A DNA stretch of 64,000 nt from the NCBI GenBank assembly GCA_964538275.1, contig CAZIFW010000002.1, positions 5,052 through 69,051 of the forward strand, read 5' to 3'. A program made the translations under genes and the position numbers. Numbering within the stretch: position 1 is the first letter of the stretch; each line of letters begins with the position of its first letter. This stretch comes from an uncultured Bacteriovoracaceae bacterium. Lineage in GTDB: Bacteria > Bdellovibrionota > UBA2428. A model generated the notes under the pieces. The model searched no databases. It worked only from the letters and a program-made list of their open reading frames with translations, and was not told the DNA's origin. This document shows, piece by piece, positions 1 through 64,000 of this stretch.

Positions 1-1
1 T

Positions 2-946
2 GCAGAAATTTTGCCCAAGATTTTAGAACAAAATTTTCATGTAGATGTTCTCACGGATCAAACAAGTGCGCACGATCCTTTGGTAGGATATATCCCCTTG
101 GGTTATTCACTCAAAGACGCAGATAATCTGAGAGCCAAAGATCAGCCAAGATATTTAAAAGAAGTTTATGCTTCGATGGCTACTCACGTAAAAGCTCTCT
201 TGGAATTTAAAAAGCGAGGCAGCATTGTTTTTGATTATGGTAACAATTTGCGAGCAATGGCGGAAAAGGGTGGGGTTGAAGGAGCTTTTGCTATACCTGG
301 TTTTGTGCCTGAATATATTCGCCCACTTTTTTGCGAAGGTTCTGGGCCATTTAGATGGGTAGCATTAAGTGGTGATCCAGAGGATATTAAAAAAACAGAC
401 GAAGCTATTTTGAAATTGTTTCCAAATAACTCAACATTAAAAAGCTGGATTACAAAAGGGGCTCCGCAGGTAAAATTCCAAGGTTTGCCAGCACGTATTT
501 GTTGGCTCAAATACGGAGAACGTCGTGAGGCAGGATTGCTTCTCAACGATTTAGTAAAAAAAGGAATTGTTTCTGCTCCCATCGTGATTGGTCGCGATCA
601 CTTAGATTGTGGCTCTGTAGCTTCTCCCAACAGAGAAACTGAAGCGATGTTGGATGGCAGTGATGCTGTATCTGATTGGCCATTGTTGAATGCTCTATCG
701 AACACGGCCTGTGGTGCATCGTGGGTAAGTCTTCACCATGGAGGTGGCGTGGGAATGGGCTACAGTCAACACTCTGGAATGGTGATTGTAGCAGATGGCA
801 CGGATGAAGCGGCCAAAAGAATAGAGCGTGTACTCACTACAGACCCGCAGTTTGGAATTATTCGTCACGTAGATGCTGGTTACGAAAAAGCAAAAGAAGT
901 TGCTAAAGAAAAACATGTACGCATTCCTATGTGGGAAAATACATGA
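2..946 (+). CDS. hutU: Urocanate hydratase, 5'-truncated by the window edge
   Basis: Motifs [52 protein letters not shown]. The frame is open back to base 2. Confidence 0.96.
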
Positions 947-2151
947 AACTTCTCTATAAAAATTTAAAAGGTGTTTTTACAGGCCAAGCGTTTGAAAAGA
1001 AACAAGGCCGCAAAATAATTGCCGAGGATGCTAGTTTTTTAGCAGGCCCCGTTCATATCTTAGTGGATGAAGATGCGCAGAAAATTCTAAGTATCAGCAA
1101 AGATTTAACGAACGCAGCCGCAGACAAAGAAATTGATTGCGATGGCCACATTGCTACTGCGGGTTTTGTTGATTCGCATACTCACACACTCTTTGGAGGG
1201 GCTCGATGGAATGAGTTCTTCATGCGTTGGTCAGGAGCGGGTTATGCCGCCATCAATGCGGCGGGTGGAGGTATTCGAAAATCCTTTCAAGACACAAGAG
1301 CTACTTCGGACTCTGAACTAGAGAAAAAGTTTTTATCAGATCTACAAGTTATGAAGGCCGATGGGGTGCGACTTTTAGAAGTAAAAAGTGGTTACGGTGA
1401 AACGATAGAAGAAGAGCTCCGGATCTTGAGACTTCTTCAAAAAATAAAAAAAAGTGCTGATATTAATATTTTAAGTACCTTTTTAGGTCTTCATGCCATT
1501 CCTAAACACACGGATGAAAAGTCTTGGACTCAAGAAGCCATTAAAGCTTTGGATGTTATTCAAAAAGAAAAACTTGCTGATTTTGTGGACAGCTTTCCAG
1601 AAGATGGCTTTTTCTCATTAGAATCGGCTCGTGAGTTTTCTAAAGCGGCTCTTACAAAAAACTTTAAGTTTAAAATACATGCAGATGAAATCACACCAGT
1701 TGGAGCTGCTGAAATGGGAGCTGAGTTAGGGGCTGCGAGCGTAGATCATTTACAAAAAATATCAGATAAAGCTTTGTCAATGCTGGCTACATCTAAGACT
1801 GTGGCTACACTGTTGCCTGCAACAAGTTTTTATTTGGGAATTGACTATGCACCTGCACGCAAAATTATTGAATCAGGTGCGCGCGTGGCATTGGCAAGTG
1901 ATTACAATCCGGGAACAGCTCCCAACCCTTCTATACTCTTCACGGCGATGTTAGCTGCTTCTCAGATGAAGTTAAGTCCAAGTGAAATTTTATGTGCTCT
2001 TACATATAATGCTGCCGGAGCTTTGGGCTGCGATAATCATTATGGAATTATAAAAGAGGGATCTTCTTCCAAAATATTGTTTTGGAATCTAAAGACGTCA
2101 AATCCATTAGAAGAAATCTTTCTTTCAGGTATAAAGCCTAGTCCCCTATAA
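943..2151 (+). CDS. hutI: Imidazolonepropionase
   Basis: DSHTH metal motif, EVKSGYG, KIHADE, ASDYNPG. Start placed at ATG 943, an ATGA overlap with the hutU stop. Confidence 0.93.
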
Positions 2152-2164
2152 ATAATCTTGAAAA

Positions 2165-3211
2165 TTATTCAGGGCGTGTTTGGTTTAAATATTTTGGCTC
2201 AACATAGTCAGGAGTAAGTGGGTAACGATAACTTTTGTAAGCAGCAAGGTTTGGTCTTCCTGCTTGAATGTAGATTTCATCCCAAAGGTGAGCGAGTGTT
2301 TTTGCTGAACGAGCCATTTGTAAAACCATAAGTGGCTTAAAGTTCGGGCATTGTTCACTGGGCGCAGGACGCACCGCTGGTTTTTTCATAGTCATTCCGT
2401 GCTCGTTTACAGTTTGAGTGGAGGGCTCAATGATCGTATCGAGTTTTTGTAACACTTCGACTTCGTTAACAGCTTCCATTCCAATTTTTTTAATAAGCTC
2501 TGCAGCCGAATAACTTTCTGTAAAATCAGGAAGTCTTAGTGCAAGTTCTCTTAATTCAACATCGAGCTCGCTTCCAAATTCCCCAGGACAAACACTTTCA
2601 TAGTAAGCATGAATACCCCCATGACCCACTCCATAGCCGTCGTAATCCGCCCAATTATGGTAAGGCATGGAGGCGTCTCCTACAAAGTGACCCATAATAC
2701 CCATATTTGTCATCATTCCATAAATGGCTTCATTGTATGGAAGTGCATTGAGTTGTTCTTCGTTGCTATTTAACGGAAGGGCTGTTTCTTGAATGCGAGA
2801 TGCAGATTCTTGAGCAATGTTAAAAAATTGTTCTGCTCTCCACCAAAGTGTTCCTACTTTGTGCACAAGTTGCGAAGCATCTCCTACATTTGAAAGCATT
2901 CTTAAGAATTCATTAAAAAGAGTTGGAGTATCTTTGAGTGAAATACCTACAATGTCTGGCTCGATAAAGTGAGTGGGATTACCTACGCGAGTAAGTTCAG
3001 AGGGAAGACTTTTCCAGTGGATGTCTGGAACATTACAAGTATGACCCATAATATGCCCCCGAGTTTTTAAGAATTCTTTAAGGCCTTCTTCTTTCACAAG
3101 TCGTGAAGCTTCATTGCAAATGCTGTGATGGCCTCTTTCGCCCCAAGCTACGGCCTTCCATGGAAATGCTGAAAATGAAAAAAGAATGGCAAAAAGTTTA
3201 AGACCCCTCAT
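2165..3211 (-). CDS. Secreted S1/P1 nuclease / Zn-dependent phospholipase C family protein
   Basis: Signal peptide followed by mature N-terminal WGxxGH; HFVGDxxMPYH and HAYYE zinc ligands. Confidence 0.8.
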   Translation of the reverse strand: MRGLKLFAILFSFSAFPWKAVAWGERGHHSICNEASRLVKEEGLKEFLKTRGHIMGHTCNVPDIHWKSLPSELTRVGNPTHFIEPDIVGISLKDTPTLFNEFLRMLSNVGDASQLVHKVGTLWWRAEQFFNIAQESASRIQETALPLNSNEEQLNALPYNEAIYGMMTNMGIMGHFVGDASMPYHNWADYDGYGVGHGGIHAYYESVCPGEFGSELDVELRELALRLPDFTESYSAAELIKKIGMEAVNEVEVLQKLDTIIEPSTQTVNEHGMTMKKPAVRPAPSEQCPNFKPLMVLQMARSAKTLAHLWDEIYIQAGRPNLAAYKSYRYPLTPDYVEPKYLNQTRPE

Positions 3212-3297
3212 TTGAATTACCCCTTAAACCTTGGGCTAATAAATGAGGGCATGATTTGGCAATTTTAATTATGTCGTAAATTGTAAATTGTGACAGC

Positions 3298-4821
3298 TTA
3301 TTGCAGCAAAGTTTCGAGTTGCTGCGAAAGTGTTTGAATTTCAGCCGCAGTGCTTCGATCTTTTTCCATATAAGGAGAAATTTTACGAACTTTAGCATGT
3401 ACAGCTTCTAAGCGATCAGACGTTTTTAGAGGGCGAAGTAAGTCGAGAGCTTGGCAGGCAGCCATGACTTCAATGGTAAGAACATCTCGAAGTAAGCGCA
3501 TATTGTTCAAAGCTTTAAACCCAGCAGTAGGGCCCATAGAAACATGATCTTCTTTGTCATCATTTGTTGGAATGGAATCTACGCTCGCGGGAAAAGAATT
3601 GCTTTTAGCTTCGCTAACTAGGGCTGCGGCTGTGACATGGATCATCATGAAGCCAGAATGTAGGCCGCCTTTTTTAATGAGAAAGGTTGGGAGCTGGCTT
3701 GATCCTGCGTTCATTGCAAGTGCTGTGCGGCGTTCGGAAATACTTGCAAGAGTTGCGGCTGCACTCGCAAGTCTATCCGAAACTCTCGCGGGATATAGCG
3801 CGTGAAAATTTCCGCAAGAAACACTTTCTTTTGATTCAGCAAATAAAAGAGGATTGTCACTAGAGGAGTTAATTTCGCCTGATAGAAGTTCTTCACATTG
3901 GCGAATTTCATCCCAAATGGCGCCATGAACAAGAGGTGCACAGCGCAAGGAATAAGCATCTTGAACCCGGCCGCAGTTTTCATGACTTTTTGAAATTTCT
4001 GTTGGACCAGAAAGCCAATTGCGAATTTCGTTTCCTGCTTCTACAACGCCCCGTTGATTTTTAACATTAAGAATTTTGTCGTAAACAGCGGCATGGGAAC
4101 CACGCAAGCCTTCAAGCATAAGTGCTGTGGAGAGGTTTGCTATTTTTAAGAGAGATTTTAATTCTTCTAGAGCAAAAACTGCGAGTACACTCGTAAGTTG
4201 AGTGCCGTTAATTAAAGAGAGGCCTTCTTTAGGGCCAAGTCTAAGGGGTTTTATATTTAAGTGCTCTAATGCTTGTTTTGCTGGTGCGATTAAAATATTT
4301 CCGTCTTTTAAAAAAGTACAAGGACCCTCTCCCATATGGGCGAGTACCGCGTGTGCACTCGGGCAAAGATCTCCACTTGCGCCCACACTTCCACGACTTG
4401 GAATTTGCGCAAGAAAACCGGCATTCAAAGCAGAAATAATTTGTGAAACGGTGCTTTCTTTAATGCCGCTATGTCCGCGAGCAAAAACATTTAATCGAAC
4501 TAACCACATCGCGAGAGTAATGGAACGCGAAAGAGGCATGCCTACTCCGCAAGCATGTGAGCGAATAATATTGTCTTGCAGTTCCTCTAACTCAGCGTTG
4601 GAAACACGAACTTCAGAGAAGCGGCCAAAGCCGGTATTGATCCCGTAAACGGCTTTGTCGTTTTTTACGACTTCTTTTACATAATCTTCGCTAGCTTTAA
4701 TATTTTTCAAACCTTGAGGAGAGATAGATATCTGAAACTTGGCTTGGGGATTTTCTGCAAGTTGGCTGAATTTATAGAGTTCCGAGGTGTTGAGCGACTC
4801 TCCGTTGAGGTTGATCTGCAT
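3298..4821 (-). CDS. hutH: Histidine ammonia-lyase
   Basis: YGINTGFG, GSVGASGDL (MIO-forming ASG), KEGLSLINGTQ, VQDAYSLRC, EDHVSMG. Confidence 0.96.
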   Translation of the reverse strand: MQINLNGESLNTSELYKFSQLAENPQAKFQISISPQGLKNIKASEDYVKEVVKNDKAVYGINTGFGRFSEVRVSNAELEELQDNIIRSHACGVGMPLSRSITLAMWLVRLNVFARGHSGIKESTVSQIISALNAGFLAQIPSRGSVGASGDLCPSAHAVLAHMGEGPCTFLKDGNILIAPAKQALEHLNIKPLRLGPKEGLSLINGTQLTSVLAVFALEELKSLLKIANLSTALMLEGLRGSHAAVYDKILNVKNQRGVVEAGNEIRNWLSGPTEISKSHENCGRVQDAYSLRCAPLVHGAIWDEIRQCEELLSGEINSSSDNPLLFAESKESVSCGNFHALYPARVSDRLASAAATLASISERRTALAMNAGSSQLPTFLIKKGGLHSGFMMIHVTAAALVSEAKSNSFPASVDSIPTNDDKEDHVSMGPTAGFKALNNMRLLRDVLTIEVMAACQALDLLRPLKTSDRLEAVHAKVRKISPYMEKDRSTAAEIQTLSQQLETLLQ

Positions 4822-4848
4822 GATGAAGTCTTAGCAAGCTGACACAAT

Positions 4849-4864
4849 AGGCACAAGATTGGCA
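4849..4864 (+). promoter_or_regulatory. Possible sigma54 (-24/-12) promoter of the Cys-rich gene
   Basis: AGGCAC-AAGAT-TGGCA: GG-N10-GC spacing is right, with mismatches to TGGCAC-N5-TTGCW. Confidence 0.35.
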
Positions 4865-4881
4865 GCACTGCGTCTAACCTT

Positions 4882-4895
4882 TGTTCCGCGATGTT
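4882..4895 (+). promoter_or_regulatory. Upstream motif shared by both Cys-rich paralogs
   Basis: TGTTCCGCGATGTT matches TGTTCCGCAATGTT at 48683-48696 at 13/14 positions. Confidence 0.5.
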
Positions 4896-4922
4896 CGTCT
4901 AAGATGAGGTAAGAGGAGAAAT

Positions 4923-5471
4923 ATGAAAAAAGGATTTTTAAAAAATATATTGAGCTCTCTAGTCCTAACGCTAGGCACAATGTCTTTCAGTGCAGAAGCC
5001 AGAGATATTTTAATTATTGGCAATGGTGGAGGGGGCACAACTGTTGGCGATAGAGATGCCGCTTGTGGGCGAGCTTACGAACGTGCAGAGAATGATGCCT
5101 ACAACCAGTGTGCAAACCGAGATGGGGATCCGCTTTCTATGACTCAAGGTGGTTGTAGTTGTAGACGCAAACCCGGTTCTCGCGATGATTACAATTGTGA
5201 CGCAACTGTGCGATTAACATGTGAAGTTGCTTGTCGTCCGCAAGTGACTCAAATTGCTGGCACGGGATTGGGCTTTGATTTCAACCGCAGTGTTGCATGT
5301 GATGATGCTTTTAGACGCGCTGAAGATGACACGCAGTGGAGTTGCTCACGCCGTGGTGGCTATGTTGTGGATACACAAGAACAGAGTTGTAATTGTAGAC
5401 GCTTGAGTGGTGGAGACTATGAATGTCGTTCAAATGTAACCTCTATGTGTGAACTTCAAAGTTGTCGCTAA
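4923..5471 (+). CDS. Secreted Cys-rich protein with two tandem 6-Cys domains, function unknown
   Basis: GAGGAG RBS; signal peptide ending AEA; two C-x14-C-x14-CxC-x9/11-C-x7-C units; paralog at 48749. Confidence 0.88.
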   Translation: MKKGFLKNILSSLVLTLGTMSFSAEARDILIIGNGGGGTTVGDRDAACGRAYERAENDAYNQCANRDGDPLSMTQGGCSCRRKPGSRDDYNCDATVRLTCEVACRPQVTQIAGTGLGFDFNRSVACDDAFRRAEDDTQWSCSRRGGYVVDTQEQSCNCRRLSGGDYECRSNVTSMCELQSCR

Positions 5472-5494
5472 GTATAAAATAGAGTGATCGATCT

Positions 5495-5592
5495 AAAGGT
5501 GCCCCCCTATCAGGGCGGCACCTTTGACTAAAAGGTACCTAGTTACTTTTGGGCTGTACCCGCTACCTTTTCCGGCGCACCCGCTACCTTTT
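5495..5592. repeat. AAAAGGT-family intergenic repeat cluster A
   Basis: Hairpin AAAGGTGCC...GGCACCTTT (5495-5525), imperfect palindrome AAAAGGTACCTAGTTACTTTT (5530-5550), and ACCCGCTACCTTTT twice at a 21-bp period (5558, 5579). Confidence 0.75.
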
Positions 5593-5610
5593 TTAAGCTA
5601 TATTCAACGC

Positions 5611-6645
5611 GTGAAATCTTTTGCTTCAGATAACTACGCTTCTATTCATCCAAAAATTTTACAAGCAATTTCAGCTGCCAATGAGGGACACGCTGTTTCA
5701 TATGGCGCGGACATTTGGACTCAAAAGTTAAATGAAAAAATTAAAGCAATCTTTGGAAGTCACGCAGAAGCTTTTCCAGTTTTTAATGGCACAGGTGCAA
5801 ATGTTGTTTCACTTGCTTCAATTTTAAAATCTTACGAGGCTGTGCTGTGTTCTAATTATTCACACACTCACATGGATGAATGTGGAGCTGCTGAGAGATT
5901 AATCGGCACAAAGCTTATTGATGTTCCAACTCAAGATGCCAAGCTCACGCCAGAAATCTTAGAGCCGCACACTTTAAATTTCGGGAACGAACACCAAGTA
6001 CAAGCGCGTGTGTTGAGTATTACTCAATCAACAGAGCGTGGAACCGTGTATACAATTGAGGAACTTAAAGCATTGGGAGACTTCGCCAAAACAAAAAAAA
6101 TTCGCGTTTGTATGGATGGAGCTCGCTTTGCAAATGCGGTTGCTGCCTTGAATGTGAATCCCAGAGAAATAGTGGAAGCTGCAGGAGTAGAATTGCTTTC
6201 TTTTGGCGGAACAAAAAATGGACTCATGTTGGGCGAACTTGTGGTGAGTTTTAATCCAGAAGTCTCTAGTCATATGAAATTTTATCGAAAGCAGTACATG
6301 CAGCTCACAAGTAAGATGCGTTACATTTCTGCGCAGTTTTGTGAGTATTTTGAAAATAATCTTTGGATAGAAAATGCTAAACACGCAAATGCTATGAATC
6401 AGTACTTACTTTCTGAACTTCAAGCGGTGTCCAAAGTGGAAATCACAGTAAAGCCTGAAGTGAATGCAATTTTTGCAAAAATTCCCAAATCTATTATTCA
6501 GCCTCTGCAAAAAGACTTTCCATTTTACATTTGGGAGGAACTACCTTCTGAGGAATGCTCAGAAGTTAGATGGATGACCTCGTTTGATACCTCAAAGGAA
6601 GATGTCCACATGTTTGTAAAGCGTATTAAGGAGTTAACAAAATGA
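5611..6645 (+). CDS. ltaE: Low-specificity L-threonine aldolase
   Basis: FASDN, NGTGANV, DECGA, MDGARFANA, SFGGTKNG (PLP Lys). Start placed at GTG 5611; the upstream extension in the ORF track is translated repeat DNA. Confidence 0.88.
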   Translation: MKSFASDNYASIHPKILQAISAANEGHAVSYGADIWTQKLNEKIKAIFGSHAEAFPVFNGTGANVVSLASILKSYEAVLCSNYSHTHMDECGAAERLIGTKLIDVPTQDAKLTPEILEPHTLNFGNEHQVQARVLSITQSTERGTVYTIEELKALGDFAKTKKIRVCMDGARFANAVAALNVNPREIVEAAGVELLSFGGTKNGLMLGELVVSFNPEVSSHMKFYRKQYMQLTSKMRYISAQFCEYFENNLWIENAKHANAMNQYLLSELQAVSKVEITVKPEVNAIFAKIPKSIIQPLQKDFPFYIWEELPSEECSEVRWMTSFDTSKEDVHMFVKRIKELTK

Positions 6646-7439
6646 GTCGATTTCAGAAAAAAGTAGTGTTCATTACAGGAGCCTCTTCTGGAATTGGAGA
6701 AGCTATGGCGCGTGAATATTTTAAAAAAGGCCATAGCTTAGTTCTCTGTGCGCGTCGTTTGGATCGCTTAACTCAGTTGGCTCAAGAATTAGGAAGCTCA
6801 GAGCGAATCTTGGCTATAGAGTGCGATGTTTGCAATGAAGAGAGTTTAAAGCAGGCTGTAGAAAAAACACTCCAGCACTTTGGACAGATTGATGTCGTTA
6901 TAGCAAATGCAGGATTTGGAATTGCTGGCCGTATTGAAACTTTGAAAGTAGAAGACTACCGAAGACAATTTGAAACCAATGTTTATGCCGTTATTATAAC
7001 GATTCAGCTTACGTTGGAATCTTTAAAAAAATCAAAAGGAAGTTTAGTTCTCATAGGCAGCGCTAATTCCTATATTTCTGAACCTAAAAAAACTCCCTAT
7101 TGTATGAGTAAGTTTGCAATTAAAGCTCTAGCGGATGGATTGTATTGGGAGTTAAAGCCGCAAGAAGTTTCAGTTACACTTATTTGTCCCGGACTTGTTG
7201 AAAGTGAAATTCGCAAAGTTGATAAAGCAGGAGTTTATCAAGAGACAGCTAAGGATCCTGCGCCTGATTTTTTAATCATGCCTGTTGCAACAGCCGCTCG
7301 CCAAATTGTTTCAGCCATAGAAGCTCGTAAAAAAGAAGCGGTGATTACAGCTCATGCAAAACTTGCTGTATGGCTGCAACGCCATTTTCCAGTAGTACTC
7401 ACACCACTTTTTAAAGGCGGCAAAGCTGTATCAAGATAA
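6642..7439 (+). CDS. SDR family oxidoreductase
   Basis: TGASSGIG, NAG, YCMSK (YxxxK). ATGA overlap with ltaE. Confidence 0.9.
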   Translation: MSRFQKKVVFITGASSGIGEAMAREYFKKGHSLVLCARRLDRLTQLAQELGSSERILAIECDVCNEESLKQAVEKTLQHFGQIDVVIANAGFGIAGRIETLKVEDYRRQFETNVYAVIITIQLTLESLKKSKGSLVLIGSANSYISEPKKTPYCMSKFAIKALADGLYWELKPQEVSVTLICPGLVESEIRKVDKAGVYQETAKDPAPDFLIMPVATAARQIVSAIEARKKEAVITAHAKLAVWLQRHFPVVLTPLFKGGKAVSR

Positions 7440-7440
7440 C

Positions 7441-7551
7441 GATGTCGAAAAGGCGTCAGAGATCTATTTGACTACCCTCCGCTACCTTTTTAACAATGTC
7501 GAAAAGGTGCCAGAGGGGTGTTGAAAAGGTCTCTGACGCCTTTTCGACATC
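7441..7551. repeat. 111-bp element with perfect 22-bp terminal inverted repeats (MITE/REPIN-like), cluster B
   Basis: GATGTCGAAAAGGCGTCAGAGA (7441-7462) is the reverse complement of 7530-7551. Internal degenerate copy ATGTCGAAAAGGTGCCAGAG and CCGCTACCTTTT (7479-7490). Lies between convergent genes. Confidence 0.85.
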
Positions 7552-7554
7552 TAG

Positions 7555-8406
7555 CTAAGCATGGTCGTAGGTTTTTTTTGCTTTGGCACCTAGCGTACTT
7601 CCTGCAGAAGCAAGGCTGATAAGCAGAATTGCCAATCCTTGAACAAGGGTAATTTTTTCACTTAAAAATAAAAAGCCTGAAAGGACGGCAACCGCAGGTT
7701 CTAAACTTAAAAGAACGCCAAATGTTTTTGCAGGAATTTTTTTGAGTGCAAAAAGTTCAAGCGAATAAGGGATGACACTTGATAGAAGGGCAATTCCTAT
7801 AGCCAAGGGTATATGGTCTTTTTGAAAGAGATGCGCTCCTTGAGAGTAAAGACCAAGGGGTAGAGTTATTAAGCAAGCACAGCACATTGTAAGAGCAATA
7901 GCGCTTGTGCCTAGATCTGTGCCTACTTTTTTTCCAAAATAAATATAGAGTGCCCAAAAGAACCCAGCTGCAAGGGCGAATAGAATTCCAAGAGGTGGAA
8001 GTGCGGTGTCTACATTTTTAATTGGCAAAATAAGCACAAGGCCAATCGCAGCTAATGCTATCCAGAGAAAATCCATTTTTTTCTTTGAAAGTATGCACGC
8101 CAGTACAAGCGGGCCTGTAAATTCAATGGCAACAGTTAAGCCTTGGGGAATGTATTCAAGGGCTTTGTAAAAACACAAATTCATAAAGCCAAGGGATACT
8201 CCAAAAACAATAATCTGTTTCTTAGCTGCGAGACTTAGGGGAGTTCTCCAAGGTCTAAATATTGCGAGTAAAATGAGAGATGCAAAAAACAACCTTAAAC
8301 TGGTAGCTCCCACTGGGCCGAGTATGGGAAAAATATCTTTGGCTAAAGATGCCCCGATTTGCAGCGATATGATTGCAATTAGAACAGAAACAATGGAAAG
8401 ACCCAT
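7555..8406 (-). CDS. rhtA: EamA/DMT transporter, RhtA-like threonine/homoserine exporter
   Basis: SLQIGASLAK, LRLFFA, AIEFTGPL, PYSLE, LLSLEPAVA; about 10 TM helices. Confidence 0.8.
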   Translation of the reverse strand: MGLSIVSVLIAIISLQIGASLAKDIFPILGPVGATSLRLFFASLILLAIFRPWRTPLSLAAKKQIIVFGVSLGFMNLCFYKALEYIPQGLTVAIEFTGPLVLACILSKKKMDFLWIALAAIGLVLILPIKNVDTALPPLGILFALAAGFFWALYIYFGKKVGTDLGTSAIALTMCCACLITLPLGLYSQGAHLFQKDHIPLAIGIALLSSVIPYSLELFALKKIPAKTFGVLLSLEPAVAVLSGFLFLSEKITLVQGLAILLISLASAGSTLGAKAKKTYDHA

Positions 8407-8427
8407 AAGTAGAATAGAAATGTAATT

Positions 8428-9078
8428 TTACAGTTTGAGCTGTGAAATTTTTTCTTTATATTGGCCTCCACCAAAAACGGCGTTGCCAGCTACTAAGATA
8501 TCGATGCCAAGAGCGTTGGCACCACTCGCTGTTTGTGCATTTACACCACCATCAATTTGCACTTGTATTTTATCTTTCATTCCAAGTTTTTTAAGCCAGG
8601 CTATAAGGCGAGAGGTTTTTTCGAGGGCTTCAGGAATAAGAGCTTGTCCACCAAAACCTGGATTAACAGTCATGGATAAGAAAAGATCAATATCTTCCAA
8701 GTGCTTTTCGCAATCTTCAAATGAAGTTTGAGGACGTATGGCAATGCCTGCTTTCATTCCTAAGTCGCGAATTGCTTTGAGGTCGTCTTTAAGGTTTTTA
8801 CAAGCTTCAGTGTGGATCGTAATGCGATGAGCACCCGCTTTGGCAAAGTCTGCAAAAAGATGGCGAGGTTCCGTCACCATTAAATGACAATCAAGTTCGA
8901 GTTTTGTTTTTCCTTTGAGCCATTTAAGAACAGGAGCTCCAAATGAAATATTTGGTACAAAATGACCGTCCATCACGTCATAGTGAAGTCCGTCAGCTCC
9001 GGCTTCTTCCACTGCTTTAACTTCTGCAAGGAGTTGGGTGAAATCAGCGGAAAGAAGAGATGGGTAAATTTTTGCCAT
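8428..9078 (-). CDS. rpe: Ribulose-phosphate 3-epimerase
   Basis: PSLLSADF, HYDVMDGHFVPN, DCHLMV, MTVNPGFGGQ, QIDGGVN. Confidence 0.97.
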   Translation of the reverse strand: MAKIYPSLLSADFTQLLAEVKAVEEAGADGLHYDVMDGHFVPNISFGAPVLKWLKGKTKLELDCHLMVTEPRHLFADFAKAGAHRITIHTEACKNLKDDLKAIRDLGMKAGIAIRPQTSFEDCEKHLEDIDLFLSMTVNPGFGGQALIPEALEKTSRLIAWLKKLGMKDKIQVQIDGGVNAQTASGANALGIDILVAGNAVFGGGQYKEKISQLKL

Positions 9079-9092
9079 TTTATTTTGCTCTT

Positions 9093-9422
9093 TTATAAAC
9101 GATGAAGAACTTGAGAGGAGTCTTCGATCTTTCCTTTTGAATTAAAAACTACACCCTCGCTTTTGAGAAGTTTTAATTTTCTAAGAACTTCACTGCCGCT
9201 GGCATTGCCATTGTAACCACCAATCATTCCAGAGCTTTGAATCACTCTATGGCAAGGTATAGCAGGGGCGTTTTCATTATGTTTCAGCATCCAACCCACA
9301 TTGCGAGGATTTTTGAGCTTTAATTTTTCACAAACTGCTTTGTAGGTGCTTACTTTACCTTTGGGAATTTTTTTTAAAAGTTTCCAAAGATCTTCCATTG
9401 GAAGTTTTGAGCTTTTAGACAT
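9093..9422 (-). CDS. Single-domain MGMT/Ogt-family alkyl-DNA repair protein
   Basis: IPKGKVSTY, PRNVG, IPCHRVI with the active Cys. Start placed at ATG 9422, overlapping the dcd stop. Confidence 0.88.
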   Translation of the reverse strand: MSKSSKLPMEDLWKLLKKIPKGKVSTYKAVCEKLKLKNPRNVGWMLKHNENAPAIPCHRVIQSSGMIGGYNGNASGSEVLRKLKLLKSEGVVFNSKGKIEDSSQVLHRL

Positions 9423-9957
9423 TTCCAGCTTCTTTGTTTTTTTCAAAATCCATCCATAATCGAGAACTTTGAACGCCTTTGTTTCCTTGGTATTTGCCTG
9501 ACTTGTATTCGGAAATTTCACCCTCAACAGAGTGGTAAAAAATTTGGCAAATTTCTACTCCCGCATAAACGCGAATGGGATGAACACAATGCATTTCGAG
9601 AGTCCAAAAACCAGAGAATCCAACATCTCCAAAGCCTGCCGTAACGTGAACATAGAGTCCAAGGCGACCAATGCTTGAGCGACCTTCTAACATAGGAACT
9701 AAATTTTTAGTTTCAGTGTGCTCAATGGTGCGAGCCAGATAAAGTTTTCCAGGTTCAAGAAGTAAGCCTTCAGCAGGAATTTTTAATCTCTCAACAGGAT
9801 TATCCTTTTTCATGTCGAGAGGCATCTCGGTATAAACCATAATCTCGTCGCACAAGCGCAAGTTATATGAATTAGGATTTAAAAGCTTAGGATTGAAAGG
9901 CGTAATTGTAATATCCGTTCCTAAGCGACGTTGAATTTCTGCTCCTGTAAGAATCAT
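9415..9957 (-). CDS. dcd: dCTP deaminase
   Basis: NPNSYNLRL, GRSSIGRLGL, AGFGDVGFSGFWTLE, ICQIFY. Confidence 0.93.
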   Translation of the reverse strand: MILTGAEIQRRLGTDITITPFNPKLLNPNSYNLRLCDEIMVYTEMPLDMKKDNPVERLKIPAEGLLLEPGKLYLARTIEHTETKNLVPMLEGRSSIGRLGLYVHVTAGFGDVGFSGFWTLEMHCVHPIRVYAGVEICQIFYHSVEGEISEYKSGKYQGNKGVQSSRLWMDFEKNKEAGNV

Positions 9958-10928
9958 TTTGTTAGTTCATAACATAGCCAAAGATGAGCGTCGTTGGGAG
10001 ACTCATCGCGACGTTGATAGGAATTTTTTAGAGTGAATTTTTTATCAAAAGCAGCTTCAAAGGCTTGACGAGCTGGGCCATCTAAGACACCGGTTGCTAC
10101 CCAAGAGCCTTCATCAGCAAGTAATTTTTCTATCCAAGGAGTAAGGCGAGCCAGAACTTCGCCGTAAATATTGGAAACAATTAGATCAAATTGAGCTCCA
10201 CTCTCAATAAGGGTTTCAAGATTGGCTTTATCGCCACAAAGGATTTGAGTATTCTCGAGTGAAAGAGCATTGAGTGCAAAGTTTTTGGGAATTTCCTCTT
10301 CACAGTTTAAGTCTAGATCCGTAGCAGTAATTTGTGCGGCGGGGTAAAATCTTCTCGCGACAATTGAAAGAATGCCACTTCCTGCGCCGATATCTATAAT
10401 GTTTTTAAAATTTCTCTCAGAGTTTTCGCTCAACCACTCACTTATCATTTGAGTGGTAGGGTGTTCGCCTGTTCCAAAAGCCATGCCCGGATCAATCACA
10501 AAACATGTCTTGGAGGGAGCTTTGCCAACCCAAGGGGGACCAATCCATAAATCTTTTCCAAAGCTTTTACCTTGAACGCGTTTTTTATATTCTTCAATGT
10601 AGGATTCGGGAAGAATTTCTTCGCTGCTTAAGAGAGGAAGTGCTTCACGGTCGAGAAAACTTTTAATTTCGCCAAAGATTTCTTGAGATTCTGGAATAAA
10701 TATTTTGAGTCTAGTCGTGGCGCTTTCTACCAGCATTTCGTCTTTGGTCCAGTCGTCTACTTTTTGGGGTTCTCTAAATTCTGTGCCCAGTTGAGGTAAG
10801 TACAATTCATCTTCAGGAGGCAGTTCTTGAAGCCCTAAAATACCCATTTCCCACAGTAGAAAAGAAAGCTCATCAACTCTAGAAGTAGGCACTAATGTAC
10901 TGAGGGAAATAGCTTTATCTTGTGGCAC
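9954..10928 (-). CDS. prmA: Ribosomal protein L11 methyltransferase
   Basis: IDPGMAFGTGEHPTT, IDIGAGSGIL, DLIVSNI. Confidence 0.88.
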   Translation of the reverse strand: MPQDKAISLSTLVPTSRVDELSFLLWEMGILGLQELPPEDELYLPQLGTEFREPQKVDDWTKDEMLVESATTRLKIFIPESQEIFGEIKSFLDREALPLLSSEEILPESYIEEYKKRVQGKSFGKDLWIGPPWVGKAPSKTCFVIDPGMAFGTGEHPTTQMISEWLSENSERNFKNIIDIGAGSGILSIVARRFYPAAQITATDLDLNCEEEIPKNFALNALSLENTQILCGDKANLETLIESGAQFDLIVSNIYGEVLARLTPWIEKLLADEGSWVATGVLDGPARQAFEAAFDKKFTLKNSYQRRDESPNDAHLWLCYELTK

Positions 10929-10966
10929 CCAAACTTTGTAGCATGCCTATAAATTGAGACCTATCA

Positions 10967-11008
10967 AAAAGGTATCGAGTACATTCCAAAAGGTACTAGG
11001 TACCTTTT
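10967..11008. repeat. AAAAGGT-family intergenic repeat cluster C
   Basis: AAAAGGTA at 10967 and 10988 (21-bp period); perfect palindrome AAAAGGTAC-TAG-GTACCTTTT at 10988-11008. Confidence 0.75.
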
Positions 11009-11031
11009 GAGAATAGGGGTAGAAAAGGGGG

Positions 11032-11985
11032 GTGTTAAAAAAAGACTTATTAGAGCGAAAGGCGCGCTATCGTAAAGCTCTGCGTGCTTTTTTTGAAGAG
11101 CAAGGTTTTCTAGAGGCTGTAACTCCACTTCTTGTAATAAATCCTGGGCTTGAGCCCAACATTCAGTATTTTGAAACAGAGTTTAAGCCTTTGATGGGAA
11201 GGGGAAGGCCCCAGACATTTTATCTTCCCACGTCGCCTGAATATCATCTTAAAAAAATCTTATCTTGGGGAGTTCCTAAGCTATTTGAAATCACACGTTC
11301 TTTTCGTAATGGTGAATGGGGCACGGAGCATCGCCCAGAATTTGAAATGTTGGAGTGGTATAGACAACCCGGAACTTATGAAGACATTGCACGCGACGTA
11401 GAAGCATTGCTTGCTCACTTGTGGAAAACATTTAATGACCAAGATCTACCAGCGGTAAAACATAAAAAAGTGCAGGAACTATTTTCGGAATTTCAACTTG
11501 ATCTGGAACATTTACAGAGTGTTCCTCTTGTAGCTTTTCGAGATCAGTTAAAAAAACATAAAATTGAAACTCACGACAGCGATTCTTTTGAAGATCTTTT
11601 TCATAGAGCTTTTATGCAGCTCATTGAACCTCGTTTTTCTTCTAGCGAAATTTTATTTCTTTGGGATTTTCCCGCACCCTTGCGTGCTCTATCCAAACTC
11701 AATAGCAATCCTGCTTTTTGTAAGCGTTTTGAGGTTTATTGGGGTCAAGTTGAATTGGGCAATGCTTTTGATGAGTTGATTGATCCCGATGAATTGAGAG
11801 CTGTATGCACAGCTGACCAAAAACGCCGCTTAGAGCGTTATGGAAAAGCTCCACCCTTAGATGAGGACTTTATCCAGGCGCATCACAAACTTATGCCGCA
11901 GATGGGCGGTATTGCCATGGGTGTTGATAGAATTTTTCAGTGGACCCAAGGGGCAAAAAGCCTTGATGAGGTTATGCTGTTCTAG
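11032..11985 (+). CDS. epmA: EF-P lysine aminoacylase (GenX/PoxA)
   Basis: YLPTSPEYHLKK, SFRNGE, HRPEFEMLEWY, RFEVY, ELGNAFDEL, GIAMGVDR; no anticodon-binding domain. Confidence 0.92.
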   Translation: MLKKDLLERKARYRKALRAFFEEQGFLEAVTPLLVINPGLEPNIQYFETEFKPLMGRGRPQTFYLPTSPEYHLKKILSWGVPKLFEITRSFRNGEWGTEHRPEFEMLEWYRQPGTYEDIARDVEALLAHLWKTFNDQDLPAVKHKKVQELFSEFQLDLEHLQSVPLVAFRDQLKKHKIETHDSDSFEDLFHRAFMQLIEPRFSSSEILFLWDFPAPLRALSKLNSNPAFCKRFEVYWGQVELGNAFDELIDPDELRAVCTADQKRRLERYGKAPPLDEDFIQAHHKLMPQMGGIAMGVDRIFQWTQGAKSLDEVMLF

Positions 11986-11987
11986 AA

Positions 11988-13019
11988 ATGAAGAAGTTTG
12001 CATTTTTGGCATTAGCTTTAATTTTTTCTTTTTCGTCATGTGCTTCGAGAAAAGTACCTGAGCAAAGATTCTTAAGTGTCTTAACTTTTAATGTAGAAAA
12101 TCTTTTTGATACTGAACACGATCTCGGTAAAATGGATTACACCTATCTGCCTCTTTCTACAAAGCGCACAATATTAAAACAAAGTGTAGATCGCTACTGT
12201 GCCACAGTGACGAATCCTACTTGGCTAAAGGAGTGTCGTGAAGTGGACTGGAGTGAAAGACGTTTGCAAGAAAAGCTCTTGAGAGTGTCTCAGGTTATTC
12301 GCGAAGCAACTTCCGGATGCCCAGATGTTGTAGTGTTGCAGGAAATAGAGAATGAAAAGATTCTTAAGCGTTTAAATTCCATGTTGAATTGTGGTTACAC
12401 TACGCAGTTGATCTCAGATGATCGTGATGCTCGAGGTATTGATGTTGCAATTTTGTCTAGGTTTGAGATGCGCACTCAAACTAATCACTCAATTCCATTT
12501 AAAGGTATTGATTCTCAAGCGCGCAAAGACACACGTGCACTGTTAGATGCAGAGCTTTCTATTAATGGATTTGCTTTGCGAGTTATGGCGTTACATTTAC
12601 CCGCACCTGTTCGTCCCGCAAGCTTTCGCTTGGATGCTATCCGTTTTATCGAGAGCCTTTCATCCAAGGATTCTGTGGCAACAATTATCGCAGGGGATTG
12701 GAACGTAACCGAAAAGGAATCCACTCAAGAAAAGAGTTTTGCAAACCTTCGCAAAAATTTTCACATATCTGATGACATCATTCGAAGTACTTCAGCAGAA
12801 AAAGGTACGAGCTATTACAAAAAAGAAAAGTCATGGTCTTTTTTAGATAAGATTGCTCTTGGTCGAAATGCTTTTGACTCTGTTGAGTGTAAGGTTGCCA
12901 ATACGCTTCCTGGTCAACGGGAGAGAGACACGGGAGCTCCTAAGCCTTTTCCCTTGTACGGACGCTTAGATGAAGGCGTTTCGGATCATTTCCCTGTGCT
13001 TTGTCGTGCATCCTATTAA
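11988..13019 (+). CDS. Endonuclease/exonuclease/phosphatase family lipoprotein
   Basis: Lipobox SSC, TFNVENLFD, LQEIEN, RGIDVA, AGDWN, LDKI, VSDHFPV. Confidence 0.88.
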   Translation: MKKFAFLALALIFSFSSCASRKVPEQRFLSVLTFNVENLFDTEHDLGKMDYTYLPLSTKRTILKQSVDRYCATVTNPTWLKECREVDWSERRLQEKLLRVSQVIREATSGCPDVVVLQEIENEKILKRLNSMLNCGYTTQLISDDRDARGIDVAILSRFEMRTQTNHSIPFKGIDSQARKDTRALLDAELSINGFALRVMALHLPAPVRPASFRLDAIRFIESLSSKDSVATIIAGDWNVTEKESTQEKSFANLRKNFHISDDIIRSTSAEKGTSYYKKEKSWSFLDKIALGRNAFDSVECKVANTLPGQRERDTGAPKPFPLYGRLDEGVSDHFPVLCRASY

Positions 13020-13141
13020 CACTTGAATAGCTTGATTAGTGTGCGGCGCATAATTCGTGAGTTCTTTTAAGATTTATTTAGCAATTTCTAGAATAAATCT
13101 GGGAACTTGTCTTAAACTGAGCATAGGGGACGGGCAAGGTT

Positions 13142-13483
13142 ATGACGCTTACAAAGATGGATATCATTCAGAAGGTTGCAGACCAGTGTGGTTTTTCCAA
13201 ACTGGAGGCGTCTGAATATGTTGAGCTTTTTTATGACATTATCAAAGACGCATTAGAGAAAGGCGAGAACGTTCGCATCTCTGGTTTTGGTAATTTTATT
13301 TTGAGAGATAAAAGAAGTCGCGTGGGTCGCAATCCTCAAACCGGAAAAGCGATTGAGATTTCTCCTAGACGCGTAATGAGTTTTAAAATCAGTCAGATTT
13401 TAAAAGAGGCTATGAATTCGGGCAGTGGCTCTTATCCTAAAGATGCCAAAGATGATGATCGTGATCCTGACGAGAGAATCTAA
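13142..13483 (+). CDS. ihfA: Integration host factor alpha subunit with an acidic C-terminal tail
   Basis: LTKMDI, VRISGFGNF, RVGRNPQTG, ISPRRVMSFK. Confidence 0.9.
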   Translation: MTLTKMDIIQKVADQCGFSKLEASEYVELFYDIIKDALEKGENVRISGFGNFILRDKRSRVGRNPQTGKAIEISPRRVMSFKISQILKEAMNSGSGSYPKDAKDDDRDPDERI

Positions 13484-13486
13484 ATT

Positions 13487-13708
13487 TCACTCGCCGTAGG
13501 TACCGGTTCGAGGTACATCCACTGTTTCTTCAGTATCTACTTCTTTTTCAGCGGCTTTTTGTTTGTAAATTTCTTCACGATTTACAGCGACGTTGCGTGG
13601 AGCTTCAATGCCAATGCGCACTTGTTTGCCCTTGATTTCAACGATTTTAATTTTGATGTCATCTCCGATGACGATTAGCTCACCAATTTTTCTTGTCAGA
13701 ACTAGCAT
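13487..13708 (-). CDS. csrA: Carbon storage regulator CsrA/RsmA
   Basis: [37 protein letters not shown]. Confidence 0.96.
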
Positions 13709-14408
13709 AGCGTTCTCCTGACAACTCTATCGGCATCTTTTGAATCTCTTGAGCGACAATATCTTGAAGTTCAGAAGTCCACTTACGATTTGGAAAGTTT
13801 GCACGAATGAGTTGAAGGAGTTTTTGACTGTCTTTATGGCTCAGCTGTGGGAATAAGCCCAAGCAGATGTTTAAAAAGAGCTCTTCAGTGATGTTTTTTT
13901 GACAACGGTTCTTATCTAGAAAATAAAAACTTTCTTCAAACAAAGAGGGTTCTTTGTAAAGCTCCAAGGCTCTACAAAGTGCTTTCACTGAAAGTGAGGT
14001 TTCTTTAGAAAGCGCATAGAGATAAGACAAAGTGCCCCATAGAGTGAGAGAATCACGTCCCAGTGAAGCTGATGTCTTGAGAGCTTCGAGAGCGGTCATT
14101 TCATCTTTAAGTTTGAGGGCAAGAATGGCTTGACGTTCAAAGACACAAGATTTTTCTACATCGCTTAGGGAGAAAAAAACTTCCTGCCACTTTTCGCCTC
14201 CTGAAATAAAATCTCCCATTAATGTGTGGGCTTTAAGAGGAGCTTGTTCTTCGAGTAATTCCAGAAAACAAAGTAAAAGTTTAAAGTTCGAGGGATTTTT
14301 TTTCAAAAGAGCTTCAATCACAATAAAGCTCGCTTGAATTTCTCCCGCGTTCGCCCAGCTCTGTGCTTGACGAAAAACTTTTTTGTCTTCGGAATTTAGA
14401 TCTTTCAT
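13680..14408 (-). CDS. TPR-like hypothetical protein
   Basis: Helical repeats with TPR-like A/L spacing. Start placed at ATG 14408 (ATGA overlap with the upstream ORF); 3' end overlaps the csrA start. Confidence 0.65.
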
Positions 14409-14695
14409 TGAGACATTAAATCCAATTCTTTTTCTGTTTCTGCGAGTGCAACTTTTAAATCTCGAAGTGAAAATTGTTGAGTACTTCGACTGAATTTTTC
14501 TAACCAATTAGGAACGCACACATTCGGGTGCAGTTTCTCACCCGACTCGCGTAGCACCTTTAAGAGTTGAACTCTTTTTTCTAGTAGTGCTAAAAAAAGT
14601 CCTGACATTTCATGGGTAACTTTTCCATCGGACTCTACCCAAAGACGCAAAATTTTCTCATCAATTTTTTTTAAATGTCTTAATTTTGGATTCAA
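14405..14695 (-). CDS. Small helical hypothetical protein
   Basis: 96-aa ORF with a G-rich RBS, translationally coupled to the TPR-like gene. Confidence 0.65.
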   Translation of the reverse strand: MNPKLRHLKKIDEKILRLWVESDGKVTHEMSGLFLALLEKRVQLLKVLRESGEKLHPNVCVPNWLEKFSRSTQQFSLRDLKVALAETEKELDLMSQ

Positions 14696-14789
14696 TTGCT
14701 TTCCCCCCTTAACCCTAAGCCTATGAGTCCATTTTCACGCGAAATGGGGTCTTGTGTATCGCGTCTTTTTTTGACGGGCACTTCTTCTT

Positions 14790-14822
14790 TTGACGGACTG
14801 TGAGTTGCCCTCTATAACTCAC
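14790..14822 (+). promoter_or_regulatory. Sigma70 promoter with overlapping palindromic operator
   Basis: TTGACG(14790)-N17-TATAAC(14813); GTGAGTT-N9-AACTCAC (14800-14822) spans the -10 box. Confidence 0.65.
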
Positions 14823-14835
14823 TCTGAGGTAGTTT

Positions 14836-15651
14836 ATGTCAGAGCGTTATAACGAAGCATTTAAAAATACATACAAAGGCACATGGGGCATTGTTTTAGG
14901 CGCATCCTCAGGGTTTGGAGCTGCTACAGCCAAAGCGTTTGCAAAGGCAGGAATGAACATTCTGGGAGTGCATTTGGATCGCAAATCTACGCTTGATAAT
15001 GTCAAAGTTTTGGAAGAAGAGCTACTAGCGTGCGATGTGAAATGTCGTTTTTATAATGTGAATGCGGCTGACGAAGCGAAAAGAAAAGAAATTCTTTCTG
15101 AAATGGAAGGTGAAGTGAAGGGTAAGGTTTCATTGCTTTTTCACTCCTTAGCATTTGGTTCTTTACTTCCATTTATTGAAAGCGATCCTAAGGCCCGTCT
15201 TTCTAAAAGTCAGATGGATATGACTTTAGATGTAATGGCACATTCTCTTGTCTATTGGGCGCAAGATCTTGCAGGAGCCCATTGGTTTAACAATAATGCT
15301 TCTGTATATGCCATGACATCTGCAGGTTCATCTAAGGTATGGAAAAGTTATGGAGCCGTGAGTGCTGCAAAATCTGCGCTTGAAAGCCACTGTCGGCAAT
15401 TAGCTCTTGAGCTAGCGCCTCAAAAAGTTCGAGTAAACGCACTCCTAGCAGGGGTAACAGACACGCCAGCTTTAAGAAAAATTCCGGGCAATGATTCTAT
15501 GATAGAAGTTGCTAAACGTCGTAATCCAATGGGCAGGCTTACAACTCCTGAAGATGTTGCAAATGCAGCAGTTGCATTGTCTTTGCCGTCACTTGCTTTC
15601 ATGACGGGCAATGTGATCCGCATTGATGGCGGCGAAAACATTGTTGAATAA
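14836..15651 (+). CDS. Enoyl-ACP reductase, FabL-like SDR
   Basis: LGASSGFG, YGAVSAAK, VNALLAGVTDTPAL, NPMGRLTTPEDVA, IRIDGG. Confidence 0.8.
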   Translation: MSERYNEAFKNTYKGTWGIVLGASSGFGAATAKAFAKAGMNILGVHLDRKSTLDNVKVLEEELLACDVKCRFYNVNAADEAKRKEILSEMEGEVKGKVSLLFHSLAFGSLLPFIESDPKARLSKSQMDMTLDVMAHSLVYWAQDLAGAHWFNNNASVYAMTSAGSSKVWKSYGAVSAAKSALESHCRQLALELAPQKVRVNALLAGVTDTPALRKIPGNDSMIEVAKRRNPMGRLTTPEDVANAAVALSLPSLAFMTGNVIRIDGGENIVE

Positions 15652-15658
15652 CTCTTAG

Positions 15659-18340
15659 TTATTGTGGAGAAGAAAGAGTTCCAAAGTTTATAAGTAAGGG
15701 CGTATTCTGTTTTTCTGCTGCATTGACGTTACCCGTTCTAAAGTTTTGTTTTGAACCCCAACAGTACAATGCTCCAGAAGTTGTAAGTGCACACACATGC
15801 TTATCTCCCACAGCAACTTGATCAAAGTCTATAGAGGGACTTACGGGGGTAGGTACTGTAATAGGAGTTGTATTGGCAATTGCACCGTTTCCTACTTGCC
15901 CATAATCTTTAGATCCCCAGCAATATAATTTTTTTGTAGTGCTAATAGCACACGTTGTTTGTTGATTGGGAGTAGCATGGTTACCGCCAACAGAAATTTT
16001 TTCAAACTCAACACCCTCTGGATTGATAGCATCTGCTGTAGGTTTAAAGAGACTTGTAGTGGTTCCTGTTCCTAAAGCACCAAAGTTGTTCCATCCCCAA
16101 CAATAAACTTTGTTTGTATTTGTAATTCCACATGTATGAAAAGCGCCCGCAGCTAAATATCTAAAGAACTCGTCGGTTTCAAAGGGCTCGTTTGAGACAA
16201 TCCTTGGTGTAGCGTGGTTACCTTTATCGGCTGTAGTGGGAGTAATAGATTCTACAAAACCCAACATTCCTTTATCGTTACGACCCCAGCAAAGAGTTTT
16301 TGTATCTGTGCGACCATCTTTTTTTACAAGTGCACAAGTATGGCCATCGCCAGCAACAACTTGTACAAATTTTGTGTTACCAGCGCCAAATCCTGTTACG
16401 ACGTCAACGTTGATGTTTGTAGGTTGTGCAACTTTTTTAATTTTTGTATCTGCAATTGCAAGTTGTAGATTTTGGTTATCTCCCCAGCAAAAGAGTCGAT
16501 CATTTTCATCTATACCACATGTATGTCTACCACCTGCTGCAAGTTGCTTGAATTTATAAGTTGGGATCAGTTGAGGAGTGGCTGTGCTTCCACTTGTATT
16601 TGCAAGTTGATATTGAGTGTTGTCTCCCCAACAGTAAGCAAGTTTGTTTGCCATAATTCCGCAGCTATGTGTGCGACCCGCTGTAACTTTTAAGAAGTCG
16701 CTGTTTGTACTTCCTTTTGTAATTCTAAGAGGTGCTTGTACGTCTTTAGGCTTTCCAGTTGCATCTTGATAAATTGTTGAAGTTCCTGCCTGCCCAAGCG
16801 TACCCGCTCCCCAGCAAAATGCACTGGAATTTGCTACAACACAGGTGTGACCAGCGCCAGCAGCGAGTTCGCTTCCGAATGAGCTCAATGGAGAATGAGT
16901 AATGGTTTGTTCTCTAGGTAATTCTTCATTTCCGTTAAACTGTGTAAGTTTGATTGTTCTCAAGCCATTAGCATCGTCGGATAATGGGGTAAATTTAACT
17001 GAAAGATTAAATGTTCCAGTATTGTTACAAGGAGTTTCTGAAACCGTGTTCGGAAGAACCCCTATGCTATCGGAGGATAGCTTAACGTTAAAACCTGGAA
17101 TACAGGTTCCGGAAGCAATTGCAGTTTGAGAACTAATAGTACCCGTAGGAGCTGTTATTGTAAAAGTTGGCAATTCGGAATCTTTGTAAACTTTCCAACT
17201 TGCACGAGCTGGAGTTTGACTTTCGTTGCCTGCACGGTCTACAGCTTTTACAAAAAAGTAATAAGTTGTATTGAGTTTAAGATCAGGGCTAATATTCAAG
17301 CTAAGATTGTTATTGTTTGAAGTCTGAGTCCAAGTTGCTTGAGCATTTCCATTTATATTTTCACTGATGTAATACAAGTAATGGCTAATCCCAGATCCAC
17401 CTGTATTGTCAGTCGCAGTCCAGCTAATGGGAGGAGATGCTTTCAGATGAGTGCTGACTGCTTCAAGTCTTAAATCGGTTATATTATTAGGGGCAATTGT
17501 ATCAATTGTGTACGATGCTATCTCTTTGCATGAAGTCGTGAATGATCCTACTCCAAAACCTTTGGCAAATATTTTTATTGGAGACGTTGATTGAGTGAGG
17601 CTTAGTGCGACTCCTGTGCTTGATTCGTCTCTAGATAGTTTTGTTGTAATAGCTTGAGAATCTTGTTCGCAAGCACAAGTGCTAGTGTTGCAGCTATCGG
17701 TACCTCTAAAGAGTTGAACTTTGTCTACGTCCTCGTTGTTAATTTGTAGTTTAATCAACGGGTTTGAAACATTTCCAGCAAATAAGGAATTAGTTTTCCA
17801 ATCACCTGCAGAAGGATTTGCTTTAGTTGAAAAAGCTAAAAAATTTATAGGAGAATTGATGTTATGTGCGTAGGTGTATTTTTCTATACATTCAGAAAGA
17901 CTATTATCCGATTTGCGTGTTTTAAGGTAAATTTTAATACGAGTGTTGCTACTCATGGTCGATACATCGAGTTCAAGGCCTGTATTTTTTAGAAGAGCCG
18001 CATCAATACCATCATTTGGATCAATAACAGTTCCATTTTTAAGAGAGGCTAGGTTTGAGCACCCATTAATATAGACAAATACTTTTCTCACATTAGAGGC
18101 AACGGTAGCAGATATTTTTGGATAAAAACTACTTGCAGGGTTTAGAGTACTTCCAGTGGGACTAATGATCGGATTGCTAATTCCTGTGTTGTCGGTATCA
18201 ATGGGGTCATCGTCAACGGAATCCCCAGGATCGTTATCCCCTTCAGTGACAGTCAGTCCTTTCTCACCAAAAGAAGATTTTTGAAAACAACTTGTGAGAA
18301 GAAAAGACGAAAACAACAATGCAAATAGGTGTAAACCCAT
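15659..18340 (-). CDS. Large lipoprotein with FN3/Ig-like domains and a C-terminal 7-blade RCC1 propeller
   Basis: Lipobox LTSC; FN3-like YYFFVKAVDRAGNES; seven (A/V)G..HTC....CWG.N..GQL-type repeats. Confidence 0.88.
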   Translation of the reverse strand: MGLHLFALLFSSFLLTSCFQKSSFGEKGLTVTEGDNDPGDSVDDDPIDTDNTGISNPIISPTGSTLNPASSFYPKISATVASNVRKVFVYINGCSNLASLKNGTVIDPNDGIDAALLKNTGLELDVSTMSSNTRIKIYLKTRKSDNSLSECIEKYTYAHNINSPINFLAFSTKANPSAGDWKTNSLFAGNVSNPLIKLQINNEDVDKVQLFRGTDSCNTSTCACEQDSQAITTKLSRDESSTGVALSLTQSTSPIKIFAKGFGVGSFTTSCKEIASYTIDTIAPNNITDLRLEAVSTHLKASPPISWTATDNTGGSGISHYLYYISENINGNAQATWTQTSNNNNLSLNISPDLKLNTTYYFFVKAVDRAGNESQTPARASWKVYKDSELPTFTITAPTGTISSQTAIASGTCIPGFNVKLSSDSIGVLPNTVSETPCNNTGTFNLSVKFTPLSDDANGLRTIKLTQFNGNEELPREQTITHSPLSSFGSELAAGAGHTCVVANSSAFCWGAGTLGQAGTSTIYQDATGKPKDVQAPLRITKGSTNSDFLKVTAGRTHSCGIMANKLAYCWGDNTQYQLANTSGSTATPQLIPTYKFKQLAAGGRHTCGIDENDRLFCWGDNQNLQLAIADTKIKKVAQPTNINVDVVTGFGAGNTKFVQVVAGDGHTCALVKKDGRTDTKTLCWGRNDKGMLGFVESITPTTADKGNHATPRIVSNEPFETDEFFRYLAAGAFHTCGITNTNKVYCWGWNNFGALGTGTTTSLFKPTADAINPEGVEFEKISVGGNHATPNQQTTCAISTTKKLYCWGSKDYGQVGNGAIANTTPITVPTPVSPSIDFDQVAVGDKHVCALTTSGALYCWGSKQNFRTGNVNAAEKQNTPLLINFGTLSSPQ

Positions 18341-18380
18341 ATCTTAAGTCTAGGGGTCTTAACAGGGGCTTATATTTAAG

Positions 18381-18400
18381 TTTGTGTTAAGTCACACAAA
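18381..18400. promoter_or_regulatory. CRP/FNR-like palindrome in a divergent promoter region
   Basis: TTTGTGT-TAAGTC-ACACAAA, perfect 7-bp arms around a 6-bp spacer. Confidence 0.5.
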
Positions 18401-18458
18401 ATTAACCAAAATAAGCCAGGAGCTGGGTATTTTCTTAAAGAAGTCTTAAACTAAGAGC

Positions 18459-18722
18459 GTGGGACTGCAAAAAAACCAAAGAGGACAAGCTGCTGTTGAG
18501 TATGTCCTTTTAGTACTTGTTTGTGTTTTGGTTTTTGGGTGGTTATTTTATCAAATAAGAAGAGATCTTTTTCGTTTATGGGTATGTGAAATTGGCCCAC
18601 GAGTGCAGTCTCCTATTCCATGCAAAACGCGTGACCAATGTTTTGAATATATAGCTGAGCTGAGCACTGCGGATGGTAAGCAAAAAGTTAGAAATCAAAA
18701 ACAACAGTGTGATTCAATGTAA
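18459..18722 (+). CDS. Flp/TadE-like pilin or pseudopilin
   Basis: Class III signal QRG|QAAVEY (E at +5, Y at +6), hydrophobic helix, Cys-containing C-terminus. Confidence 0.72.
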   Translation: MGLQKNQRGQAAVEYVLLVLVCVLVFGWLFYQIRRDLFRLWVCEIGPRVQSPIPCKTRDQCFEYIAELSTADGKQKVRNQKQQCDSM

Positions 18723-18733
18723 TTTAGATAACT

Positions 18734-20293
18734 CTAAAATTCTTTTGCGTTTACAAGTAAATCTTTTTCTAATTTGAGTTTAAATTTTGCAACTCTTGCT
18801 GTGGGTGTATGTGGGAGCTTATCAAATTTCTTTATAAACTTTGGAGACTTAATGGCGCTAAGATGTTTTTGGCACCATTCATAAATTTCTTTTTCATCTA
18901 TGTTTGATTCTTCTCTTTCCACAATCGCTAAGAAAATTTCTTCTTCACCCAAAGGAGAAGGCACGCCAATCGCTGCACATTCAGCAATTTTGGGGTGAAG
19001 GGCTACGCAACGGTCTATTTCTGCCCCAGAGATATTTTCACCACGACGACGTATGATATCTTTTTTTCGAGTTACAAATATATAAAAGCCATCTTTGTCT
19101 TTTTTAACAAGATCACCCGTTTTAAAAAAACCGTCTTTTGTAAAAGACTCTTGAGTTTGGCTAGGGTCTTTAAAATAGCCTTGCATGAGTATGGGGGTTT
19201 TAACTACGAGCTCACCTGCACTTGAATCAATAATTTCATTTTCTTCTTCGTCAATAATTTTAAGTTCAGTAAATTTTAAGTTTGGTTGTGGATGTAGGGC
19301 TGCCATTCCCATAGTTCCGATTTTCCATTTTCCCTGAATTTGGTTATTTATTGCGCCCGGGATTTCTGTCATTCCGTAGCCTTCAAGAACAATGGGAACA
19401 TTGAATTCTTCACGGAAGACTTTTTCTATGTGTGAAGAAACGGGTGCTCCATATATTTTTTTAATAGAGTGCTTGGAGTTAAATTCTTTGCGATCTCTTT
19501 GCGCCAAGATATTCCCTACAGCAGCTATAATGTTTACCTGCGTAGCTTTTAAATCAGTTGATAAACTCCAAAACTGCGAAGCTGAAAACTTTTGAGTTAC
19601 AAGGAGTGTGGCTCCTGCGGCGAAAGAACCCATAAGCGAGTAAAAAAGAGCATTGATGTGGAAGAAGGGCAGTATGCAGAGTAGGCGATCTTGAGGGTCA
19701 AGTTGCATACGTTCTACAAAAGCTTCGCCCGCCATAACTGCGTTTTTTTGGGAATGCATGACTCCTTTGGGAAAGCCTGTTGTTCCAGATGTATAGAGAA
19801 TAAGACAGGTGCGATCAGCTTGGCTTTTATGAAATAGTTTGGGTGCCTTTAAATTTGGTAATGTGTTGTTTAGCTCTTCACATCTGCAACTTAGGCCCTT
19901 TGTAGATTGAGTGACTTTGTCTAAAAATGTTTTTTCAAAAAGAACAATTTCCGCCTCTGAGTGTTCTAGGATGTAGCGCATTTCGTTTTCATTGAGATCT
20001 GGATTAATGGGAACTGCAATGAGGTCTTGATCCGCTATCGCAAAAAATAAGGCGACATAGAGGTCGCTATTGCGTGAAACAATGGCAACTTTAGAATTTG
20101 TTTTTAATTTCTTTTCTCTAAGCCACAAGCTTAAACCTGCACTGAGTTCATAAAATTCAGTCCAAGAATAAGTACGTTGTTTTTCAAAAACAGTGCAATT
20201 TTTTGATGTATTTTTTTCTTTGCGCGATTCAAGTAAAGAACTGAGTGTGTAGGAATGATCTTTGTAAAGATTTAAAACATCTAATGAGTTCAT
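18734..20293 (-). CDS. AMP-dependent acyl-CoA synthetase (CaiC-like)
   Basis: YTSGTTGFPKG, EGYGMTE, FFKTGDLV, RRRGENIS. Confidence 0.9.
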   Translation of the reverse strand: MNSLDVLNLYKDHSYTLSSLLESRKEKNTSKNCTVFEKQRTYSWTEFYELSAGLSLWLREKKLKTNSKVAIVSRNSDLYVALFFAIADQDLIAVPINPDLNENEMRYILEHSEAEIVLFEKTFLDKVTQSTKGLSCRCEELNNTLPNLKAPKLFHKSQADRTCLILYTSGTTGFPKGVMHSQKNAVMAGEAFVERMQLDPQDRLLCILPFFHINALFYSLMGSFAAGATLLVTQKFSASQFWSLSTDLKATQVNIIAAVGNILAQRDRKEFNSKHSIKKIYGAPVSSHIEKVFREEFNVPIVLEGYGMTEIPGAINNQIQGKWKIGTMGMAALHPQPNLKFTELKIIDEEENEIIDSSAGELVVKTPILMQGYFKDPSQTQESFTKDGFFKTGDLVKKDKDGFYIFVTRKKDIIRRRGENISGAEIDRCVALHPKIAECAAIGVPSPLGEEEIFLAIVEREESNIDEKEIYEWCQKHLSAIKSPKFIKKFDKLPHTPTARVAKFKLKLEKDLLVNAKEF

Positions 20294-21762
20294 ACAGACA
20301 TCTGCACAAGAGCTTTAACTCTTTTAGCCCAACGTTTTTTGAGTTCAGTTGCATTTTTATTTGTGATCTTAGTATTAAAGGTTGCTCCAATGTCCTTTTT
20401 TTTCTTCAAAGCCGTTTCGTCTATGAGACCAACTCCAAGAGCTGCCATCATCGCGGCCCCTCTCACGGTTGTTTCTACATCTGTAGGACGCTCTAGTTTT
20501 CTTTGGAGTAAGTCTGATTGAAACTGCATGAGTAATCCGTTTTGGCTTGCGCCTCCATCAACACGAATGGGTTTTTTGCTAACACCTTTTAATTGCAGGC
20601 TTTCAAAGGTATCCGCAACGGAATGAGCAATTCCCTCTAGGCAGGCACGTGCTATGTGCGCACGTGTCGTTCCACGAGTAATTCCACCAATTGTTCCTCG
20701 TGCTTCTGGAACCCAATAGGGACTTCCTAGTCCACTCAAAGCAGGAATAAAGAAAACTCCTTCAGAACTTTCAACACTTTTAGCGAGTGTTTCTGTTTCT
20801 GCCGAAGTTTGCAGCATTTTAAGACCATCGCGTAACCACTGGACGGCGGCACCAGCAATAAAAACAGAACTTTCAAGTGCGTAAGAAGTTTTGCCTTTAA
20901 ATTTCCAGGCAACCGTAGAAAGGGCACCTTTTGAACGTAGAATCTTTTTGCCTGTGTTTACCAGCATGAAGGCACCCGTTCCGTAGGTTATTTTTCCTTC
21001 GCCCATCTCCAAGCAATTTTGTCCAAAGAGTGCGGCTTGTTGGTCTCCCAAAATGCCATGAATGGGTATTCCATTGGGTAAAAAATCTAGTCCATTCGTA
21101 ACTCCAAATTTTGCATCAGAAGATAAAATTTCTGGAAGTATAGAAGTGGGCACACCAAAAGTTTTTAAGAGGAAGGGATCCCATTTAAGGGTTTTGATGT
21201 TCATGAGCAAAGTACGTGATGCATTAGAAACATCTGTGGCGTGAGCTGTGCCGTTGCTTAGTTTCCAAAGAAGAAAAGTATCTATATTGCCAAATGCCAG
21301 ATTTTCTTTGTTTTTAATTTCCTTAAGTTGCAGAGCGAGTTTAGTTCCAGAAAAATATGGATCGAGTACAAGTCCCGTTAGACTTATAATTTTTTTAGCT
21401 GAAGAAGACTTTTGAAGTTTTCGGCAATACTCAGAGGATCTGCGGTCTTGCCAAACAATGGCTTTCGCAACAGGTTTGTGGGTTACTTTGTCCCAAAGTC
21501 CAAATGTTTCGCGTTGATTGGTAATTCCAATGGCAGCAATTTTTTTGACATCAAAGTCTGGATCTTTGACGCTTGAAATAGCATCGCGAATTGCGAGACG
21601 CACACTTTCCCAAATTTCATCTAGATTATGTTCTACCCATCCCGGCTGGGGAAAGTATTGTTGAAAGGCTTTTTGGCCAATGCCTATTCGCTCAAAACGA
21701 GAGTTATAAATAAAGGCTCGGCTAGAGGTTGTTCCTTGGTCAATCGCAAGAATAAAGCTCAT
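20290..21762 (-). CDS. glpK: Glycerol kinase
   Basis: IDQGTTSSR, GITNQRET, DPYFSGTK, GDQQAALFG, YGTGAF, VDGGASQN. Confidence 0.96.
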   Translation of the reverse strand: MSFILAIDQGTTSSRAFIYNSRFERIGIGQKAFQQYFPQPGWVEHNLDEIWESVRLAIRDAISSVKDPDFDVKKIAAIGITNQRETFGLWDKVTHKPVAKAIVWQDRRSSEYCRKLQKSSSAKKIISLTGLVLDPYFSGTKLALQLKEIKNKENLAFGNIDTFLLWKLSNGTAHATDVSNASRTLLMNIKTLKWDPFLLKTFGVPTSILPEILSSDAKFGVTNGLDFLPNGIPIHGILGDQQAALFGQNCLEMGEGKITYGTGAFMLVNTGKKILRSKGALSTVAWKFKGKTSYALESSVFIAGAAVQWLRDGLKMLQTSAETETLAKSVESSEGVFFIPALSGLGSPYWVPEARGTIGGITRGTTRAHIARACLEGIAHSVADTFESLQLKGVSKKPIRVDGGASQNGLLMQFQSDLLQRKLERPTDVETTVRGAAMMAALGVGLIDETALKKKKDIGATFNTKITNKNATELKKRWAKRVKALVQMSV

Positions 21763-21821
21763 AGGTAGAAGAGTAACAAAATTGGCTACTAGAGCAATCC
21801 AAATCGAGGCATTCTATAGGT

Positions 21822-22928
21822 ATGCGATTTTGGCCAAAGGATGTGGCGTTTTTCTGGATGACTTTTGCTTTGTCGCTTGTAGGCTTGATAACTCTTTACA
21901 GCGTGTCGAGTGTTCAGGGTATTGATCTTTATGGCGACTCTCTGCATTTTTTACGTAAACAGTTAATTTTCTCCGGTATCGGTTTTGTTTTTATGCTGTT
22001 TATTTCGCACTTGCCGCCTAAAACAATTTTAAAACTTTCGCCCTATTTAGTGGCCGTTACTTTTATTTTTTTAGCGGCAATACTCATTCCCGGACTTGGT
22101 TTTTCTACTAAGGGCGGAACTCGTTGGTTGAGTATTGGTGATTTTAGATTTCAGCCCTCGGAATTTGCTAAAATCACTTTGATTGTTTTTTTTGCAGCTC
22201 GTCTTTCTCGATCTCGTAATATTTTCAATAAATGGAAAGAAGAACTTGTTGTTCCATTTGCCGTGTTAGGAGTCTTTTTAATTTTATTCTTAAAGCAACC
22301 TGACTTTGGTAATTCCGTCATCTTGGCGCTGGTCATTTTGTCTTTAGTTTTTTTAGCAGGTGCACCGTGGAAAAATCTTTTAATAATGGGAGGGGTTTCC
22401 ATTGTTGGATTTGTAACTTTACTTTTAGCCCAGCCTTATCGTGTGAAGCGTCTAGTTTCCTTTATGGATCCGTGGCGAGATCCTCAAGACACTAACTATC
22501 AAATTGTACAGTCGTTTATTGCTTTTTATCGTGGAGGTTGGTTTGGGGTAGGCTTAGGAAACAGCCAGTCGAAGTTATATTTTTTACCTGAAGTTAAAAC
22601 AGATTTTATTGCTTCAATCTTAGCAGAAGAAGTTGGGGTTATTGGTTTTACTCTTATTCTTTTACTTTATGGTTTGATGGTTATGAGGGGTTTGAAAATT
22701 GCAGAACAAGCTGCTGAACCTTCACATTATTTATTAGCATCAGGAGCTACTTTGCTTCTCGGATTTCAGGCTATTTTAAATTTAGCGGTTGTCTTGTCTT
22801 TACTTCCAACAAAAGGCTTGCCTTTGCCTTTTGTCTCGATGGGGGGATCGAGCTTGCTCTCTTCCCTGATCTTATGCGGTCTGGTACAGTCAGTAGCTGG
22901 GGCTAGTGAAAAAAAATTAACAGCATAA
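21822..22928 (+). CDS. ftsW: SEDS peptidoglycan polymerase FtsW
   Basis: RFQPSEFAK, KQPDFG, GVGLGNS, TDFI, PTKGLPLPFVSMGGSS; adjacent to murG. Confidence 0.93.
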   Translation: MRFWPKDVAFFWMTFALSLVGLITLYSVSSVQGIDLYGDSLHFLRKQLIFSGIGFVFMLFISHLPPKTILKLSPYLVAVTFIFLAAILIPGLGFSTKGGTRWLSIGDFRFQPSEFAKITLIVFFAARLSRSRNIFNKWKEELVVPFAVLGVFLILFLKQPDFGNSVILALVILSLVFLAGAPWKNLLIMGGVSIVGFVTLLLAQPYRVKRLVSFMDPWRDPQDTNYQIVQSFIAFYRGGWFGVGLGNSQSKLYFLPEVKTDFIASILAEEVGVIGFTLILLLYGLMVMRGLKIAEQAAEPSHYLLASGATLLLGFQAILNLAVVLSLLPTKGLPLPFVSMGGSSLLSSLILCGLVQSVAGASEKKLTA

Positions 22929-22940
22929 GGGGGTCGCAGC

Positions 22941-24038
22941 ATGAGCTCAGCGCCTGAAAAAAATATTTGGATAGTTGCAGCGGGTACAGGCGGACATATT
23001 TTTCCTGGCCTTGCAGTTGCTAGAAAGATTCAAGAGTTAGAATCAAATGTTCGTATTACTTTTTTTGGAACAAAAGATCGATTAGAAGAAAAAATTGTTC
23101 CTCGTCATGGGTATCAAATTAAATTTTTAAATGCCAAACAGTGGAAAGGGCGTGGGGTGATGGATCGCGTTGCCTCTCTTTTTTCTTTGGCGCGCTCTAC
23201 TTTTTCAATTTGGAAACTTATTCCCCAAGAGCGTCCAACAGCACTTATATCTGTAGGGGGATATGTCTCCATGCCTGTGGGCTTGGCGTGTTGGTTAAGG
23301 TCGGTTCCTATTTTTCTATTGGAACCCAATATTCGAGCTGGAATTTCAAATTGTATTTTAAGTCGTTTTGCTCGTAAAGCGTTCACAGTCGCCGGTAGTG
23401 ATGCTTTGAAAAAGTTTCATTGTCCTACAGAAGAAACTGGAAATCCGGTCTGGGGAGTTTTTAAAGCGAACACTATTCGTAAAGAAGCTAAAAATTTACT
23501 GATTCTTGGAGGCTCACAAGGGGCAAGAATATTGTGTCACGTAGGATTGAATGCCTTTAGTCGCTTAAAGAATCGAGGCGACGAATTGAATTTGTTTCTA
23601 CAAAGTGGCGATAAAAATTTAGAAGATGCTATGGAGCTCAAAAAATCTTTAAATTTAGGTGACGACTGTGTTGTGAGTGCTTTTGTTGAAGATATGCCTA
23701 AGCGTTTAGAGTGGGCAGATGTGGTGATTGCGCGAGCAGGGGCCATGACCTTAACCGAATTAAGTTTAACTCAGATACCCAGTATTTTAGTTCCCTTTCC
23801 CCAAGCAGCCGATGACCACCAAAGGGTAAACGCTCGCTTGTGGGCAGTCGCCGGAGCTGCTCTTTTGGTAGACGAAAAAGAGAAGGACTTTGAGAAAAAG
23901 CTTGAGGATGAACTTCATCAAATGATCGCTGCACCTAACTCCTATGAATACCGTAAAAAAATGTCCGAAAATCTTGGATCTTTTGCACGGCCCAATGCAG
24001 CTCAAAAAATAGTATCTGAAATTTTAGCTGAGCTCTGA
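22941..24038 (+). CDS. murG: MurG glycosyltransferase
   Basis: AGTGGHIFPG, GGSQGA, RAGAMT, DDHQRVNA. Confidence 0.95.
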   Translation: MSSAPEKNIWIVAAGTGGHIFPGLAVARKIQELESNVRITFFGTKDRLEEKIVPRHGYQIKFLNAKQWKGRGVMDRVASLFSLARSTFSIWKLIPQERPTALISVGGYVSMPVGLACWLRSVPIFLLEPNIRAGISNCILSRFARKAFTVAGSDALKKFHCPTEETGNPVWGVFKANTIRKEAKNLLILGGSQGARILCHVGLNAFSRLKNRGDELNLFLQSGDKNLEDAMELKKSLNLGDDCVVSAFVEDMPKRLEWADVVIARAGAMTLTELSLTQIPSILVPFPQAADDHQRVNARLWAVAGAALLVDEKEKDFEKKLEDELHQMIAAPNSYEYRKKMSENLGSFARPNAAQKIVSEILAEL

Positions 24039-24052
24039 TAGGCTTTGCCCAT

Positions 24053-25438
24053 ATGTCATTAAGAGGACGCAGCTGCCAAGTTCATTTTATCGGTATTGGT
24101 GGCATAGGGATGTCCGGCATTGCTGAATTGTTACATCAGTTAGGGCATAAAGTTACTGGCTCTGATCTGAGCGAAAATGATCAAATTAAAAAGCTTCAAA
24201 AATTAGGTGTTCAAATTCAAAAGGGACATTCCGAGAAAATTTTTGAAAATTGCCGGCCCGATGTAGTTGTTTATTCAAATGCGGTAAAAAGCACAAATCC
24301 TGAGTGGGCTTATGCGCGCGCTCATCAAATTCCAGTTATTCGCAGAGCAGAAATGCTTGCGGAGCTGATGCGTTTAAAGAGAGGTATTTCTGTGGCGGGT
24401 AGTCACGGTAAAACCACTACAACAGGTATGGTCTCTTCAATTCTTAAAGAAGCTGGCAAAGAGCCAACTATTGTTATTGGGGGTCAGTTTGCGGCTATTG
24501 GATCTAACGCCGCATGGGGTGGTGGAGAATGGTTAGTCGCCGAGTCTGATGAAAGTGATGGAAGCTTTTTGCATTTATCACCCGAAGTTGCCATTGTTAC
24601 CAATATTGACCGAGAGCACTTAGATCATTACGGCAGCATTGAGACTTTACAGAAAACGTTTTTTGACTTTATTGAACGTATTCCTTTTTATGGTTGCACC
24701 ATTTTATGTTCGGATAGTCCTTTGCTTTTAGAGATGCGCGATCAAATTCGTAAACCATCTAAATGGTACGGTTTTAATAAAATTGAAAATTCGCATCGTA
24801 TTGAAGTACTGGATTCTGCGGCTTTTCCGCGTTTTAGAGTACTTTGCCCTAATGAAAAGGTTCTTTTTGAAACTCAACTTAAAGTTCCAGGTAAACATAA
24901 TATCTCCAATGCAGTAGCGGCAGCTTTGTTGTGTTTAGAGCTAGGAATTGCTGCTGAAGTTATTGCAAGGGCTCTGGGTTCTTTTGAAGGCGTTGCAAGA
25001 CGTTTTGAAAAAAAAGGAACTTGGAAGAATCATTTAATATACGAAGATTATGGCCATCACCCTACGGAAGTAAGCGCAACCTTAGAGGCGACAAAAGAAG
25101 TATTTAAGGATGAAAAAGTTTTGGTGGTCTTTCAACCCCATCGATATTCACGAACGCGTTTACTTTGGTATGATTTTAAGAATTGTTTCAACAAAGCAGA
25201 TCTTCTAATTACACTTCCTGTGTATGCTGGAGGCGAACATCGTACTCCAGAAGATGAAAGTTTCGATGGTGAAAACTTTTCCGAACACATCAGTCATGAT
25301 CACAAAGGATATTGTGCCGATTTTACAGAGTTAGAAAAACACTTAGAGAAAATGGCAGCCACCGAGGACTTTGGACCAATCTTTTTTTTGGGTGCAGGCG
25401 ACATCTCAAAATTCGCAACAAAGTTAGTGGAGTCTTAG
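24053..25438 (+). CDS. murC: UDP-N-acetylmuramate-L-alanine ligase
   Basis: HFIGIGGIGMSG, GSHGKTTTT, ESDESDGSF, DYGHHPTE, FQPHRYSRT. Confidence 0.97.
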   Translation: MSLRGRSCQVHFIGIGGIGMSGIAELLHQLGHKVTGSDLSENDQIKKLQKLGVQIQKGHSEKIFENCRPDVVVYSNAVKSTNPEWAYARAHQIPVIRRAEMLAELMRLKRGISVAGSHGKTTTTGMVSSILKEAGKEPTIVIGGQFAAIGSNAAWGGGEWLVAESDESDGSFLHLSPEVAIVTNIDREHLDHYGSIETLQKTFFDFIERIPFYGCTILCSDSPLLLEMRDQIRKPSKWYGFNKIENSHRIEVLDSAAFPRFRVLCPNEKVLFETQLKVPGKHNISNAVAAALLCLELGIAAEVIARALGSFEGVARRFEKKGTWKNHLIYEDYGHHPTEVSATLEATKEVFKDEKVLVVFQPHRYSRTRLLWYDFKNCFNKADLLITLPVYAGGEHRTPEDESFDGENFSEHISHDHKGYCADFTELEKHLEKMAATEDFGPIFFLGAGDISKFATKLVES

Positions 25439-25441
25439 CCC

Positions 25442-26374
25442 GTGGATTCAATTTTTAAGGGACTCGCTGGAGTCGTTGAAGAAAATAAAGATCTTTCTCA
25501 GCGTGTTGCTTATAAAATTGGTGGTCTCGCAAAGTATTTTTATACGCCTACTCATTCGCAAGACTTGCTCAAATTTTTAGAAATAACTGAGAAAAACTCT
25601 CTCCCACTTTTCATCCTTGGAAGTGGTACAAATTTGCTCATTTCTGACAAAGGTTTTGCAGGGGTGATTTTGTGGATGGGTCCCAGCTTGATCCATAAAG
25701 ATACAGACGTAAAGGTTCTAAGCGAAGACCAGACACAAGTTCTTATAGAAGTTCCAGCTAGTTTTTCAAAAGCTAAATTGTTGGACATCGCCGTTAAAAG
25801 AAATTGGGGCGGTCTGGAGTTCTCTGCAGGTATTCCAGGTTCTTTGGGTGGAGCTGTTTTTATGAACGCAGGCACCAAGTGGGGCAGTTATGGAGAGGTC
25901 ATTTCAGAAGTAGAATTTGTATCTCTTAAAAAACAAATTTACTCTCTTAAAAACGATGAGATTGGTTTTAAATACAGGGGACACGGAGAAGGACTCTTAG
26001 ATGGAAAAACCATCGTGAGCACTGTGCGAATTAAACTTAATAAAAATACTTCTCAGAATGAAATACTATCTAAAATAGATGAAATTTATAGCTACAGAGG
26101 TTTGCGACAACCCTTAGAACTTCCTAACTGTGGGAGCGTTTTTAAGAATCCTGCTCACAGCGAAAAAGGTGCAGGGCGCTTAATCGAAGCCTGTGGTCTT
26201 AAAGGAACTACGATAGGTGGCGCAGAAATTTCTCTTAAACACGCCAATTTCATTTTGAATAAGGGTAATGCGAAGTCTTCAGATGTTCGTTCTTTGATTC
26301 AAAAAATTCAAGAGACTGTAGACTCCAAGTTTCAGATTCAGCTTGAGCCAGAAGTTATATTTGTAGGGACATAG
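25442..26374 (+). CDS. murB: UDP-N-acetylenolpyruvoylglucosamine reductase
   Basis: GSGTNLL, GIPGSLGGAVFMNAG, GSVFKNP, HANFILN, LEPEV. Confidence 0.95.
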   Translation: MDSIFKGLAGVVEENKDLSQRVAYKIGGLAKYFYTPTHSQDLLKFLEITEKNSLPLFILGSGTNLLISDKGFAGVILWMGPSLIHKDTDVKVLSEDQTQVLIEVPASFSKAKLLDIAVKRNWGGLEFSAGIPGSLGGAVFMNAGTKWGSYGEVISEVEFVSLKKQIYSLKNDEIGFKYRGHGEGLLDGKTIVSTVRIKLNKNTSQNEILSKIDEIYSYRGLRQPLELPNCGSVFKNPAHSEKGAGRLIEACGLKGTTIGGAEISLKHANFILNKGNAKSSDVRSLIQKIQETVDSKFQIQLEPEVIFVGT

Positions 26375-26375
26375 C

Positions 26376-27719
26376 TTGAAGAAACACACAATAGTTCTTT
26401 TTATTTCTGTTTTTGCAACACTTGTCCTTATTTTAGCTGCAACTCGTGGTTTTTTTGCTTGGGATTATTTTTCGCTTTGGGGAATGCAAGCTAAGAGTGT
26501 ATGGGCTACAGGGAATTTTTTTTTCTCAGGAGCTGATACTCCACTTCATTTTTCTTACGAATCTATTTTAGGTGCGGCTTACGGTTATTTAAATTACTTA
26601 ATTTCCCCAACTTATTTTAGCGATATTGCTTTGGGGGTATGTACGCTCATCGGTGTCTTTTTGTTGATAGCATTTGTACTCTTAAAATTGAGAAGTCACT
26701 CGCTAACAAAATCTTTTGATTTTTTAATCCTTATATTTTTTCTTTTACTTATAAGTCCTGGAACATGGGGACAGCTTACGTTGGGAGCTTATGTAGATTT
26801 AATTGCTGCCTTTGCTTACGCCGCATTTATTATAGCGTTACTCAATAAAAAATGGATTGTAGCGAGTATAGCACTTGTAGGCACCGTGTTTTTAAAGCCT
26901 ATTTTATGGGTTTCACTTATTATTGCTCTTTTAGCTTTTTCCCTTTCCCTTTTATTTAAATCTCAGAAAGACAAAAAAGAATTTTTCAAAGCACTTTTGT
27001 TCATGGCGGCTCTTACCTTTTTGAGTTTCGCCTTGGAAAGATTTTTGTTCAAAGGGGAGCTTGTCCCCTCACCTTCATATCGCATTGCTTACGATTCAAA
27101 TCTTTGGAGTTTTCAAAGGGTTTTTTATTTTTTATGGAGTGCGTTTAAAAGTCATAATTTACTTTCTGCAGCGTCTTTGGTTTTAGCCGTGTACTTATGG
27201 AAAAAGGAAAAGTTTTGGCTCATCTTTTATTTGGGTAACATAAGTTATTTATTCTTAATTTATTTTGTTTTGTTTGCTGGAGTAAACTCGCCTGAGGCGT
27301 TTCCATCCATCAATCGATATATTATTCCTCTATTAGTACCCTTCATGGTCAGAGCTTTGTATCTAGAAGATTTGAAAAAGAAGCTTTGGAATCATAAGCA
27401 TTTTGTTCCCGCTTTGATTTTAGTTTTTGGAGCTTTGTTGATTGCTCGCAGTGTTGAAGAGCTCTTGCGATTCAAAGGAGGAGCAGATTCTTTAGCTCAA
27501 AGGACGCAGATTTGCTTAAAGTATGCAGAGCAATGTGAGCAATTACAGTCGTACAGGGCACAGTTTAATCCGAGTCTATGTAAGAGTTATATACTGCCAA
27601 ATACATTGGCCGGGGGCTTGGAGCCCCTTGTAATTTCATATTTGTCTTTGCCAGAACGAGTTTTTTTTGAATCATCTCGCATACCTAAGTCGCTTGAGCC
27701 TAGCTGCAGACTTCGTTGA
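26376..27719 (+). CDS. Polytopic membrane protein, putative GT-C-fold glycosyltransferase
   Basis: About 11 TM helices; first-loop WDYFSLW..AK, YVD, RYIIP motifs of the kind seen in lipid-donor glycosyltransferases (inference). Confidence 0.55.
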   Translation: MKKHTIVLFISVFATLVLILAATRGFFAWDYFSLWGMQAKSVWATGNFFFSGADTPLHFSYESILGAAYGYLNYLISPTYFSDIALGVCTLIGVFLLIAFVLLKLRSHSLTKSFDFLILIFFLLLISPGTWGQLTLGAYVDLIAAFAYAAFIIALLNKKWIVASIALVGTVFLKPILWVSLIIALLAFSLSLLFKSQKDKKEFFKALLFMAALTFLSFALERFLFKGELVPSPSYRIAYDSNLWSFQRVFYFLWSAFKSHNLLSAASLVLAVYLWKKEKFWLIFYLGNISYLFLIYFVLFAGVNSPEAFPSINRYIIPLLVPFMVRALYLEDLKKKLWNHKHFVPALILVFGALLIARSVEELLRFKGGADSLAQRTQICLKYAEQCEQLQSYRAQFNPSLCKSYILPNTLAGGLEPLVISYLSLPERVFFESSRIPKSLEPSCRLR

Positions 27720-27754
27720 CTATAGCCCCGTTTGCCTGTTTAGTGAGCCTGTAT

Positions 27755-28459
27755 ATGAAAGCCGTTATTCTAGCAGGGGGCCTTGGTACCCGTCTGGCTC
27801 CCTTCACAAAAGTTATCCCTAAGCCGTTGTTGCCTATTGGAGATAAGTCCGTGTTGGAAATTCAAATTCAGTGTTTAAAAAAATATGGATTTGACGAGGT
27901 TATTCTCGCCACAAATTATCGTTCACAATATTTTGAAAGTTTTTTTGGAGATGGAAGTGCTCTAGGGGTTAAATTAAAAGTTAGCCAAGAAACAAAAGCT
28001 CTTGGGACAGCAGGTCCACTTAAGCTTTTATCAAAAGAATTAAACGAGCCTTTTATTGTAATCAATGGCGACATTTTAACTCTTTTAAACTTGGAAGAGT
28101 TTTACAAATTTTCCATTCAAACAGATGCACTCTTAACGGTTGGCATTAAAGAACTTATCACTCCCTTCGCTTTTGGAAACATTATATACGAAGGCGATTA
28201 CGTGACTTCAATTTATGAAAAGCCCGACATTAAAATGAATATTTTAGCGGGTGTTTATTGCTTCAAGCCCGAAATTTTAGACTTAATTCCTGAGGACACT
28301 TACTACGGTATGGATAGTTTGATCACTTCTATGATTACAAGCAAAAAGCCTGTAGCGAAATATATGATCAAAGATTACTGGATTGATATCGGCCGAATGG
28401 ATGATTTTGAGAAGGCACAATCAATTTATGATACTCACTTCAAGGATGATGCAAAATGA
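27755..28459 (+). CDS. Sugar-1-phosphate nucleotidyltransferase
   Basis: MKAVILAGGLGTRL, PKPLLPIG, LGTAGPL, VINGDIL, WIDIG; no CBS domains. Confidence 0.9.
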   Translation: MKAVILAGGLGTRLAPFTKVIPKPLLPIGDKSVLEIQIQCLKKYGFDEVILATNYRSQYFESFFGDGSALGVKLKVSQETKALGTAGPLKLLSKELNEPFIVINGDILTLLNLEEFYKFSIQTDALLTVGIKELITPFAFGNIIYEGDYVTSIYEKPDIKMNILAGVYCFKPEILDLIPEDTYYGMDSLITSMITSKKPVAKYMIKDYWIDIGRMDDFEKAQSIYDTHFKDDAK

Positions 28460-29433
28460 GCAAAAAAGTTTTGGTAACAGGCGCAGGGGGCTTCATAGGT
28501 TCACACTTAGTGGAGGCACTTGTAAAAGAAGGCGCACAAGTAAAAGCATTTATTCACTACAACTCTAACAATCATTGGGGTTGGCTCGAAGAGTCTCCTG
28601 TTAAAGATCAGATAGAAATCATCTCGGGTGATATACGAGATTACGATTCAGTTGAACAAGCGATTAAAGGTTGTCAGGAAGTCTTTCATTTAGCAGCTCT
28701 TATTGGCATTCCCTATTCTTATGTTTCTCCAATCGCGTATGTGCGCACCAATGTTGAAGGTACTTATAATGTTGTACAAGCTGCACTTAAGAATAACGTT
28801 GGGAATGTCATGGTGACTTCAACGAGCGAAACGTATGGTTCGGCTCAAACTGTGCCCATCGATGAATTTCACCCAGCTGTTGGTCAGTCTCCCTATGCGG
28901 CTACTAAAATTGGAGCTGATCAACTAGCACTGAGTTACCATAAGTCTTTCGGCTTGCCCGTTAAAGTTGTGCGCCCGTTCAATACTTTTGGACCGAGGCA
29001 GTCTGCACGTGCAATTATCCCAACTGTTATTACACAAATCCTTTCAGGAATGAAAACTCTTGAGTTGGGTGACCTCACTCCAACGCGTGATTTTACTTAT
29101 GTAAAAGACACAGCAGCAGGAATGATTGCAATTTCCAAGTGTGGAGTGCTTTCTGGTGAAGCAACAAATATTGGAATGAACACTGAGATTTCAATTGGAG
29201 ATTTAGTAACGATGATTTCTAAGATTATCGGTCAAGAAATTGAAATAAAACAAAGTGAGCAAAGAGTGCGCCCTGAAAAATCTGAAGTACGTCGTTTGGT
29301 GTGCGATAACTCAAAGCTGACCAAAGCCTCGGGCTGGGCTCCTTCTTATACGTTTGAAATGGCACTCAGAGAAACCATAGAATGGTTTAAAACTCGTCAC
29401 ACTCAGTACAAACCCAACGTTTACAATGTGTAG
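28456..29433 (+). CDS. NDP-GlcNAc 4,6-dehydratase, LegB-like
   Basis: TGAGGFIGSHL, LIGIPYSY, STSETYG, YAATK, RPFNTFGPRQSARA. Confidence 0.82.
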   Translation: MSKKVLVTGAGGFIGSHLVEALVKEGAQVKAFIHYNSNNHWGWLEESPVKDQIEIISGDIRDYDSVEQAIKGCQEVFHLAALIGIPYSYVSPIAYVRTNVEGTYNVVQAALKNNVGNVMVTSTSETYGSAQTVPIDEFHPAVGQSPYAATKIGADQLALSYHKSFGLPVKVVRPFNTFGPRQSARAIIPTVITQILSGMKTLELGDLTPTRDFTYVKDTAAGMIAISKCGVLSGEATNIGMNTEISIGDLVTMISKIIGQEIEIKQSEQRVRPEKSEVRRLVCDNSKLTKASGWAPSYTFEMALRETIEWFKTRHTQYKPNVYNV

Positions 29434-29436
29434 TTT

Positions 29437-30603
29437 TTAAAGTGTTTTTTGCTGTGAGCTACTTGGCAGATTTATGATGCGTTCTCGCATAGATTCAGCT
29501 GTGCTGAGATCAGCTGCGCGAGGGCTTTCTTTTAAATACGCAAGTGTGTTCATTAAATCCCAAGGTGGACGAGCTTGTATCTTGGCATCAATAAATGCTG
29601 TTAAAAGTTCTTTTTGATGTTTTTGATAAGCGGGCTTAAGGATCAACGTGTTGAGCCAGTAGTTTGCAGAATTTTCCTCATGAGAAGTTAAAAGCTCCGC
29701 AAATTCGCAACCAGAAAATGCTGCAAGGTATTTTTTGTGTAAGAGTTTTTTCTTCTCCAAAAACTCAGGCAGGCGCAAAAGTTGCGCATAAAGTAAGGCC
29801 GCGTTCAGATTGGGCATACGGTAATTAAAGCCCATGACATCGTGAGAGAATGATACTTTATCTGCAGGTACGATTTTGGCAGTGGTGCTGAGATGTTTTA
29901 TTTTTTGTGCAAGCTTAGGATCTGAACATAAAATAGCTCCACCACCACCTGCAGTGGCAATTTTATTTCCATTAAAGCTCAGTGTGCCAAGAGTGCCCAA
30001 AGTACCCGTGTGTTGTTTTTTGTAATAACTTCCTAATGACTCCGCACTGTCTTCAACTAAATGGATTTTGTACTTCTTACAGAGTTCTAAAAGTTCGGAA
30101 AGTTTAGCAGCGAAGCCAAAAACATGGACAACACAAAGGGCTTTGATTGCTGCATTACTTTTGTTGTGAACACACAGATCATTTTTTACGGAACATTCTT
30201 TCTTAAGAAAATCTGCAAGTTTTAAAGGGCAGACCCCTAAACTCTCTGTTTCAATATCTATAAATAATGGCTTGGCTCCTGTATAGAGCACTGCATTGGC
30301 TGTGGCGACAAATGTCATGTTGGGAACAAGTACTAAGTCACCAGTGCCTACACCTAAAGCGTGGAGGCTAAGGTGAAGAGCAGAGGTGCCTGTAGAAGTT
30401 ACAATAGCAAAGGGACTTTTTGTAATTTTACAAAGTTCTTCTTCGACTTTATTTGTGAATGCCCCTACAGAGGAAACAAATGTACTTTCTAAACATTCGG
30501 CTACTTTTTCACTCTCTAGAGAGGAGAGATTGGGTGTGTGTAAGTCAGCGGGGGTGGGAATAACCGATTGAACTCTTTTTAGAATATCTAACACTAGGCT
30601 CAT
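29437..30603 (-). CDS. LegC-family PLP-dependent sugar aminotransferase
   Basis: FVSSVG, TFVATANA, VHVFG, EDSAESLG, SFNGNKI, GFNYRMPNLNAAL. Confidence 0.87.
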   Translation of the reverse strand: MSLVLDILKRVQSVIPTPADLHTPNLSSLESEKVAECLESTFVSSVGAFTNKVEEELCKITKSPFAIVTSTGTSALHLSLHALGVGTGDLVLVPNMTFVATANAVLYTGAKPLFIDIETESLGVCPLKLADFLKKECSVKNDLCVHNKSNAAIKALCVVHVFGFAAKLSELLELCKKYKIHLVEDSAESLGSYYKKQHTGTLGTLGTLSFNGNKIATAGGGGAILCSDPKLAQKIKHLSTTAKIVPADKVSFSHDVMGFNYRMPNLNAALLYAQLLRLPEFLEKKKLLHKKYLAAFSGCEFAELLTSHEENSANYWLNTLILKPAYQKHQKELLTAFIDAKIQARPPWDLMNTLAYLKESPRAADLSTAESMRERIINLPSSSQQKTL

Positions 30604-31247
30604 AGATAGCGGTCCTCACGTTTACGTTGGCCCACAATTCTACAAGGATTTCCAAAAGCCAAAGCATTTTGAACAAGATCTTTTAAAACGACTGAACCCA
30701 TTCCAACGACACAATCATTGCCAATGTGGATGCCATGTTTGATAAGCGCTCCTAAGCCAATAGAGCTGTAGTCACCAATGTGTACGTTGCCTCCAAGTGC
30801 AGCTTTGGGCCCAATTGAAGAAAAGTTTCCAATTTTTGCATCATGATCTATTTGAGCCCCTGTGTTTACGAGGCATTGTATTCCTAAATGACTCCCGCTT
30901 TGAACAATTGTTCCAGCCATACATACTGCGCCTTCTTCAATTTTTACATTTGAGGCAATAAGGGCGGAACTGTGGATAAGTGATGGAAAAAAAGCATTCG
31001 AATTAAGAGCTTTTATTTTATTATAGACCTCGGCTCGTGCTGCATTGTCACCAATGCCTAGGGCTAGTGCCATACCATCTACTATTTGAAAGCTTTTCTC
31101 TGAAATGAGCGGAACGCCTAAAAGTAGCCCCGAGGGTGCCTCTTCCTGAGTGATAAAGCCACTGAGCTTGTATTCACTGCAATTTTTTATAAGGTCGGCC
31201 AATACTCGGGCGTGTCCGCCTGTGCCATATACAAATATGTCTTTCAC
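30600..31247 (-). CDS. NeuD/PglD-type hexapeptide-repeat sugar N/O-acetyltransferase
   Basis: YGTGGHARV, LGIGDN, IDHD, left-handed beta-helix repeats, GNPCR. Confidence 0.88.
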   Translation of the reverse strand: MKDIFVYGTGGHARVLADLIKNCSEYKLSGFITQEEAPSGLLLGVPLISEKSFQIVDGMALALGIGDNAARAEVYNKIKALNSNAFFPSLIHSSALIASNVKIEEGAVCMAGTIVQSGSHLGIQCLVNTGAQIDHDAKIGNFSSIGPKAALGGNVHIGDYSSIGLGALIKHGIHIGNDCVVGMGSVVLKDLVQNALAFGNPCRIVGQRKREDRYL

Positions 31248-31266
31248 TTTGCTCTAAGATTGCATA

Positions 31267-31278
31267 GAGTGGCCACTC
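31267..31278. promoter_or_regulatory. Perfect 12-bp palindrome in the 47-bp divergent gap of the sugar locus
   Basis: GAGTGGCCACTC is its own reverse complement and sits centrally between two divergent starts. Confidence 0.4.
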
Positions 31279-31294
31279 ATTACAAGCTACAATC

Positions 31295-32035
31295 ATGCGT
31301 ACTATGCGGGGTTTAATTACTGTTATTGCCTACAATGAAGAGAAAAATCTTCCTATGGTCCTTAAGGAATTAAAGGACTTTGTAGCGACTCAAAAAAACC
31401 TCGAAATTCATTTAGCCGTTATTGATAATGCATCGAGTGATCAAACCCCAGAAGTTGTTGACGATATAGGCGGGGTAACTCTTGTGCGCCATTGCATAAA
31501 CAATGGGGGCTCAATGGGAACGGTCTTAAGTTACTTTCGATTGGCTCATAAAATGGATGTAGATTTTTTGGTTCAATTTGACGGCGATGGCCAACACATT
31601 GCCAGTGAGATTCCTCATATTCTTGCACCTATACTTAAAAATGAATCTGATTATGTAATTGGTTCTCGTTATTTAGATAAGCAAGGCTTTCAATCTACCT
31701 TTTTGCGACGTATTGGAATTAAAACCTTTAATTATTTAATTCGCTCACTGACCGGAGAAAAAATTACAGATTCAACATCGGGATTTAGAGCTTATAGTAA
31801 AAAGGTTATTCGCATTTTTTCAAATAAGTTTCCTCATGAAGTGATTGATCCCATGCAGTTGCTCGTGATTTCAAGTTTTGCTGGAATGCGCATACGAGAG
31901 GTACCAACAGAAATGCGAGCGCGTATTCATGGAAAGTCTGAATTTCAATTTTTCTCATCCTTTAAATTTGTTTTTGCGGGGCTGCTTACTTTGGGCAGTT
32001 GTTATTTGCAAAAACCGGTATTGAAGAAGCTTTAA
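31295..32035 (+). CDS. GT2 glycosyltransferase, polyprenol-phosphate glycosyltransferase (DPM1/GtrB)-like
   Basis: IAYNEE, IDNASSD, QFDGDGQH, VIGSRY, DSTSGFRAY, EVP. Confidence 0.88.
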   Translation: MRTMRGLITVIAYNEEKNLPMVLKELKDFVATQKNLEIHLAVIDNASSDQTPEVVDDIGGVTLVRHCINNGGSMGTVLSYFRLAHKMDVDFLVQFDGDGQHIASEIPHILAPILKNESDYVIGSRYLDKQGFQSTFLRRIGIKTFNYLIRSLTGEKITDSTSGFRAYSKKVIRIFSNKFPHEVIDPMQLLVISSFAGMRIREVPTEMRARIHGKSEFQFFSSFKFVFAGLLTLGSCYLQKPVLKKL

Positions 32036-32042
32036 GGAACTT

Positions 32043-32414
32043 ATGGGAATACAAATTAAAATCGTTATAACTTTATTTAGTTTGATTTTTTTATATGTCG
32101 TTTTAAAAAAAGTTCGTCGTGAATTTTTAAAACCATTTTATGCTCAACTATGGATTTCTTTTGCTCTTTTTATGTTGGCAGTTGTATGGGCCGAGCCTGT
32201 CTTTAAGTGGGTTTCTGACACTGTGTTTGGATTTTCGGATGCACGCCACACTATTTATATAGGCTTATTTGGTTTTCTCTTTCTTTATGCTTTTTACGCG
32301 ACTTTAGCTTTGAACCGAATGCAGGAACAAATGAAAGTTCTTATTAGCGAGGTTGCTATTACAGCCGCTCTAAAAAATGAAAAAATAAAATCAGAAAATA
32401 AAGTAGAGCTTTGA
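32043..32414 (+). CDS. DUF2304-like small membrane protein
   Basis: 3 TM helices plus a basic/coiled C-terminus (..LISEVAI), directly after a GT2; this pairing is typical of DUF2304. Confidence 0.7.
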   Translation: MGIQIKIVITLFSLIFLYVVLKKVRREFLKPFYAQLWISFALFMLAVVWAEPVFKWVSDTVFGFSDARHTIYIGLFGFLFLYAFYATLALNRMQEQMKVLISEVAITAALKNEKIKSENKVEL

Positions 32415-32425
32415 ATAAGGGTAAA

Positions 32426-32455
32426 CGGAAGTCTGGCTTTGCAGCCAAACTTCCG
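32426..32455. terminator. Hairpin between convergent genes
   Basis: CGGAAGT..GGCT-TTGC-AGCC..ACTTCCG stem-loop; no clear U-tract. Confidence 0.45.
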
Positions 32456-32494
32456 CTTCGAAGAACTGTAACTAGGTTTGAGGGGGGAGGGGTC

Positions 32495-33304
32495 CTAGTT
32501 ACAGAGCTTAGATATATCTCCAGGCCAGTAGCTTGTGATTCTTAGGTAAGTATCGTTCACACTTTGTTCAGTCCCTTTAAGGTAGATCTTATAAGTTTCG
32601 CCACCTTTGAGTTTGAAGTTTACGTTTACTTTACAGCTACGTTGAACTTCGCCAGAACCCGTATGAGATTGGTCGAGGTCTTTGATTGAGTGATGATTCC
32701 CACCTGAGAAGTAAGTTGTTAACTTTTCTTTAGACTGACTTTTACCTGTGTAATCACCTTTGAAAGAAATGTAGTAAGTGCCACTTTTAGGGGCAGTGAC
32801 TGTGATGTATTTGTGCTCACTGCTTCCCATGATGCCCCAGATTTTTTTCCAACCTGAGCTGTAGTTGGTAACGCTTCCGCCACCATTAGAACCGCAACCG
32901 CTGCTGCTTCCGCAGTCATCATCGTCGCTATCGTCATCGCTATTCCACCAGTCATCGTCATCGTAGTTTCCGCCGTTGTTATTTCCGCCACCTGAGTTTC
33001 CACAAGATCCGTTAGCTGGAAAAGACCAGTAGTTATTGTTCCAGTAGTAGTACCACTGGTTTCCACAATAATTATAGCCATTGTAGGTTCCGTAACAGTT
33101 TGAAGGAAGAGAAGGTTGGTATCCACAGTTTCCTTGTGGGATATATCCAGGTGCATAGCTATTCCAATTGTGTGCAGGAGGAGAATATTGCGGCTGGGTA
33201 TAGGGGGAGTTGGGATTATAAGTTGTATTGCTTCCAGAAGATTTCTTTCCGCAGGCTCCAAGCGCCACAACAAGTCCAAGAATTAGAAACTGTAAGTTTT
33301 TCAT
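32495..33304 (-). CDS. Lipoprotein with N/Y/G/S-rich and acidic low-complexity regions and a C-terminal beta-rich domain
   Basis: Lipobox LGAC after MKNLQF; start placed at ATG 33304. Confidence 0.8.
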   Translation of the reverse strand: MKNLQFLILGLVVALGACGKKSSGSNTTYNPNSPYTQPQYSPPAHNWNSYAPGYIPQGNCGYQPSLPSNCYGTYNGYNYCGNQWYYYWNNNYWSFPANGSCGNSGGGNNNGGNYDDDDWWNSDDDSDDDDCGSSSGCGSNGGGSVTNYSSGWKKIWGIMGSSEHKYITVTAPKSGTYYISFKGDYTGKSQSKEKLTTYFSGGNHHSIKDLDQSHTGSGEVQRSCKVNVNFKLKGGETYKIYLKGTEQSVNDTYLRITSYWPGDISKLCN

Positions 33305-33316
33305 ACAAGCTAGTGA

Positions 33317-33334
33317 ATGCACGCTTTGTGCCAA
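33317..33334 (-). promoter_or_regulatory. Sigma54 (-24/-12) promoter
   Basis: Minus strand TTGGCAC-AAAGC-GTGCAT; the predicted TSS lies only a few nt before ATG 33304. Confidence 0.65.
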
Positions 33335-33474
33335 ACTAAGCGTTTGATATTTAAAGGAATAATCTGTCTAGATTTTAGACACCCGATTAACGAAAAGGGC
33401 CCTATTGGCTAAAGACACGGCCTAACAGAAAAATAAAGTCGAGTCTTAGATGGGGGACTGTTAGCAAATATGTT

Positions 33475-34425
33475 GTGCAAAATGTCTTAATTAAGTGGAG
33501 CTTATGGGCAACATTTTTTGGAAGCTTTTATCTTTATTCTCAGTCCCCCCAGATAAATCCATGGAGTCCTTTTTTAGAAAACACCATTCAAGAGCAAAAT
33601 AATGTGGGAACTCCTGCCTTTGACCTAAAAGAAACAGATCTCCTTGTTTTTCCAGGAATCAATTCAGAATTTGAAAAGAAAGATTCCTTCCAGGAGCTTG
33701 AAAAGATTGCAGCTGAATCTCAAGGCAAAATAGAATTGAATGTTTATTGGCCAAATTCTTTAGCATCAGCAGAAGAAAATGCACTTAGTATTGTTGATTT
33801 GTTAGAAGAAAAGATCGCAGCTTGGAAGCCTACAGATCCAAAGCTACTTTTGCTCGGACACAGTAAAGGAGGTCTTGAATTGTTTTTGGCTTGTCTTAGC
33901 AGGCCCGACCTTTGCAATTCTGAAGCAGTGTCATTGGTAAGTATCCTTCAGGCTCCTGTAATGGGAACTTCAACTGCCGATGAATTGTTTGATGAGAGCG
34001 GACAACCTCTTAAGTTTTTTTCTATTCTCTTTTTCTTTATGCCGTCTGTAAATTCAAAGGTTGTTCTTGGAGAAGGAATGAAGTCGGTTCGTACGCAAGC
34101 GGTTTTAGACATCTACAGTGAAATTGACTTAGAAGCCTTAAGTAAAAAACTTAGAAAAATAATTTTTATAGCAGGTGATGAAGATATAAAAGATTGGTCT
34201 AAGGAGCTTAAAGTTCCTGGTAGAAATTTCACAGGCGATGGTGTTATTCCGCTCTCACAGGCCCGTCACGAAGCCTTTACGGAAGCCCCTTCTTATAAGT
34301 TAAATTGTGATCACCTTGATTTGGTTATAAAAAAACCAAGATCGAATAAAGTAGATACATATAAAGTTTCATTTTGGAAAAGCCTGTTAGGTTTAAGAGA
34401 ATTACTTTTGCAAGCTACGCCTTAA
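33475..34425 (+). CDS. Secreted alpha/beta hydrolase (lipase/esterase-like)
   Basis: N-terminal hydrophobic signal; nucleophile elbow GHSKGG; GDGVIP and CDH as acid/His candidates. Confidence 0.75.
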   Translation: MQNVLIKWSLWATFFGSFYLYSQSPQINPWSPFLENTIQEQNNVGTPAFDLKETDLLVFPGINSEFEKKDSFQELEKIAAESQGKIELNVYWPNSLASAEENALSIVDLLEEKIAAWKPTDPKLLLLGHSKGGLELFLACLSRPDLCNSEAVSLVSILQAPVMGTSTADELFDESGQPLKFFSILFFFMPSVNSKVVLGEGMKSVRTQAVLDIYSEIDLEALSKKLRKIIFIAGDEDIKDWSKELKVPGRNFTGDGVIPLSQARHEAFTEAPSYKLNCDHLDLVIKKPRSNKVDTYKVSFWKSLLGLRELLLQATP

Positions 34426-34955
34426 ATTAATTTTGTACGACAGCTACTAACTTCAACTGGCTTAAATGATCTCTCTTGTAATTCACTTTCAACTTCTAAG
34501 AGAGAGAGCCCAGGTTTTCCAAGATATTCGTGGAAGCGATTGCCCCAAATAAGCGGATCAAAGCTCATAGGATTGGGCTCAATGTCTAAATACATTGCTA
34601 CGAGTTTGGTGCAGTTAAAAACCTCTGGATCATACCAATCTGCAAATAAGAAATATTTTTTTCCCAAAACTTTATCTAAAAAATCTTGGTTGGGCTCGGG
34701 TATTGTATGATCAGAATAAATTCTAGAAATTGTGCCCATGTTGGAGTTGTTCTGAGTAAGATGAACTCCGTAATAGGGGTGGGCTTCAAGCCATTGATCG
34801 CCCACTCGTATAGCTACATGAGAGAACTGTGTGCCCTCTTCATAAACTTCTAGAGTGCCATCGGGGCGTGTGCGTATAAAAAATGCAATATCGACTGCAT
34901 TTGCTAAAGTGGTAAGCAAACTTAGTAAAAAAAAGAAAAATACACTCCAACGCAT
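34422..34955 (-). CDS. Secreted permuted papain-like amidase (YiiX/YebB-like NlpC/P60)
   Basis: Signal peptide; FSHVAI (His) precedes FNCTKLV (Cys), the permuted order. Confidence 0.7.
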   Translation of the reverse strand: MRWSVFFFFLLSLLTTLANAVDIAFFIRTRPDGTLEVYEEGTQFSHVAIRVGDQWLEAHPYYGVHLTQNNSNMGTISRIYSDHTIPEPNQDFLDKVLGKKYFLFADWYDPEVFNCTKLVAMYLDIEPNPMSFDPLIWGNRFHEYLGKPGLSLLEVESELQERSFKPVEVSSCRTKLI

Positions 34956-34964
34956 TAAGTGGCC

Positions 34965-35546
34965 TTAGTAATTTTCTGGAAAAAGAATTCGTTCTGCATG
35001 CTCAATGCTGATGTGTAAAATCTGCATGTGTAACTCTTGAATGCGATCTGCAGTTTTGCCCGGAACTACAATAGCTTCTTGGCTCAGACCTAAAGCTGCT
35101 CCACCATCTTTCCCAAGTAAGCTCCATGTGCCAAGACCTTTGCTTTTAGCTACTTCTAAAGCTTTCAAAATATTTGGAGAATTTCCGCTCGTGCTCATGG
35201 CAATTAAAAGGTCGCCCTTTTTTCCAAAGGCTTCAACTTGCCGTGAAAACACGTGTTCAAAGCCAAAGTCGTTAGAGACACAGGTGGTATGTGCTGCCTC
35301 ACCGAGTGCTAGAACAGGCAGGGCTTTGCGATTTCCCCGGTATCGACCCGTGAACTCTTCTGCAAAATGTAGAGCGTCACAATGAGATCCCCCGTTTCCA
35401 CAAATGAGAATTTTATTATCTTCTTTAAAACATTTTACAATTGCATCACCCAAAGCAGAGCACTGTGCAATTAATTTTTCGTTAGCTATAAAAGATTGAA
35501 GTGCTACTTGAGCGTCTGTAAGTGCATTGATCCATACTTGTTTCAT
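34965..35546 (-). CDS. gmhA: Phosphoheptose isomerase
   Basis: CGNGGSHCDA, NDFGF, FSRQVEA, STSGNSPNI, RIQELH. GGAGGA RBS supports a start at 35546. Confidence 0.94.
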   Translation of the reverse strand: MKQVWINALTDAQVALQSFIANEKLIAQCSALGDAIVKCFKEDNKILICGNGGSHCDALHFAEEFTGRYRGNRKALPVLALGEAAHTTCVSNDFGFEHVFSRQVEAFGKKGDLLIAMSTSGNSPNILKALEVAKSKGLGTWSLLGKDGGAALGLSQEAIVVPGKTADRIQELHMQILHISIEHAERILFPENY

Positions 35547-35577
35547 AAAGTCCTCCGAACACATTGTGTTCATTTCA

Positions 35578-37842
35578 TTATCTACTTTCTAGAACGCGAA
35601 GTTTTGCAAATTTTGTCAAAAACTTACGAGTGCCAAATCCTCTAAACTCTACTTGAACTTTAGTAGCATCGCCTACACCGGTGCGAGATTTAATCACACC
35701 ACGTCCAAAGTCGGGGTGTTCGACAGATTTTCCAACTTTATATTCGTCATCAACGGCTTCATAACTTTCTTGAGAAAAAGAAGAATCTGCCCAAGTGGAA
35801 TTAGAGTTTGAAGAGCTGCTGCCGTAGTTGTTGTCTCCGAAGTAACTTCTATCATCGGAGGAATCAAAGCGGTCCCAAGAGCGCTTTGAAGTGTCATCGC
35901 TGTGGTCCTCAAGTGCGATTTTAAGCTTGGGCATTTCTGCTAGAAATCTTGATGGTCTCTGAATTTGAAGACGACCATAGACTCTTCGGACTTTAGCATG
36001 AGTAAGGTAGAGTTGTTTTTCTGCACGTGTGATTCCCACATAACAAAGGCGACGTTCCTCATCGACTTCGTCTTCTCCGCTATTAAGACCAAGAGACATT
36101 TTGGAAGGGAATATTCCCTCTTCTAATCCCAAAACAAAAACATGAGGAAACTCGAGTCCTTTAGAAGAGTGAAGGGTCATCATTTGAACCGAAAACTCTG
36201 GATTCGCTTTATCAAAATCTGTAGATAAACTTGTTTGCTGCAAGAAATCTTCTAAGCCACCTTCTGGATTTTGGGTTTCATAATCAACCAATACGTTGCG
36301 AAGTTCTTCCAAGTTATCGAGCTTGGTGGCGGCTTCCACTGTATTTTGGTCCATCAGGAATTTTCGATAGCCACTCTTATCAAGCAAAGTAGCGTAAAAA
36401 TCAGATAGGCGAGAATCGCGAAGTTCTTCTTGGAGTTCTGCAATGAGTTTTATGAAGACTTGAAATTTCTTTTGAGTTCCAGCGCTGAGGCCGCCGTGGC
36501 CAGAGGCCATCATAGACATAGCTTCTAAGTGTGAAACTCTTTCTTGTAGAGCCATCTCTCGAATTTTATCCATACTTGTAGGGCCAATGCCTCTTGCAGG
36601 GGTGTTTACAATTCTAAAGAAAGCCACTTCGTCGCGTGGGTTAACAAGTAGTCGTAAGTAAGAAAGCGCATCTTTTACTTCTGCACGGTCATAGAACTTA
36701 TAACCCCCGTAGATGACATAAGGGATACGCTCAACGCGCAAACTATCCTCGAAAAGACGAGAGATTGAGTGACTGCGATAAAGCAATGCGATTTTTGAAG
36801 GACATGTGCCTTCGCGCACGAGCTTAGCAACGCGCTTTATCACCCAACGAGCTTCATCAAAGTCCGTGCCGAAGGTGTGAACTTGGACAAGTTCTCCTTC
36901 TCCCGCGTCTGTGAAGAGTTCTTTCTCGCGGCGTTGAATGTTATTGGCAATTACAGCGTTTGCTACATCGAGAATATTTTGTGTAGAGCGGTAATTCTGC
37001 TCTAATTTGTAGATTTTGGCATTGGGGTAATCGCGCTCAAATTCTCGGATATTGCGAATGTCCGCTCCCCGCCACTTGTAAATGGATTGGTCTTCGTCAC
37101 CTACAACAAAAAGGTTTTTATATTTTTCTGAGAGGAGTTTTAGTATTTTATACTGAACCGCGTTTGTATCTTGGTACTCATCTACAAGAATGTAGGGATA
37201 GTTGTTTTGTAAGTCTTCACGAATCTCTGGAAATTTCTCCAAAAGTTCGTATGTTTTTAAAAGTAAGTCACCAAAATCGAGCGCTGAGCTTAGCTCTTTT
37301 TTCTTTTCATAAAGTTTTGCAATACTTTTAAGTTTTTCTCTGTGAGCGGGATAGCGTATTTCTAGAAAGCTATGCTCGCTTGGGTTGATGCCATCGTTTT
37401 TGAGTCGATCAAAATTTTCTAATACAAATTTGGGTGAAAGTTCTTCTTCCGCAAGACCCATTTCTTTTAAAACTTCTTTCACCAATGTGTTTTGGTCAGA
37501 GTCGTCAAAAATCGTAAAATGTGGCGGTAAATTAAATACGTAGCCGTACTTTCTTAGCCAACGCACTCCGGCACTATGAAAAGTTGAAAGAAAAACTTGA
37601 TCCGCAACCTCTGGAGCAACCGTTTCAAGCATCTTTCGCACTCGTTCGCGCATTTCTTTTGCGGCTTTGTTCGTAAAAGTAAGAGCAAGAATTTCTGCAG
37701 GGAACGCGTGGCCTTCCTGAATGAGATTCGCAATGCGTAAAGTGAGTACGCGTGTTTTTCCAGATCCTGCGCCTGCTACAACGAGTGCAGGGCCTTGTAC
37801 GTGCGAACTCGCTGCGGATTGTTGTGTGTTAAGTCCACCCAT
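35578..37842 (-). CDS. pcrA: UvrD/PcrA superfamily 1 DNA helicase
   Basis: AGAGSGKT, TFTNKAA, VDEYQDTN, VVGDEDQSIY, LEQNYRST, KGLEF, EERRLCYVGITRA; C-terminal Tudor-like domain. Confidence 0.96.
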   Translation of the reverse strand: MGGLNTQQSAASSHVQGPALVVAGAGSGKTRVLTLRIANLIQEGHAFPAEILALTFTNKAAKEMRERVRKMLETVAPEVADQVFLSTFHSAGVRWLRKYGYVFNLPPHFTIFDDSDQNTLVKEVLKEMGLAEEELSPKFVLENFDRLKNDGINPSEHSFLEIRYPAHREKLKSIAKLYEKKKELSSALDFGDLLLKTYELLEKFPEIREDLQNNYPYILVDEYQDTNAVQYKILKLLSEKYKNLFVVGDEDQSIYKWRGADIRNIREFERDYPNAKIYKLEQNYRSTQNILDVANAVIANNIQRREKELFTDAGEGELVQVHTFGTDFDEARWVIKRVAKLVREGTCPSKIALLYRSHSISRLFEDSLRVERIPYVIYGGYKFYDRAEVKDALSYLRLLVNPRDEVAFFRIVNTPARGIGPTSMDKIREMALQERVSHLEAMSMMASGHGGLSAGTQKKFQVFIKLIAELQEELRDSRLSDFYATLLDKSGYRKFLMDQNTVEAATKLDNLEELRNVLVDYETQNPEGGLEDFLQQTSLSTDFDKANPEFSVQMMTLHSSKGLEFPHVFVLGLEEGIFPSKMSLGLNSGEDEVDEERRLCYVGITRAEKQLYLTHAKVRRVYGRLQIQRPSRFLAEMPKLKIALEDHSDDTSKRSWDRFDSSDDRSYFGDNNYGSSSSNSNSTWADSSFSQESYEAVDDEYKVGKSVEHPDFGRGVIKSRTGVGDATKVQVEFRGFGTRKFLTKFAKLRVLESR

Positions 37843-37958
37843 GTGGGAAAAAAGCTACTAAGGCAGCAAGTCTATTGGCAATTCAAATTCTCACTGTAAA
37901 TTTAAGCCCTACATGTAGCGTCTTATGACGCCGGAAGACGTTAAAAATAATCAGATGG

Positions 37959-37988
37959 TTGATTTTATAGGCATGCATTCTCTATAAA
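37959..37988 (+). promoter_or_regulatory. Sigma70-like promoter of the candidate ncRNA
   Basis: TTGATT(37959)-N18-TATAAA(37983). Confidence 0.45.
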
Positions 37989-38097
37989 GGGTTCAGCCGT
38001 TCGGGGGTCGGTCCTAAAAAGCCTAAACCCCTGAGAAGCATGAGGCCGGGGGTTGTCCAGTCCTCCCCAATACTGATCCCCGGCCCCAAATTTTTTC
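37989..38097 (+). ncRNA. Candidate structured ncRNA or leader, family unassigned
   Basis: GC-rich island in AT-rich DNA; helices 38001-8/38027-34 and 38044-53/38076-85; alternative 11-bp helix 38002-12/38072-82; U6 tract at 38091-96. Confidence 0.6.
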
Positions 38098-38178
38098 ATT
38101 TCTTTATAAACTAACTCCAAGCTAATCGTCCTTTTATTGACTTCAGTAGCTGAGTCAAAATTCCGATAAAACTACTGC

Positions 38179-39759
38179 GTGTTTTTGAAAATTCTCTTCT
38201 TATTCTTTTGCACTTTTGTGGGTGTATTAGAAGCACAGCCACGTCTAGCAGCCGAACTTGAATTTGACTTAGAATATTTCAAAGTAGGTGCCCCTATTCG
38301 CGAATATTTTGAAGTGAATGATTTAGATAAAATCACTCACTACGATATCAAAAATAAAGATTTACCAGAGATAGGCGTAGTGTTGAGCCGAAAAAAAATG
38401 TTGCCACTTGAAGTAGAAGATCTCTTAGATAGGTTTGAGATAAGTTGGGAGCAAGGCTTTACACCTCCGAAAGTTGAAATCCGACATAAGGGTACAGTAA
38501 CAGCAGCAATAGCCAAGAGTGACATAAAAAAATTACTTAGGCTTTTTGCTTCAAGTGAAACTGAAGCTGAAGAATTATTTAAACATCTAAGTTCTATTCG
38601 GGCCTCTGGAAAGCAGAGACCACATTTGAATGCGCACATTCATGCCTCTGATCCCAGAGGAGCGAGCCGAGTTGAAGAAATGAAAGCTTTGCAGATACAA
38701 ACAACATTAGAATTCGCTCAGAACTTAGATAAAGAAGCAGTGAAGAGACTTTTTACTTCAGAGCTTTCTTCATATTCTCAAAATATGTGGTCGCGAGGGG
38801 TGGGACGGGCTATAGGTCTTTCCCGCTATGAATCGAGAAAACGTTCTGTTCCTATTGATCAAGATATCGATCGATTAAACAATGTAATGTCATCGCAATT
38901 AGATTCTGGAAACGCCAAAAAGGATGCGCTTGCACTTGTAAATGCTGAGGTGATTGAAAAACTATTAAAGATTCCTCTTAAGCCAACAGAGATGGGTGTA
39001 AAAATTTCTTTTTTTGAAGATTTGGCCCATCTTACTCAAGAAAGCTTAGAGGGTGATTTATTGATACGAACTCTTTTAAGCAAAAAAGTTGAGAATGATT
39101 TTAGAAAAATGCTTTCCGTTGAAGGTTTGGAGTTAGAGTCAGTTCGAGTTTTATTGAAACTACGACAACTTTCTAAAGGTTCTCCCTCTGATATTAAAAA
39201 AATTGATCAATTGCTGATTCAGAATTTAGAAAGCTTGGATGTTTATTCTAGGAGAAAGCTTTTGCTTTGGATTTCGAGGAATTTTACTAAAACTGAAGTT
39301 GATGTCCTTGCTGCAGATCCAAATATAAAAGAGTTTTTTTTTGAACCCGTTACTAAGGACCTTATACGGCTCAATTTAGCGGATAATTATTTAGTTTCTC
39401 ACGAACATGGTTATCACGAGTATTTATCCGTAAACACCGAAGCCTTGGGCCCTCAACTAAGAGCTTTAATAAAGGCTTATCAAAAATTGGCCCTTCTTGA
39501 TCCAAATTATTGGGACAAAAATCGTTATCACCTGGGCATGGGTTTGAGAGAAAATCCCTTAGAATTGTTTGATTATTTACCTACTGCTCATGTTGATAAA
39601 TTGTTTCAGCATTTAAAAGCTAGGCCTATAGATATTCATCCTGAAATTGAAGAAGTAATATATTCCTTAAGGGTGAGGCATGAGAAAGAAAAAAGTTTAT
39701 TTTTCGATCCAACTACTTCAGTTAGCAAATCAAACTGTATGCGCTGGTTAGCGCAATAA
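38179..39759 (+). CDS. Secreted hypothetical protein, possible amidoligase-like N-terminal domain
   Basis: Signal peptide; ELEFD, VEIRH and HLNAHIH motifs; C-terminal NCMRWL. Confidence 0.75.
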   Translation: MFLKILFLFFCTFVGVLEAQPRLAAELEFDLEYFKVGAPIREYFEVNDLDKITHYDIKNKDLPEIGVVLSRKKMLPLEVEDLLDRFEISWEQGFTPPKVEIRHKGTVTAAIAKSDIKKLLRLFASSETEAEELFKHLSSIRASGKQRPHLNAHIHASDPRGASRVEEMKALQIQTTLEFAQNLDKEAVKRLFTSELSSYSQNMWSRGVGRAIGLSRYESRKRSVPIDQDIDRLNNVMSSQLDSGNAKKDALALVNAEVIEKLLKIPLKPTEMGVKISFFEDLAHLTQESLEGDLLIRTLLSKKVENDFRKMLSVEGLELESVRVLLKLRQLSKGSPSDIKKIDQLLIQNLESLDVYSRRKLLLWISRNFTKTEVDVLAADPNIKEFFFEPVTKDLIRLNLADNYLVSHEHGYHEYLSVNTEALGPQLRALIKAYQKLALLDPNYWDKNRYHLGMGLRENPLELFDYLPTAHVDKLFQHLKARPIDIHPEIEEVIYSLRVRHEKEKSLFFDPTTSVSKSNCMRWLAQ

Positions 39760-39760
39760 T

Positions 39761-40804
39761 TTATCCTTCGAGACTTTCCAGAATATCAATGTAGCGCTGA
39801 GGAACTGTTTTAAGTTTCTCAACAGCTTTAGCAAGTGTAACGGCATTCATGGCGCCACCTTGAAGCGAAGGCATCATGCCCCACTTGTTATTGAGAATTA
39901 AATCTCCCGCTGCAATTCCGTAAGTGGTTGCGAGCACACGATCGCTCGCCGTGGGAGTTCCGCCACGTTGAACATGTCCCAGTACAGTTACGCGCGATTC
40001 TGCGCCTGTACGACGTTCAAGTTCGTCGGCAACAAATTGCCCAATGCCGCCCAAAAGAGGTCTGCCAAAGGGATCTTTTCTATCTTTAGAAATTCCCATT
40101 TCTTTTCCTTCAATTAAAACCTTAGCGCCTTCAGCAACAACAACGATTGAAAACTTTTTGCCGCGTTTTTTTCGCGAATCTAAAATACTTACAATGTCTT
40201 CAATGGCGCGTGGTTTTTCGGGGATAATACAAGCGTCTGCTCCACCTGCAATCGCAGCGTAGGTAGCAATCCAGCCTGCATGCCTGCCCATAACTTCAAT
40301 AACCATGACTCGATTATGAGATTCTGCCGTTGTGTGAAGTCTATCAATTGCTTCAGTTGCAATTTCTACGGCGGTCGCAAAACCAAAGGTAAAGTCAGTT
40401 TGGCCAATATCGTTATCAATAGTTTTGGGTACACCTACAATGGGCATACCCATTTCAAAAAGTTTAGAAGAAACAAAAAGTGTTCCCTCTCCACCAATAG
40501 CAACAATGCCATCGAGTTTGAGTTCTTTGAACTTGTCAAAAGCGAGCTTGATGGTAGTTTCGTCTTTAAGCACATTTGTGCGTGATGTGCGCAAGATTGT
40601 TCCGCCCACATGCAAAATGCCACTTACGGATTGGTAATCGAGGTCGAGAGTTCTATTTTCTAGAAGTCCAGCCCAACCATCTAAAAGTCCTACTATGGAA
40701 TAGCCTTGCGGCATGAGTCTTCGTGCAACGCCACGAATGGCTGCATTAAGTCCTGGGCAATCTCCGCCCCCTGTAAGAACACCAATCCGTTTGTTTAAGC
40801 TCAT
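39761..40804 (-). CDS. pfkA: 6-phosphofructokinase
   Basis: LTGGGDCPGLNAAIR, GGTILRTSR, VPKTIDND, EVMGRHAGW, LGHVQRGG. Confidence 0.95.
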   Translation of the reverse strand: MSLNKRIGVLTGGGDCPGLNAAIRGVARRLMPQGYSIVGLLDGWAGLLENRTLDLDYQSVSGILHVGGTILRTSRTNVLKDETTIKLAFDKFKELKLDGIVAIGGEGTLFVSSKLFEMGMPIVGVPKTIDNDIGQTDFTFGFATAVEIATEAIDRLHTTAESHNRVMVIEVMGRHAGWIATYAAIAGGADACIIPEKPRAIEDIVSILDSRKKRGKKFSIVVVAEGAKVLIEGKEMGISKDRKDPFGRPLLGGIGQFVADELERRTGAESRVTVLGHVQRGGTPTASDRVLATTYGIAAGDLILNNKWGMMPSLQGGAMNAVTLAKAVEKLKTVPQRYIDILESLEG

Positions 40805-40813
40805 AAAATTTCC

Positions 40814-41419
40814 TTAAAGGCCAACAGATTTCTTTTTAAATCTTTTGCGAATAGGCTTTTCTTCAGACCAAACAATCAAGCCACTTTCAAGATCGGTCAT
40901 GTTGAGTGTGAGTTTGTAAAATACAAGTTTGCGACTACCTACCTGTTGAACATTAGAGATTAAATCTCCGGTCAGTAAATAATCGGGCGCAATTCCACCA
41001 TCACGACGCTTTTGAGATTCTTTTCTGTAGCGGCCTGAATCTAGAGCGTAATCGACTTCGCCTTCACGTAGGTCTCGGTCTTCTTTGTTGGAGAAGCGCA
41101 CTTTGCCAGTTTTTAAAACAGCAGTACGAACAGCATCTGTAATCATCTTTGTGTCTATGTGTTCAGATGTTTTGTTGCGAACAACTTCCATTTGCACAAC
41201 GGGAGGAGTTTTTGCAGTGGTAATGATGGGATGTTGTTGAAGAGAGACAATCATTTCTTGAGAAAGTACTTGTGCGTCGCTTTCATTGAATTCGTCATCA
41301 AGGTGACGAACCACGTTGGGATCGTCGTATTCCCCTTGGGTGAATTGGCGAGATCCGCAGGCAGATAAGAGAATAAGTCCTAAAATACCGAGGTTATTTC
41401 GAATGATTTTCATGTTCAC
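40814..41419 (-). CDS. lpoB: PBP activator lipoprotein LpoB
   Basis: Lipobox LSAC, VRNKTSEHID, YKLTLNMTDLESGLIVWSEEKPIRK. Confidence 0.82.
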   Translation of the reverse strand: MNMKIIRNNLGILGLILLSACGSRQFTQGEYDDPNVVRHLDDEFNESDAQVLSQEMIVSLQQHPIITTAKTPPVVQMEVVRNKTSEHIDTKMITDAVRTAVLKTGKVRFSNKEDRDLREGEVDYALDSGRYRKESQKRRDGGIAPDYLLTGDLISNVQQVGSRKLVFYKLTLNMTDLESGLIVWSEEKPIRKRFKKKSVGL

Positions 41420-41545
41420 AATACTAGCCTGCCTTAAAAGGGGTGCCTAGGGTAAAAAGACGTAGCTCCATTTTGCAGCGAGCTGCTTTTAGAGCTTAAA
41501 TGGAATAGACATAAGTGCAGCGAAAAGGAGAAGCTAAGTAGCTGT

Positions 41546-42436
41546 ATGGCTAGGGTTTATTTTGTTACGGGTAAAGGCGGAACAGGCAAGTCTACACTTG
41601 CACGTGGTTTGGCCCAAAAGATAAGCACTCAAAACCTTAAAGTTCTTTTGATTAAAATTGATAGCTTTTCGCTTTCTATCTTGGGCGATAATCGGCCGCG
41701 CTCAATAGGCGAAAATTTGTGGGAAGAAAAACTACACCTACATAAAGCCGTAGAGGATTATTTTACAACTACCTTGGCAAAGATCCCTATTCCTGGGGCT
41801 TTGCAAAAAGTTGCACAAAAAATTCAAGAATCTGTATCGGCAAAGCTTCTTTCAAACAAATACGTTTTGCGTTTTATTGAAACTTGTCCAGGTTTAACGC
41901 CCTCTATTTTTTTAGGTAAGGTTTGCTGGGAAGCGCGCGAGGGTGGGCCCACGCTTGAAACTCGTTGGGATGTTGTGGTGGTAGATGCACCTTCTACCGG
42001 TCAAGCACTTCAAATTTTTGAAAGTGCACGGACTTTATCAAAGGTTTTAACTCAGGGGCTTATCGCAAATCATATTACGGATACTTTAAAGTTTGCGTAC
42101 AGTCGCAATTTTGAAATTCATTTAATGACTTTAGCTGAGGACGGACCTCTTCAAGAATGCCAAGAGATGATTGATCGATTTCAAAACTTAGAAATGAATG
42201 TGGCAAAGATTTGGATCAATAAAGTAGTTCCCGATTCTGAAGAAAAAACTTTAGCGGCTTTTAAAACTGAGGATGCTTTATTAAAAACAGCCCTTCATAC
42301 AGAACTAGATAGAATTGTAGACCAAAGAGATGCGATTGCAGCTTTTGATTTGAAAAATCCGAATATTGAAAAAAGCAAAATCAGAGAGTTTTCAAATAAA
42401 GAAAAACTTTCATTTGTAGGAGAGCTAGACGCATGA
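41546..42436 (+). CDS. ArsA/Get3-family ATPase, subunit A
   Basis: Deviant Walker A TGKGGTGKST; switch II VVDAPSTG. Confidence 0.82.
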   Translation: MARVYFVTGKGGTGKSTLARGLAQKISTQNLKVLLIKIDSFSLSILGDNRPRSIGENLWEEKLHLHKAVEDYFTTTLAKIPIPGALQKVAQKIQESVSAKLLSNKYVLRFIETCPGLTPSIFLGKVCWEAREGGPTLETRWDVVVVDAPSTGQALQIFESARTLSKVLTQGLIANHITDTLKFAYSRNFEIHLMTLAEDGPLQECQEMIDRFQNLEMNVAKIWINKVVPDSEEKTLAAFKTEDALLKTALHTELDRIVDQRDAIAAFDLKNPNIEKSKIREFSNKEKLSFVGELDA

Positions 42437-43455
42437 AACAGAGTTTAGTGATTCTAGGGAGTGGTGGAGTAGGTAAAACAACCGTAGTGGCTGCACTGGG
42501 CTTAGCTTTGGCGTCTAAGCATTCCAAGGGAGCTATTTTTACGGTAGATCCAAGTCAGCGTCTTTGCCAAACCTTGGGTTTAAAAAAGCTTAGCTTAGAA
42601 CCTTCTTTGATGTTTGAGGGAAGAGTTGAGGTTTATGGACTTGAAATTCAAGATGCCCTTAAAAAGCTACTGAGAAAAGTTTTTCAAGATCCAGCTCAAG
42701 TCGATAAAATTTTGAATCATAGACTTTTCCGTATGATTGAAGGAAACGTCAGCCATCTTGACCACTTCTTGGCTATGGAAAAGATTGTAGAGCTTTTAAG
42801 CCGAGAAGATCTCGATTTTTTAGTGGTCGATACGCCTCCCCACGACCAAGCCTTCGAGTTTTTTGAATCTCCCAAAGTCTTAGCTAACTTTTTAGATAAA
42901 TCATTTTTGAAGATTTTAATGGACCCTAAGATAAGTTCTGATGGCCTTGTAGCCAAAGTTATTAATAAAGCAATGGAAGAAGGCTGGAAGATGTTTCGCT
43001 CTTTTATGGGAGAAAGTTTTTGGAAAGAGTTGGCAGATTTACTCGAGCAATTGATGCCTTTAAGAGAAAAATTACTAGCCGCCACTGATAAAATGAATGG
43101 ATTCTTAAATGATCCCAACACAGTTGCGGCAGTTGTTTGCGTGCCTGAACGAGACTCTATTGCGGCTGCGCAAACTTTGGTTTCAAATTGGGATAAAAAA
43201 TTAAATCTTAAAGTTGAGAATTTGATTTTTAATAGAGCACATTCTTTAAATTTAAATATACCGCAAGAGTTATCAGCAACACTTTTTTCGGAGAAATTTG
43301 AATTACAGCGCTCTTTGATGGAATCTGAGTTTTATAAAAGTTTTGAAAATACAGCCTTGATTAATCCTTATTCACCTAAGGATATAAATTTGAAAGTTTT
43401 GGAGAGTATGGGGTATGAGCTTGTTGAAAAATTCACTGCTAAGTCAAAAGTATAG
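42433..43455 (+). CDS. ArsA/Get3-family ATPase, subunit B
   Basis: GSGGVGKTT (signature Lys replaced), TVDP switch I, VVDTPP; ATGA overlap with subunit A. Confidence 0.82.
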   Translation: MKQSLVILGSGGVGKTTVVAALGLALASKHSKGAIFTVDPSQRLCQTLGLKKLSLEPSLMFEGRVEVYGLEIQDALKKLLRKVFQDPAQVDKILNHRLFRMIEGNVSHLDHFLAMEKIVELLSREDLDFLVVDTPPHDQAFEFFESPKVLANFLDKSFLKILMDPKISSDGLVAKVINKAMEEGWKMFRSFMGESFWKELADLLEQLMPLREKLLAATDKMNGFLNDPNTVAAVVCVPERDSIAAAQTLVSNWDKKLNLKVENLIFNRAHSLNLNIPQELSATLFSEKFELQRSLMESEFYKSFENTALINPYSPKDINLKVLESMGYELVEKFTAKSKV

Positions 43456-44644
43456 TGTTGATACATTAAAGAAAGCCCGAGCCGTTTTAGATGCTTTAGT
43501 TATCAAATGTGGCATGCCTATCTATACATCAATCGACATTCGTGACTCTGGTGATCGGATTGTTGCTGTGGATGTGAATTTATTTCCAGCCGGCTTTAAC
43601 AACCTCAATACAGAGGCTTTGCAAAAAACTACAGATGAACTCAAGAAGTTTTTTACTGATCGTTTAAAAAGTAAGGGGCCCTGGAAAATTGGATTTTTGC
43701 CTGAATCTCATACAAACAATGAAGGCTACTTAAAAAATGTTCTAACTCTTATTCAGGCTATGCAAAAAGCAGGGGCCGAAGTCCAAACCGCATGGACTGG
43801 ATTACCTATCCCTAAAGCATGGGATTTAAAAGTAGGTGAAGACAAGGTAACTTATTTGCCCATACAACAAGTAACAGCTTGGGCAGATGCTCTTGTTTTA
43901 AATCATGATTTGAGTGGCGGGCCGATTGAGTCTGTTACAAATTTTTCTAAATCAGTTTTTCCTAGTCCTGAGCTGGGTTGGTATAAAAGAAAAAAATCTG
44001 AACATTTTGAAATTGCATCTAAGGTTTTAAACCTTGTTGCAAGTAAAGTGGATATTGATCCTAGGGATTTCCTTGCACAAGCTATCACTGTTGGAGATTT
44101 GGATTTTACTAAAAAAGAAGACGTAGAACGTCTTATGGATAAAGCGGCAAGTTTTTTTGATTCACTTAAACAAAAAAATGAAAATCCCTTTGTCTATATT
44201 AAGAACGATTCAGGAACCTATGGCTTAGGAATTTGGAATTTTAGTTCCTTAGAAGAACTTAAAGGGGCTACGAAACATATCCAGAAAAAATTTCAACGTG
44301 GCAAACAAGGAGCTTTTGTAAAACACGTCATTTTACAAGAGGGTATTCGAACACGTTTTGTCGAGAGCGGACCAGAAGCCGTGGTTTTAGAGCCAGTCGT
44401 TTACTCTGTAAATGGCCAGCGCGTGGGGGGTTTTTTAAGGTGTGCATTTGCAGAAAACGACGACAAGGGAGCTGAGCTTAATTTAAATCGTCCTAATGCT
44501 TGGTTTGAAGATGAGTCGCGTATCGCTAACGATTTAAGTGAAGTAAAAGAACTTTATTGTTTTGTGACTCAACTTCACTCGGTTTCAGCAGCCTTGGAAG
44601 AATGCCCTTGTGCCTCTACGTTTGAAGTAGATTCAAAACATTGA
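43415..44644 (+). CDS. gshA: Glutamate-cysteine ligase, GshA (PF08886-type)
   Basis: IYTSIDIRDSG..VDVNLFPAGFNNL, PESHTNN, LNHDLSGG, IKNDSGTYG, ILQEG, EPVVY, GGF. Exact start uncertain. Confidence 0.82.
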   Translation: MSLLKNSLLSQKYSVDTLKKARAVLDALVIKCGMPIYTSIDIRDSGDRIVAVDVNLFPAGFNNLNTEALQKTTDELKKFFTDRLKSKGPWKIGFLPESHTNNEGYLKNVLTLIQAMQKAGAEVQTAWTGLPIPKAWDLKVGEDKVTYLPIQQVTAWADALVLNHDLSGGPIESVTNFSKSVFPSPELGWYKRKKSEHFEIASKVLNLVASKVDIDPRDFLAQAITVGDLDFTKKEDVERLMDKAASFFDSLKQKNENPFVYIKNDSGTYGLGIWNFSSLEELKGATKHIQKKFQRGKQGAFVKHVILQEGIRTRFVESGPEAVVLEPVVYSVNGQRVGGFLRCAFAENDDKGAELNLNRPNAWFEDESRIANDLSEVKELYCFVTQLHSVSAALEECPCASTFEVDSKH

Positions 44645-44742
44645 CGATTTTATGTGGGTTTGCAGATTTTAGGGCTTAGCGCTGTGCAATCTGTCATATA
44701 AATTCACTGCCGTTGATTAAAAAAACTTCGTATCATTAAGAG

Positions 44743-46512
44743 ATGTGTCTCAAAAATTGCTCGCTAAGCATCGGGATTTTATTGGCTCTTATTTGCCCTC
44801 AATATTTAGCCGCAAGTAAGAACACTTCCAAAAAAGTAACTAAGGGACCTAGCATTAAGGCAAGCAAAAGGGATAAGCCAAAAGAAAAATATCCAAGTAT
44901 TCAAGTTCGATGGTCCGATGATGAAAAACTTTCACTCGCTTTTTCGGATCTCGCGTTTCAACTTGGTCTTTCACAAGATGATTTGGAGATTAAAGCTAAA
45001 AGTCTGGCTGAATTGATTGACCTAAAAAAAGATATTCCTTGTGATACTTCCAAGAGTGAAGTTTTTTGCAAAATGGTGAGCGAGTTAAAAATGGAACTCA
45101 TCCCCAAGGCGGGATCACTTACTTCTGGAAGCAAAGCAAAGCAGAGAGTTTTTATTAGTCGCCAGAATATTACTCAAAATCAAAAAGACCCCTACGCAGA
45201 TTTATTGGGGTCACTTTCCAAAATGCCCACGGAAGACACGGATAATCTAGTTTCTTCAGTACTTAAAACAACAGGGTGTCCTAGAAATTTATCGGCGGCA
45301 CTTATGAGAAGAACAGAACTGTCGCTTCCAAGTGAAGAAGCAAAAAAGACAATTGCTCAACTTTATAAGCATGCTTCTCATTGCTTGCAGGAAAATGATG
45401 AAGCTTATGAGGTTACGCATTTTAGATACGCACTTCTAAATCATGCATGGGGAAATAAAAAAATTGCTAAAGAGGCCATTGATAAAGCAATTCTATCTGT
45501 AGAGTCAGAAGAGCGTTCGCGAGCTTTATTTTGGGCAGGTTATTTGCAAGAAAATCAAATAATGCAAGATGCGTATTGGACACGTCTTGTAGATACTTTT
45601 CCACTTACCTACCATGCACTCGAGGTTTGGGAGAAAAAAAATGTTGATCCTTTAAGGATTTTTTCCTCAAGACCTGCTTTTGAAATGGTACGAAACGCAC
45701 TTGGGTCAGATATGCCTGCCGACAATGCTATGAGATGGCTTGAAGCACTTTATTTTATAAACAAGAACAGAGCGGCTTTGTGGCTTGGTGATTGGGTCTC
45801 CAATCGTTATGCAGAGCAATTATCGTCTGCCAACACACTGTACATTTCAAAATTAAAGTCACAGTTAAATACACCCTTGAGTACAATTCGTTTCTTATCA
45901 GGCGGGATTCGTCGTGACCCCATGCTTTTAAATGAACAAAGCTTAAGGCTTCTTTTTCCAAAACATTATTTTGAAAGTTTTTCCAAGACTTCTCTGAATG
46001 TAGATGCCTTTCTACTTTTAGCTTTAGCAAGACAAGAGAGTGCTTTTGATCCAAGAGCGCGTTCCGTTGCAAATGCACAGGGTATTATGCAGTTACTTCC
46101 AGCAACGGCTAGAAGATTGAATAGAGGCAAAAGAGCCGATCTCTACAATCCTACCAAAAACATTGAATTGGGATCTAAGTTTTTAGGTGATCTCATAGAG
46201 CGCTATGGAAAAGTAGAGTTAGCATTGGCGGCTTATAATGCAGGTCCAAATCGTATTCCTCAGTGGCAAGAACGCTATGTAACCAAGGATGATTTACTTT
46301 TTGTTGATCTAATTCCGTTTAAAGAAACTCGAAATTATGTGACATCTATTTTGAGAAATAATTATTGGTATGAACGTTTGTATAAAAATGATCCCCAAAT
46401 TACACATCGAAATAATGTTCATCGAAGCAGAAACGTCCAAAGACTTATAAGTAGTCATTTTCAAGCTTCTTCGACGCCAACGACGCTTCGAACTCCTGCA
46501 ATGAGTCCATAG
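44743..46512 (+). CDS. Soluble lytic transglycosylase (Slt family)
   Basis: ARQESAF, AQGIMQLLPATA, NIELGSKFL, ALAAYNAGP, ETRNYV. Confidence 0.92.
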   Translation: MCLKNCSLSIGILLALICPQYLAASKNTSKKVTKGPSIKASKRDKPKEKYPSIQVRWSDDEKLSLAFSDLAFQLGLSQDDLEIKAKSLAELIDLKKDIPCDTSKSEVFCKMVSELKMELIPKAGSLTSGSKAKQRVFISRQNITQNQKDPYADLLGSLSKMPTEDTDNLVSSVLKTTGCPRNLSAALMRRTELSLPSEEAKKTIAQLYKHASHCLQENDEAYEVTHFRYALLNHAWGNKKIAKEAIDKAILSVESEERSRALFWAGYLQENQIMQDAYWTRLVDTFPLTYHALEVWEKKNVDPLRIFSSRPAFEMVRNALGSDMPADNAMRWLEALYFINKNRAALWLGDWVSNRYAEQLSSANTLYISKLKSQLNTPLSTIRFLSGGIRRDPMLLNEQSLRLLFPKHYFESFSKTSLNVDAFLLLALARQESAFDPRARSVANAQGIMQLLPATARRLNRGKRADLYNPTKNIELGSKFLGDLIERYGKVELALAAYNAGPNRIPQWQERYVTKDDLLFVDLIPFKETRNYVTSILRNNYWYERLYKNDPQITHRNNVHRSRNVQRLISSHFQASSTPTTLRTPAMSP

Positions 46513-46604
46513 GCTTTAACTATAAAAGGCTTAATTTAGTTATTCCCCTTTAGTTTTGAAAGAACTTTGATTAAACGTAGCCTCAGGCAAAGGGGTATTT
46601 CAAA

Positions 46605-47678
46605 ATGTTAAGGCTTCAATCTTTTTTCAAATTCATAGGTATTTTTCTTTTTTTAAATTCTCTGAGCGCAGAAATATCACTGCCTCTTCACACTGTGAGG
46701 GATCAATCCAGCACTCGTCACTGTTGGTCGTATGCCATGAGTCACTTACTCGAGACCCGATCTCTTTATGCTCATAAAGTAGAAGCCACCATAAATATTG
46801 AACAAGACGTCGTTTACTGGGTAAACCTTGAAAGGCTTATGTCTATTTTTGATCAGAAAAAAGACATGATTCAATGGAATCCTTTGTACGACGAGGGCGG
46901 ATGGCAAATTGAATATTGGAATAGTTTTTTAAAATATGGAAAATTAATTACAGCATCTAAAGCAGATGTCATACCACAAGTTGTTTATTCACCATTTTCT
47001 ACTTATTACTCGGATAACCCTTTTGTTACGATTGAGCGTCCTTCGCCTGTGGCTGATTTGTTGAGTTTTGAAGAACTTAAAGAAAAGTTAATTGGAAATG
47101 AATTTCCTACTCGAGAAGAAGCATTTGCATATGTGCGTACTTGGTTAGATGGGCAGTATGGAAAACCTTTTCTTACAACACAGTGGATGGGCGAGGAGAT
47201 AGCTACACAAGAAGTTCCTAAAAAAATATTAGCCTCGGATTTTGAAGTTATGAAAAACACGGAGTCTATGGTGCTCATTAAGCCAGTGAGTGATTTGGGC
47301 CAAGGATGGGTAAAATATCTTGGAGAGCGTTATTGGGGCTATCGTTATGAGCAAGGCAAAATTTTTGGACTCATTCAACAGGTTTTAGATAAAGGCTGGC
47401 CTGTAACCTATGACAACGTTTATCACGCCATAACAATTATTGCTTACAAGAAGAACGAAGAGACGGGTAAAACGCATTATGCGATAGCAGATTCGGCACC
47501 TGCAAGTATTTATTGGCAAGACGAAGAACGTCTATTGGGAGATTTAAATCTTGTGACTGTACCTCTTCACACGGTATCTGATTTACTACCTGCCCGAGAG
47601 GGAGCTCGTTTGCTTTTACCTTTACCCAGAGCAGAGTCTTGGGATGAGGTGGATAATGTTATTGTTCCACCCAGATAA
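46605..47678 (+). CDS. Secreted papain-like (C1) cysteine peptidase
   Basis: Signal peptide; DQSSTRHCWSY (Gln/Cys), YHAITIIAY (His), IADS. Confidence 0.75.
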   Translation: MLRLQSFFKFIGIFLFLNSLSAEISLPLHTVRDQSSTRHCWSYAMSHLLETRSLYAHKVEATINIEQDVVYWVNLERLMSIFDQKKDMIQWNPLYDEGGWQIEYWNSFLKYGKLITASKADVIPQVVYSPFSTYYSDNPFVTIERPSPVADLLSFEELKEKLIGNEFPTREEAFAYVRTWLDGQYGKPFLTTQWMGEEIATQEVPKKILASDFEVMKNTESMVLIKPVSDLGQGWVKYLGERYWGYRYEQGKIFGLIQQVLDKGWPVTYDNVYHAITIIAYKKNEETGKTHYAIADSAPASIYWQDEERLLGDLNLVTVPLHTVSDLLPAREGARLLLPLPRAESWDEVDNVIVPPR

Positions 47679-47706
47679 AAACTTTCAGTAAGCTTGATTT
47701 AGATCT

Positions 47707-48549
47707 CTATTCTTCTTGATTTGGAAAGTCAGGCGATATTTGGCAAGTATAATCTTCAGGATTAAAGTTCTCGTCGTAATCGTAACTTTCAAAATTAGCA
47801 GGATCTATTTCACATTGTTGATCGTTGAGTTTTTCCCAGCTCAGATATCCGCGCTGAATTTTAAAAGCCATTTTTGTAAAAAGTGGAGTGAGAGCTTCGC
47901 GAATTGAATTTTTAACAGCACGTGGTTTATTGGCATTGCCCCCTTCGTAACCGCCGCGGCAAGCTTCTTCATTAAATATTTCTTTCACTCGTTGTGGATT
48001 GGCTCTTAGATTTGCTTCTTCTAAAAGTGCGTACAGGGCTGCCAGATATCCTGTGCGGTCTTCACCTACGGTACAGTGAAATAGAATTTTTCTATTATTT
48101 TCTGAATCATTTTTTACTTCTTTTAGCTTTCTTAAAGCAGCTAAGGTCATTTTGCAGACTTCTTTAAATTCAGTAAAACCCTTCCAAGGAAAGGGGATGC
48201 TTGTAATTTGAGATTCAGTGAAACCTTTTTCTAAAAAAGCTTCTTTTTGAATACTGATGTCATCGCGATCCGGTTCTTGGGTTTTAAAAATTAAGAGATC
48301 TGTAACTCCTGCTGCAATGATTTGATCTACAAAGGCGGGATCTACAGACATTTTGCTGGGGGTGATGGGATCGCGATTCCATGGGCGCATAGAACGCAGA
48401 ATTTTCTTATCGCCATTCACAAATCGAGCATTAGGTATAGTGATGCCTGTTTCTTCGGCTATCTGGCTTTCAAAGGGTGAAAAAAGTACAAAGGCTTGAG
48501 CATTAAAAATAAAGAACACCGATAGGATTTTAAAAATTGTTTGCACCAT
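47707..48549 (-). CDS. Secreted PTP-fold phosphatase
   Basis: Signal peptide; CX5R loop FHCTVGEDRTG. Confidence 0.82.
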   Translation of the reverse strand: MVQTIFKILSVFFIFNAQAFVLFSPFESQIAEETGITIPNARFVNGDKKILRSMRPWNRDPITPSKMSVDPAFVDQIIAAGVTDLLIFKTQEPDRDDISIQKEAFLEKGFTESQITSIPFPWKGFTEFKEVCKMTLAALRKLKEVKNDSENNRKILFHCTVGEDRTGYLAALYALLEEANLRANPQRVKEIFNEEACRGGYEGGNANKPRAVKNSIREALTPLFTKMAFKIQRGYLSWEKLNDQQCEIDPANFESYDYDENFNPEDYTCQISPDFPNQEE

Positions 48550-48682
48550 AAATTCTCCTTTGCTCTGGCTAATGAAATATCACGCTGCTGGCAGCATAAT
48601 TTCTATTAACTTGTGCATGGCTTCAAGCGAGCGGCGCATTTTTCGCCACACTGACGAAATTGATAAAAGGTGTCACAGTCCG

Positions 48683-48696
48683 TGTTCCGCAATGTT
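48683..48696 (+). promoter_or_regulatory. Upstream motif shared by both Cys-rich paralogs
   Basis: TGTTCCGCAATGTT matches 4882-4895 at 13/14 positions. Confidence 0.5.
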
Positions 48697-48748
48697 AACC
48701 CTTGCGCGCTATTCAGTGTCTACTGAACACAGAGAAGGAGGGGATTCT

Positions 48749-49039
48749 ATGAGTCTCAATAAGTTCATGATCACGTTGGTAGCGCTTGTCGCTTTTGGAG
48801 CAGAAGCTCGGATTGTTCGCATTGTCGGAAATGGATCAGGTGGGACAACCACGGGAGATCGAGATGCTGCATGCGGCAGAGCCTATGAAAGGGCAGAGCG
48901 AGATGCAGAAAGAAGTTGTGATCGCAGAGATGGCGATGTCCTTGATTATCAAGACGGAAACTGTAGTTGCCGCCGCGTGCCAGGATCGCGTGATGATTAC
49001 AATTGTGATGCTACTGTTACAGCTAGCTGCTCGATTTAA
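48749..49039 (+). CDS. Secreted single-domain Cys-rich protein, paralog of 4923-5471
   Basis: Reads on the + strand (the ORF track labels it minus); AAGGAGGGG RBS, signal peptide ending AEA, identical GDRDAACGRAYERAE and PGSRDDYNCDATV segments. Confidence 0.88.
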   Translation: MSLNKFMITLVALVAFGAEARIVRIVGNGSGGTTTGDRDAACGRAYERAERDAERSCDRRDGDVLDYQDGNCSCRRVPGSRDDYNCDATVTASCSI

Positions 49040-49179
49040 TTATTTTATTTGCTTCAATTAACATGAGGACCTAAGCCTGAAGATGATAATAGTTTTCATT
49101 TTTTTGGCCCTCATGCGCAGAAATTCTTTGCATTCCGATCCTTAATACAATATCTCTTCGTCAGGATCTCGGTGCAAAA

Positions 49180-50277
49180 GTGAAGATTTACAAAATTCTT
49201 TTAACTCTATTCGTTTTTTTAATAACTCAAAGCTTAGCTCTCTCGCAGCCATATGAAGATGAGGGGAGTTCTGTGCGAGATCTTCGGCTTTCAATGGCTC
49301 CAGAGGATACCGGAAATGCTGTAGATGCTGTAGCATTAAGGGATCTTTACGAGCGAGCCCACGAGGCTTTTGAAACAGGTGAAAAGCCGTCCGAAATTCC
49401 TGAAGTTCATGCATCTTTGATAAAAGAAATTTTCTCCAAAGATGCATGGTTAGAAAAATTTAATTTCAAACAAGTCCTTTTGAATGCACTTCGCTGGTAT
49501 CAGACTGAAGCTACGAACGCGCAAATTAAAGAGCACGTTACAAATTTAGTTCTTTTGCTTTCGATATCTCATATGTCAGAAGGCGTGATTGGTTATCAGT
49601 TAGGTGCAATGGGCTTAAAGGTGGATAACGTTTTTGTGAATACTCTCGGAGTGGTGATGGGGGTGTCTATTGTTATTCCTGGTTTAGACCCACTTTGTAT
49701 TCTCCTGGGATGGACGTACAAAAAAATTCCTCACCTTATGAGTAAAATCATGTTCGTCCCACGGGTGGCAATCCTAAGCGTTTCACAGTTTTTATATAAA
49801 AATTTAGGCGTCAAAGCGCTGTATGAAACTTTATTCTACAAGCAGTCGGCAATAGATAGGCTTCAAGAACTGATGAGTAACCCAGACACAAATCGCGAAA
49901 TTATTCGTCTGGAAGAAGATGTTGTATTTACGATAAGGCATTCTGAAAAAACGATACTAAGGCTCGAGGGAAGAATCGCGGACAACATGATTCTATGGAG
50001 TAGAGCTGTGTTTTCCGAGTCGCTTAACGAAAAAGAGGAACTGGAACATTTCAAAAAAAAGATTTCTCTTTTCAACTGGGTATTGAGACGAAGTCTTTTG
50101 GATATTGTTTCGCGATTAGAAAGCCCCGAAAAAGTAGCAAGATTAACCTATGTGGATTCAGTCATATCTAAAGGTAATGCGCTTGAAGTTCAGATGCGAC
50201 CCTTAGGAATGGCGTCCCCTGCTAAAAAGCGCTTTGCAGGTTTTAGAAATTGCATTTTATCTTTGCGCAGTTCATGA
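49180..50277 (+). CDS. Secreted hypothetical protein with a central hydrophobic hairpin
   Basis: Signal peptide; hydrophobic stretch LVLLLSISH...GVVMGVSIVIPGLDPLCILLGW; C-terminal NCILSL. Confidence 0.75.
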   Translation: MKIYKILLTLFVFLITQSLALSQPYEDEGSSVRDLRLSMAPEDTGNAVDAVALRDLYERAHEAFETGEKPSEIPEVHASLIKEIFSKDAWLEKFNFKQVLLNALRWYQTEATNAQIKEHVTNLVLLLSISHMSEGVIGYQLGAMGLKVDNVFVNTLGVVMGVSIVIPGLDPLCILLGWTYKKIPHLMSKIMFVPRVAILSVSQFLYKNLGVKALYETLFYKQSAIDRLQELMSNPDTNREIIRLEEDVVFTIRHSEKTILRLEGRIADNMILWSRAVFSESLNEKEELEHFKKKISLFNWVLRRSLLDIVSRLESPEKVARLTYVDSVISKGNALEVQMRPLGMASPAKKRFAGFRNCILSLRSS

Positions 50278-50816
50278 TTTTCTTTGTGGCTAATAATTTA
50301 AATTGTATTCAAGTTATTAAGATATTTCGAGTTATTGTTTGTTCGTTTGTGTTTCTTTCACTTCAGTTAATTTTTGCACAAGAAGCTCCAACTCCTGTAT
50401 CTGTAACAAAAAGTTTAAAACTGCAGGGCGAATTCAGTCCTCCATCGAGTTTCCGACTGACAGCGTGGCAGGATAAAAGCACTAAGGATTCGCCTCACAT
50501 TGAAGATTCACGTGTTTCGCAGCTCAAAGATTTAACGATAAGACTCACTCATAAGCAGAAGATGAGAATTGTAGCTAGGGATAACAAAGAATCTGAAGTT
50601 TATAAATTACCTAGCGGCGAATATAGTTATTGGGTATTCCAGATCCCGGAATTTGAAATTGATTTTGGCCCTAATGGCGAACAAAAGGTTCAAAGGGGAG
50701 TGGTGCTAGAACTTAATTTTCAACACGAAAACAAAGCGCATAAGGTACTTATTAAATCCGAAGATATACCAGTGTTCAAATCGCCTTATGAAGAGGGAGA
50801 AGGTGCGGCTGGGTAA
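50274..50816 (+). CDS. Hypothetical exported protein
   Basis: ATGA overlap with the upstream gene; hydrophobic N-terminus ending IFA; beta-rich body. Confidence 0.65.
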   Translation: MIFFVANNLNCIQVIKIFRVIVCSFVFLSLQLIFAQEAPTPVSVTKSLKLQGEFSPPSSFRLTAWQDKSTKDSPHIEDSRVSQLKDLTIRLTHKQKMRIVARDNKESEVYKLPSGEYSYWVFQIPEFEIDFGPNGEQKVQRGVVLELNFQHENKAHKVLIKSEDIPVFKSPYEEGEGAAG

Positions 50817-50826
50817 AATATTAAAT

Positions 50827-50870
50827 AAAAAAAAGACCCCGTCTCTTTTGCACCAAAGAGACGGGGTCTT
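50827..50870 (-). terminator. Rho-independent terminator
   Basis: Perfect 16-bp stem AAGACCCCGTCTCTTT/AAAGAGACGGGGTCTT (50833-50870) followed by a U-tract on the minus strand. Confidence 0.9.
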
Positions 50871-50908
50871 AACTTGTTGTTGTTAGATCAGCTTAAGCTG
50901 AATTCAAA

Positions 50909-51565
50909 CTATGTAGTTGTACGAGATTCAATCGCGTCGATCAATTTCTCAATGTTTACAAGCTGGCTACCCAAGTTTTGAAGTTGAGCATGAGCTGCAG
51001 ACACAGCATCTTTAGAGATGTTTGGAGAAGTTTGAACGCGATCGTTCAACGCTTTTTTCAAATCATCCGCTGCTCTTTGAGTAAGTTTGAAAGAACCTCT
51101 CAAGTTTTCAGCTGCAGAGAATGCGCGTGTCACTTCTTCTTTAGCTTTCTTCAGTGCAGGAATTCCACCTGCAGCAGCAGTCTTAGCCAAGAAGCCGGAG
51201 AACGTACCCCCACCAATTTGAATAATGTCTCTGAGAGTCTCAACGGGAATGATTGTTTTTGAACGCTTTTGCTTTTCAAAAATAATCTGTGTGAGAGTCA
51301 AAGAGGTAATGTCTTTTTTAGAGCGGTTATCAATAACTGTGACTTCTTCTGAACGCATGATCATCTCGGCAATTTCGTCGAGAGTCACATAACAGCTCTG
51401 GTGAGTGTCATATAGTTTTCTGTTTTGATAACGCTTGATCACTTTAACGTTCTTGTTTTGAACGCTAGGAGTTGATCCGGTATTCGCATATACCCCGGTC
51501 GTTACACCTGCCGCTGCAGTTGCGCCGCTACCACTGTGAGTCATTATAGTTCCTCTGTTTTCCAT
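50909..51565 (-). CDS. PhaR-like PHA-synthesis regulator DNA-binding domain protein
   Basis: IKRYQNRKLYDT..SCYVTLDEI...VIDN..KDIT..TLTQII. GAGGGGG RBS supports a start at 51565. Confidence 0.85.
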   Translation of the reverse strand: MENRGTIMTHSGSGATAAAGVTTGVYANTGSTPSVQNKNVKVIKRYQNRKLYDTHQSCYVTLDEIAEMIMRSEEVTVIDNRSKKDITSLTLTQIIFEKQKRSKTIIPVETLRDIIQIGGGTFSGFLAKTAAAGGIPALKKAKEEVTRAFSAAENLRGSFKLTQRAADDLKKALNDRVQTSPNISKDAVSAAHAQLQNLGSQLVNIEKLIDAIESRTTT

Positions 51566-51687
51566 ACAATTTTTTACCCCCTCATGTATCAATCTGGGCG
51601 CTTCGTGCGGCAATTTTGCTGCAGCTATCTAACGCCTCAAATCGAGCCCAACATAACCTTGGTATTGCATCGCTTCAACTCTACGAT

Positions 51688-51804
51688 TCACTTAATTCTT
51701 CTGTTCCGAAGATAGTTTAATAACTTCGGTCCAGCTTCAAAAAGTACAAGTGCAACTACCATAAGGCCGATGACAATCATTTCATCTGGCTGAGGGAATC
51801 TCAT
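51688..51804 (-). CDS. Unannotated 38-aa single-TM small protein
   Basis: MRFPQPDEMIVIGLMVVALVLFEAGPKLLNYLRNRRIK; below the ORF-track cutoff; TM helix plus basic tail. Confidence 0.45.
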   Translation of the reverse strand: MRFPQPDEMIVIGLMVVALVLFEAGPKLLNYLRNRRIK

Positions 51805-51816
51805 TCAAATACAATT

Positions 51817-51842
51817 ACTTGACGCATTGGATTATGTCAAGT
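51817..51842. promoter_or_regulatory. Inverted repeat containing back-to-back -35 hexamers
   Basis: ACTTGAC-N12-GTCAAGT; TTGACG on + and TTGACA on - between divergent genes. Confidence 0.45.
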
Positions 51843-51988
51843 GCTAGTTATTTCAACTACTTATTGCGCATTGAGCCATTTTGAGGGCATCTCGTGGTTT
51901 ATACGAATTTTCTTTTGTCAGAATCAGGCACTTTTTGGTGAAGAAAGTAGGGTTTGACATCGATAATGCGTCGCATTATAAGCCTCTC

Positions 51989-52567
51989 ATGCTTTCCAAT
52001 TCACTCAAAACTTTGTGTTTTATAAGCGCTCTGCAGCTTTTTGCGTCTGATATTCATTCAGACAGCATTATCAAAGAACGTATAGATTCATTAGTCGGCG
52101 ACTACCAAGTCATTGGTGGCGAAGTATACAAAAACGAAATTAAGCTAAGTGCTTCTGAAGCCATAGAAGACGCGAATGTTGCGCCCAGTCTTGGAGTGAA
52201 GGCGATTAGCCTAAAAGCGCGTGCTGAAGATACTTATTCCATAGAGTTCACTTTGCCGAATGATGCAAAAGCAAAATGGAAAATGACAGTTGGCGAATTT
52301 ACTCAAGGCGATGAAGCTGTGGGGATTGATGGTCATACACTTCGCTTGGGGGCCTTTGAAGGAAGCCAAGTGGGTTGGCGTAAAGTTAATTTCGGAATTA
52401 TTTCTAGTACTCAAGCTCGAGTTGTTGAAACACTTAGCTTTGAAGAAAAAGAAGGGACACTTCTTTTTAGTCAGCACAAAGTTTTTTACGAATATCCCAT
52501 TGGAACTTCTTACAAGGTTCCACGCAAACTTACGTTAGAGTTTGTATATAAACTCAAGAAACTTTAA
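51989..52567 (+). CDS. Secreted hypothetical protein
   Basis: Signal-like MLSNSLKTLCFISALQLFA; stop overlaps the pilQ stop. Start uncertain. Confidence 0.65.
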   Translation: MLSNSLKTLCFISALQLFASDIHSDSIIKERIDSLVGDYQVIGGEVYKNEIKLSASEAIEDANVAPSLGVKAISLKARAEDTYSIEFTLPNDAKAKWKMTVGEFTQGDEAVGIDGHTLRLGAFEGSQVGWRKVNFGIISSTQARVVETLSFEEKEGTLLFSQHKVFYEYPIGTSYKVPRKLTLEFVYKLKKL

Positions 52568-54570
52568 CGAGCATCTTCTAAGCTTTGTTGTAGAACCTGT
52601 GCTCGCTCTCGGTTCAAGATACGAGGTGAGATAAACATCAAGAGCTCGCGCTCGTTTTCAATGGTGCTATCAGATGAAGTAAAGAGACGTCCTAAGATAG
52701 GAATCTTTCTCACGAATGGCCACCCTGCTTCGCCTTTGTTGTCCTCTTTAATGTAAACACCACCTACAACTACGGTTGCTCCAGATTCGATCAAGGTCTG
52801 AGTGCTAATTTCACGTTTGTTAACGTTGATGTTGTCTCCCACAAGTGGAGCTAAGCTGTCGCGGGTAAGAACAAGATCCAAAAGAATGTTCTCATCGTTT
52901 GTTACTTGTGGAGTTACCGTTAAGCTCAGTGCCGCTTTAACTGTTTTAGTAGTTCCAGAGTTTTCTCCTTCGCCGGTGTTAAGTAAAAGCGTGAGTTCTG
53001 TACCGTCTACGATACTCGCTTTTTTGTTGTTGAGTACCGTTAGACTAGGTCTTGAAAGTTCTTTTGCAACACCAAGACTTTCGTTGAATTTAACAACAGT
53101 ATCGATTTGCTGAATGGTTCCGTTCGGGTTGAGATACTGTCCGGCCGCACCACCTGCGCCACCCAGAAGAGAAAGGACTCCCGTTTGAGAAGAGGTTGAA
53201 GATGAGCCACCTGAGCTAGAGGATCCAGAAGATCCAAACACTCCACCACCAATTGAAAGAGTTCCACCACCTAGCTTGATTCCACCAATCGCGCTCCAGT
53301 TGATGCCGATGTCGCGACTGAATTCTTTTTGAGCTTGAATGATTCGAGCTTCGATATGAACCACGGGTGTTTGGCGATCGATGGCTTCAATGTAGCGGCG
53401 AATTCGTTGAATGTTCTTAGGAAGAGCCGTTACAACAATTGAGTTGGTTCGCTCATCAGAAACTACGTTTTCATTAAACTCTGGCTTTAGATATTTTGTG
53501 ATTTGAGGAATAACTTCAGAAGTTTTTGCATAGCTAAGAGGGAAGAGCTGGGTCGCTTTAGGAGCAAGCTTGTCTTCGTCTTCTTGAGCTTTGATGGAAT
53601 CTGCAATCTCTTGGCGAATTTTTGTTACTTGCATCACGCGGTAGGTGTTACCCATTTTTTGATAGCCCAAGTCTGCGTTGAGTAACACAAGCGCTAGGAC
53701 TTGGTCCCAAGGAACGCTTTTAACGTTCATTGAAATCTTTTTATCGGTTTCACCTACGAGTACAAAGTTACGCCCTGATACTTGAGAGATAAATTGAAGT
53801 ACATCGGGAATAGTGGCTTCTTTAGCGCGGAAGTTTACTTTGGTTCCAATGAAGTTTTGTTTGCCGTTTAGAGCAATGAGAGTTTCAAAGTTATCGGGAA
53901 TGTCGCTGTTGGCATTGTTGCGTGAGTTGTCTGCATAACCTTTGTTAAAAAAATCAACAAGGATTCGATTCCCTTCGCGACGTACAGAAGGTTCCGCCAT
54001 GGAACTCATGTTCATAACAACACGTGCGTTAGATCCAGAACCTGATTTGGCTTCATAAGCCTGAACTTGTTTCACTGGGCCGCCATATTCTTTGGCATCA
54101 ATTGCACCTTTAGAAACTAAGGGACCTAAATTTGTGTTGGCGAGATTTAAGGTGAATTGTTTGTTTTTGCTAGAACGCTCAGGACTGTAATCAACAATCT
54201 TAGAGGTTTGAATTTCAAAACGTGTTCTGTCTGAAAGTGAATAAATACGAATAGCAGAAAGTTCAGCATTGCCTGTGTTATTCGTTCCAGTAAGTGCAGT
54301 GTCGGGGCGAACATTGTTACCTGCAACGGGGAGATCTTCTAAAAGATCTGCTGTGTTTTGCGCAGGCAAAGCAGGGGTACTTGTAGCTGCCGCAGAAGAA
54401 GGTGCGGCAGATGTAGATCCTGCGGCTTCATCATCGGGAGCATAGAGATCTTCGTCGGAATCTTCTTTGACTGCGCTAACGTCATCCATGAGTTCTGTTT
54501 GCGCAACGAGAAAACTAGAAGCTGTTAAAAGTAGAAAAATCACCAATGCAAAATGAAATAAATTTCTCAT
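52564..54570 (-). CDS. pilQ: Type IV pilus secretin
   Basis: AMIN-like domain, VPWDQVL, PLSYAK, DERTNSIVV, VHIEARII, KIPILGRLF, ELLMFISPRI. Confidence 0.94.
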   Translation of the reverse strand: MRNLFHFALVIFLLLTASSFLVAQTELMDDVSAVKEDSDEDLYAPDDEAAGSTSAAPSSAAATSTPALPAQNTADLLEDLPVAGNNVRPDTALTGTNNTGNAELSAIRIYSLSDRTRFEIQTSKIVDYSPERSSKNKQFTLNLANTNLGPLVSKGAIDAKEYGGPVKQVQAYEAKSGSGSNARVVMNMSSMAEPSVRREGNRILVDFFNKGYADNSRNNANSDIPDNFETLIALNGKQNFIGTKVNFRAKEATIPDVLQFISQVSGRNFVLVGETDKKISMNVKSVPWDQVLALVLLNADLGYQKMGNTYRVMQVTKIRQEIADSIKAQEDEDKLAPKATQLFPLSYAKTSEVIPQITKYLKPEFNENVVSDERTNSIVVTALPKNIQRIRRYIEAIDRQTPVVHIEARIIQAQKEFSRDIGINWSAIGGIKLGGGTLSIGGGVFGSSGSSSSGGSSSTSSQTGVLSLLGGAGGAAGQYLNPNGTIQQIDTVVKFNESLGVAKELSRPSLTVLNNKKASIVDGTELTLLLNTGEGENSGTTKTVKAALSLTVTPQVTNDENILLDLVLTRDSLAPLVGDNINVNKREISTQTLIESGATVVVGGVYIKEDNKGEAGWPFVRKIPILGRLFTSSDSTIENERELLMFISPRILNRERAQVLQQSLEDAR

Positions 54571-54640
54571 GGATTACCCTTATTTAATTATAGGGGCATA
54601 GTGAGGAATAAAGCATGTACGCTATTTTTTTGGCGCATTG

Positions 54641-55060
54641 TTAGTCTGCAATTACGAGACTTGTGAAGTACGAACGAAGTTTACCTTGGTAATCTTTGTA
54701 TGCTTCTTTGACGACTATTTCGGAGTCATTGATTCGGTGAACTTTGCCATTGTTCTTACCTAGTTTATCGCCAACACGAACAATCTCAGTTTCTTTATTG
54801 GGAAGCATAATCATAGCGCGGGAACTTCCCATACCTGTCAATACAGCGACTAATTGAAAGCGAGTGACATCAAATGCCGTTAAGAGATTTTTGTTATTGC
54901 CGAGATCTGCAATAGGCTGAAACGGATCACGTTTTATTTTAGAAGGTTCAAAGTAGTAACTTTTATCATCTTTGGAACGTGGTTTAGGTTGCGCATCAAG
55001 AGTGTTTAAAGATAACAAGCTCAAGACTATGCAAACACTGAGAACTCGTTGAGTTTTCAT
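54641..55060 (-). CDS. pilP: Type IV pilus assembly protein PilP
   Basis: KRDPFQP, FQLVAVL, VRVGDKLGKNNGKV; position in the operon. Confidence 0.88.
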   Translation of the reverse strand: MKTQRVLSVCIVLSLLSLNTLDAQPKPRSKDDKSYYFEPSKIKRDPFQPIADLGNNKNLLTAFDVTRFQLVAVLTGMGSSRAMIMLPNKETEIVRVGDKLGKNNGKVHRINDSEIVVKEAYKDYQGKLRSYFTSLVIAD

Positions 55061-55725
55061 TGTTCACTGCTCCCTTGTCCAGCAGATGCACTAGAGTTCT
55101 GAGTATCCGTATTCGGTGTTGGATTAGTTGGGGCAGGCGCAGTTACAGGTGCGGGACGTGCATTTTCATCAAAGTAATAAGTAACAAGTACGGCTTCTGC
55201 AGTAACAATAGCGTTAGATCCTCTAAGTATTGGGTCTTTGAAGCTAACACTTTTTCCAGAAACAATGCGCGTAAGGTGAGCCACTTCATCTAGAAAACTC
55301 ATGATTTGTACAAAGCTGCCTTTAAGTTCAATTTTAAAAGGAGTTTCCATCAACACTCCATTTAAGGCAGCAGTGCCGGGTTCAAAGCGCGTAAATTCTA
55401 CCCCTACGCGGTCTGAAATTTCTGCAAGATTGCTTAAGAGTCCAGGGGTGTCACTTGATTTAGGAAGCTTTTCTAAAGCAGAGTTAAAGTTTTCTGCAAG
55501 GCTTTGGAGTTCTTGAAAGCGAGTATCGCGTTCTTTTTCAAATGTTTCAGCTTTGCGGTTTTCCGATTGAACAGCAGCAAGCTGTTCCTTAGTCGTTTCA
55601 AGTTGAGCTTTCATAGGAAGAAAGATGTCTTTCTGCCAAGTATCGTAGGAAACGTAATAATAAATTCCAATCAAAACTACCCAGAGTACAAAGGGAAGGC
55701 GAATGAGCGCGCGTATTAAACCCAT
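55057..55725 (-). CDS. pilO: Type IV pilus assembly protein PilO
   Basis: N-terminal TM, coiled coil, LPKSSD.PGLL, GSFVQIMSFLDEV..L.RIV. Confidence 0.88.
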   Translation of the reverse strand: MGLIRALIRLPFVLWVVLIGIYYYVSYDTWQKDIFLPMKAQLETTKEQLAAVQSENRKAETFEKERDTRFQELQSLAENFNSALEKLPKSSDTPGLLSNLAEISDRVGVEFTRFEPGTAALNGVLMETPFKIELKGSFVQIMSFLDEVAHLTRIVSGKSVSFKDPILRGSNAIVTAEAVLVTYYFDENARPAPVTAPAPTNPTPNTDTQNSSASAGQGSSEQ

Positions 55726-55728
55726 CTT

Positions 55729-56418
55729 TTATTCTCCTAACTTCGCCATAATTTGAAATTTACGAGAATTGGGTGGCACGTTAATCGCTCCAGGACTGGG
55801 CGATGCAAGTTCATTTCCAGGGACAAGCTCTAGGCGATCCAAAGTAGTAGAGGGAAAATAAACAGAAGCTTCTAACTTTTGAATAAAATCACTCACTGCT
55901 TGAGCATTGATAGCGTAACCTTTAAAGGTAGCGCTTGCGGATTGAGATTGGCCTGATGTGTTTGAGCTGGTTGTGGCGCTAATTTCGTTGAACCACATTT
56001 CTTTGGGCATCTCTACAGCGGCATATTCAAGTGCGCGGATGAGATAACTTCGATCAGTTTCTTGTTGAGACACTGCCTTAAGTTTTCCTTGAAGCTCATC
56101 CATACGGGTTTGATAACCACGCATTTCTTCTCCAATATTTCTAAGTTGACCCTTTTTACGATTCTCTTGAGCTAAACCTGTTTCGAGTTCACCGAGCTCA
56201 GCTTGAATGGTATTGAGGTCTTCTGTTTGTAAATGATCTAGAGCCACGTGCACACAGGCTGCAATTAAAACTAAACCGAATACGCGTAAAACGAGATTTA
56301 GGGAATCTCCTGAGCCTGCGGAGAAATTCAATTTAGGAGATGAAGGCGTGGGCGAAGAATTGGAGAGCCCACTGCTTTTCTTTGCTTTTAATTGATCGAG
56401 TAAGTTAATGCCGCCCAT
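55729..56418 (-). CDS. pilN: Type IV pilus assembly protein PilN
   Basis: INLL motif, TM, coiled coil, MPKEMWF, FKGYA, FIQKLEAS.YF. Start placed at ATG 56418. Confidence 0.85.
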   Translation of the reverse strand: MGGINLLDQLKAKKSSGLSNSSPTPSSPKLNFSAGSGDSLNLVLRVFGLVLIAACVHVALDHLQTEDLNTIQAELGELETGLAQENRKKGQLRNIGEEMRGYQTRMDELQGKLKAVSQQETDRSYLIRALEYAAVEMPKEMWFNEISATTSSNTSGQSQSASATFKGYAINAQAVSDFIQKLEASVYFPSTTLDRLELVPGNELASPSPGAINVPPNSRKFQIMAKLGE

Positions 56419-56422
56419 GTGC

Positions 56423-57481
56423 TTAAGCCTTCCTCGTTGTAAGTCCCGCAACTGTGAGCAAGCGAGGTGCCCAGTTGCTTAAAAATACGGGATCGATAGA
56501 TTTATTTTTTGTGTAAAAGAGTGAGTTCCAATCGAGCTTAATAACTTTAGGACCAATGCGATCTTGCATCACACTCTCCATCAATCCCGGAGTTAAAACG
56601 CCACCGCCAAAGAAACACCATTTTTGAATGAGCTCTCTGGAGGATTGGGAAACATATACATCTTCGCTTTGTTGAAGCTCAGCTTTCCAGCGATTCAATG
56701 CACCTTTAAGGGCATCAGCTGCTTCTTGAGGAATGTTTTTTCCATCATTCACTTTTATAGCTTCCGCGTCGCTGTGATTTAAACCCAAAGCGCGCGCAAG
56801 AGAATCTGTAAAAAAGTATCCACCCAAAGTAAATTCACGGAAGAACTCTACTTTGCCATTTTTCCATACGGATACGCGTGTTCCCAAAGCTCCAATATCT
56901 ACAAGTGCGACGCTTTCTCCCGCTGAAAAATGCAAGAGGTTGTTAGCTGCATCTGCAGTTGCAAGACTATCAAGATCAATAACTTTAACGTTTGCAGAAG
57001 CCTCAAGTAAAATTCCTTGTAGGTTTTCAACTTCTTGTCGTTGTGCTCCCACAAGCAAAACATCCCAACCCTTTGTTCCCGGAGGCGCGAGGGGAACGTT
57101 ATCCCCTTCGCCAATGACTTGGTGAGAAATTAAAACGTTTGAAATGTCTGTAGGAAAAACTTGCTCTGCTTCCCAGCGCACTTGTTGCGGAATTTCTTTA
57201 ACAGGAACCTTTGGCATAAGAATGCGCTTGGTAAGAATTCCTGAACCTCTAAATGATGTCGCAATAGAGGGTTTCTTTTTTCGAAGACCTGCAAATCCGC
57301 TGGCTATTTGATTGATTAAAATGTCGCGTTGAGGATAATCGCGCTCAGTAACTGCGCCTGCGGGTAAAGAAAGGCATGCAAGATTACTTACTTCGTAGCC
57401 TTTTTTTGTAAATGAGCCTTCGACAATTTTAATGGCACTCGAGCCGATGTCGACACCCAGAAGACGCGAACTAAATAGCAT
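56423..57481 (-). CDS. pilM: Type IV pilus assembly protein PilM
   Basis: LGVDIGSSAIK, VRWEAEQ, ALVDIGA, actin-like fold; first gene of MNOPQ. Confidence 0.92.
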   Translation of the reverse strand: MLFSSRLLGVDIGSSAIKIVEGSFTKKGYEVSNLACLSLPAGAVTERDYPQRDILINQIASGFAGLRKKKPSIATSFRGSGILTKRILMPKVPVKEIPQQVRWEAEQVFPTDISNVLISHQVIGEGDNVPLAPPGTKGWDVLLVGAQRQEVENLQGILLEASANVKVIDLDSLATADAANNLLHFSAGESVALVDIGALGTRVSVWKNGKVEFFREFTLGGYFFTDSLARALGLNHSDAEAIKVNDGKNIPQEAADALKGALNRWKAELQQSEDVYVSQSSRELIQKWCFFGGGVLTPGLMESVMQDRIGPKVIKLDWNSLFYTKNKSIDPVFLSNWAPRLLTVAGLTTRKA

Positions 57482-57526
57482 CTTGAACAGATTCCCCCAA
57501 TTATTAGTTTAGGTTAGGTCATTCAA

Positions 57527-58333
57527 TTATGTAACAGGGAAAAGAAGTATCTGAAGTTTTTTGAGTGTCCAAACAACAATCGCGCCCAAAGCTAGGAATG
57601 GGCCAAAGGGGATTGCTGTTTTTAAATCGCCCTTTTCTTTGAGCATTACTATCAATCCCACAATGAGTCCGGTGATAGAAGCTGTCAAAACTAAGACAGG
57701 TAGTCCACTCACTCCAAGCCAAGTTCCCAGCCAGCCCATCATTTTTACATCGCCAAAACCAAGACCTTCAATGCCTTTAATCTTTTCGTAGAACCAACCA
57801 ATTGAAAAGAAAACTCCAAAACCAAAAAGTCCGCCCAACAAGGCATCTGTCAAAGGAGCGTCGAATTTGAGCCAGTTGAAAAGCACAAGTGCAGCTGCAA
57901 CTGCCCAGTTTCCTAAACTGAAGCGATCAGGAATAATTCTAAATTCCAAGTCGATGAATGTTAGAACAACGAGAGTCCAGAAAAAATAAAGATCAAAGAA
58001 AAAGTTTACATGTGTTTGTAAGTCCACGGCCGGAGTCCATGCGTAGATAAGCCCTACAAAAACAAAAGAACATGCAACTAAGAGTTCGATGAGAGGATAA
58101 ACTATTGAAATAGGTTTTTTACATTTTCGGCACTTGCCGCCTAAGAAGAGGTAGCTAAGGACGGGAATGTTGTCGTACCAAAAAATCTTCTTCTTACATT
58201 TTGTGCAAAAACTGCGAGATTTAACTCTCATTCCAAGTGGGATATCGCGAGGAATTCGATATGCGGCCATCGCGCCAAAGGATCCAAAAAGTAAACCAAA
58301 AATAAAAAGGAGAATGAGTATTTCAAGTGTCAT
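57527..58333 (-). CDS. pilD: Prepilin peptidase/N-methyltransferase
   Basis: GSF, RSFCTKC, NIPVLSY, GKCRKC, IDL..RIIPD, GFGDVKM, PFGPFL. Confidence 0.95.
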   Translation of the reverse strand: MTLEILILLFIFGLLFGSFGAMAAYRIPRDIPLGMRVKSRSFCTKCKKKIFWYDNIPVLSYLFLGGKCRKCKKPISIVYPLIELLVACSFVFVGLIYAWTPAVDLQTHVNFFFDLYFFWTLVVLTFIDLEFRIIPDRFSLGNWAVAAALVLFNWLKFDAPLTDALLGGLFGFGVFFSIGWFYEKIKGIEGLGFGDVKMMGWLGTWLGVSGLPVLVLTASITGLIVGLIVMLKEKGDLKTAIPFGPFLALGAIVVWTLKKLQILLFPVT

Positions 58334-58336
58334 AAT

Positions 58337-59107
58337 CTATAAATCCATCGTTTCCATTCTTGTTTTTGAGACAAACAAGAATATAAAGCTCCACGCAGCC
58401 GTGAGTCCAAGCATGACCAGTATCTGATCCCAACTAAAAGGATCTTGAAAGCCTACAAAGATTTTTATGTCCCACCATTCAAGTGGAGGTAGGAAATTTA
58501 AAACAAAAAGCACAACTTTATACAGAAGTTTAGTGACACCACTAAAGTTAGATTCCAAAACCAAAATTTCAAGATAACTCTTGCTGTGTAAGAGAGCTAC
58601 TACGGCAAGTACTGCAAACCAAGAAAGTAAGGGCTTGAGGTAAAGCGAAAAGAGAAGGGCAAGCGAGAGTATAACAAGACTTTCAGTGAAGAGAAGAAAT
58701 TGAGCTTGTAAGAGTATAGCGGGCGGAAAATTTCCAGCAGCACTCAAGGATCCTAGGCTTAAGAGTATTGTCCAAATACAAATTGAAATACCCAGCATAG
58801 CGCCAATTCCTAACCAATTTGCAATGATCCATTCACTTCTAGAAACTTTAAGAGTTAATACAAAAGAAAGTGTTTTGCGTTGAAGTTCTTCGTGAAACAG
58901 ATGTGACCCTAAATATGTCGAAAGTAAAACAGTTACGATGTAACAAAAGCTCAAACTTAAATCCCAGTAGATTTTATCGGGCCGCACATAAGATGAAAAA
59001 GCGAGGAAAAGTGCAAAAGGAAAAAACGCAGTGGCTGCAGCGACAATGCCCCAACCAAGTTTCTGTTTAAGAAGTAGCTTTAATCGAAAGAAAGCTAGAT
59101 TGATCAT
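58337..59107 (-). CDS. ABC transporter permease (PilI-like)
   Basis: About 6 TM; EELQRKTLSFVLT..VSR motif; start at ATG 59107 overlaps the ATPase stop. Confidence 0.8.
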   Translation of the reverse strand: MINLAFFRLKLLLKQKLGWGIVAAATAFFPFALFLAFSSYVRPDKIYWDLSLSFCYIVTVLLSTYLGSHLFHEELQRKTLSFVLTLKVSRSEWIIANWLGIGAMLGISICIWTILLSLGSLSAAGNFPPAILLQAQFLLFTESLVILSLALLFSLYLKPLLSWFAVLAVVALLHSKSYLEILVLESNFSGVTKLLYKVVLFVLNFLPPLEWWDIKIFVGFQDPFSWDQILVMLGLTAAWSFIFLFVSKTRMETMDL

Positions 59108-59799
59108 GTGAGCTGCTCTCTCCATTTATAGAGTTCGGGGAGAATTTTTTCTTTGGAGCCACTCTGAGCTAACTTTCCTTTATCGAGGACTAATACATGA
59201 TCAGCAAGAAATTCTACGTCACGCAGTGAGTGTGTAGAGATGAGCAAAGTCTTTTCAGCCTTGCGCCAATTGAGTAAAAAATGTCTAAGCCATTCTTGAG
59301 CGCGAAAATCTAAACCCGTCATAGGTTCATCAAGAATTAAAAAGCTTGGATTGCGAATGAGAAGACATGCGAGTCCGAGTCTTTGAGTCATGCCTTTGCT
59401 GAATTCTCCCACTCGACTTGTTGCGCGCTCGGAGAGTCCAACAGTTGTGAGAATTTCTTTAAGTTTTTCTCGAGGAGTATGATCTTCCACACAAAGAGAA
59501 AGTATTTCAAGTGGAGTCATCTCCGGCCAGAAGGCTACAAGTTCGGGCAAGAAGGCTACGCGGCTCTTGGCTTCAAGGCTTCCGGGGGCAGCTGTTTCGA
59601 AATAAGTGATTTTTCCTTCATTTGGAAAAATCAAGCCCATTAAGCATTTTAATAAAGTAGATTTTCCCGCGCCATTGGCTCCGACTAACGCGATGCTCTG
59701 TCCGGAAAATATTTCAAAACTCACATCTTCTAAAACCGGTTTAGAAAAAATTTTTGTGAGATTCTCAACTTTTAGAGAGCTCGAAGTTTTTGTAGACAT
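59104..59799 (-). CDS. ABC transporter ATPase (PilH-like)
   Basis: [32 protein letters not shown]. Confidence 0.92.
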
Positions 59800-59868
59800 T
59801 TTTATTTAGTGTAGGGCGCTTATTAAAATTCGTTAAATTTATTAGTGTATTGGAATTGCGCAGCGCAA

Positions 59869-59884
59869 TGGCACTGAATTTGCT
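59869..59884 (+). promoter_or_regulatory. Consensus sigma54 promoter upstream of recA
   Basis: TGGCAC-TGAAT-TTGCT, an exact match to TGGCAC-N5-TTGCW, 55 bp before the ATG. Confidence 0.75.
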
Positions 59885-59939
59885 GGACACAAATATGGCC
59901 CTGACTCAAAGTTATGAACCAGGCCAAGAAGGAGTACGA

Positions 59940-61094
59940 ATGAACAAAGTACAAGAAACCCAAACAACAACGAATTCAAAGCAAACGGAAAAGCAAAAAG
60001 CACTTGAGCTAGCGCTTTCCACCATTCAAAAACAATTCGGAAAAGGTGCGATCATGCGTCTTGGTGCCGACTCTCTGGCTTTATCTGAGGGGATTCCTGT
60101 ATTTTCTACAGGCTCTGTAGGATTGGATATCGCTTTAGGTATTGGCGGTCTTCCTAAGGGGAGAATTATCGAAGTTTTTGGTCCTGAATCTTCTGGTAAG
60201 ACAACACTCTTTCTTCAAGCAGCAGCTGAGTGTCAAAAACGCGGAGGCACGGTGGCGTTCATCGATGCTGAGCATGCATTGGATGTACAGTATGCAAGAA
60301 AACTTGGGCTTAAAGTAGAAGATGTTATTATTTCTCAGCCGGACACTGGCGAACAAGCGCTCGAGATTACAGACATGCTTGTGCGTTCCGGTAGCGTAGA
60401 TTTTATTATCGTAGACTCAGTAGCCGCTCTTGTTCCTCGCGCGGAAATCGAAGGCGAAATGGGAGACTCTCACATGGGTCTTCAAGCGCGTTTGATGAGC
60501 CAAGCTTTAAGAAAGCTCACAGGTTCTATTAACCGCAGTCATTGCACAGTGGGATTCATCAACCAATTGCGTATGAAAATTGGTGTTATGTTTGGAAACC
60601 CTGAAACAACTACGGGCGGAAACGCACTTAAGTTTTATGCTTCTATTCGTCTAGATATTCGCCGTATTTCTGCACTTAAAGAAGGTGAAGAAGTTACGGG
60701 TTCACGCGTACGTGTGAAAGTTGTTAAGAACAAACTCGCAGCTCCGTTCAAGCAAGCTGAGTTTGACGTAGATCATGGTCAGGGCGTGAACAGATGGGGT
60801 GAAATTCTAGACCTCGCAACGGCTAAAAACATCATTGATAAGAGTGGGTCTTGGTACAGCTACAAAGGTGAGCGCATGGGCCAAGGTCGCGATCAGTCTG
60901 TGACTTACTTAAAAGAAAATGCTCCTTTAATGGAAGAGCTCACAAAACTTGTTTTCGAAGCACATGGACTTAAAGTCCCTGCTGGTTCTATAAAAGGACC
61001 TGTTGCGGCGGAAGCAGAAGAAGCTCCTGCTAAAGAGAAAGAAAAAGAAGCGGTAAAAGGCTCGGCTCTTAAGAGTAAGGCTGGAAACGCATAA
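59940..61094 (+). CDS. recA: Recombinase RecA
   Basis: [61 protein letters not shown] supports ATG 59940. Confidence 0.99.
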
Positions 61095-61108
61095 TTTAAG
61101 GAGTTGAA

Positions 61109-61768
61109 GTGGATTTATTGGGCGGTGAATTTTTAAGAAAGTTACTTCTTATGGGCCCGCCCTTTATTCTAAGCTTGAGCGTTCACGAATGGGCGCATGC
61201 TTGGAGTGCAAATAAACTCGGAGATCCCACGGCTAAGAATATGGGGCGTATGACCCTAGATCCTATGGCCCATATTAGCTGGATTGGGACAGTACTAATT
61301 CCTGCAATTTCGATCGCAATTGGGGGTTTTTTCTTTGGTTGGGCTAAGCCCGTACCCGTAGATACTCGTTATTTTAAAAAGCCTCGTGCTGGAATGGCCT
61401 ATGTGGCCGCTGCCGGACCTATTTCAAATATCGTTTTAGCTTTTATTTTGAGTGTAGTGATTGGGTTACTTTATAACGGCAATTACTCCCTTGAAGGAGC
61501 AAGCGCTTTCAAGCAATCCGGAATGATGATGCTGCAATTCGCAGTACAAATTAACGTGGCGTTGGCTGTGTTTAATATGGTTCCTCTGCCTCCATTGGAT
61601 GGGTCTCGTATTTTACAGGGATTGGTACCTCGTGAAATGGCCAATAAAATTGATCAGGCCGCACCCATGATGGAAATGCTCTTATTTGTGCTCATTTTTA
61701 CAGGTATTTTTAGGTTTTTAATGATCCCTATGGGTATTTTGATGAACCTCTATCAGCGACTTTGGTAA
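61109..61768 (+). CDS. Site-2 protease (M50)
   Basis: HEWAH, GWAKPVPV, AAGPISN, FNMVPLPPLDG. Confidence 0.93.
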   Translation: MDLLGGEFLRKLLLMGPPFILSLSVHEWAHAWSANKLGDPTAKNMGRMTLDPMAHISWIGTVLIPAISIAIGGFFFGWAKPVPVDTRYFKKPRAGMAYVAAAGPISNIVLAFILSVVIGLLYNGNYSLEGASAFKQSGMMMLQFAVQINVALAVFNMVPLPPLDGSRILQGLVPREMANKIDQAAPMMEMLLFVLIFTGIFRFLMIPMGILMNLYQRLW

Positions 61769-61816
61769 TAAAGTTTTTTAGATTTCGACATTTTGGGCTT
61801 CTGAAATAGTCTCAAT

Positions 61817-62611
61817 GTGCTAAATTTTTTAGTTATGGATCGACATGCTGTGGTTTTAGATTGTCGGGTGCAAATCCCGCACTTTGAGGGGCCTTTGGAC
61901 CTGCTCTTGCACCTCATAAAATCGCATGAGTTTGATATCCGCACCCTTTCTATTTCTCAAATCACTAAACAATACCTTTTGTATTTGGATTACATGCGTG
62001 AGCTCAATTTGGATATGGCCAGTGAATATCTCGTCATGGCCGCAACTCTTACGCACCTAAAAAGCCAAGTCATTCTTCCTCAGGATCTTGTGGCAGGTGA
62101 AATGGGCGCTGATCCTCGTGCTCAATTGATCCGAAAACTGCTTGAATTAAAATGTTACAAAGAACTCGCAAGCTCTCTTGAAAGCAGACCTCGTTTAGGT
62201 CGCGATGTGTTTTTGTCTAAGAACACAGGGCTTGAAGAGATTGAAGATACACTTGAACCCGAAGTTTCTCTCACCAACCCATTCCAACTGATTGAAGCTT
62301 ACAAGTTTATGATCAAACGTCGTGATGGGGTGGTTCATAAAGTTTTTGAAGATTCCATACCTGTAAGTTCTTGCTTAAAGAATATTGTAGAAAGACTTAA
62401 AACGGAGGAAGAGATTCCTTTTGCAACTTTATTGCCAAATCCGTCTAAGACCACACATATGATTTCAAACTTCTTGGCCACTTTGGAATTGGCAAAAATT
62501 CAAATCAGTGGATTTAGACAAGATGAGACCTTTGGGCCAATCACTATTTACAGAAAGAAAAGCATTGAAGAACTCAATGGCTTAGACAAGCTAGACTTGA
62601 GTTGGGCGTAG
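61817..62611 (+). CDS. scpA: Segregation and condensation protein A
   Basis: FEGPLDLLLHLI, ASEYLVMAATL..LKS, FLATLEL. Confidence 0.94.
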   Translation: MLNFLVMDRHAVVLDCRVQIPHFEGPLDLLLHLIKSHEFDIRTLSISQITKQYLLYLDYMRELNLDMASEYLVMAATLTHLKSQVILPQDLVAGEMGADPRAQLIRKLLELKCYKELASSLESRPRLGRDVFLSKNTGLEEIEDTLEPEVSLTNPFQLIEAYKFMIKRRDGVVHKVFEDSIPVSSCLKNIVERLKTEEEIPFATLLPNPSKTTHMISNFLATLELAKIQISGFRQDETFGPITIYRKKSIEELNGLDKLDLSWA

Positions 62612-62613
62612 TC

Positions 62614-63522
62614 ATGAAGAAAAAGAAAAACAAAAAAGAAACCATTGAAGAAGCCGTTCTTGTAGAAGAGCAAGTATCAGAAGAAGTTCTGGTTGAAAGT
62701 TCTGAGACAATTGAAGAGTCTGTAACTCTTGAGTTAAGCGCAGAAGAAAACGCTGCTGATCAAGAAGTAGAAGCTACTGAGGCTGAGGAAGCTCCATCCG
62801 TTGAGGCTTCTGGAAAAACACTTATTACTGATATTAACGAAATTGAAAGTGCTGTTTTAGCACTTATATTTGCAAGCCCAGTTGCATTGAGTACTAAAAA
62901 GCTTAAAAACTTACTCTTTCACGGTGGCTATGACACTGCTCAGTTAGATTTAGTTTTCGAATCACTCTCGCAGTCTTTTGAGGAAAAAGGTATTCAGCTT
63001 GCAAAAGTTGCTGGCGGCTATCAGCTCAGAAGTAATCCAAAATACGCAGAGATTGTTCAAAAACTAGTTGAAGAAAAACCACAACGACTTTCTAAGTCTG
63101 CACTCGAAGTGTTGGCTATTGTTGCTTACAAGCAACCTATTATCCGCGCCGATATTGACCACGTGAGAGGCACAGACTCAGGCCACTTACTAAAGAGCCT
63201 TTTAGAGAAAAACTTGGTGCGAACTGAGGGACACAAAGAAAGTGCAGGCCGCCCATTACTGTACGGAACCACTCCTTATTTCTTAGAAGTATTCACTTTG
63301 AGTTCTTTGGATGATCTTCCTGCGATTGAAGACTTTGAGCGCGAGCTTAAAGATGTAGATACCGAAGCAGGAGAGGGTGGGCTTGTTATGAATGCAGATC
63401 CACTCTTTGGATCTTTGGACGCAAATGCTGATCGAGGAGATTATGATGCACCTGCTGAAGATCAAGTAGAAGCTCCTGACTTTGGCGAAGCTGAGCGCGC
63501 TTTAGAAGAAACGACACATTAA
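62614..63522 (+). CDS. scpB: Segregation and condensation protein B with acidic extensions
   Basis: VAGGYQLR, LSKSALEVLAIVAYKQPI.RADI..VRG, GRPLLYGTT..FL. Confidence 0.94.
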   Translation: MKKKKNKKETIEEAVLVEEQVSEEVLVESSETIEESVTLELSAEENAADQEVEATEAEEAPSVEASGKTLITDINEIESAVLALIFASPVALSTKKLKNLLFHGGYDTAQLDLVFESLSQSFEEKGIQLAKVAGGYQLRSNPKYAEIVQKLVEEKPQRLSKSALEVLAIVAYKQPIIRADIDHVRGTDSGHLLKSLLEKNLVRTEGHKESAGRPLLYGTTPYFLEVFTLSSLDDLPAIEDFERELKDVDTEAGEGGLVMNADPLFGSLDANADRGDYDAPAEDQVEAPDFGEAERALEETTH

Positions 63523-63543
63523 TTGCCTGAAATTTTATAAGTT

Positions 63544-64000
63544 ATGCAACATTTTGTGCTTAAGCTTGGGACTCGAGTTGTAAGTGACGAAAATGGATCT
63601 ATTGCAACTGAACGCCTAAATTCAATAGTCTCTTCTTGTGCCAAGCTTTGGAAAGAGAAAAAACGCTTTGCCATAGTGTCTTCGGGTGCAATTGGCTTAG
63701 GGCGAAGTGTATTGGGTCTTAAAAAAAGCTTGGAGCTATCAGATAAACAGGCCAGCGCAGCTGTGGGACAAGGTTTACTTATGCGCTACTACTTTGATGC
63801 ATTTGCTGCGCATGAAATTGTAGTGGCTCAAGTTTTAGTTACAGCAGAAGATTTTTCTAAAAGAGAAAATTTTCAAAATTTGAAACGAACACTCGAACGC
63901 TTGTTTGAGTTGAATGTCATTCCAATTTTGAACGAAAATGACTGCATAGCGACGAAAGAGATTGATGATCTTTCTAAAAAGAAGAGTTTTGGAGACAATG
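63544..64000 (+). CDS. proB: Glutamate 5-kinase, 3'-truncated by the window edge
   Basis: Not in the ORF track: MQHFVLKLGT, IVSSGAIGLG, ASAAVGQG, AQVLVT, IPILNEND, SFGDN. Confidence 0.93.
   Translation, partial: MQHFVLKLGTRVVSDENGSIATERLNSIVSSCAKLWKEKKRFAIVSSGAIGLGRSVLGLKKSLELSDKQASAAVGQGLLMRYYFDAFAAHEIVVAQVLVTAEDFSKRENFQNLKRTLERLFELNVIPILNENDCIATKEIDDLSKKKSFGDN

Follow-up and report, generated by a model that had tools for sequence, protein, structure and literature searches.

Two genes on the forward strand of the 64-kb window (the whole stretch of DNA analysed) encode small exported proteins, and both open reading frames (ORFs) are present where the initial annotation had placed them; all features described below lie on this same strand. 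Gene A (4923..5471, including the stop codon), which is supported by its ORF, orthologues, dN/dS and AF2 model, encodes a two-domain protein of 182 amino acids, and direct reading of the sequence places a Shine-Dalgarno-like GAGGAG (4913..4918) 5' of its ATG. Amino acids 1-26 (4923..5000) form a signal peptide, MKKGF...SFSAEA, that was recognized from the sequence and a hydrophobicity scan, with an A-x-A cleavage motif and no lipobox; the model gives this segment a low pLDDT and a helix spanning residues 4-18, and its h-region is indel-variable in the orthologue alignment. The signal peptide is followed by domain 1 (amino acids 27-103, 5001..5231; HMM match 27-103), which contains six cysteines and the motifs GxGxGGTTxGD and PGSRDDY, by an inter-domain linker (CEVAC*RP) in which an extra cysteine, Cys104, is encoded at 5232..5234, and by domain 2 (amino acids 105-182, 5235..5468; HMM match 105-179), where six cysteines are accompanied by an additional Cys181 near the C-terminus. 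The apex motifs of domain 2 have diverged to GTGLGFDFN and SGGDY, and this domain forms a deep clade of its own in a neighbour-joining (NJ) tree. Directly 3' of gene A lies a GC-rich, terminator-like hairpin with a weak U tail (5494..5526; dG -22 kcal/mol, z -3.7), as stable as which none of 200 shuffles folded; a simple terminator scan made no call at this hairpin.

Gene B (48749..49039, including the stop codon; ORF, orthologues and AF2 model) encodes an exported single-domain protein of 96 amino acids, and its ATG is preceded, at a distance of 7 nt, by a directly readable GGAGG Shine-Dalgarno sequence (48737..48741). A signal peptide spanning amino acids 1-20, MSLNKFMITLVALVAFGAEA (48749..48808; sequence and hydrophobicity scan), leads into the domain itself (amino acids 21-96, 48809..49036), as delimited by an HMM match over 21-96 and the AF2 model. 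The leaders of both proteins end in AEA, followed by R, and contain no cysteine; about one third of the residues of mature B are Arg, Asp or Glu (hand count from the translation). A longer, TTG-started ORF from 48560 is a mere mechanical extension and was rejected as gene B because the orthologues share the Met start of the 96-amino acid form.

Paralogous genes under purifying selection

The six-cysteine pattern C-x14-C-x14-CxC-x(9-11)-C-x7-C, originally reported as two copies in A and one in B, was recovered exactly three times in a six-frame translation of the 64-kb window (nt 5064-5222, 5298-5450 and 48872-49030), with no fourth copy in any frame. Domain 1 of A and protein B share 68% identity (BLASTP, E 7e-29), while domain 2 of A aligns with B over 60 residues at 45% identity (E 1e-15), with all six cysteines in register. 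The peptides GDRDAACGRAYERAE and PGSRDDYNCDATV are indeed the same in A and B, and the 11 of 45 and 7 of 39 nucleotides at which their coding sequences differ are all synonymous; across 93 aligned codons, 59 specify the same amino acid, 34 of these through different codons. The old duplication under purifying selection that had been proposed from these peptides is borne out by a saturated pS of 0.77 against a pN of 0.28 between domain 1 of A and B, and by a dN/dS of 0.04 between A and its closest orthologue (L002). A and B are paralogous genes under purifying selection.

Seven orthologues of gene A (56-87% identity) and three of gene B (P0009-P0011; 96-97 amino acids, 76-81% identity) were found, and synteny is retained for orthologues of both genes, in a Bdellovibrionota MAG as well as in Logan contigs. 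That the two are chance ORFs carrying a chance cysteine pattern, a reading favoured by their short length and nothing more, can be dismissed with near certainty: it is refuted by the orthologues, the synteny, the dN/dS of 0.04, the ribosome-binding sites, the 43 family clusters described below and a fold predicted at high confidence.

The view that these proteins are secreted holds up, given the A-x-A signal peptides of A and B and a hydrophobic N-terminal leader in 53 of 55 family proteins. Both genes would be monocistronic and encode small Sec-exported proteins, presumably soluble and periplasmic or extracellular rather than lipoproteins. The family loci whose neighbourhoods were inspected are surrounded by housekeeping genes, and these neighbourhoods yielded no functional link and no immunity, secretion-system or toxin-like genes; no flagellar gene adjoins A or B. 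Genes for M28 and S41 peptidases lie near some distant family members; they are not adjacent to A or B in the window, and their proximity elsewhere probably reflects synteny. If confirmed, the family would offer a modest entry point to the extracytoplasmic proteome, as yet poorly known, of uncultured Bdellovibrionota.

Predicted fold and disulfide pattern

Mature B is modelled by AF2 at a pLDDT of 96.3 (pTM 0.80) with the topology E-H-E-E, comprising strands 2-13, 43-56 and 64-75 and a helix at 18-39 (mature numbering). The model of full two-domain A (pLDDT 85) has the same beta-alpha-beta-beta topology twice over, with strands 26-38, 68-82 and 90-103 and helix 44-65 in domain 1, and strands 107-119, 146-160 and 166-178 and helix 122-143 in domain 2. 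The domain would thus be a sheet of three long antiparallel strands, one face of which is crossed by a single helix of 22 residues. A three-stranded sheet that packs one helix on one face, in beta-alpha-beta-beta order, defines the SHS2-like class, and the models conform to it; this fold is common to FlgP, dodecin, Lpp20 and FlgT (PMC12222027).

Structure prediction and Foldseek, proposed as checks in the initial annotation, returned a dodecin-like topology that amounts to similarity of fold only. Dodecins head the single-domain matches (TM 0.53-0.58, probability 0.99, E about 0.01, rmsd ∼4 Å); further matches, taking the single- and two-domain models together, are FtsA domain 1C, FlgP, SIMPL, viral LPP20-like proteins and an RNA polymerase I subunit (4c3h_G, 5w5y_G). 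No single-domain match reached E≤1e-3, and the structural likeness therefore carries no functional information. Of the dodecin/DUF1471-like topology first suggested, the dodecin part stands on the AF2 model and on these best Foldseek matches; the DUF1471 part does not, as detailed below.

How the six cysteines are probably paired can be gauged from which of them individual family members have lost. Joint loss of C1 and C3 has occurred independently in four lineages (P0003 domain 2, P0023, P0046 and P0050/52), and joint loss of C4 and C5 in domain 2 of P0043; C2 and C6 are invariant. In the strand register of the model, C4 lies opposite C5, C1 near C3, and C2 near C6. Because of this correlated loss, in conjunction with the predicted topology, we infer the disulfide map C1-C3, C4-C5 and C2-C6. 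In such an arrangement, the helix would be fastened at its two ends, by C1-C3 and C2-C6, to strands beta2 and beta3, and C4-C5 would clamp the beta2-beta3 hairpin at its base. The two extra cysteines of A, which had been thought able to link its domains, are both present, and both are invariant in all eight aligned A-type sequences (the window protein and its seven orthologues), but a bond from the linker (C104) to the C-terminal tail (C181) is likelier than a core-to-core link. Judging from topology, C104-C181 is a probable fourth disulfide that would close off domain 2 and make the junction more rigid. If confirmed, this compact, 76-residue, three-disulfide scaffold might appeal to protein engineers.

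A rare family and its relation to known systems

The family was not recognized in the initial annotation, and this is in keeping with our searches: neither A nor B matched Pfam or NCBIfam at E≤10, or PADLOC at E≤1, and PDB sequence searches returned nothing meaningful (the lowest E was 1.3 with protein A as query and 0.34 with the family profile). A single weak PHROGs match links B to a family of unknown function (E 0.039), and among 57 domain copies no Pfam family was matched by more than one. The profile search suggested earlier was run against 1.84 billion representative proteins and established that the family exists; it comprises 43 clusters at the 50% identity level, out of some 15 billion proteins, and a Bdellovibrionota MAG is its sole named carrier. 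The unclassified, rare domain family of ∼76 residues is real, and its simple fold is a known one. If confirmed, it would become a new named family, absent from Pfam and NCBIfam, in which the SHS2/dodecin fold is secreted and stapled by disulfides; it opens no long-standing question, being a tiny family of simple and common fold with no attached phenotype or pathway.

Dodecins are cytoplasmic proteins without cysteines that form dodecamers in which flavins are stacked on a conserved Trp. The window domain resembles them (PF07311; PDB 2ux9, 6ri3, 2yiz and 1mog) in its length of ∼70 residues and in its helix packed across a three-stranded antiparallel sheet in beta-alpha-beta-beta order, but identity is 12-14% at E about 1e-2 with no profile match, and the window domain differs in being exported, in its six conserved cysteines and in its tandem and fused copies. 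Membership was rejected, since none of the 57 domain copies matches the Dodecin profile, A and B have no Pfam match, and the PDB profile search returned no dodecin. The DUF1471/YhcN proteins (PF07338) are small, enterobacterial and periplasmic; they carry a signal peptide, and their alpha/beta fold, at times in tandem, is broadly of the kind predicted here. A and B likewise combine a signal peptide with a small alpha/beta domain, but these features are generic and hence insufficient for membership; DUF1471 is enterobacterial and lacks the six-cysteine pattern, was not matched in Pfam at E≤10, and is absent among the best 50 Foldseek PDB matches.

The Lpp20/HP1454/FlgP/FlgT group (LPP20 family, PF02169; 4kzs, 9hmf) shares with A and B an extracytoplasmic location and an SHS2-like fold (PMC12222027), and 9hmf, 4kzs and viral ‘LPP20 lipoprotein’ models appear among the weak Foldseek matches. 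Its members differ in that they are lipoproteins or components of the flagellar disk, carry additional hairpin or helix insertions and have no disulfide pattern, and membership was rejected for lack of a Pfam match and of a lipobox in A and B. SIMPL/BP26 (PF04402; 4hvz, 7c50) and tandem ACT-domain proteins (1u8s, 2nyi, 2dt9) contain repeated beta-alpha-beta-beta units, as does A, whose two-domain model finds 4hvz as its best Foldseek match (E 4e-4, TM 0.25, rmsd 23.7 Å). However, these matches have TM values of 0.15-0.29, rmsd above 19 Å and no sequence match, so that only the repeating secondary-structure pattern is shared; SIMPL/BP26 membership was rejected, as there is no Pfam match and global superposition fails.

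Most family members are stand-alone proteins. In P0029, two domain copies follow a PL3 pectate lyase and precede a GDSL esterase, and in P0043 two follow a pectate lyase; these fusions account for two of the 43 clusters only. The modules are separated by Pro/Ser/Thr-rich and by acidic linkers in P0029 and by similar Pro-rich ones in P0043, and in other members Pro-rich linkers join the domain to an unrelated helical N-terminal region. An accessory place beside catalytic CAZyme domains, on flexible linkers, is typical of CBM or ‘X’ modules; it applies to P0029 and P0043 only, A and B being stand-alone. No similarity to a known CBM and no Pfam CBM match was found and, unlike CBMs, the window domain has no conserved aromatic platform on its predicted surface.

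The conserved apex and candidate functions

Conserved positions that are neither cysteines nor involved in packing (T13, G16, D17, R/K18, R55, R/K56, D63 and Y64) group together at a single end of the domain. Topology and co-variation suggest an apex geometry in which the Gly-rich beta1-helix loop, GxGxGGTTxGD[RK], would meet a basic/acidic hairpin, [RK][RK]xPGS[RK]DDY, to form the working surface. The domain is probably a protease-resistant, non-catalytic binding or scaffold module that operates outside the cytoplasm, with an anionic polymer or a protein partner as candidate ligand. The placement of the tandem copies beside pectate lyase in P0029 and P0043 resembles that of binding modules, and it is the one feature that bears on the choice among the effector, adhesin and ligand-binding roles first listed; against a binding site, tight helix-sheet packing alone can explain much of the conservation (G9, G11, A21, A25, A29 and G42). 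The apex motif is not universal, since GGTT and PGSRDDY have both disappeared from domain 2 of A. Taken as a whole, the explanation that A and B are exported paralogues built from an unclassified triple-disulfide SHS2/dodecin-like domain with a non-catalytic binding or scaffold role has, in our judgement, an even chance of being correct.

Packing also underlies the reading of the domain as an inert spacer or stability element without a ligand, the stand-alone proteins then being abundant periplasmic structural or chaperone-like fillers. The invariant residues are mostly Cys, Gly and Ala with packing roles, and the domain sits between linkers in multidomain enzymes; yet packing does not need the conserved Thr, Asp, Arg and Tyr of the apex surface, and the stand-alone proteins, with a dN/dS of ∼0.04 and conserved positions in one named genome and several metagenome contigs, imply a function of their own, which leaves the spacer reading rather unlikely. 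Still less probable is a periplasmic analogue of dodecins, calcium dodecin or YbjQ/DUF74, in which the subunit interfaces of a higher oligomer would store or buffer a small cofactor or metal, such as flavin, Ca2+ or a heavy metal. The domain is about dodecin-sized and its best structural matches are dodecins, calcium dodecin (3onr) and DUF74 (3qkb), at TM 0.5-0.58, but the Pfam Dodecin profile does not match. No Trp is conserved across the 58 non-redundant domains, the only conserved aromatic residue, Y64, appears to face the helix, and the strand pattern suggests that the open sheet face is polar, not a hydrophobic surface for oligomer contacts. Export and predicted disulfide bonding also set the domain apart from cytoplasmic dodecins, and tandem and fusion architectures fit a closed dodecamer poorly.

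Bdellovibrionota secrete many proteases, and the disulfide-closed basic beta2-beta3 hairpin (C-RRxPGSRDDYx-C) could in principle be the canonical reactive-site loop of an inhibitor that protects against secreted serine proteases of predator or prey. A rigid disulfide-rich scaffold, a disulfide-clamped loop of 11 residues with conserved Arg/Lys and Pro-Gly, and the peptidase genes near some distant members are consistent with this idea; we nevertheless give it a slim chance, as no similar inhibitor family emerged from Pfam and PDB sequence searches, the loop is shortened or altered in many members (including domain 2 of A and the ∼205-amino acid proteins), those peptidase genes do not adjoin A or B in the window, and paralogues show strong conservation of the loop, whereas reactive-site loops tend to be hypervariable. 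A secreted toxin or antimicrobial effector directed at prey or competitors, as might be imagined for small, secreted, cysteine-rich and highly charged proteins restricted to a lineage within a phylum that includes predators, is no more credible: the neighbouring genes suggest no such system, net charge is near neutral with no amphipathic or membrane-active feature, the domain also serves as an accessory module inside enzymes, and strong purifying selection at a conserved chromosomal position argues against an arms race.

The binding or scaffold role may be taken further, to a new class of ligand-binding domain: lineage-restricted, extracytoplasmic triple-disulfide SHS2 modules that bind an anionic polysaccharide or envelope component, either free or on enzymes. 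Recognition would then rely on the basic hairpin and on a Gly-rich ‘nest’ formed at the N-terminal end of the helix. Bdellovibrionota-like bacteria would deploy the modules in two ways: on their own, as binders that are periplasmic or secreted, and attached to secreted lyases and esterases, which they would help to target. We regard this extension as unlikely, if conceivable.

Two exported paralogues and their chromosomal setting

Gene A (4923-5471, plus strand) starts at an ATG shortly downstream of a GAGGAG and encodes an exported protein of 182 aa with two copies (domains 1 and 2) of a ~76-residue, six-cysteine domain, while gene B (48749-49039, plus strand), whose ATG start follows a GGAGG by 7 nt, encodes a single-domain exported paralogue of 96 aa. 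Both open reading frames (ORFs) have exactly the coordinates proposed in the initial annotation, and a regular-expression search for C-x14-C-x14-CxC-x(9-11)-C-x7-C recovered the same three copies, two in A and one in B, with no further match anywhere else in the six frames of the window. A TTG-started ORF of 159 aa from 48560, a mere mechanical upstream extension of gene B, was set aside because the B orthologues are 96-97 aa long and share the same Met start.

Domain 1 of A is 68% identical to B (BLASTP, E 7e-29); domain 2 of A is 45% identical to B over 60 residues (E 1e-15), with all six cysteines aligned. The peptides GDRDAACGRAYERAE and PGSRDDYNCDATV occur in both proteins and, as had been described, are written in different codons: 11 of 45 and 7 of 39 nucleotides differ, respectively, and every change is synonymous. 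Nei-Gojobori estimates for A domain 1 against B, within the window, are pS 0.77 (saturated, with dS and dN/dS not defined), pN 0.28 and dN 0.35; for A against its closest orthologue, at locus L002, they are pS 0.70, pN 0.076, dS 2.0, dN 0.08 and dN/dS 0.04. These values argue for the old duplication, with purifying selection on both copies, that the initial annotation had put forward. In a neighbor-joining tree of the 70 domain copies found in the family, which is indicative at most given its short sequences, the B clade lies within or beside the clade of A domain 1, and the copies of A domain 2 branch off deeply as a clade of their own. The tree suggests that B arose from domain 1 of an A-type gene, the tandem duplication being the earlier event.

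Orthologues were found for both genes (seven for A, 56-87% identity; three to four for B, 56-81%), including one annotated as ‘hypothetical protein’ in the metagenome-assembled genome (MAG) GCA_041391385.1 (Bdellovibrionota bacterium). The whole window is collinear with MAG contig JAWKOD010000002.1, sharing hutU (C-terminal part, 11-946), a hutI-like gene (931-2151), hutH (3298-4821, minus strand), the gene for an 893-aa RCC1-repeat protein (15659-18340, minus), and those for UvrD (35578-37842, minus), GshA (43415-44644), PHB_acc (50909-51613, minus) and PilQ, PilO, PilN and PilM (52564-57481, minus); A and B are 44 kb apart in the window vs. 34.6 kb in the MAG. The collinearity indicates that the window stems from a Bdellovibrionota-like genome related to this MAG. 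The hut genes enclose an ORF of 348 aa (2165-3211, minus) that has no Pfam match and recurs, with unchanged length and location, in the MAG locus L001 and in L002.

At the A locus the order is hutH (minus), A (plus) and a Beta_elim_lyase gene, the last directly after A in the window and L002, and separated from it in L001 by a 175-aa minus-strand gene; at locus L008, compared on the hutH side, that side is conserved. Between A and the lyase gene lies a GC-rich hairpin (5494-5526, plus; dG -22 kcal/mol, z -3.7), which has a short U tail and was missed by a consensus terminator scan. This hairpin 3' of A, together with the unrelated opposite-strand gene that follows the A orthologue in the MAG, leads us to regard A as monocistronic. 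Promoter scans in the window gave match counts not above those in shuffled sequences. Gene B adjoins a divergent gene (47707-48549, minus) for a secreted protein of 280 aa, which begins with a hydrophobic leader and weakly matches tyrosine phosphatases (Y_phosphatase3); this adjacency is kept in the MAG (locus L005).

Extent and architectures of the family

Neither A nor B matched Pfam or NCBIfam at E<=10, or PADLOC at E<=1, and PHROGs returned a single weak match, of B (E 0.039) to a family of unknown function. A sequence search of the PDB gave nothing meaningful (best E 1.3 with protein A, 0.34 with the family profile), and when 57 domain copies were compared with Pfam, every family was matched by at most one copy. 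The initial annotation had not recognized the family, and these HMM and profile searches agree, no Pfam, NCBIfam or PDB family having been matched. Nor did the literature searched describe a cysteine-rich secreted family in Bdellovibrionota, or a dodecin-like protein of the periplasm with disulfide bonds.

A profile search of 1.84 billion representatives (~15 billion proteins) defined a family of 43 clusters at E<=1e-3, a word-indexed protein search with the 57-domain profile returned eight proteins, and an HMM built in this analysis located the 70 domain copies in 55 proteins. Patterns for the A/B subfamily matched one MAG alone among 185,579 species-representative genomes, and a metagenome scan added nine loci (39-48% GC); the family is very rare, and seemingly confined to Bdellovibrionota-like genomes and metagenome contigs. 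Hydrophobic leaders resembling signal peptides are present in 53 of the 55 proteins (of the others, one looks like an N-terminal fragment and one is borderline), so the family can be taken as extracytoplasmic throughout.

The domain occurs singly in proteins of 90-125 aa, in pairs that have several independent origins, after a Pro-rich N-terminal extension, and, in seven clusters, after an unannotated helical region of ~120 aa and a Pro-rich linker. In two further proteins it accompanies enzymes: in P0029 a PL3 pectate lyase precedes the two domains and a GDSL esterase follows them, the modules being set apart by linkers that are Pro/Ser/Thr-rich and by others that are acidic, and in P0043 a pectate lyase precedes two domains, with similar Pro-rich linkers. 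P0029 is a secreted protein of 747 aa (locus L007, 6001-8244) from a 1.33-Mb metagenome contig of 38.5% GC, and its neighbors include genes for a beta-lactamase-fold protein, a P450 and a PLD-like protein. The helical region is common to P0032, P0035, P0037, P0038, P0042, P0046 and P0047 (~196-235 aa), in which it is Tyr/Asn-rich and is followed by the Pro-rich linker and the domain; it gave no significant match in Pfam (three members scanned) or in the PDB (one member), and may represent a second unclassified domain. P0012 (97 aa, on a contig of 1234 bp), retrieved as a ‘single-domain’ relative, ends in CEV and groups with domain 1 of the A-type protein P0002; most likely it represents a two-domain gene truncated by the end of the contig.

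Predicted fold and proposed disulfide map

AlphaFold2, with a 35-sequence alignment, models mature B (numbered after removal of the signal peptide) with high confidence (pLDDT 96.3, pTM 0.80) as a strand (2-13), a helix (18-39) and two further strands (43-56 and 64-75). The model of full-length A (pLDDT 85) contains this strand-helix-strand-strand unit twice; with a pTM of 0.48, how these units are oriented towards one another is uncertain. In Foldseek searches of the PDB, the best single-domain matches were dodecins (2ux9, 6ri3, 2yiz, 1mog and others; TM 0.53-0.58, rmsd ~4 Å, probability up to 0.99, 12-14% identity), none of the matches reaching E<=1e-3; further matches were to DUF74/YbjQ, calcium dodecin, FtsA domain 1C, FlgP, RcsF and a SIMPL protein. 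The two-domain model gave weak matches to BP26/SIMPL, FTT1539c, tandem ACT proteins and RNA polymerase I chains (4c3h_G, 5w5y_G), and a viral library returned ‘LPP20 lipoprotein’ and uncharacterized proteins for the single domain. According to PMC12222027 (2025), FlgP, dodecin, Lpp20 and FlgT have in common the SHS2-like fold, in which a helix lies across one side of a three-stranded sheet. By its model and these matches the domain belongs to this simple, widespread class, in which it forms a new family at the sequence level; the similarity is one of fold and transfers no function. The dodecin-like beta-alpha-beta-beta topology had been guessed correctly in the initial annotation, and the initial observation and its structural inference hold up well. 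What is new is a version of the SHS2/dodecin fold that is secreted, stapled by disulfides and in some members tandem or fused, a family absent from Pfam, NCBIfam and the PDB; the fold itself is common and known, and the family is small.

Correlated cysteine loss among the 70 copies, with clades taken from the neighbor-joining tree, offers a guide to pairing. Four lineages (P0003 domain 2, P0023, P0046 and P0050/P0052) have independently lost both the first and the third cysteine (C1 and C3) while keeping C4; C4 and C5 are jointly lost in P0043 domain 2, and C2 and C6 are invariant. From this pattern we infer the pairs C1-C3, C4-C5 and C2-C6. Two other lineages (P0005 domain 2 and the P0044/49/51 clade) have jointly lost C3 and C4; the remaining C1 and C5 would then be adjacent and could pair. 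The map fits the predicted topology of mature B, in which C1 (residue 22, helix N-terminus) is at the same end as C3 (52), C2 (37, helix C-terminus) at the same end as C6 (74), and C4 (54) faces C5 (66) at the base of the beta2-beta3 hairpin, so that the helix would be pinned at both ends and the hairpin clamped. A-type proteins carry two extra cysteines, C104 and C181, which always co-occur and each lie three residues outside the first and last strands of domain 2, strands that are themselves neighbors. Co-occurrence and position point to a C104-C181 bond, which would close domain 2 and stiffen its three-residue junction to domain 1. All of these pairings derive from cysteine loss, position and topology rather than from model coordinates.

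Conserved surface and possible roles

Across 58 non-redundant domains, the strongest conservation beyond the cysteines is at G9, G11, T13, D17, A21, A25, R28, A29, G42 and Y64 (mature B numbering), with a second tier at G12, G16, R/K18, R24, D32 and D63. Very tight packing of the helix on the sheet best accounts for the Gly at alternate positions of beta1 and for the i/i+4 Ala stripe along the helix. The rest of the conserved polar residues fall in the beta1-helix loop (T13, T14, G16, D17, R/K18) and the beta2-beta3 hairpin (R55, R/K56, K57, P58-G59-S60, D62, D63, Y64), which by topology lie at one end of the domain. Gly-rich loops leading into a helix N-terminus are a common anion- or ligand-binding arrangement (P-loop, Rossmann fold, ACT domain), and by resemblance to such beta-loop-alpha units this apex is a candidate site for ligand binding, perhaps of an anionic polymer. 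It is a weak proposal, since A domain 2 and several distant members lack these motifs.

The only contextual clue to function is the placement of the domain in the two pectate-lyase fusions, which resembles that of carbohydrate-binding modules (CBMs), together with its attachment through Pro-rich linkers in other members. Our preferred explanation is that the domain serves, in the periplasm or outside the cell, as a binding or scaffold module that resists proteases and has no catalytic role, a statement to which as a whole we give about an even chance; confidence in the gene, family and fold components is much higher. Four other readings each appear less likely than a binding or scaffold module. 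The likeness to dodecins brings to mind an oligomeric store for a cofactor or metal; the predicted clamp on the hairpin brings to mind a protease inhibitor acting through it; and the exported domain might instead be a secreted toxin or, among the linkers, an inert spacer. Several known classes were rejected: RTX-type Ca2+ repeats, since GGTTTGDRD does not match GGxGxDxUx; Kazal, Bowman-Birk and defensin families, since the cysteine spacing differs and no profile matched; and RiPP or bacteriocin precursors, since modification and export genes are absent nearby.

Comparison of the neighborhoods of the A and B orthologues, P0020, P0029 and the metagenome loci L008, L011 and L013 yielded no operon partner or functional link, the synteny being that of housekeeping genes alone. 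Near members of the P0020, P0023 and P0025 sub-clade, at distances of a few kb, genes of the Peptidase_M28 and Exo_endo_phos families are found repeatedly (L011, 4522-5778; L013, 2424-3683 and 3724-4794; and the P0020 locus), a recurrence that probably reflects the synteny of related genomes rather than a functional link.

Follow-up and report, generated by a model that had tools for sequence, protein, structure and literature searches.

Gene content and organization of the cluster

The window analysed here is a 64,000-nt stretch of contig CAZIFW010000002.1 from an uncultured Bacteriovoracaceae bacterium (Bdellovibrionota), a bacterium of the predatory type, and the cluster of interest occupies positions 26376–32414 of it (Table 1). 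An earlier sequence-only reading had described seven genes in this region; all seven open reading frames (ORFs) were found where it had placed them, and the family assignments of all but the membrane protein were supported by Pfam and NCBIfam matches.

Table 1. Genes of the cluster and of its upstream context, with their positions in the window
Feature	Position	Strand	Match or remark
ftsW-murG-murC-murB (context, outside the system)	21822..26374	+	Pfam and NCBIfam matches
447-aa polytopic membrane protein, predicted GT-C fold	26376..27719	+	predicted periplasmic transferase using a lipid-linked sugar
Sugar-1-phosphate nucleotidyltransferase	27716..28459	+	PF00483, 137 bits
LegB-family NAD-dependent NDP-sugar 4,6-dehydratase	28456..29433	+	TIGR04180, 479.4 bits
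LegC-family PLP-dependent sugar 4-aminotransferase	29437..30603	-	TIGR04181, 446.4 bits
NeuD/PglD/VioB-family N-acetyltransferase	30600..31247	-	TIGR03570, 187.5 bits
Short GT2, 246 aa, DPM1/PpgS/GacI/ArnC class	31295..32035	+	PF00535, 64.7 bits
DUF2304 small membrane protein, GacJ/Rv3632 family	32043..32414	+	PF10066, 56.8 bits (cut-off 25.5)

The nucleotidyltransferase gene overlaps each of its neighbours, the GT-C and LegB genes, by 4 nt. The acetyltransferase and LegC genes form a minus-strand pair, with the former upstream, and the DUF2304 gene starts 7 nt after that for the GT2. The ftsW-murG-murC-murB genes are all on one strand with gaps of 1–14 nt, and they continue directly into the GT-C gene, whose TTG start is only 1 nt past the murB stop. 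No promoter or terminator signals above chance were detected in this ftsW-murB/GT-C context, and the genes from ftsW through LegB probably form a single transcription unit.

In a diverged relative (L001) all seven genes have been kept in unchanged order. Between the window and this relative the synonymous sites are saturated, and the dN/dS values range from 0.01 to 0.10 across the genes, that for the GT-C protein being about 0.10. All seven are absent from a close relative (L004), where the flanking genes are the same as those around the cluster in L001. The seven genes are real and under constraint and, judging from their presence in L001 and absence from L004, they are acquired or lost together.

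The 447-aa membrane protein and its family

The first protein of the cluster contains about 11 transmembrane (TM) helices followed by a C-terminal domain of 80 aa with four cysteines, which are mostly conserved across its family. Searches with this protein against Pfam (including the ArnT-type PMT and PMT_2 families), NCBIfam and the PDB sequences gave no match, and no profile-level similarity to GT-C families was found. The family, which is unnamed, is very rare, with 13 representatives in 1.84 billion proteins. The proposal that this protein is GT-C-like was nevertheless supported by structural comparison. An AlphaFold (AF2) model of it (pLDDT 88.9, pTM 0.89) was compared with the PDB by means of Foldseek, and the top 20 matches were all GT-C enzymes (PglB, ArnT, AftA, STT3, ALG9, and DPY19), with probabilities of 0.94–1.0, query-normalised TM-scores of 0.42–0.52 and marginal E-values (best 1.6e-3), the later matches being noise. 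By its modelled fold, the protein is GT-C. Residues D30, K40, W43, Y61, D83, G137, S311, R314, and Y315 are invariant in the family and D141 is nearly so; all of these map to predicted outside loops or to the bordering ends of TM helices, and the conserved polar residues are on the predicted periplasmic side. D30, which directly follows TM1, and D141 may have a role in catalysis or metal binding.

Five independent distant members of this family (23–28% identity) have a GT2 gene within a few genes, and in all four cases that were checked the GT2 was PpgS/AglJ-like. Amino-sugar genes are also frequent near the distant members. Overlaps of the GT-C gene with a GT2 gene occur at the P0004 locus (L008), where the GT2 is encoded downstream and is PpgS/AglJ-like, and on the P0011 contig, where the class of the GT2 was left unassigned. 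One GT2 adjoining a family member scored 165 bits with the PpgS model, for which the equivalog cut-off is 370. Two other family members are on short contigs with no GT2 gene within view.

The GT2 and DUF2304 proteins and related operons

The NCBIfam matches of the GT2 were led by AglJ, PpgS (5e-16), dolichyl-phosphate hexose transferase, ArnC, and PgfS, all of them under the equivalog cut-offs, and its PDB matches were exclusively polyprenyl-phosphate glycosyltransferases, viz. DPMS (5mlz), ArnC (9hwj, 9bhc, and 8vxh), and GtrB (5ekp). These similarities predict that it is a polyprenyl-phosphate sugar synthase. By analogy with GacJ, which binds and stimulates GacI, and with Rv3632, which stimulates PpgS (10.1101/180810), the DUF2304 protein is predicted to be the activating partner of this enzyme. 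The GT2 has more than 7000 homologues, and three of these from other bacteria (about 50% identity; labelled Bdellovibrionota, Aminicenantes, and one unlabelled) were sampled. Each of the three is part of a co-linear operon with overlapping genes for an NTP-transferase, a dehydratase (LegB-like in two of them), LegC, a NeuD-type acetyltransferase, the GT2, and the DUF2304 protein, and every one of these operons adjoins genes for PMT_2-type GT-C proteins.

These observations bear upon the question of whether the 447-aa protein uses a monosaccharide linked to undecaprenyl phosphate (Und-P). It could instead be an oligosaccharyltransferase, ligase or polymerase acting on an Und-PP-linked glycan, or use some other donor; a GT-C enzyme encoded elsewhere would then use the product of the GT2 and DUF2304 proteins, or the GT2 would glycosylate a non-lipid acceptor. 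The best Foldseek match, PglB, is an oligosaccharyltransferase with an Und-PP-linked donor, four genes separate the GT-C gene from the GT2 gene, which belongs to a different transcription unit, and the two family members on short contigs show no GT2. However, ArnT and AftA, whose donors are polyprenyl-phosphate-linked, have TM-scores equal to or higher than that of PglB, and no phosphoglycosyl transferase, Wzx or Wzy was found in the 64-kb window. The periplasmic C-terminal domain, of only 80 aa, is too small to be a peptide-binding domain of the PglB kind. Further, the linkage of this family with PpgS-like GT2s recurs across independent lineages (e.g., the overlap at L008), and elsewhere the same sugar module adjoins GT-C genes in the position that the 447-aa protein has here. 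We therefore regard this alternative as unlikely, and a transferase using an Und-P-monosaccharide is preferred.

Sugar-synthesis enzymes and the predicted product

The best PDB and NCBIfam relatives of the nucleotidyltransferase are mannose-1-phosphate guanylyltransferases, the N-terminal domain of archaeal GlmU, MurU, and HddC, and it is predicted to make an NDP-hexose (perhaps NDP-HexNAc) precursor, the nucleotide possibly being GDP. With the LegB model the dehydratase scores about 4 bits above the cut-off of 475, a level that its orthologues in L018 and L020 do not reach; its relatives in the PDB are sugar 4,6-dehydratases. For the aminotransferase the LegC cut-off (420) was passed in all four modules; its score with DegT_DnrJ_EryC1 was 267 bits and its PDB relatives include 7b0m, the aminotransferases 1o61/4ztc, and perosamine synthases (1e-44). 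The acetyltransferase, which has a PglD_N domain and hexapeptide repeats, passed the cut-off (160.8) of TIGR03570 (NeuD/PglB/VioB), its PDB relatives are PerB, VioB, a Neisseria pilin glycosylation acetyltransferase, and PglD, and its predicted substrate is a 4-amino-4,6-dideoxy sugar.

The sequence-only reading had proposed a sugar of the diNAcBac type. The LegB, LegC, and NeuD-type models were all passed, in agreement with it, but the 2-acetamido group is a separate matter. The acetyltransferase and aminotransferase are about equally near the perosamine/viosamine enzymes and PglD/PglE, and the nucleotidyltransferase is nearest to mannose-1-phosphate guanylyltransferases; hence this group stays a prediction, and the bacillosamine identity is given as the most likely one on the sole basis of family HMM scores near their cut-offs. 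It is possible, although less likely, that the mechanism is the same and the sugar another, NDP-glucose or GDP-mannose being converted to N-acetyl-viosamine (Qui4NAc) or N-acetyl-perosamine, with no 2-acetamido group. Apart from the similarities above, PerB (of GDP-perosamine synthesis) and VioB precede PglD among the acetyltransferase structures, and the dehydratase scores 185 bits with the dTDP-glucose dehydratase model. In contrast, the LegB and LegC models are far ahead of their competitors (479 vs. 185 bits and 446 vs. 206 bits, respectively), the Gmd model gave just 68 bits, and the legionaminic acid cassette begins with these same four enzyme types, which there act on GDP-GlcNAc.

This relationship raises another explanation, viz. 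that LegG, LegI, and LegF encoded elsewhere use the NDP-diNAcBac for a split legionaminic (nonulosonic) acid pathway and that the GT2, DUF2304, and membrane proteins are mere neighbours. The LegB and LegC scores exceeding their curated cut-offs are consistent with it. However, the absence of legG, legI, and legF from the window, as claimed earlier, was confirmed by Pfam scans, in which no NeuB, Epimerase_2 or CTP_transf_3 domain was found among the 62 ORFs of the 64 kb. The domains listed for the retrieved flanks of L001, L017, and L018 include neither NeuB nor CTP_transf_3, no NeuB was found near the three sampled operons, and in L020 a single Epimerase_2 gene lies at a distance of 5 kb, amid ordinary polysaccharide glycosyltransferase genes and with no NeuB. 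As the sugar genes are combined in a single operon with those for the GT2 and the DUF2304 protein in the three other bacteria sampled, and the seven genes come and go together, consumption of the product by such a pathway is very improbable.

Proposed pathway and acceptor

We consider it fairly probable that the cluster is a self-contained extracytoplasmic glycosylation system that, in the manner of Arn, Gtr, Gac, and PpgS, combines a polyprenyl-phosphate-linked sugar with a GT-C enzyme. The Arn/Gtr-like route proposed earlier gains support from the GT-C fold match, the PpgS-like GT2s recurring near family members, and the sugar/GT2/DUF2304 operons located beside GT-C genes. Based upon family membership, the nucleotidyltransferase would form an NDP-hexose, probably NDP-GlcNAc (perhaps GDP-GlcNAc), which the LegB dehydratase, LegC aminotransferase, and NeuD/PglD acetyltransferase would convert to an NDP-4-acetamido-4,6-dideoxy sugar, most likely 2,4-diacetamido-2,4,6-trideoxyhexose. 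The GT2, aided by the DUF2304 protein, would then load this single sugar on Und-P at the cytoplasmic face, as suggested by class membership and conserved gene linkage. The resulting Und-P-sugar would be flipped across the membrane, a step to which no gene is assigned: no flippase (GtrA, SMR, MATE or Wzx) was found in or near the cluster or elsewhere in the 64 kb. Finally, the fold, topology, and gene linkage of the 447-aa protein suggest that it spends the Und-P-sugar on a periplasmic acceptor. Among possible acceptors our first guess is LPS (lipid A or core), after which come other envelope glycans, peptidoglycan/lipid II (as the GT-C gene is co-oriented with murB), and a lipoprotein or pilin.

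Comparison with known systems

The group A carbohydrate of Streptococcus pyogenes receives its GlcNAc side chain from GacI/GacJ/GacK/GacL (10.1101/180810). The two systems share a short GT2 forming an Und-P-monosaccharide, a DUF2304 gene directly downstream, and GT-C transfer outside the membrane. However, the Gac donor is housekeeping UDP-GlcNAc and so no sugar-synthesis genes are needed, whereas the window has its own; a Wzx-like flippase (GacK) is encoded only in the Gac system, GacL is from a different GT-C family than the 447-aa protein, and the Gac acceptor is polyrhamnose of a Gram-positive wall. A GT2 of the PpgS type with a stimulating DUF2304 partner is also found in Mycobacterium tuberculosis (PpgS, Rv3631; Rv3632), where transfer by a GT-C enzyme (Rv3779) follows and GalN is placed on arabinogalactan. 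There the sugar on decaprenyl phosphate is GalNAc/GalN, the GT-C enzyme is unrelated in sequence to the 447-aa protein, and the GT2 of the window scores under the PpgS cut-off of 370 bits.

The ArnA-F system, to which Bordetella LgmABC is related, resembles the cluster in combining dedicated NDP-amino-sugar genes (including a DegT-family aminotransferase) with a GT2 loading Und-P and a GT-C enzyme acting on an envelope lipid, and the GT2 and the 447-aa protein have ArnC and ArnT among their best structural or sequence matches. Francisella FlmF2/FlmK is another relative of this lipid A aminoarabinose system (PMC2233673). The chemistry differs (4,6-dehydration, amination, and N-acetylation here vs. 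decarboxylation, formylation, and deformylation), the GT2 lacks the two C-terminal TM helices of ArnC and pairs with a DUF2304 protein instead, the ArnE/F flippase has no counterpart in the window, and lipid A, the Arn acceptor, is only a candidate here.

The legionaminic front end, represented in Campylobacter jejuni by PtmE, LegB, LegC, and LegH, which make GDP-diNAcBac, contains the same four enzyme types, but the later LegG (NeuC-like), LegI (NeuB-like), and LegF (NeuA-like) enzymes are missing from the 64 kb, and the predicted fate of the product is Und-P rather than a nine-carbon sugar. In the Pgl systems (PglF/E/D, PglC, and PglB/PglL) a phosphoglycosyl transferase puts diNAcBac on Und-PP, and extension and en bloc transfer follow. 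The predicted sugar, the PglD_N domain, and the PglB match are shared with these systems, but the cluster has a DPM1-like GT2 in place of a phosphoglycosyl transferase, and it lacks extending glycosyltransferases and a large peptide-binding domain. In three-component periplasmic glycosylation (GtrA/B/C; Citrobacter ORF12-15, GT136) a polyprenyl-phosphate sugar synthase, a flippase, and a GT-C enzyme act in turn (PMC11127046). The 447-aa protein, like GT136, is recognisable as a GT-C enzyme by predicted fold only; the differences are that no flippase gene is present here and that the donor sugar would come from a dedicated four-enzyme amino-sugar pathway.

The cluster would thus extend the known polyprenyl-phosphate-sugar plus GT-C scheme with a very rare, unnamed GT-C-fold family. 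The sequence-only reading had not recognised the combination as described, and no account of this variant was found in the papers searched. The sugar/GT2/DUF2304 module is, however, not unique to this genome and appears to be widespread among environmental bacteria. DNA identical to that of the cluster occurs in several metagenomes from bioreactors and wastewater.

The cluster and its surroundings

All seven genes that the sequence-only reading had assigned to a lipid-carrier glycosylation cluster were recovered where it had placed them, by ORF listing together with profile searches. They are summarized with neighboring and related features in the table below. The cluster lies downstream of, and on the same strand as, the cell-wall genes ftsW-murG-murC-murB. 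The TTG start of the membrane-protein gene is located 1 base past the murB stop, this gene is linked to those for the nucleotidyltransferase and LegB by 4-nt overlaps, and the DUF2304 gene begins 7 nt downstream of the GT2 gene. This spacing suggests three transcription units, viz. (ftsW-murG-murC-murB-)GT-C-NTP-transferase-LegB, acetyltransferase to LegC on the minus strand, and GT2 to DUF2304. As a promoter and terminator scan of the window gave a signal at or below chance, these units are drawn from gene spacing only. An Rfam search of the window returned no match, and the cluster had no match in a plasmid collection.

Locations of the cluster genes, neighboring features and related loci
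Sequence	Feature	Position	Strand	Profile match
Window	Histidine utilisation genes at window start: urocanase, amidohydrolase, aromatic amino acid (histidine ammonia-) lyase	11-4821		
Window	RCC1-like protein, 893 aa	15659-18340	-	multiple RCC1 repeats, 275 bits
Window	ftsW-murG-murC-murB	21822-26374	+	
Window	Polytopic membrane protein, 447 aa	26376-27719	+	Pfam and NCBIfam: no match
Window	Sugar-1-phosphate nucleotidyltransferase	27716-28459	+	PF00483, 137 bits
Window	LegB-family 4,6-dehydratase	28456-29433	+	TIGR04180, 479.4 bits (cut-off 475)
Window	LegC-family aminotransferase	29437-30603	-	TIGR04181, 446.4 bits (cut-off 420)
Window	NeuD/PglB/VioB-family acetyltransferase, PglD_N domain	30600-31247	-	TIGR03570, 187.5 bits (cut-off 160.8)
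Window	GT2, 246 aa	31295-32035	+	
Window	DUF2304 protein	32043-32414	+	PF10066, 56.8 bits (cut-off 25.5)
Window	Predicted lipoprotein	32495-33334	-	
Window	SIS_2 protein (GmhA-like)	34965-35573		
Window	LpoB-like peptidoglycan-synthase activator, then two tandem ArsA/Get3-like ATPases	40814-43455		
Window	Type IV pilus assembly operon and prepilin peptidase	52564-58333	-	
L004	516-aa protein and haemolysin-III-like protein	10992-13258		
L009	P0005 neighborhood	10001-14948		
L011/L012	Two divergent membrane-family paralogues	8613-11338		
L014	Two divergent membrane-family paralogues	about 8540-11245		
L017	Six-gene operon	5269-10086		
L018	Six-gene operon	5533-10064		
L020	Six-gene operon	5529-10096		

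The 447-aa membrane protein

A word-index search with the membrane protein returned only the protein itself and its orthologue in L001, a diverged relative which carries all seven genes. When 1.84 billion cluster representatives were scanned exhaustively with HMMER, 13 proteins of this family emerged, and a scan of metagenome contigs with the family alignment added a single locus, a near-duplicate of the one designated L011/L012. In a 14-sequence alignment the residues D30, L34, W35, G36, K40, W43, Y61, G70, D83, G137, S311, R314, Y315, and P426 are invariant, D141 is near-invariant (at least 90% conserved), and four cysteines in the C-terminal domain are largely conserved. D30 forms part of a conserved WDYFxLWGxxxKxxW segment. 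The public gene call for the window protein itself (P0001, 411 aa) begins at M37; with this start both TM1 and D30 would be lost (window 26376-26484), so that it is probably wrong, and the TTG start at 26376 agrees with the homologues.

At the sequence level, this family is without a link to any GT-C family, including ArnT/PMT (GT83/GT39). Pfam searches at E<=10 gave no hit for the window protein (PMT and PMT_2 included) and, for all 14 family members, only isolated weak matches to a TMEM260-like family (one member, E 0.01) and Gaa1. The family profile produced only a chance hit against PDB sequences, and its hhalign comparison with PMT_2-type proteins encoded beside related gene clusters elsewhere gave a probability below 2%.

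An AlphaFold model based upon two sequences had a pLDDT of 37.7, and with 12 remote HMMER homologues added this rose to 88.9 (pTM 0.89). The GT-C-like character earlier proposed for this protein was borne out by a Foldseek search with the resulting AF2 model, where the best 20 PDB hits were all GT-C proteins (PglB, ArnT, AftA, ALG9, STT3 of OST-A and OST-B, DPY19, ALG12, and PIGU), with probabilities of 0.94-1.0, query-normalised TM-scores of 0.42-0.52 and a marginal best E-value of 1.6e-3. Beyond these, the hits were GPCR and transporter noise with probabilities below 0.25, the exceptions being another PIGU entry (0.72) and PimE, itself a GT-C enzyme (0.44). The model contains about 11 TM helices, within the 7-13 expected of a GT-C protein, and an 80-aa C-terminal domain. 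Based upon this model the protein very likely has a GT-C fold, a conclusion held short of certainty because the Foldseek E-values are marginal.

In GT-C enzymes the catalytic acidic residue sits just after TM1, on the outside. With the N-terminus of the 447-aa protein placed inside, every invariant polar residue is predicted to lie in an outside loop or at that end of a TM helix which adjoins one. D30 is five residues past TM1, and D83 and D141 likewise map to outside loops of the predicted topology or to their ends; D30 and D141 are thereby candidate catalytic or metal-binding residues. The mostly conserved cysteines of the C-terminal domain would fit a periplasmic location of this domain in the model. 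A polyprenyl-(pyro)phosphate-linked donor may be proposed for this protein from gene linkage only, namely that of its family to PpgS-like GT2 genes.

Several distant members of the family (23-28% identity) also adjoin GT2 genes. The gene for P0004 (locus L008) overlaps a downstream PpgS/AglJ-like GT2 gene, and a second such GT2 there adjoins another large membrane protein. P0005 (L009) adjoins a PIG-L-type deacetylase, an acetyltransferase, an SDR and a 323-aa GT2. Near P0006 (L011/L012), whose neighbor is a divergent family paralogue, are a PpgS-like GT2, GFO_IDH, DegT, and a hexapeptide acetyltransferase. A GT2 scoring 165 bits on the PpgS model is found two genes away from P0009 (L016), and the P0011 gene overlaps a downstream GT2 gene, counted here regardless of GT2 class. 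The gene for P0007 (L015) overlaps a DegT gene and is close to one for a DUF2142 protein, and the GT2 present there is of another type.

The GT2 and DUF2304 proteins and the lipid carrier

The PDB sequence matches of the GT2 protein were limited to dolichol-P-mannose synthase, ArnC (three structures) and GtrB. Its top NCBIfam matches were AglJ, PpgS, dolichyl-P hexose transferase, ArnC, and PgfS, all of them under the equivalog cut-offs, and hence it is not the orthologue of any of these named enzymes. By its sequence matches this protein is a member of the polyprenyl-phosphate glycosyltransferase class (DPM1/GtrB/ArnC/PpgS/GacI), in agreement with its earlier reading as an enzyme that loads a lipid carrier. 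It is short and, unlike ArnC and GtrB, lacks the two C-terminal TM helices, in which respect it resembles GacI of Streptococcus pyogenes and PpgS of Mycobacterium tuberculosis. Its pairing with a DUF2304 protein, known from GacI and PpgS, is also seen in three loci with related GT2 genes (L017, L018, and L020). GacJ and Rv3632 both belong to the DUF2304 family; PpgS is stimulated by Rv3632, the Und-P-sugar is consumed outside the membrane by the GT-C enzyme GacL, and Und-P-GlcNAc was detected at m/z 1048 (10.1101/180810).

Pfam scans of 62 ORFs spread over the 64 kb revealed no phosphoglycosyl transferase (Bac_transf/PglC or Glycos_transf_4/WecA) and no flippase (GtrA, SMR/ArnEF, MATE, or Wzx), and the cluster is tightly packed with no spare ORF. 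A flippase is a defining part of three-component glycosylation systems (PMC11127046) and, compared with these, it is the sole defining component not seen in the window. Lipid flipping may be carried out by a gene elsewhere in the genome; that the DUF2304 protein is involved in it is a speculation. A Pgl-like pathway via Und-PP was also considered and rejected, as the phosphoglycosyl transferase is missing from the 64 kb and the periplasmic C-terminal domain is only 80 aa in contrast to the large domain of OST enzymes.

The sugar and the conserved six-gene module

The LegB, LegC, and NeuD family matches, together with the nucleotidyltransferase, correspond to the front end of a legionaminic acid cassette. 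This front end yields GDP-2,4-diacetamido-2,4,6-trideoxyglucose. The assignment of the product from these matches is tempered by several observations. LegB clears its threshold with just 4 bits to spare; among known structures, N-acetyltransferases for perosamine and viosamine are nearer to the acetyltransferase than PglD is; and, for the aminotransferase, perosamine synthases are about as good a match as the 1o61/4ztc aminotransferases, presumed here to be C. jejuni PglE. The nucleotidyltransferase is nearest to mannose-1-P guanylyltransferases. Judged from these similarities, a diNAcBac-type sugar (residue mass 228.11 Da) is somewhat favored, N-acetyl-viosamine or N-acetyl-perosamine (187.08 Da) is a substantial but less probable alternative, and a small share is left for some other sugar.

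The absence of legG/legI/legF (neuC/neuB/neuA) homologs from the window, reported earlier, held in the Pfam scans of the 62 ORFs, where NeuB (PF03102), Epimerase_2 (NeuC/LegG; PF02350) and CTP_transf_3 (NeuA/LegF; PF02348) were not found. A legionaminic acid pathway located at a distance and consuming the NDP-sugar would account for the same front-end genes. The evidence bearing on this alternative comes from homologues of the GT2, which number more than 7000. Three of about 50% identity were sampled, from L017 (GCA_040961595.1), L018/L019 (Bdellovibrionota) and L020 (Aminicenantes), and all three loci contain a co-linear overlapping operon of nucleotidyltransferase, dehydratase, LegC, NeuD-family acetyltransferase, GT2, and DUF2304 genes. 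The LegC-family scores in these operons are 437-485 bits, over the cut-off. The dehydratases of L018 and L020 are LegB-like (464-465 bits, slightly under the cut-off), and that of L017 differs, being a 412-aa Polysacc_synt_2-type enzyme. Each sampled operon is flanked by PMT_2-type GT-C genes, encoding proteins of 510 aa (69 bits) and 548 aa (21 bits) in L020, a 510-aa protein (27.8 bits) and a 647-aa PMT_2 protein along with a YfhO protein in L017, and a 627-aa protein (20 bits) in L018. The occurrence of the same operon beside PMT_2-type genes in all three cases indicates that the module is a functional unit, conserved across these loci and paired with differing GT-C enzymes, its partner in the window lineage being the rare 447-aa family. 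This pairing argues against a distant legionaminic acid pathway as consumer of the NDP-sugar, and LegB/LegC-annotated genes in such contexts probably make no legionaminic acid. The module is apparently widespread. These genome comparisons, together with those of the membrane family, provide the strongest line of evidence in the analysis.

The LegC and acetyltransferase genes of the window depart from this pattern. They are on the minus strand in the order acetyltransferase to LegC, in contrast to LegC to acetyltransferase in L018 and L020. Their products are 37% (LegC) and 28% (acetyltransferase) identical to the L018 pair, whereas the nucleotidyltransferase and LegB reach 59-65%, and they are also more diverged from L001 (83% and 80%, against 96-98%). 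A simple inversion of the block was rejected, since it does not fit this order and the identities are much lower; both observations point to replacement of the LegC/acetyltransferase cassette, which could have changed the C4 stereochemistry or the acyl group.

Conservation, gain and loss of the cluster

The relatives of the window MurB in the genome collection are from Bdellovibrionota/Bacteriovoracaceae MAGs, except for one labelled 'Proteobacteria' and one distant Desulfuromonadaceae. The cluster DNA recurs unchanged in bioreactor and wastewater metagenomes, and the matches in sequencing runs are to DNA-type metagenome assemblies only. In L001, a 459-kb JGI contig, all seven genes are present in identical order and context. 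Between the window and L001, synonymous substitution has reached saturation and every cluster gene has a dN/dS of 0.01-0.10, which indicates that all seven are under purifying selection. The membrane protein, at 72% aa identity, is the least constrained; the nucleotidyltransferase, LegB, and GT2 each retain 96-98%.

The closest named MAG, L004 (Bdellovibrionota ABC2.20; MurB 77% identical), matches the window on both flanks: AMP-binding, FGGY, ftsW, murG, murC, and murB genes precede the site, and lipoprotein, orf177, SIS, and UvrD genes follow it. None of the seven cluster genes is present in it; in their place it encodes a 516-aa protein, unrelated and without assigned function, and one resembling haemolysin III. 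The site between murB and the lipoprotein gene is a variable spot, and the joint presence of the seven genes in L001 and their joint absence from L004 indicate that they are gained or lost as one unit.

Possible acceptors

The hints on the identity of the acceptor are weak. The co-orientation and probable co-transcription with ftsW-murG-murC-murB might suggest peptidoglycan or lipid II as the target, or simply reflect expression coupled to envelope growth. Genes for LPS precursors occur close by, viz. the SIS_2 gene in the window and SIS+CBS (KdsD-like) genes beside family members in L011 and L015. In lipid A of Bdellovibrio bacteriovorus mannose replaces the phosphates, and thus glycosylation of lipid A has a precedent in this phylum. 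The predicted lipoprotein has an LGAC lipobox and a conserved C-terminal domain, together with a long low-complexity linker rich in Asn, Gly, Ser, Asp, and Tyr, and might be a target of glycosylation; its gene is convergent with the DUF2304 gene and is also present in the cluster-less L004. About 20 kb from the cluster, PilM, PilN, PilO, PilP, and the secretin PilQ are encoded in an operon for type IV pilus assembly, with a prepilin peptidase alongside.

Comparison with known systems

The proposed mechanism follows the known scheme of a polyprenyl-phosphate sugar synthase acting with a GT-C enzyme. Its parts are nearest to GacI/GacJ/GacL and PpgS/Rv3632/Rv3779, and its overall logic of dedicated amino-sugar synthesis, GT2, and GT-C is nearest to Arn and to Francisella FlmF2/FlmK (PMC2233673). 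It differs from these in the predicted donor sugar, in a GT-C family not visible to profiles, and in having no flippase gene in the 64 kb. The sequence-only reading had not recognised the combination as described, and in the literature outside subscription journals we too found no description of a LegB/LegC-derived or diNAcBac-type sugar passing on Und-P to a GT-C enzyme.

The known polyprenyl-monophosphate donors include Glc, Gal, Man, GlcNAc, GalNAc/GalN, GlcN, L-Ara4N, GalA, Ribf, and Araf. Taken as a whole, the fullest reading is an improbable one: the 447-aa protein would found a new GT-C (CAZy) family and, with Und-P-diNAcBac as a so far undescribed lipid donor, add one diNAcBac-type sugar to lipid A/LPS core or peptidoglycan/lipid II in this Bdellovibrionota bacterium, its gene being co-transcribed with ftsW-murG-murC-murB; and the module would represent a widespread, unrecognised diversion of the legionaminic front end to envelope decoration in many environmental phyla. 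The proposed mechanism itself, if correct, would provide a new polyprenyl-monophosphate donor for extracytoplasmic glycosylation, Und-P-diNAcBac or a related 4-acetamido-4,6-dideoxy sugar, and a LegB/LegC annotation need not mean legionaminic acid, which matters for genome surveys of nonulosonic acids. The analysis also delineates a very rare predicted GT-C family recognisable by structure prediction only. The prediction is coherent and extends a well-understood paradigm, and E. coli would allow a direct test of the six-gene module. Its practical reach is modest, given an uncultured wastewater bacterium and acceptors that are candidates only.

Other observations

The surroundings of P0005 in L009 resemble Und-P-HexNAc-deacetylating systems of Francisella and Bordetella. 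In L011/L012 and L014, two divergently transcribed paralogues of the rare family are located side by side, next to a UDP-GlcNAc3NAc-like set of sugar genes and a DUF7657/DUF7654 protein. In the window, the cell-wall block consists of ftsW-murG-murC-murB only, with divergent FGGY kinase and AMP-binding enzyme genes before it; as ddl-ftsQAZ is not downstream of this block, the dcw cluster is fragmented. The window also contains the histidine utilisation, LpoB-like, and ArsA/Get3-like genes listed in the table, and its RCC1-like protein, which is unusual for bacteria, is kept in L001.

Follow-up and report, generated by a model that had tools for sequence, protein, structure and literature searches.

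The DNA between the uvrD/pcrA helicase gene and a divergently oriented 526-aa ORF encodes a small RNA of about 100 nt which, as judged by comparison with related loci, is the product of a real stand-alone gene. The gene belongs to an uncultured lineage of Bdellovibrionota and possesses both a promoter and a terminator of its own. The gene boundaries, the strand, the structure, the action of selection and the independence from the downstream gene were established by this comparison of sequences, and together with its relatives the RNA forms a well-supported candidate family with approximately eleven members. The best reading of the RNA is a new family within a known class, the sRNAs with C-rich loops. 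By analogy with that class, we propose with moderate confidence that it is a trans-acting sRNA, in which the C-rich loop of the terminator hairpin would be the seed for pairing with G-rich or Shine-Dalgarno sites; its expression, the function of the seed and the targets are inferred.

The RNA gene sits in a 336-nt gap between the two divergent genes (Table 1). Its 5′ end (37991-37995) was placed according to the -10 hexamer, and its 3′ end lies within the U tract. In the window, which is the whole 64-kb stretch of DNA that was analysed, the covariance-model search detected one copy of the RNA, and the co-directional 526-aa ORF begins approximately 80 nt past the U tract. The RNA gene is GC-rich inside an AT-rich genome.

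Table 1. Positions in the window of the RNA gene, its predicted parts, its putative control elements and the neighbouring genes
Feature	Positions	Strand	Details
UvrD/PcrA helicase gene	35578-37842	minus	Pfam UvrD-helicase, E 6e-88
Upstream box TGACGCC-N4-GAC(G/A)TTAAAAAT	37926-37949	+	In all 10 distinct loci; about -69 to -46 from the inferred start
-35 hexamer TTGATT	37959-37964	+	Sequence reading
-10 hexamer TATAAA	37983-37988	+	TATAA(A/G/C) at a fixed position before the RNA in 10/10 homologs
Small RNA	37991-38096	+	About 100-106 nt; covariance-model match 37991-38094, 120-131 bits
P0 closing helix	37995-38041	+	A37995-U38041, G37996-C38039, C37997-G38038; encloses P1
P1 hairpin	38000-38035	+	9 + 3 bp in the window
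P1 A-rich apical loop CCUAAAAA	38013-38020	+	Within the P1 hairpin
Linker AAGCAUGA	38036-38043	+	P0 3′ strand plus junction; continuous with the invariant core
P2 terminator hairpin	38044-38085	+	10-bp stem, GGCCGGGGGU (38044-38053) with AUCCCCGGCC (38076-38085); 22-nt loop
Invariant P2 loop UUGUCCAGUCCUCCCCAAU	38053-38071	+	Proposed seed; core UCCUCCCCA at 38061-38069
U6 tract, intrinsic terminator	38091-38096	+	Sequence reading; T run kept in homologs
526-aa ORF	38179-39759	plus	Without Pfam match

The promoter-like sequence reported in the initial annotation, TTGATT and TATAAA separated by an 18-nt spacer, is present in the sequence at the positions given in Table 1. Seven out of ten homologs possess TTGATT or TTGATA as -35 hexamer with an 18-nt spacer. 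In our reading of the remaining loci, the hexamer is TTGCCC or TTGCTC in L088 and L093 and TTGTTT in L100, each with a spacer of 17 nt. The automated promoter scan could not detect the promoter, because it accepted only -10 hexamers that have a T as their sixth base. Transcription would start from this sigma-70-type promoter, TTGATT-N18-TATAAA.

Upstream of the promoter, a conserved box was found which in the window has the form TGACGCC-N4-GACGTTAAAAA. The distance from the start of the box to the -10 hexamer is exactly 57 nt in seven of the ten loci and 56 nt in L100, and it amounts to 66-67 nt in L088 and L093, which corresponds to one additional helical turn. The distance from the box to the uvrD start codon varies between approximately 31 and 84 nt. 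This fixed phasing to the -10 hexamer, together with the variable distance to uvrD, indicates that the box belongs to the promoter of the sRNA, which it probably assists as a candidate UP element or as a site for an activator. GACGCC and GACGTT, the two half-sites of the box, are 10-11 bp apart, which would be in keeping with a response-regulator site. A second significant copy of the box was not detected in the window, where the only further match had three mismatches and was at chance level.

Relatives were collected by a UvrD protein search, which gave a graded series of 96-70% identity, followed by sequences of 51% identity or less. In all nine further distinct relatives (UvrD 96-72% identical) the RNA occupies the equivalent position and is oriented divergently from uvrD/pcrA; this count covers every relative with a UvrD at least 72% identical whose DNA was retrieved. 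These loci are L083, L084, L085, L086, L087, L088, L092, L093 and L100/L099, and L089-L091 carry copies identical to that of L088. The homologs were detected with nhmmer E-values of 1e-10 to 1e-38 and covariance-model scores of 70-120 bits, values far beyond chance. Between the window and L085 the RNA shows no difference from 37994 onwards, up to where the covariance-model match ends (101/104 nt).

The window also matches Logan metagenome contigs identically. A scan of metagenomes with the 21-mer GGGGGTTGTNCAGTCCTCCCC gave two matches, of which L093 is a genuine further member and L094 is due to chance. Among the matches listed, the nearest species-representative genomes are Bdellovibrionota (Bdellovibrio) MAGs, in which UvrD is only 43% identical, and the RNA was not found in these MAGs. 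In L095, which belongs with L096 and L097 to a GC-rich clade (UvrD 49%), the covariance-model search gave noise and the gap upstream of uvrD does not contain the element. Viral contigs, phage records and plasmid records were searched as well, and nothing similar was found in them.

A more distant relative, L098 (UvrD 51% identical), possesses a two-hairpin RNA at the equivalent position (z = -4.5), and its other flank is now occupied by an aminotransferase gene. The terminator loop of this RNA, AAUCCUCCCCA, retains AUCCUCCCCA, and the loop of its hairpin 1 holds a second C-rich motif, ACCCUCCCAAU. The covariance-model E-value of L098 is only 0.017; the common position, the orientation, the loop motif and the GATCACTATA promoter segment make homology likely, and we regard the RNA of L098 as a likely diverged homolog. 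Since the C-rich loop survives this divergence, it is suggested as the functional core of the RNA.

The structure named Fold A in the initial annotation was recovered as both the minimum-energy and the centroid structure of the + strand (37990-38097, -43 kcal/mol). Its z-score is -2.98 and none of 200 shuffled sequences folded as well, and the minus strand gave a z-score of -1.2. Fold A consists of P0, P1 and the 10-bp GC-rich P2, followed by U6. Each homolog folded alone gives P0, P1 and P2 with the loop open, and RNAalifold predicts the same architecture. As for the second hairpin of Fold A, the 10-bp stem is kept in the homologs, but the inner CAGU/ACUG helix of the window is not conserved, which leaves a true P2 loop of approximately 20-25 nt. 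An internal near-repeat had also been described, and it is present in the window as CGGGGGTCGGTCC (38002-38014) and CGGGGGTTGTCC (38047-38058); however, it is confined to the sub-clade with long P1 (the window and L083-L085) and is missing in L086-L088, L092, L093 and L100.

Covariation supports this architecture. In the structure-guided alignment A5 (eleven rows), which was fitted to the structure model so that its counts are biased, 98% of the cells are paired and both-sided changes occur at ten pairs. Neither the observed pairing nor the observed covariation of A5 was reached by any of 500 shuffles, and when the partners were slid by 1-3 columns as a control, pairing fell to 34-69%. The sequence of P1 and its length (approximately 20-36 nt) differ between homologs, but pairing is retained in 96-99% of cells, with both-sided changes at eight of the nine outer pairs and two of the three inner pairs. 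The loops of P1 are variable and A-rich, with a length of 4-9 nt in our reading of the alignment, and three or more consecutive A, mostly as UAAAA, are present in all but one of them.

Seven out of the ten pairs of P2 are invariant, and the other three show one-sided changes, in which G-C alternates with G·U or U-A with U·G. Two unpaired cells are found at the loop-proximal pair of P2, of which 98% of the cells are paired overall, and a U tract lies 3′ of the stem in all homologs. Support for the putative P0 helix is weak: its three pairs are invariant in the first nine sequences, and the change from C-G to U-A in L100/L099 represents one compensatory event. G·U pairs make up approximately 20% of the paired cells in A5, which together with the one-sided T run identifies + as the functional strand. 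The z-score likewise favours the + strand, and a T run 3′ of the hairpin is present on this strand only.

Approximately 45 nt of the RNA, (A)CAUG(A/U)GGCCGGGGGUUGUCCAGUCCUCCCCAA, are identical in all members of the clade, apart from one C>U change in L092 and two inserted nucleotides in L100. In contrast, the third-codon positions of uvrD are merely 39-56% identical to those of the window, and this difference indicates strong purifying selection on nucleotides and not on codons. The linker, (A/G)AA(G/A)CAUG(A/U), is nearly invariant in the alignments A4 and A5. Changes in the P2 loop are the C>U in L092, an insertion of GU in L100/L099 and a U>A at the last base (38071) in L100/L099.

The search of the whole window against Rfam 15 at the gathering score could not detect any match, and at E <= 10 the region 37800-38250 gave only noise, represented by GP20-b (16.1 bits, 36.2 required) and CRISPR-DR16 (13.3 bits, 35 required). 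The lack of a match in Rfam indicates that the RNA is not SRP, 6S, RsaE, 6C, sX13 or another curated family. This is in agreement with the proposal of a new sRNA in the initial annotation, as the promoter, the covarying structure and the intrinsic terminator are also all conserved. In the literature searched, neither an sRNA of Bdellovibrionota nor a description of the motif UCCUCCCC was found.

Several known RNAs were considered and rejected. 6S RNA forms a rod of approximately 180 nt, whose large central bubble imitates an open promoter. The RNA described here has approximately 100 nt and no Rfam 6S match, and its rod fold is not conserved across homologs, so that the 6S-like bubble rod of the initial annotation is not supported. 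The small SRP RNA (4.5S) possesses a helix 8 with a GNRA tetraloop and with conserved symmetric and asymmetric loops. Similar to 4.5S RNA in size, the present RNA also contains the hexamer GAAGCA, as does the conserved part of SRP RNA; nevertheless, SRP RNA was rejected, because no SRP match was obtained at E <= 10, a GNRA tetraloop is missing and the P1 loops are A-rich and variable. A CsrA gene is present in the window, but the RNA has no GGA-containing loops, and a CsrA sponge was also rejected.

Two of the features expected of the proposed class are found in the RNA. In the ten distinct loci its own promoter and its own intrinsic terminator are kept independently of the flanking genes, as in stand-alone trans-acting sRNA genes. 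Similar to the sRNAs with C-rich loops, which expose UCCC or CCCC in a hairpin loop, the RNA carries the invariant UCCUCCCCA, with a probability of being unpaired of 0.82-0.99 in seven homologs, and this motif is kept in L098.

Among the members of this class, LhrC1-5 of Listeria monocytogenes resemble the RNA in being short stand-alone sRNAs with two hairpins and with CU-rich motifs of the UCCC type in their loops, including the terminator loop. In LhrC, the UCCC motifs of loop A and of the terminator loop are what binds lapB at its G-rich Shine-Dalgarno region (PMC4132741). LhrC is reported to be induced through the two-component system LisRK, to which the phased upstream box would be a parallel. 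However, the RNA has no sequence or covariance-model similarity to LhrC, it belongs to a different phylum, and its function is only predicted. It also differs from LhrC in being single-copy in the window, in its invariant loop of approximately 20 nt and in possessing one C-rich motif (two in L098) instead of three.

RepG (HPnc5490) of Helicobacter uses its terminator loop. In Xanthomonas, sX13 uses its apical C-rich loops, which carry 4C/5C motifs, for pairing with G-rich motifs in the vicinity of translation starts, and the same paper mentions HPnc5490 and tlpB (PMC3771888). There are three C-rich loops in sX13, whereas the RNA described here has one variable hairpin and the terminator hairpin. 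The 6C RNA of Actinobacteria is also an sRNA with C-rich loops and is reported along the lines of the precedent of LhrC and sX13 (PMC6486639). Compared with sX13, RsaE, RoxS, 6C and RepG, the conserved block of the RNA is longer (45 nt), and Rfam gave no match to any of them. Loops of transcription terminators of E. coli sRNAs are also reported to serve regulation as a pairing surface (PMC11979758); unlike the RNA described here, to which they are not homologous, these sRNAs are enterobacterial and known to depend on Hfq.

Seed pairing is proposed because the stand-alone gene, the variable 5′ hairpin, the U tail and the exposed C-rich loop match this known class of riboregulators. The transcript would end at its own intrinsic terminator, and the unusually large loop of P2 (20-25 nt) would display the invariant sequence. 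The automated terminator scan could not detect P2, since it allowed only loops of 3-8 nt. CCUCC, the core of the anti-Shine-Dalgarno sequence, is present in the P2 loop, and both CCTCCCC (38062-38068) and the T6 run of the initial annotation were found in the sequence. The core UCCUCCCCA and its flanks would form the seed, which is predicted to pair with GGGGAGGA-like G-rich sites at or near Shine-Dalgarno sequences, and this pairing may block ribosome binding or alter the stability of the mRNA. The A-rich loop of P1 and the U tail, both of which are present in the RNA, could be contacts for a chaperone. Hfq binds the U tail that Rho-independent terminators leave on sRNAs, and also A/U-rich sites; no hfq gene was found within the 64-kb window.

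The search for targets bears on a further part of the initial annotation, which had described an exposed loop similar to an anti-Shine-Dalgarno sequence and had named GGAGGGG as an example of a complementary site. The loop itself holds, being invariant and predicted to be unpaired. The example is mis-oriented: an antiparallel complement of CCUCCCC would read GGGGAGG, and GGAGGGG, located at 48737-48743 (ATG at 48749), offers just the generic 5-bp match between GGAGG and CCUCC. A specific target was not found in its place. Exact complements of the loop, and complements with three mismatches, correspond in the 64-kb window only to the gene itself, and the sole GGGGAGGA is its own antisense. With RNAduplex, the mean energy over 61 crude translation-start regions was no better than that of shuffled loops, and the best match lies inside a coding region (read as murC-like) and uses loop bases that are not conserved. 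When the window and all related loci were scanned for k-mers, no orthologous conserved target site was detected; an 8-nt match, GGAGGACU, at the start of a SIS-domain gene is shared by the window and L083, its closest relative, but is not conserved beyond these two. As only approximately sixty genes of a whole genome were searched, this negative result carries little weight.

Several observations stand against seed pairing. No convincing target was found within the 64-kb window, and the loop of 20-25 nt is atypical for an efficient intrinsic terminator. In addition, the invariance spans 45 nt and includes the 5′ strand of P2 and the linker, which exceeds the needs of a seed and could mean a surface for protein binding. 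An RNA that binds or sequesters a protein is an explanation that we consider unlikely. Here the invariant 45-nt segment, made up of the linker, the 5′ strand of P2 and the loop, would be recognised by an RNA-binding protein or an enzyme, and this protein might be linked to uvrD/pcrA. It is favoured by the length of the invariant block, far beyond a typical seed and including nucleotides of a stem, by the failure to find a target in the window and the related loci, and by the divergent linkage to uvrD, which persists down to 51% UvrD identity despite the change of the other flank. However, the RNA does not contain repeated protein-binding motifs, and with approximately sixty genes in the window an absent target means little. 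Moreover, L098 keeps little but the C-rich loop motif and has a C-rich motif duplicated in the other loop, the pattern to be predicted if a seed drives evolution.

The linkage to uvrD persists over the whole range of UvrD identity, 96% to 51%, also where the gene on the other flank is a different one, and it was the reason to consider a functional coupling of the RNA to the UvrD/PcrA helicase gene. Under this explanation, which we judge quite improbable, the RNA would not be an ordinary anti-Shine-Dalgarno riboregulator but would be coupled to the gene with which it has a divergent control region in common. In one possible version, the RNA would be a co-regulated arm of the response to DNA damage or replication stress, driven by the factor that recognises the phased TGACGCC-N4-GACGTT box; in the other possible version it would be a protein-binding RNA, with the 45-nt surface recognised by a repair or transcription factor.

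An element acting at the level of DNA, such as a bidirectional terminator, a protein-binding site or an integration site, is very improbable. The variable gene slot between the element and the phosphofructokinase gene would fit an integration site, and the stem of P2 is near-palindromic and gives weak covariance-model matches on the reverse strand. However, P1 covaries with many G·U pairs, which are A·C mismatches on the other strand, a conserved promoter is located at a fixed distance upstream, and the T run is present on one side only. Furthermore, the invariant loop does not have dyad symmetry, and viral contigs, phages and plasmids gave no matches.

The initial annotation had also offered two alternative folds and a riboswitch-like leader for the secreted 526-aa protein, that is a leader, attenuator or riboswitch acting in cis, in which the RNA would control the 526-aa ORF by alternating between the terminator form, Fold A, and either Fold B or an anti-terminator. 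In the window, this ORF is indeed co-directional and begins close to the U tract, and the 3′ strand of P1 and the 5′ strand of P2 can form pairs with each other in 96% of cells. However, this pairing, the inner helix of Fold B, shows only one-sided changes, namely C/U swaps facing an invariant G run, with which every pyrimidine strand could pair. Although Fold B is possible on paper, it reaches -29.5 to -30.6 kcal/mol against the -43 kcal/mol of Fold A and is 12-13 kcal/mol less stable. Its outer helix is paired in 74-76% of cells across the homologs, with many broken pairs, and in 53-381 of 500 trials shuffles match the values observed for its helices. Conserved, mutually exclusive terminator and anti-terminator helices are not supported on these grounds.

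The genes downstream of the RNA also argue against a leader. In the window the RNA is followed by the 526-aa ORF, in L085 by a gene for a GNAT acetyltransferase and in L087 and L092 by a DEAD-box helicase gene, and in L084, L088 and L093 the next gene is convergent on the RNA, with nothing co-directional downstream. The slot between the RNA and the phosphofructokinase gene is occupied by differing genes in different relatives. A riboswitch or attenuator would require a fixed co-directional gene or gene family downstream, and four arrangements were found here, including convergent genes. The invariant nucleotides are located in the terminator loop, and no aptamer-like domain resembling a 5′ ligand pocket is present. 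Therefore, as the downstream gene is not conserved, control of the 526-aa gene by a leader, by a riboswitch or by attenuation was rejected as extremely improbable.

Translation of a small protein (MRPGVVQSSPI...) from the invariant AUG at 38041-38043 is scarcely credible: the AUG is invariant and the lone substitution in L092, GUC>GUU, is synonymous in frame, but no well-spaced Shine-Dalgarno sequence precedes the AUG, the frame crosses the terminator and in our reading has 11 codons in L088 and L093 and 24 in the window, the 2-nt GU insertion shifts the frame in L100, and the third positions are invariant, without synonymous drift, compared with 39-56% identity in the adjacent uvrD, which points to a constraint on nucleotides and not on codons.

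The trans-acting sRNA with a C-rich terminator loop remains the favoured reading, and what the initial annotation observed was for the most part correct. Bdellovibrionota are largely predatory bacteria, and the present analysis adds a candidate RNA family with covariation, a promoter and a terminator, and with no match in Rfam. The RNA opens no new category of biology. The helically phased box upstream of its promoter hints at a dedicated transcription factor, and hence at a signal. An invariant C-rich loop in a terminator hairpin has been seen independently in Firmicutes, Actinobacteria, Xanthomonas and Helicobacter, and the C-rich terminator-loop design predicted here strengthens the view that convergence has led to such loops as a means of masking ribosome-binding sites rich in G.

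A conserved box, TGACGCC-N4-GAC(G/A)TTAAAAA, was found upstream of the promoter of the small RNA (sRNA) gene. The box begins 57 nt before the -10 hexamer of the sRNA, or 66-67 nt before it in two lineages, and its distance to the start of the divergent uvrD gene is not constant among the loci. It is probably an activator site or an UP element. Next to it lies a perfect palindrome, present in the closest sub-clade only, which may represent an operator of the common uvrD/sRNA control region. The L085 equivalent reads CAATATATTG, with paired changes that keep the dyad, and the L084 counterpart is CTATATGTAG.

On the uvrD side of this region, the start codon ATG is preceded by AGCTTTTTTCCCAC (minus strand, window 37843-37870). 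No recognisable Shine-Dalgarno sequence of uvrD was present in this leader and its segment AAAAAAGCTACTAA is kept in L083-L085, which together suggest a very short or unusual uvrD leader.

Features related to the sRNA and its surroundings, in the window and in other loci
Feature	Location	Strand	Remark
Palindrome CTACATGTAG, perfect, 10 bp	window 37909-37918		immediately adjoins the conserved box
Conserved box	window 37926-37949	+	helical phasing relative to the -10 hexamer of the sRNA is constant
Diverged sRNA homolog	L098, about 2303-2420	minus strand of locus	lineage with UvrD only 51% identical
Sigma-54-like promoter TGGCACGAGCTATGCA	L095, about 9790-9810	minus strand of locus	upstream of a 126-aa gene
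GGAGGACU, complementary to the sRNA loop over 8 nt	window 35549-35556	-	shortly before the start (35546) of the SIS-domain gene
CsrA homolog	window 13544-13708	-	tblastn match to E. coli CsrA with 53% identity across 55 aa (E 1e-18)
Variable slot, sRNA terminator to phosphofructokinase gene	window 38100-39760; L085 2002-2628; L087 1107-2675; L092 992-2605; L088 2740-2760

The sRNA homolog of the distant relative L098 folds into two hairpins (z = -4.5), and both loops display C-rich motifs, ACCCUCCCAAU and AUCCUCCCCA. The GC-rich relative L095 (UvrD 49% identical) carries a sigma-54-like promoter and lacks the sRNA. The sole other metagenome match to the sRNA-derived 21-mer pattern, L094 2159-2179, is a chance match in a context that is unrelated, GC-rich and non-homologous.

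The complement of the sRNA loop, GGAGGACU, overlaps the Shine-Dalgarno sequence of the SIS-domain gene, which is located downstream of uvrD. Since its conservation does not extend beyond the window and L083, it is probably just a strong Shine-Dalgarno sequence. The window also encodes a CsrA homolog; no GGA loop motifs were found in the sRNA, and therefore a link between the two is not evident.

The slot just 3' of the sRNA differs in content among the loci, and resembles a gene-insertion hot spot. In the window it is occupied by a 526-aa ORF lacking a Pfam match, in L085 by a GNAT acetyltransferase, and in both L087 and L092 by a DEAD-box helicase; it is empty in L088 and in L093, the new member from the metagenome scan.

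Follow-up and report, generated by a model that had tools for sequence, protein, structure and literature searches.

The window, by which we mean the whole 64,000-nt stretch of DNA that was analysed, comes from an uncultured bacterium of predatory type in the family Bacteriovoracaceae and has a G+C content of about 40% and ordinary chromosomal content that includes hut genes, a cell-wall synthesis cluster, uvrD, the type IV pilus genes pilD and pilMNO-Q, recA and scpAB. DNA identical to it occurs in bioreactor and wastewater metagenome runs. A protein of 892 residues made mostly of RCC1-like repeats, which is unusual for bacteria, is encoded on the minus strand at 15659-18340 (Pfam PF25390, 275 bits).

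The recA gene (Table 1) encodes a protein for which an exact look-up of the sequence returned no record. Assemblies of uncultured Bdellovibrionota and Bacteriovoracaceae are the nearest genomes, and the RecA identity amounts to 98% for the public protein P0001, 88% in the related locus L081 and 83-85% in several other genomes. The start codon at 59940 is fixed by the proteins P0002 and P0004, both of which begin MNK(S/T)Q. Downstream of recA, a gene for a small protease of the site-2-protease (S2P) type begins 14 nt after the recA stop codon and is followed 48 nt further on by scpA. The recA-S2P order is kept in L081-L084, L321-L324 and L244, and the full order recA-S2P-scpA-scpB recurs in many relatives. 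On the other side of recA, a divergent series of minus-strand genes begins with an ABC-transporter ATPase; between pilO and pilQ of this series lies a short stretch without annotation. The genes pilD, ABC-2 permease and ABC ATPase are also divergent from recA in L081, L083, L322 and L323, in which the whole pilD/ABC/recA/S2P/scpAB neighbourhood is conserved.

Table 1. Features at and around recA (window positions, except where a related locus is named)
Feature	Position	Strand	Remarks
Gene series divergent from recA, in transcription order ABC ATPase, ABC-2 permease, pilD (prepilin peptidase), pilM, pilN, pilO, ... pilQ (secretin)	52564-59799	-	
ABC-transporter ATPase	59104-59799	-	divergent from recA; matches many ABC ATPase families
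Intergenic region	59800-59939		140 nt, between the divergent ABC-transporter ATPase gene and recA
Perfect 13-bp palindrome TTGCGCAGCGCAA	59856-59868		abuts the -24 element; single exact copy in the window
Sigma-54 (RpoN) type -24/-12 element TGGCACTGAATTTGCT	59869-59884	+	TGGCAC-tgaat-TTGCT; exact consensus match
GGACAC	59885-59890	+	directly 3' of the -12 element, in the region expected to melt
Predicted transcription start	59894-59896	+	from sigma-54 geometry, about 12 nt 3' of GC
Stem-loop in the predicted 45-nt 5' UTR	59896-59926	+	fold -10.5 kcal/mol, z -1.65
Ribosome-binding site AAGGAG	59929-59934	+	5 nt before the ATG; conserved in L081 and L321
recA	59940-61094	+	384 aa; TIGR02012, 525.9 bits against a cutoff of 325.3, residues 17-338
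Small S2P-like membrane metalloprotease (Peptidase_M50)	61109-61768	+	Pfam PF02163, E 1e-16
scpA (condensin subunit)	61817-62611	+	NF000995, E 4e-50
scpB	62602-63522	+	overlaps the end of scpA; TIGR00281, 135 bits against a cutoff of 89
Exact CCATAC-N4-GTATGG	L325:2402-2417; L326:2235-2250; L329:2267-2282; L389:2355-2370		upstream of recA

Sigma-54 promoters have the consensus TGGCAC-N5-TTGCW and are activated by AAA+ enhancer-binding proteins, for instance at glnAp2, pspA and nifH. In the intergenic DNA upstream of recA, a sequence oriented towards this gene, as a sigma-54 promoter has to be placed, matches all 11 defined positions of this consensus. Its GG (59870-59871) and GC (59882-59883) are separated by 10 nt, which is the sigma-54 spacing. 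The end of the motif and the recA ATG are separated by exactly 55 nt (59885-59939), and the divergent gene is only about 70 nt from the -24 box. A preliminary description of this DNA had reported an exact TGGCAC-N5-TTGCT 55 bp before the recA ATG, and both the position and the distance were confirmed by the scan. At the level of sequence, the element thus shows every feature by which a sigma-54 promoter is recognized.

When both strands were scanned, this was the sole exact copy of TGGCAC-N5-TTGCW in the 64-kb window. The chance expectation for such a match in the window is 0.12, and because at least one was obtained in 11 of 100 shuffles, a single exact match in 64 kb is not significant alone. 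The significance of the element comes from its place, its orientation and its conservation in relatives.

The place of the element has a second possible meaning, as the window has an open frame between 59850 and 59940 and the motif might be part of the coding region for a RecA with a longer N-terminus, starting from the ATG at 59868. P0001 (407 aa) was gene-called in this way, with an extension of 23 residues (MALNLLDT...). Such a coding role is made very unlikely by a stop codon in the same frame inside the motif spacer of L081 and a TAG in the same frame in L321, by the leader length, which is 55 nt in the window and 56 nt in L081 so that the frame is not kept, and by the strong AAGGAG before the ATG at 59940, whereas none precedes 59868. 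The proteins P0002 and P0004, which begin MNK, also argue against it. The public start of P0001, which overlaps the -24 box, is almost certainly mis-called.

Relatives were reached via the neighbouring S2P gene, the RecA C-terminus, exact look-ups of the nearest RecA proteins and the N-terminal signature KALELAL, these queries being used as a full-length RecA query was swamped by universal RecA peptides. The sole member of the phylum returned by the full-length query, L001, was without the motif. A forward GG-N10-GC motif was found 52-180 nt before recA in about 20 of 24 distinct relatives whose RecA is at least 70% identical; these related genomes are not independent samples, and they fall into at least 6-7 groups with mutually unalignable flanks. 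The family consensus is TGGC[A/C]Y-N5-[T/C/G]TGC[T/A], and the sequence surrounding it cannot be aligned.

In clade A, which comprises the window, L081 and L321, the element reads CGGCACTGAATTTGCT in L081 and TGGCATTGATTTTGCT in L321, and in these two relatives it lies 56-60 nt before the ATG. In clade B (L082/L088, L083, L084 and L334) it reads TGGCATTT(G/C)ATTTGCT and lies 106-109 nt before the ATG, and it is the only block that can be aligned between the two clades. In more distant members of the family were observed TGGCCT-N5-TTGCT (L322, L392), CGGCCC-N5-TTGCT (L323), TGGCCC-N5-(C/G)TGCA (L327, L244, L389, L358, L345, L352), TGGCGC-N5-GTGCT (L331/L348), TGGCTC-N5-TTGCA (L328/L380), AGGCAC-N5-ATGCT (L335) and a degenerate TGGTAT-N5-CTGCA (L324), so that many relatives carry weaker variants such as TGGCCC-N5-CTGCA. 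Among 19 sites placed in an anchored alignment, none lacked the C that follows GG or the T that precedes GC (19/19 each), the first T was kept in 16/19, and the sixth position was always a pyrimidine, while spacer and flanks varied. Two of these loci have peculiarities of their own. In L244, three tandem copies of GAGTTTAGGCAA (L244:1-41) stand immediately upstream of the sigma-54-like element of recA and could be a protein-binding array. L392, a contig that bears the label candidate division WWE3, has the same motif type (TGGCCTCAGTCTTGCT), and its RecA shares 76% identity with that of the window; the contig probably belongs to the Bacteriovoracaceae and was assigned to the wrong genome bin.

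The motif was not found on the opposite strand in any recA upstream region of the group (0 matches), and within the group no convincing motif was seen in L325, L326, L329 and L384. Beyond it, where RecA identity falls below about 70%, Bdellovibrio, Pseudobdellovibrio, Halobacteriovorax and marine genomes labelled Bacteriovoracaceae were without the motif. As a control, the same threshold was applied upstream of recA in 150 cases where RecA is less than 70% identical, which gave 5 forward and 3 reverse matches, and the strict pattern TGGC-N8-TGCW was matched in 3/148 on each strand; the control rate in unrelated recA upstream regions is thus 2-3% on either strand. Further outgroups gave one match in about 55.

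The same pattern was observed at the level of strains. Three other metagenome runs yielded contigs with 93-95% identity to the window, which were taken as strain variants. They differ from it in the intergenic DNA at 59816, 59817, 59845, 59846, 59848 and 59849, and downstream at 59891-59893, 59900, 59918 and 59919. No difference was found from 59850 to 59890, a stretch that holds the palindrome TTGCGCAGCGCAA, the sigma-54 element and GGACAC. Across genomes as well as strains, the -24 and -12 boxes are therefore kept while their flanks diverge, which is the conservation expected of a sigma-54 promoter.

These comparisons bear on the idea that the element is a chance match without function. Exact matches do arise in shuffled windows, as mentioned above, and an isolated exact match, TGGCACTGTAATTGCA, was found about 118-150 nt upstream of recA in L219, a Nitrospirae MAG, while the other sampled Nitrospirota recA loci were without it; the L219 site is either chance or an independent case. 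Chance is nevertheless strongly disfavoured for the window, as about 20 related genomes keep the element between flanks that cannot be aligned, compared with 2-3% of the controls, as the strain variants leave it intact but differ in bases next to it, and as its position and orientation are right. Conservation upstream of recA in relatives had been proposed as a check in the preliminary description; it was positive in many lineages with unalignable intergenic DNA, and it is on this comparative evidence that the core of the earlier reading, a sigma-54 promoter, is strongly supported. Even if the sigma-54 prediction fails, the conserved TGGC-N8-TGC block remains a genuine regulatory element of recA and calls for an explanation.

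The classical recA promoter, found in E. coli and most bacteria, is a sigma-70 promoter repressed by LexA as part of the SOS response, and recA is the standard textbook case of such control. The region upstream of recA in the window lacks the marks of such a promoter. A scan of 59300-61400 for sigma-70 -35/-10 pairs, which finds near-consensus pairs only, returned none against 2.5 expected. About ten published LexA-box types were searched with at most one mismatch in 59700-59960, and nothing was found besides one weak TTTG-N5-CAAA match that is not conserved in L081 or L321; the B. bacteriovorus LexA box TTAC-N3-GTAA was likewise absent near recA. These scans agree with the earlier remark that neither a clear sigma-70 pair nor a LexA box was visible. 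On sequence grounds, the recA region thus does not qualify as a LexA/sigma-70 SOS promoter.

A promoter of another type was observed in part of the group. Seven members carry upstream of recA the 16-bp palindrome CCATAC-N4-GTATGG or a one-mismatch variant of it, exact in L325, L326, L329 and L389 and with one mismatch in L323, L327 and L358. The exact palindrome occurs nowhere else among 411 loci, and with up to two mismatches it was found 19 times in 2.19 Mb of other loci; with up to one mismatch it is absent from 59700-59960 of the window. The palindrome of L326 and L329 fills the 16 nt that separate a -35-like from a -10-like hexamer (e.g. TTGACG-[palindrome]-TATGGT), and L325 and L389 show this layout with weaker hexamers. 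In the sequence TTGCAY-N16/17-TACAAT of L323 and L327, the -10 is overlapped by the palindrome. The palindrome matches none of the LexA-box types tested. It is probably the operator of a repressor, and the whole resembles a sigma-70 promoter under the control of such a repressor. Downstream of the motif in clade B, reading by eye gave a weak sigma-70-like pair, TTGAGA-N17-TAGTTT, and a second, sigma-70-like promoter is possible there.

Three arrangements are thus found in the family, namely the sigma-54 element alone in the clade of the window and most others, the element together with the palindrome promoter in L323, L327, L389 and L358, and the palindrome promoter alone in L325, L326 and L329. 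As some genomes have both promoters, the signal behind the sigma-54 input is probably a different one from that sensed at the operator. For the earlier suggestion that recA is activated developmentally and not only by SOS induction, these genomes give the one indirect hint that a signal other than damage may be involved.

The same arrangements lend themselves to a reading in which the conserved block is bound by the sigma-54 holoenzyme or another protein as a poised or occluding complex, or as an operator, and recA is transcribed from a weak or atypical sigma-70-family promoter. The genomes with both elements fit it, those with the palindrome promoter alone indicate that sigma-70 transcription of recA is used in the group, the sigma-70 scan would register only pairs close to the consensus, and the clade-A palindrome TTGCGCAGCGCAA at the upstream edge of the motif could be an operator. 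We hold this reading to be unlikely, as the conserved positions are exactly those that define a sigma-54 promoter (TGGC...TGC at fixed spacing) while spacer and flanks are free to vary, and as the site is asymmetric and always points towards recA. In addition, the sole AT-rich hexamer downstream that could serve as a sigma-70 -10 box, AAATAT (59891-59896), is destroyed in the strain variants and has no -35-like hexamer at the right distance.

We therefore favour, with a probability of about 0.7, the reading of 59869-59884 as a functional sigma-54 promoter of recA, which would probably be the main or only one in this bacterium. According to this model, sigma-54 RNA polymerase would bind GG at -24 and GC at -12 as a closed complex, which an AAA+ enhancer-binding activator would open using ATP. 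At sigma-54 promoters, transcription starts about 12 nt downstream of the GC dinucleotide. The recA transcript would then start near 59895 with a 45-nt leader containing a stem-loop and a strong ribosome-binding site, continue through recA and probably run on into the gene of the S2P-like protease and scpA-scpB. In such a system, recA would be gated by the signal of the activator and not by LexA derepression at a sigma-70 promoter. The binding of RpoN, the site at which transcription starts, the need for an activator, the length of the operon and the signal are all things that we infer here. In RNA runs, the recA reads found were conserved fragments from other organisms.

The sequences flanking the element are partly shared as well. 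The palindrome TTGCGCAGCGCAA is partly kept in L081 (TTGTGCAGCGCGA) and L321 (TGGCGCACCGCGA), is absent from clade B and has no substitution in the strain variants; it is possibly a regulator site or an extended upstream contact of the promoter. The GGACAC that follows the -12 element is the same in the window, L081 and L321, and most relatives have a G-rich run (GGG, AGG) at this place. In the leader, the shape of the stem-loop is kept with different stem letters in L081 (2755-2783; -16.1 kcal/mol, z -4.2) and L321 (56-80). As a predicted structure, it may stabilize the mRNA or affect translation; an Rfam search of the recA 5' region and intergenic DNA gave no match. As a candidate activator site, the direct repeat TTATT(T)AGTGTA in 59803-59852 was rejected, since L081 does not share it and the strain variants carry mutations in it. 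No upstream inverted repeat that could be an activator site was shared across the clades.

A signature search of the 64-kb window found no gene for rpoN or an enhancer-binding protein, and the GAFTGA/Walker-type activator signatures were absent from the window and the related loci scanned. The phylum and the class are known to have rpoN, which is bd0843 in B. bacteriovorus HD100 (PMC3464611) and has also been recorded for Bacteriovorax marinus SJ (PMC3526173). By analogy with these relatives, rpoN and an enhancer-binding protein are assumed to be present in the host genome.

How far the recA transcript would extend was suggested by the gene order. The genes for recA and the S2P-like protease are probably co-transcribed. 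A four-gene transcript recA-S2P-scpA-scpB is plausible because of the 14-nt gap, the recurrent gene order and the lack of any plus-strand terminator in a scan of 60900-64000. The proposal made earlier that S2P-scpAB might be activated along with recA is in keeping with these features, but the motif stays with recA when the genes are separated. In L331/L087 and L327, S2P-scpAB lie elsewhere while the motif remains before recA, and no sigma-54 motif was found upstream of the separated S2P gene. The element is therefore a feature of recA.

Compared with canonical sigma-54 promoters, the recA element is identical in core sequence, GG/GC spacing and upstream position, and the TGGC and TGC conserved in the family logo are the positions that sigma-54 contacts. 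What differs is the controlled gene, which here is recA, and the lineage-specific extras, namely the G-rich run after the -12 box and the GC-rich palindrome before the -24 box in clade A. A literature search found no published report of a sigma-54-dependent recA and none in descriptions of sigma-54 regulons. Judged by its sequence features, the element belongs to a standard promoter class; the gene that it precedes is paradigmatic and was not expected there, and the arrangement is kept throughout much of a bacterial family. Compared with the classical recA promoter, the gene is the same, but here there is neither a -35/-10 pair nor a LexA box, and activation by an ATPase would take the place of derepression through RecA-stimulated LexA cleavage.

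A parallel is offered by Bdellovibrio, in which recA is reportedly among the SOS genes without LexA repression. In B. bacteriovorus, LexA does not repress the canonical SOS genes, according to the title of Campoy et al. 2005 (J Bacteriol 187:5367; cited in PMC8565304), and if recA is among these genes, there would be a precedent for non-SOS control of recA in the phylum. The recA of the window belongs to the same phylum and is likewise without a local LexA box, whereas the sampled Bdellovibrio and Pseudobdellovibrio recA upstream regions lack the sigma-54 motif. From these comparisons, the sigma-54 motif appears as a solution specific to the Bacteriovoracaceae group.

Nucleic-acid repair has also been linked to sigma-54 elsewhere, as RtcR and sigma-54 control the rtcBA RNA-repair operon, which is SOS-induced in Salmonella (PMC9879122, PMC7790460). 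In both cases repair genes would stand under a sigma-54 promoter and a signal-sensing activator, with a connection to genotoxic stress. However, the genes are different, the activator RtcR is known and the induction of rtcBA is still RecA-dependent; no rtcR-like gene was seen near recA. The Myxococcus group was once classed together with the present one as Deltaproteobacteria. In Myxococcus xanthus, PexR is an enhancer-binding protein that controls peroxide-stress genes (PMC12754779). PexR would be a similar case of a stress response usually under sigma-70 regulators that was handed to an enhancer-binding-protein system, with the difference that both the stress and the genes are others.

If recA is sigma-54-dependent, an activator and its signal would be needed to make RecA at all, and the timing of DNA repair, recombination and RecA-dependent responses would be altered. 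This would give a concrete and testable answer to the question of what controls recA where Bdellovibrio SOS genes escape LexA repression. The three promoter arrangements in the family (sigma-54 only, both, operator/sigma-70 only) offer a natural series for the rewiring of an essential repair gene. A wider and much more tentative proposal is that recA of the Bacteriovoracaceae, in many members together with scpA and scpB, has moved from repressor/sigma-70 control of the SOS type to sigma-54 control by a signal-sensing activator. A signal of the life cycle or of growth, such as that of the replicative phase inside or on prey, might then switch on recombination, repair and chromosome handling, rather than DNA damage itself. 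If this were true, the relatives with both promoters would be evolutionary intermediates.

Other sigma-54-like sites were also seen in the window. A site on the minus strand at 56457-56472 was rejected for being too close to pilN, and another at 37865-37880 (minus strand) before uvrD for lacking GG. Only two others are plausibly placed. The first, AGGCACAAGATTGGCA, is found on the plus strand at 4849-4864 in intergenic DNA, 58 nt before an unannotated ORF of 182 aa (4923-5471). The second, TGGCACAAAGCGTGCA, is also intergenic and lies on the minus strand at 33318-33333, 13 nt before the ATG (33304) of a predicted lipoprotein, for which it would, as a promoter, produce an almost leaderless mRNA.
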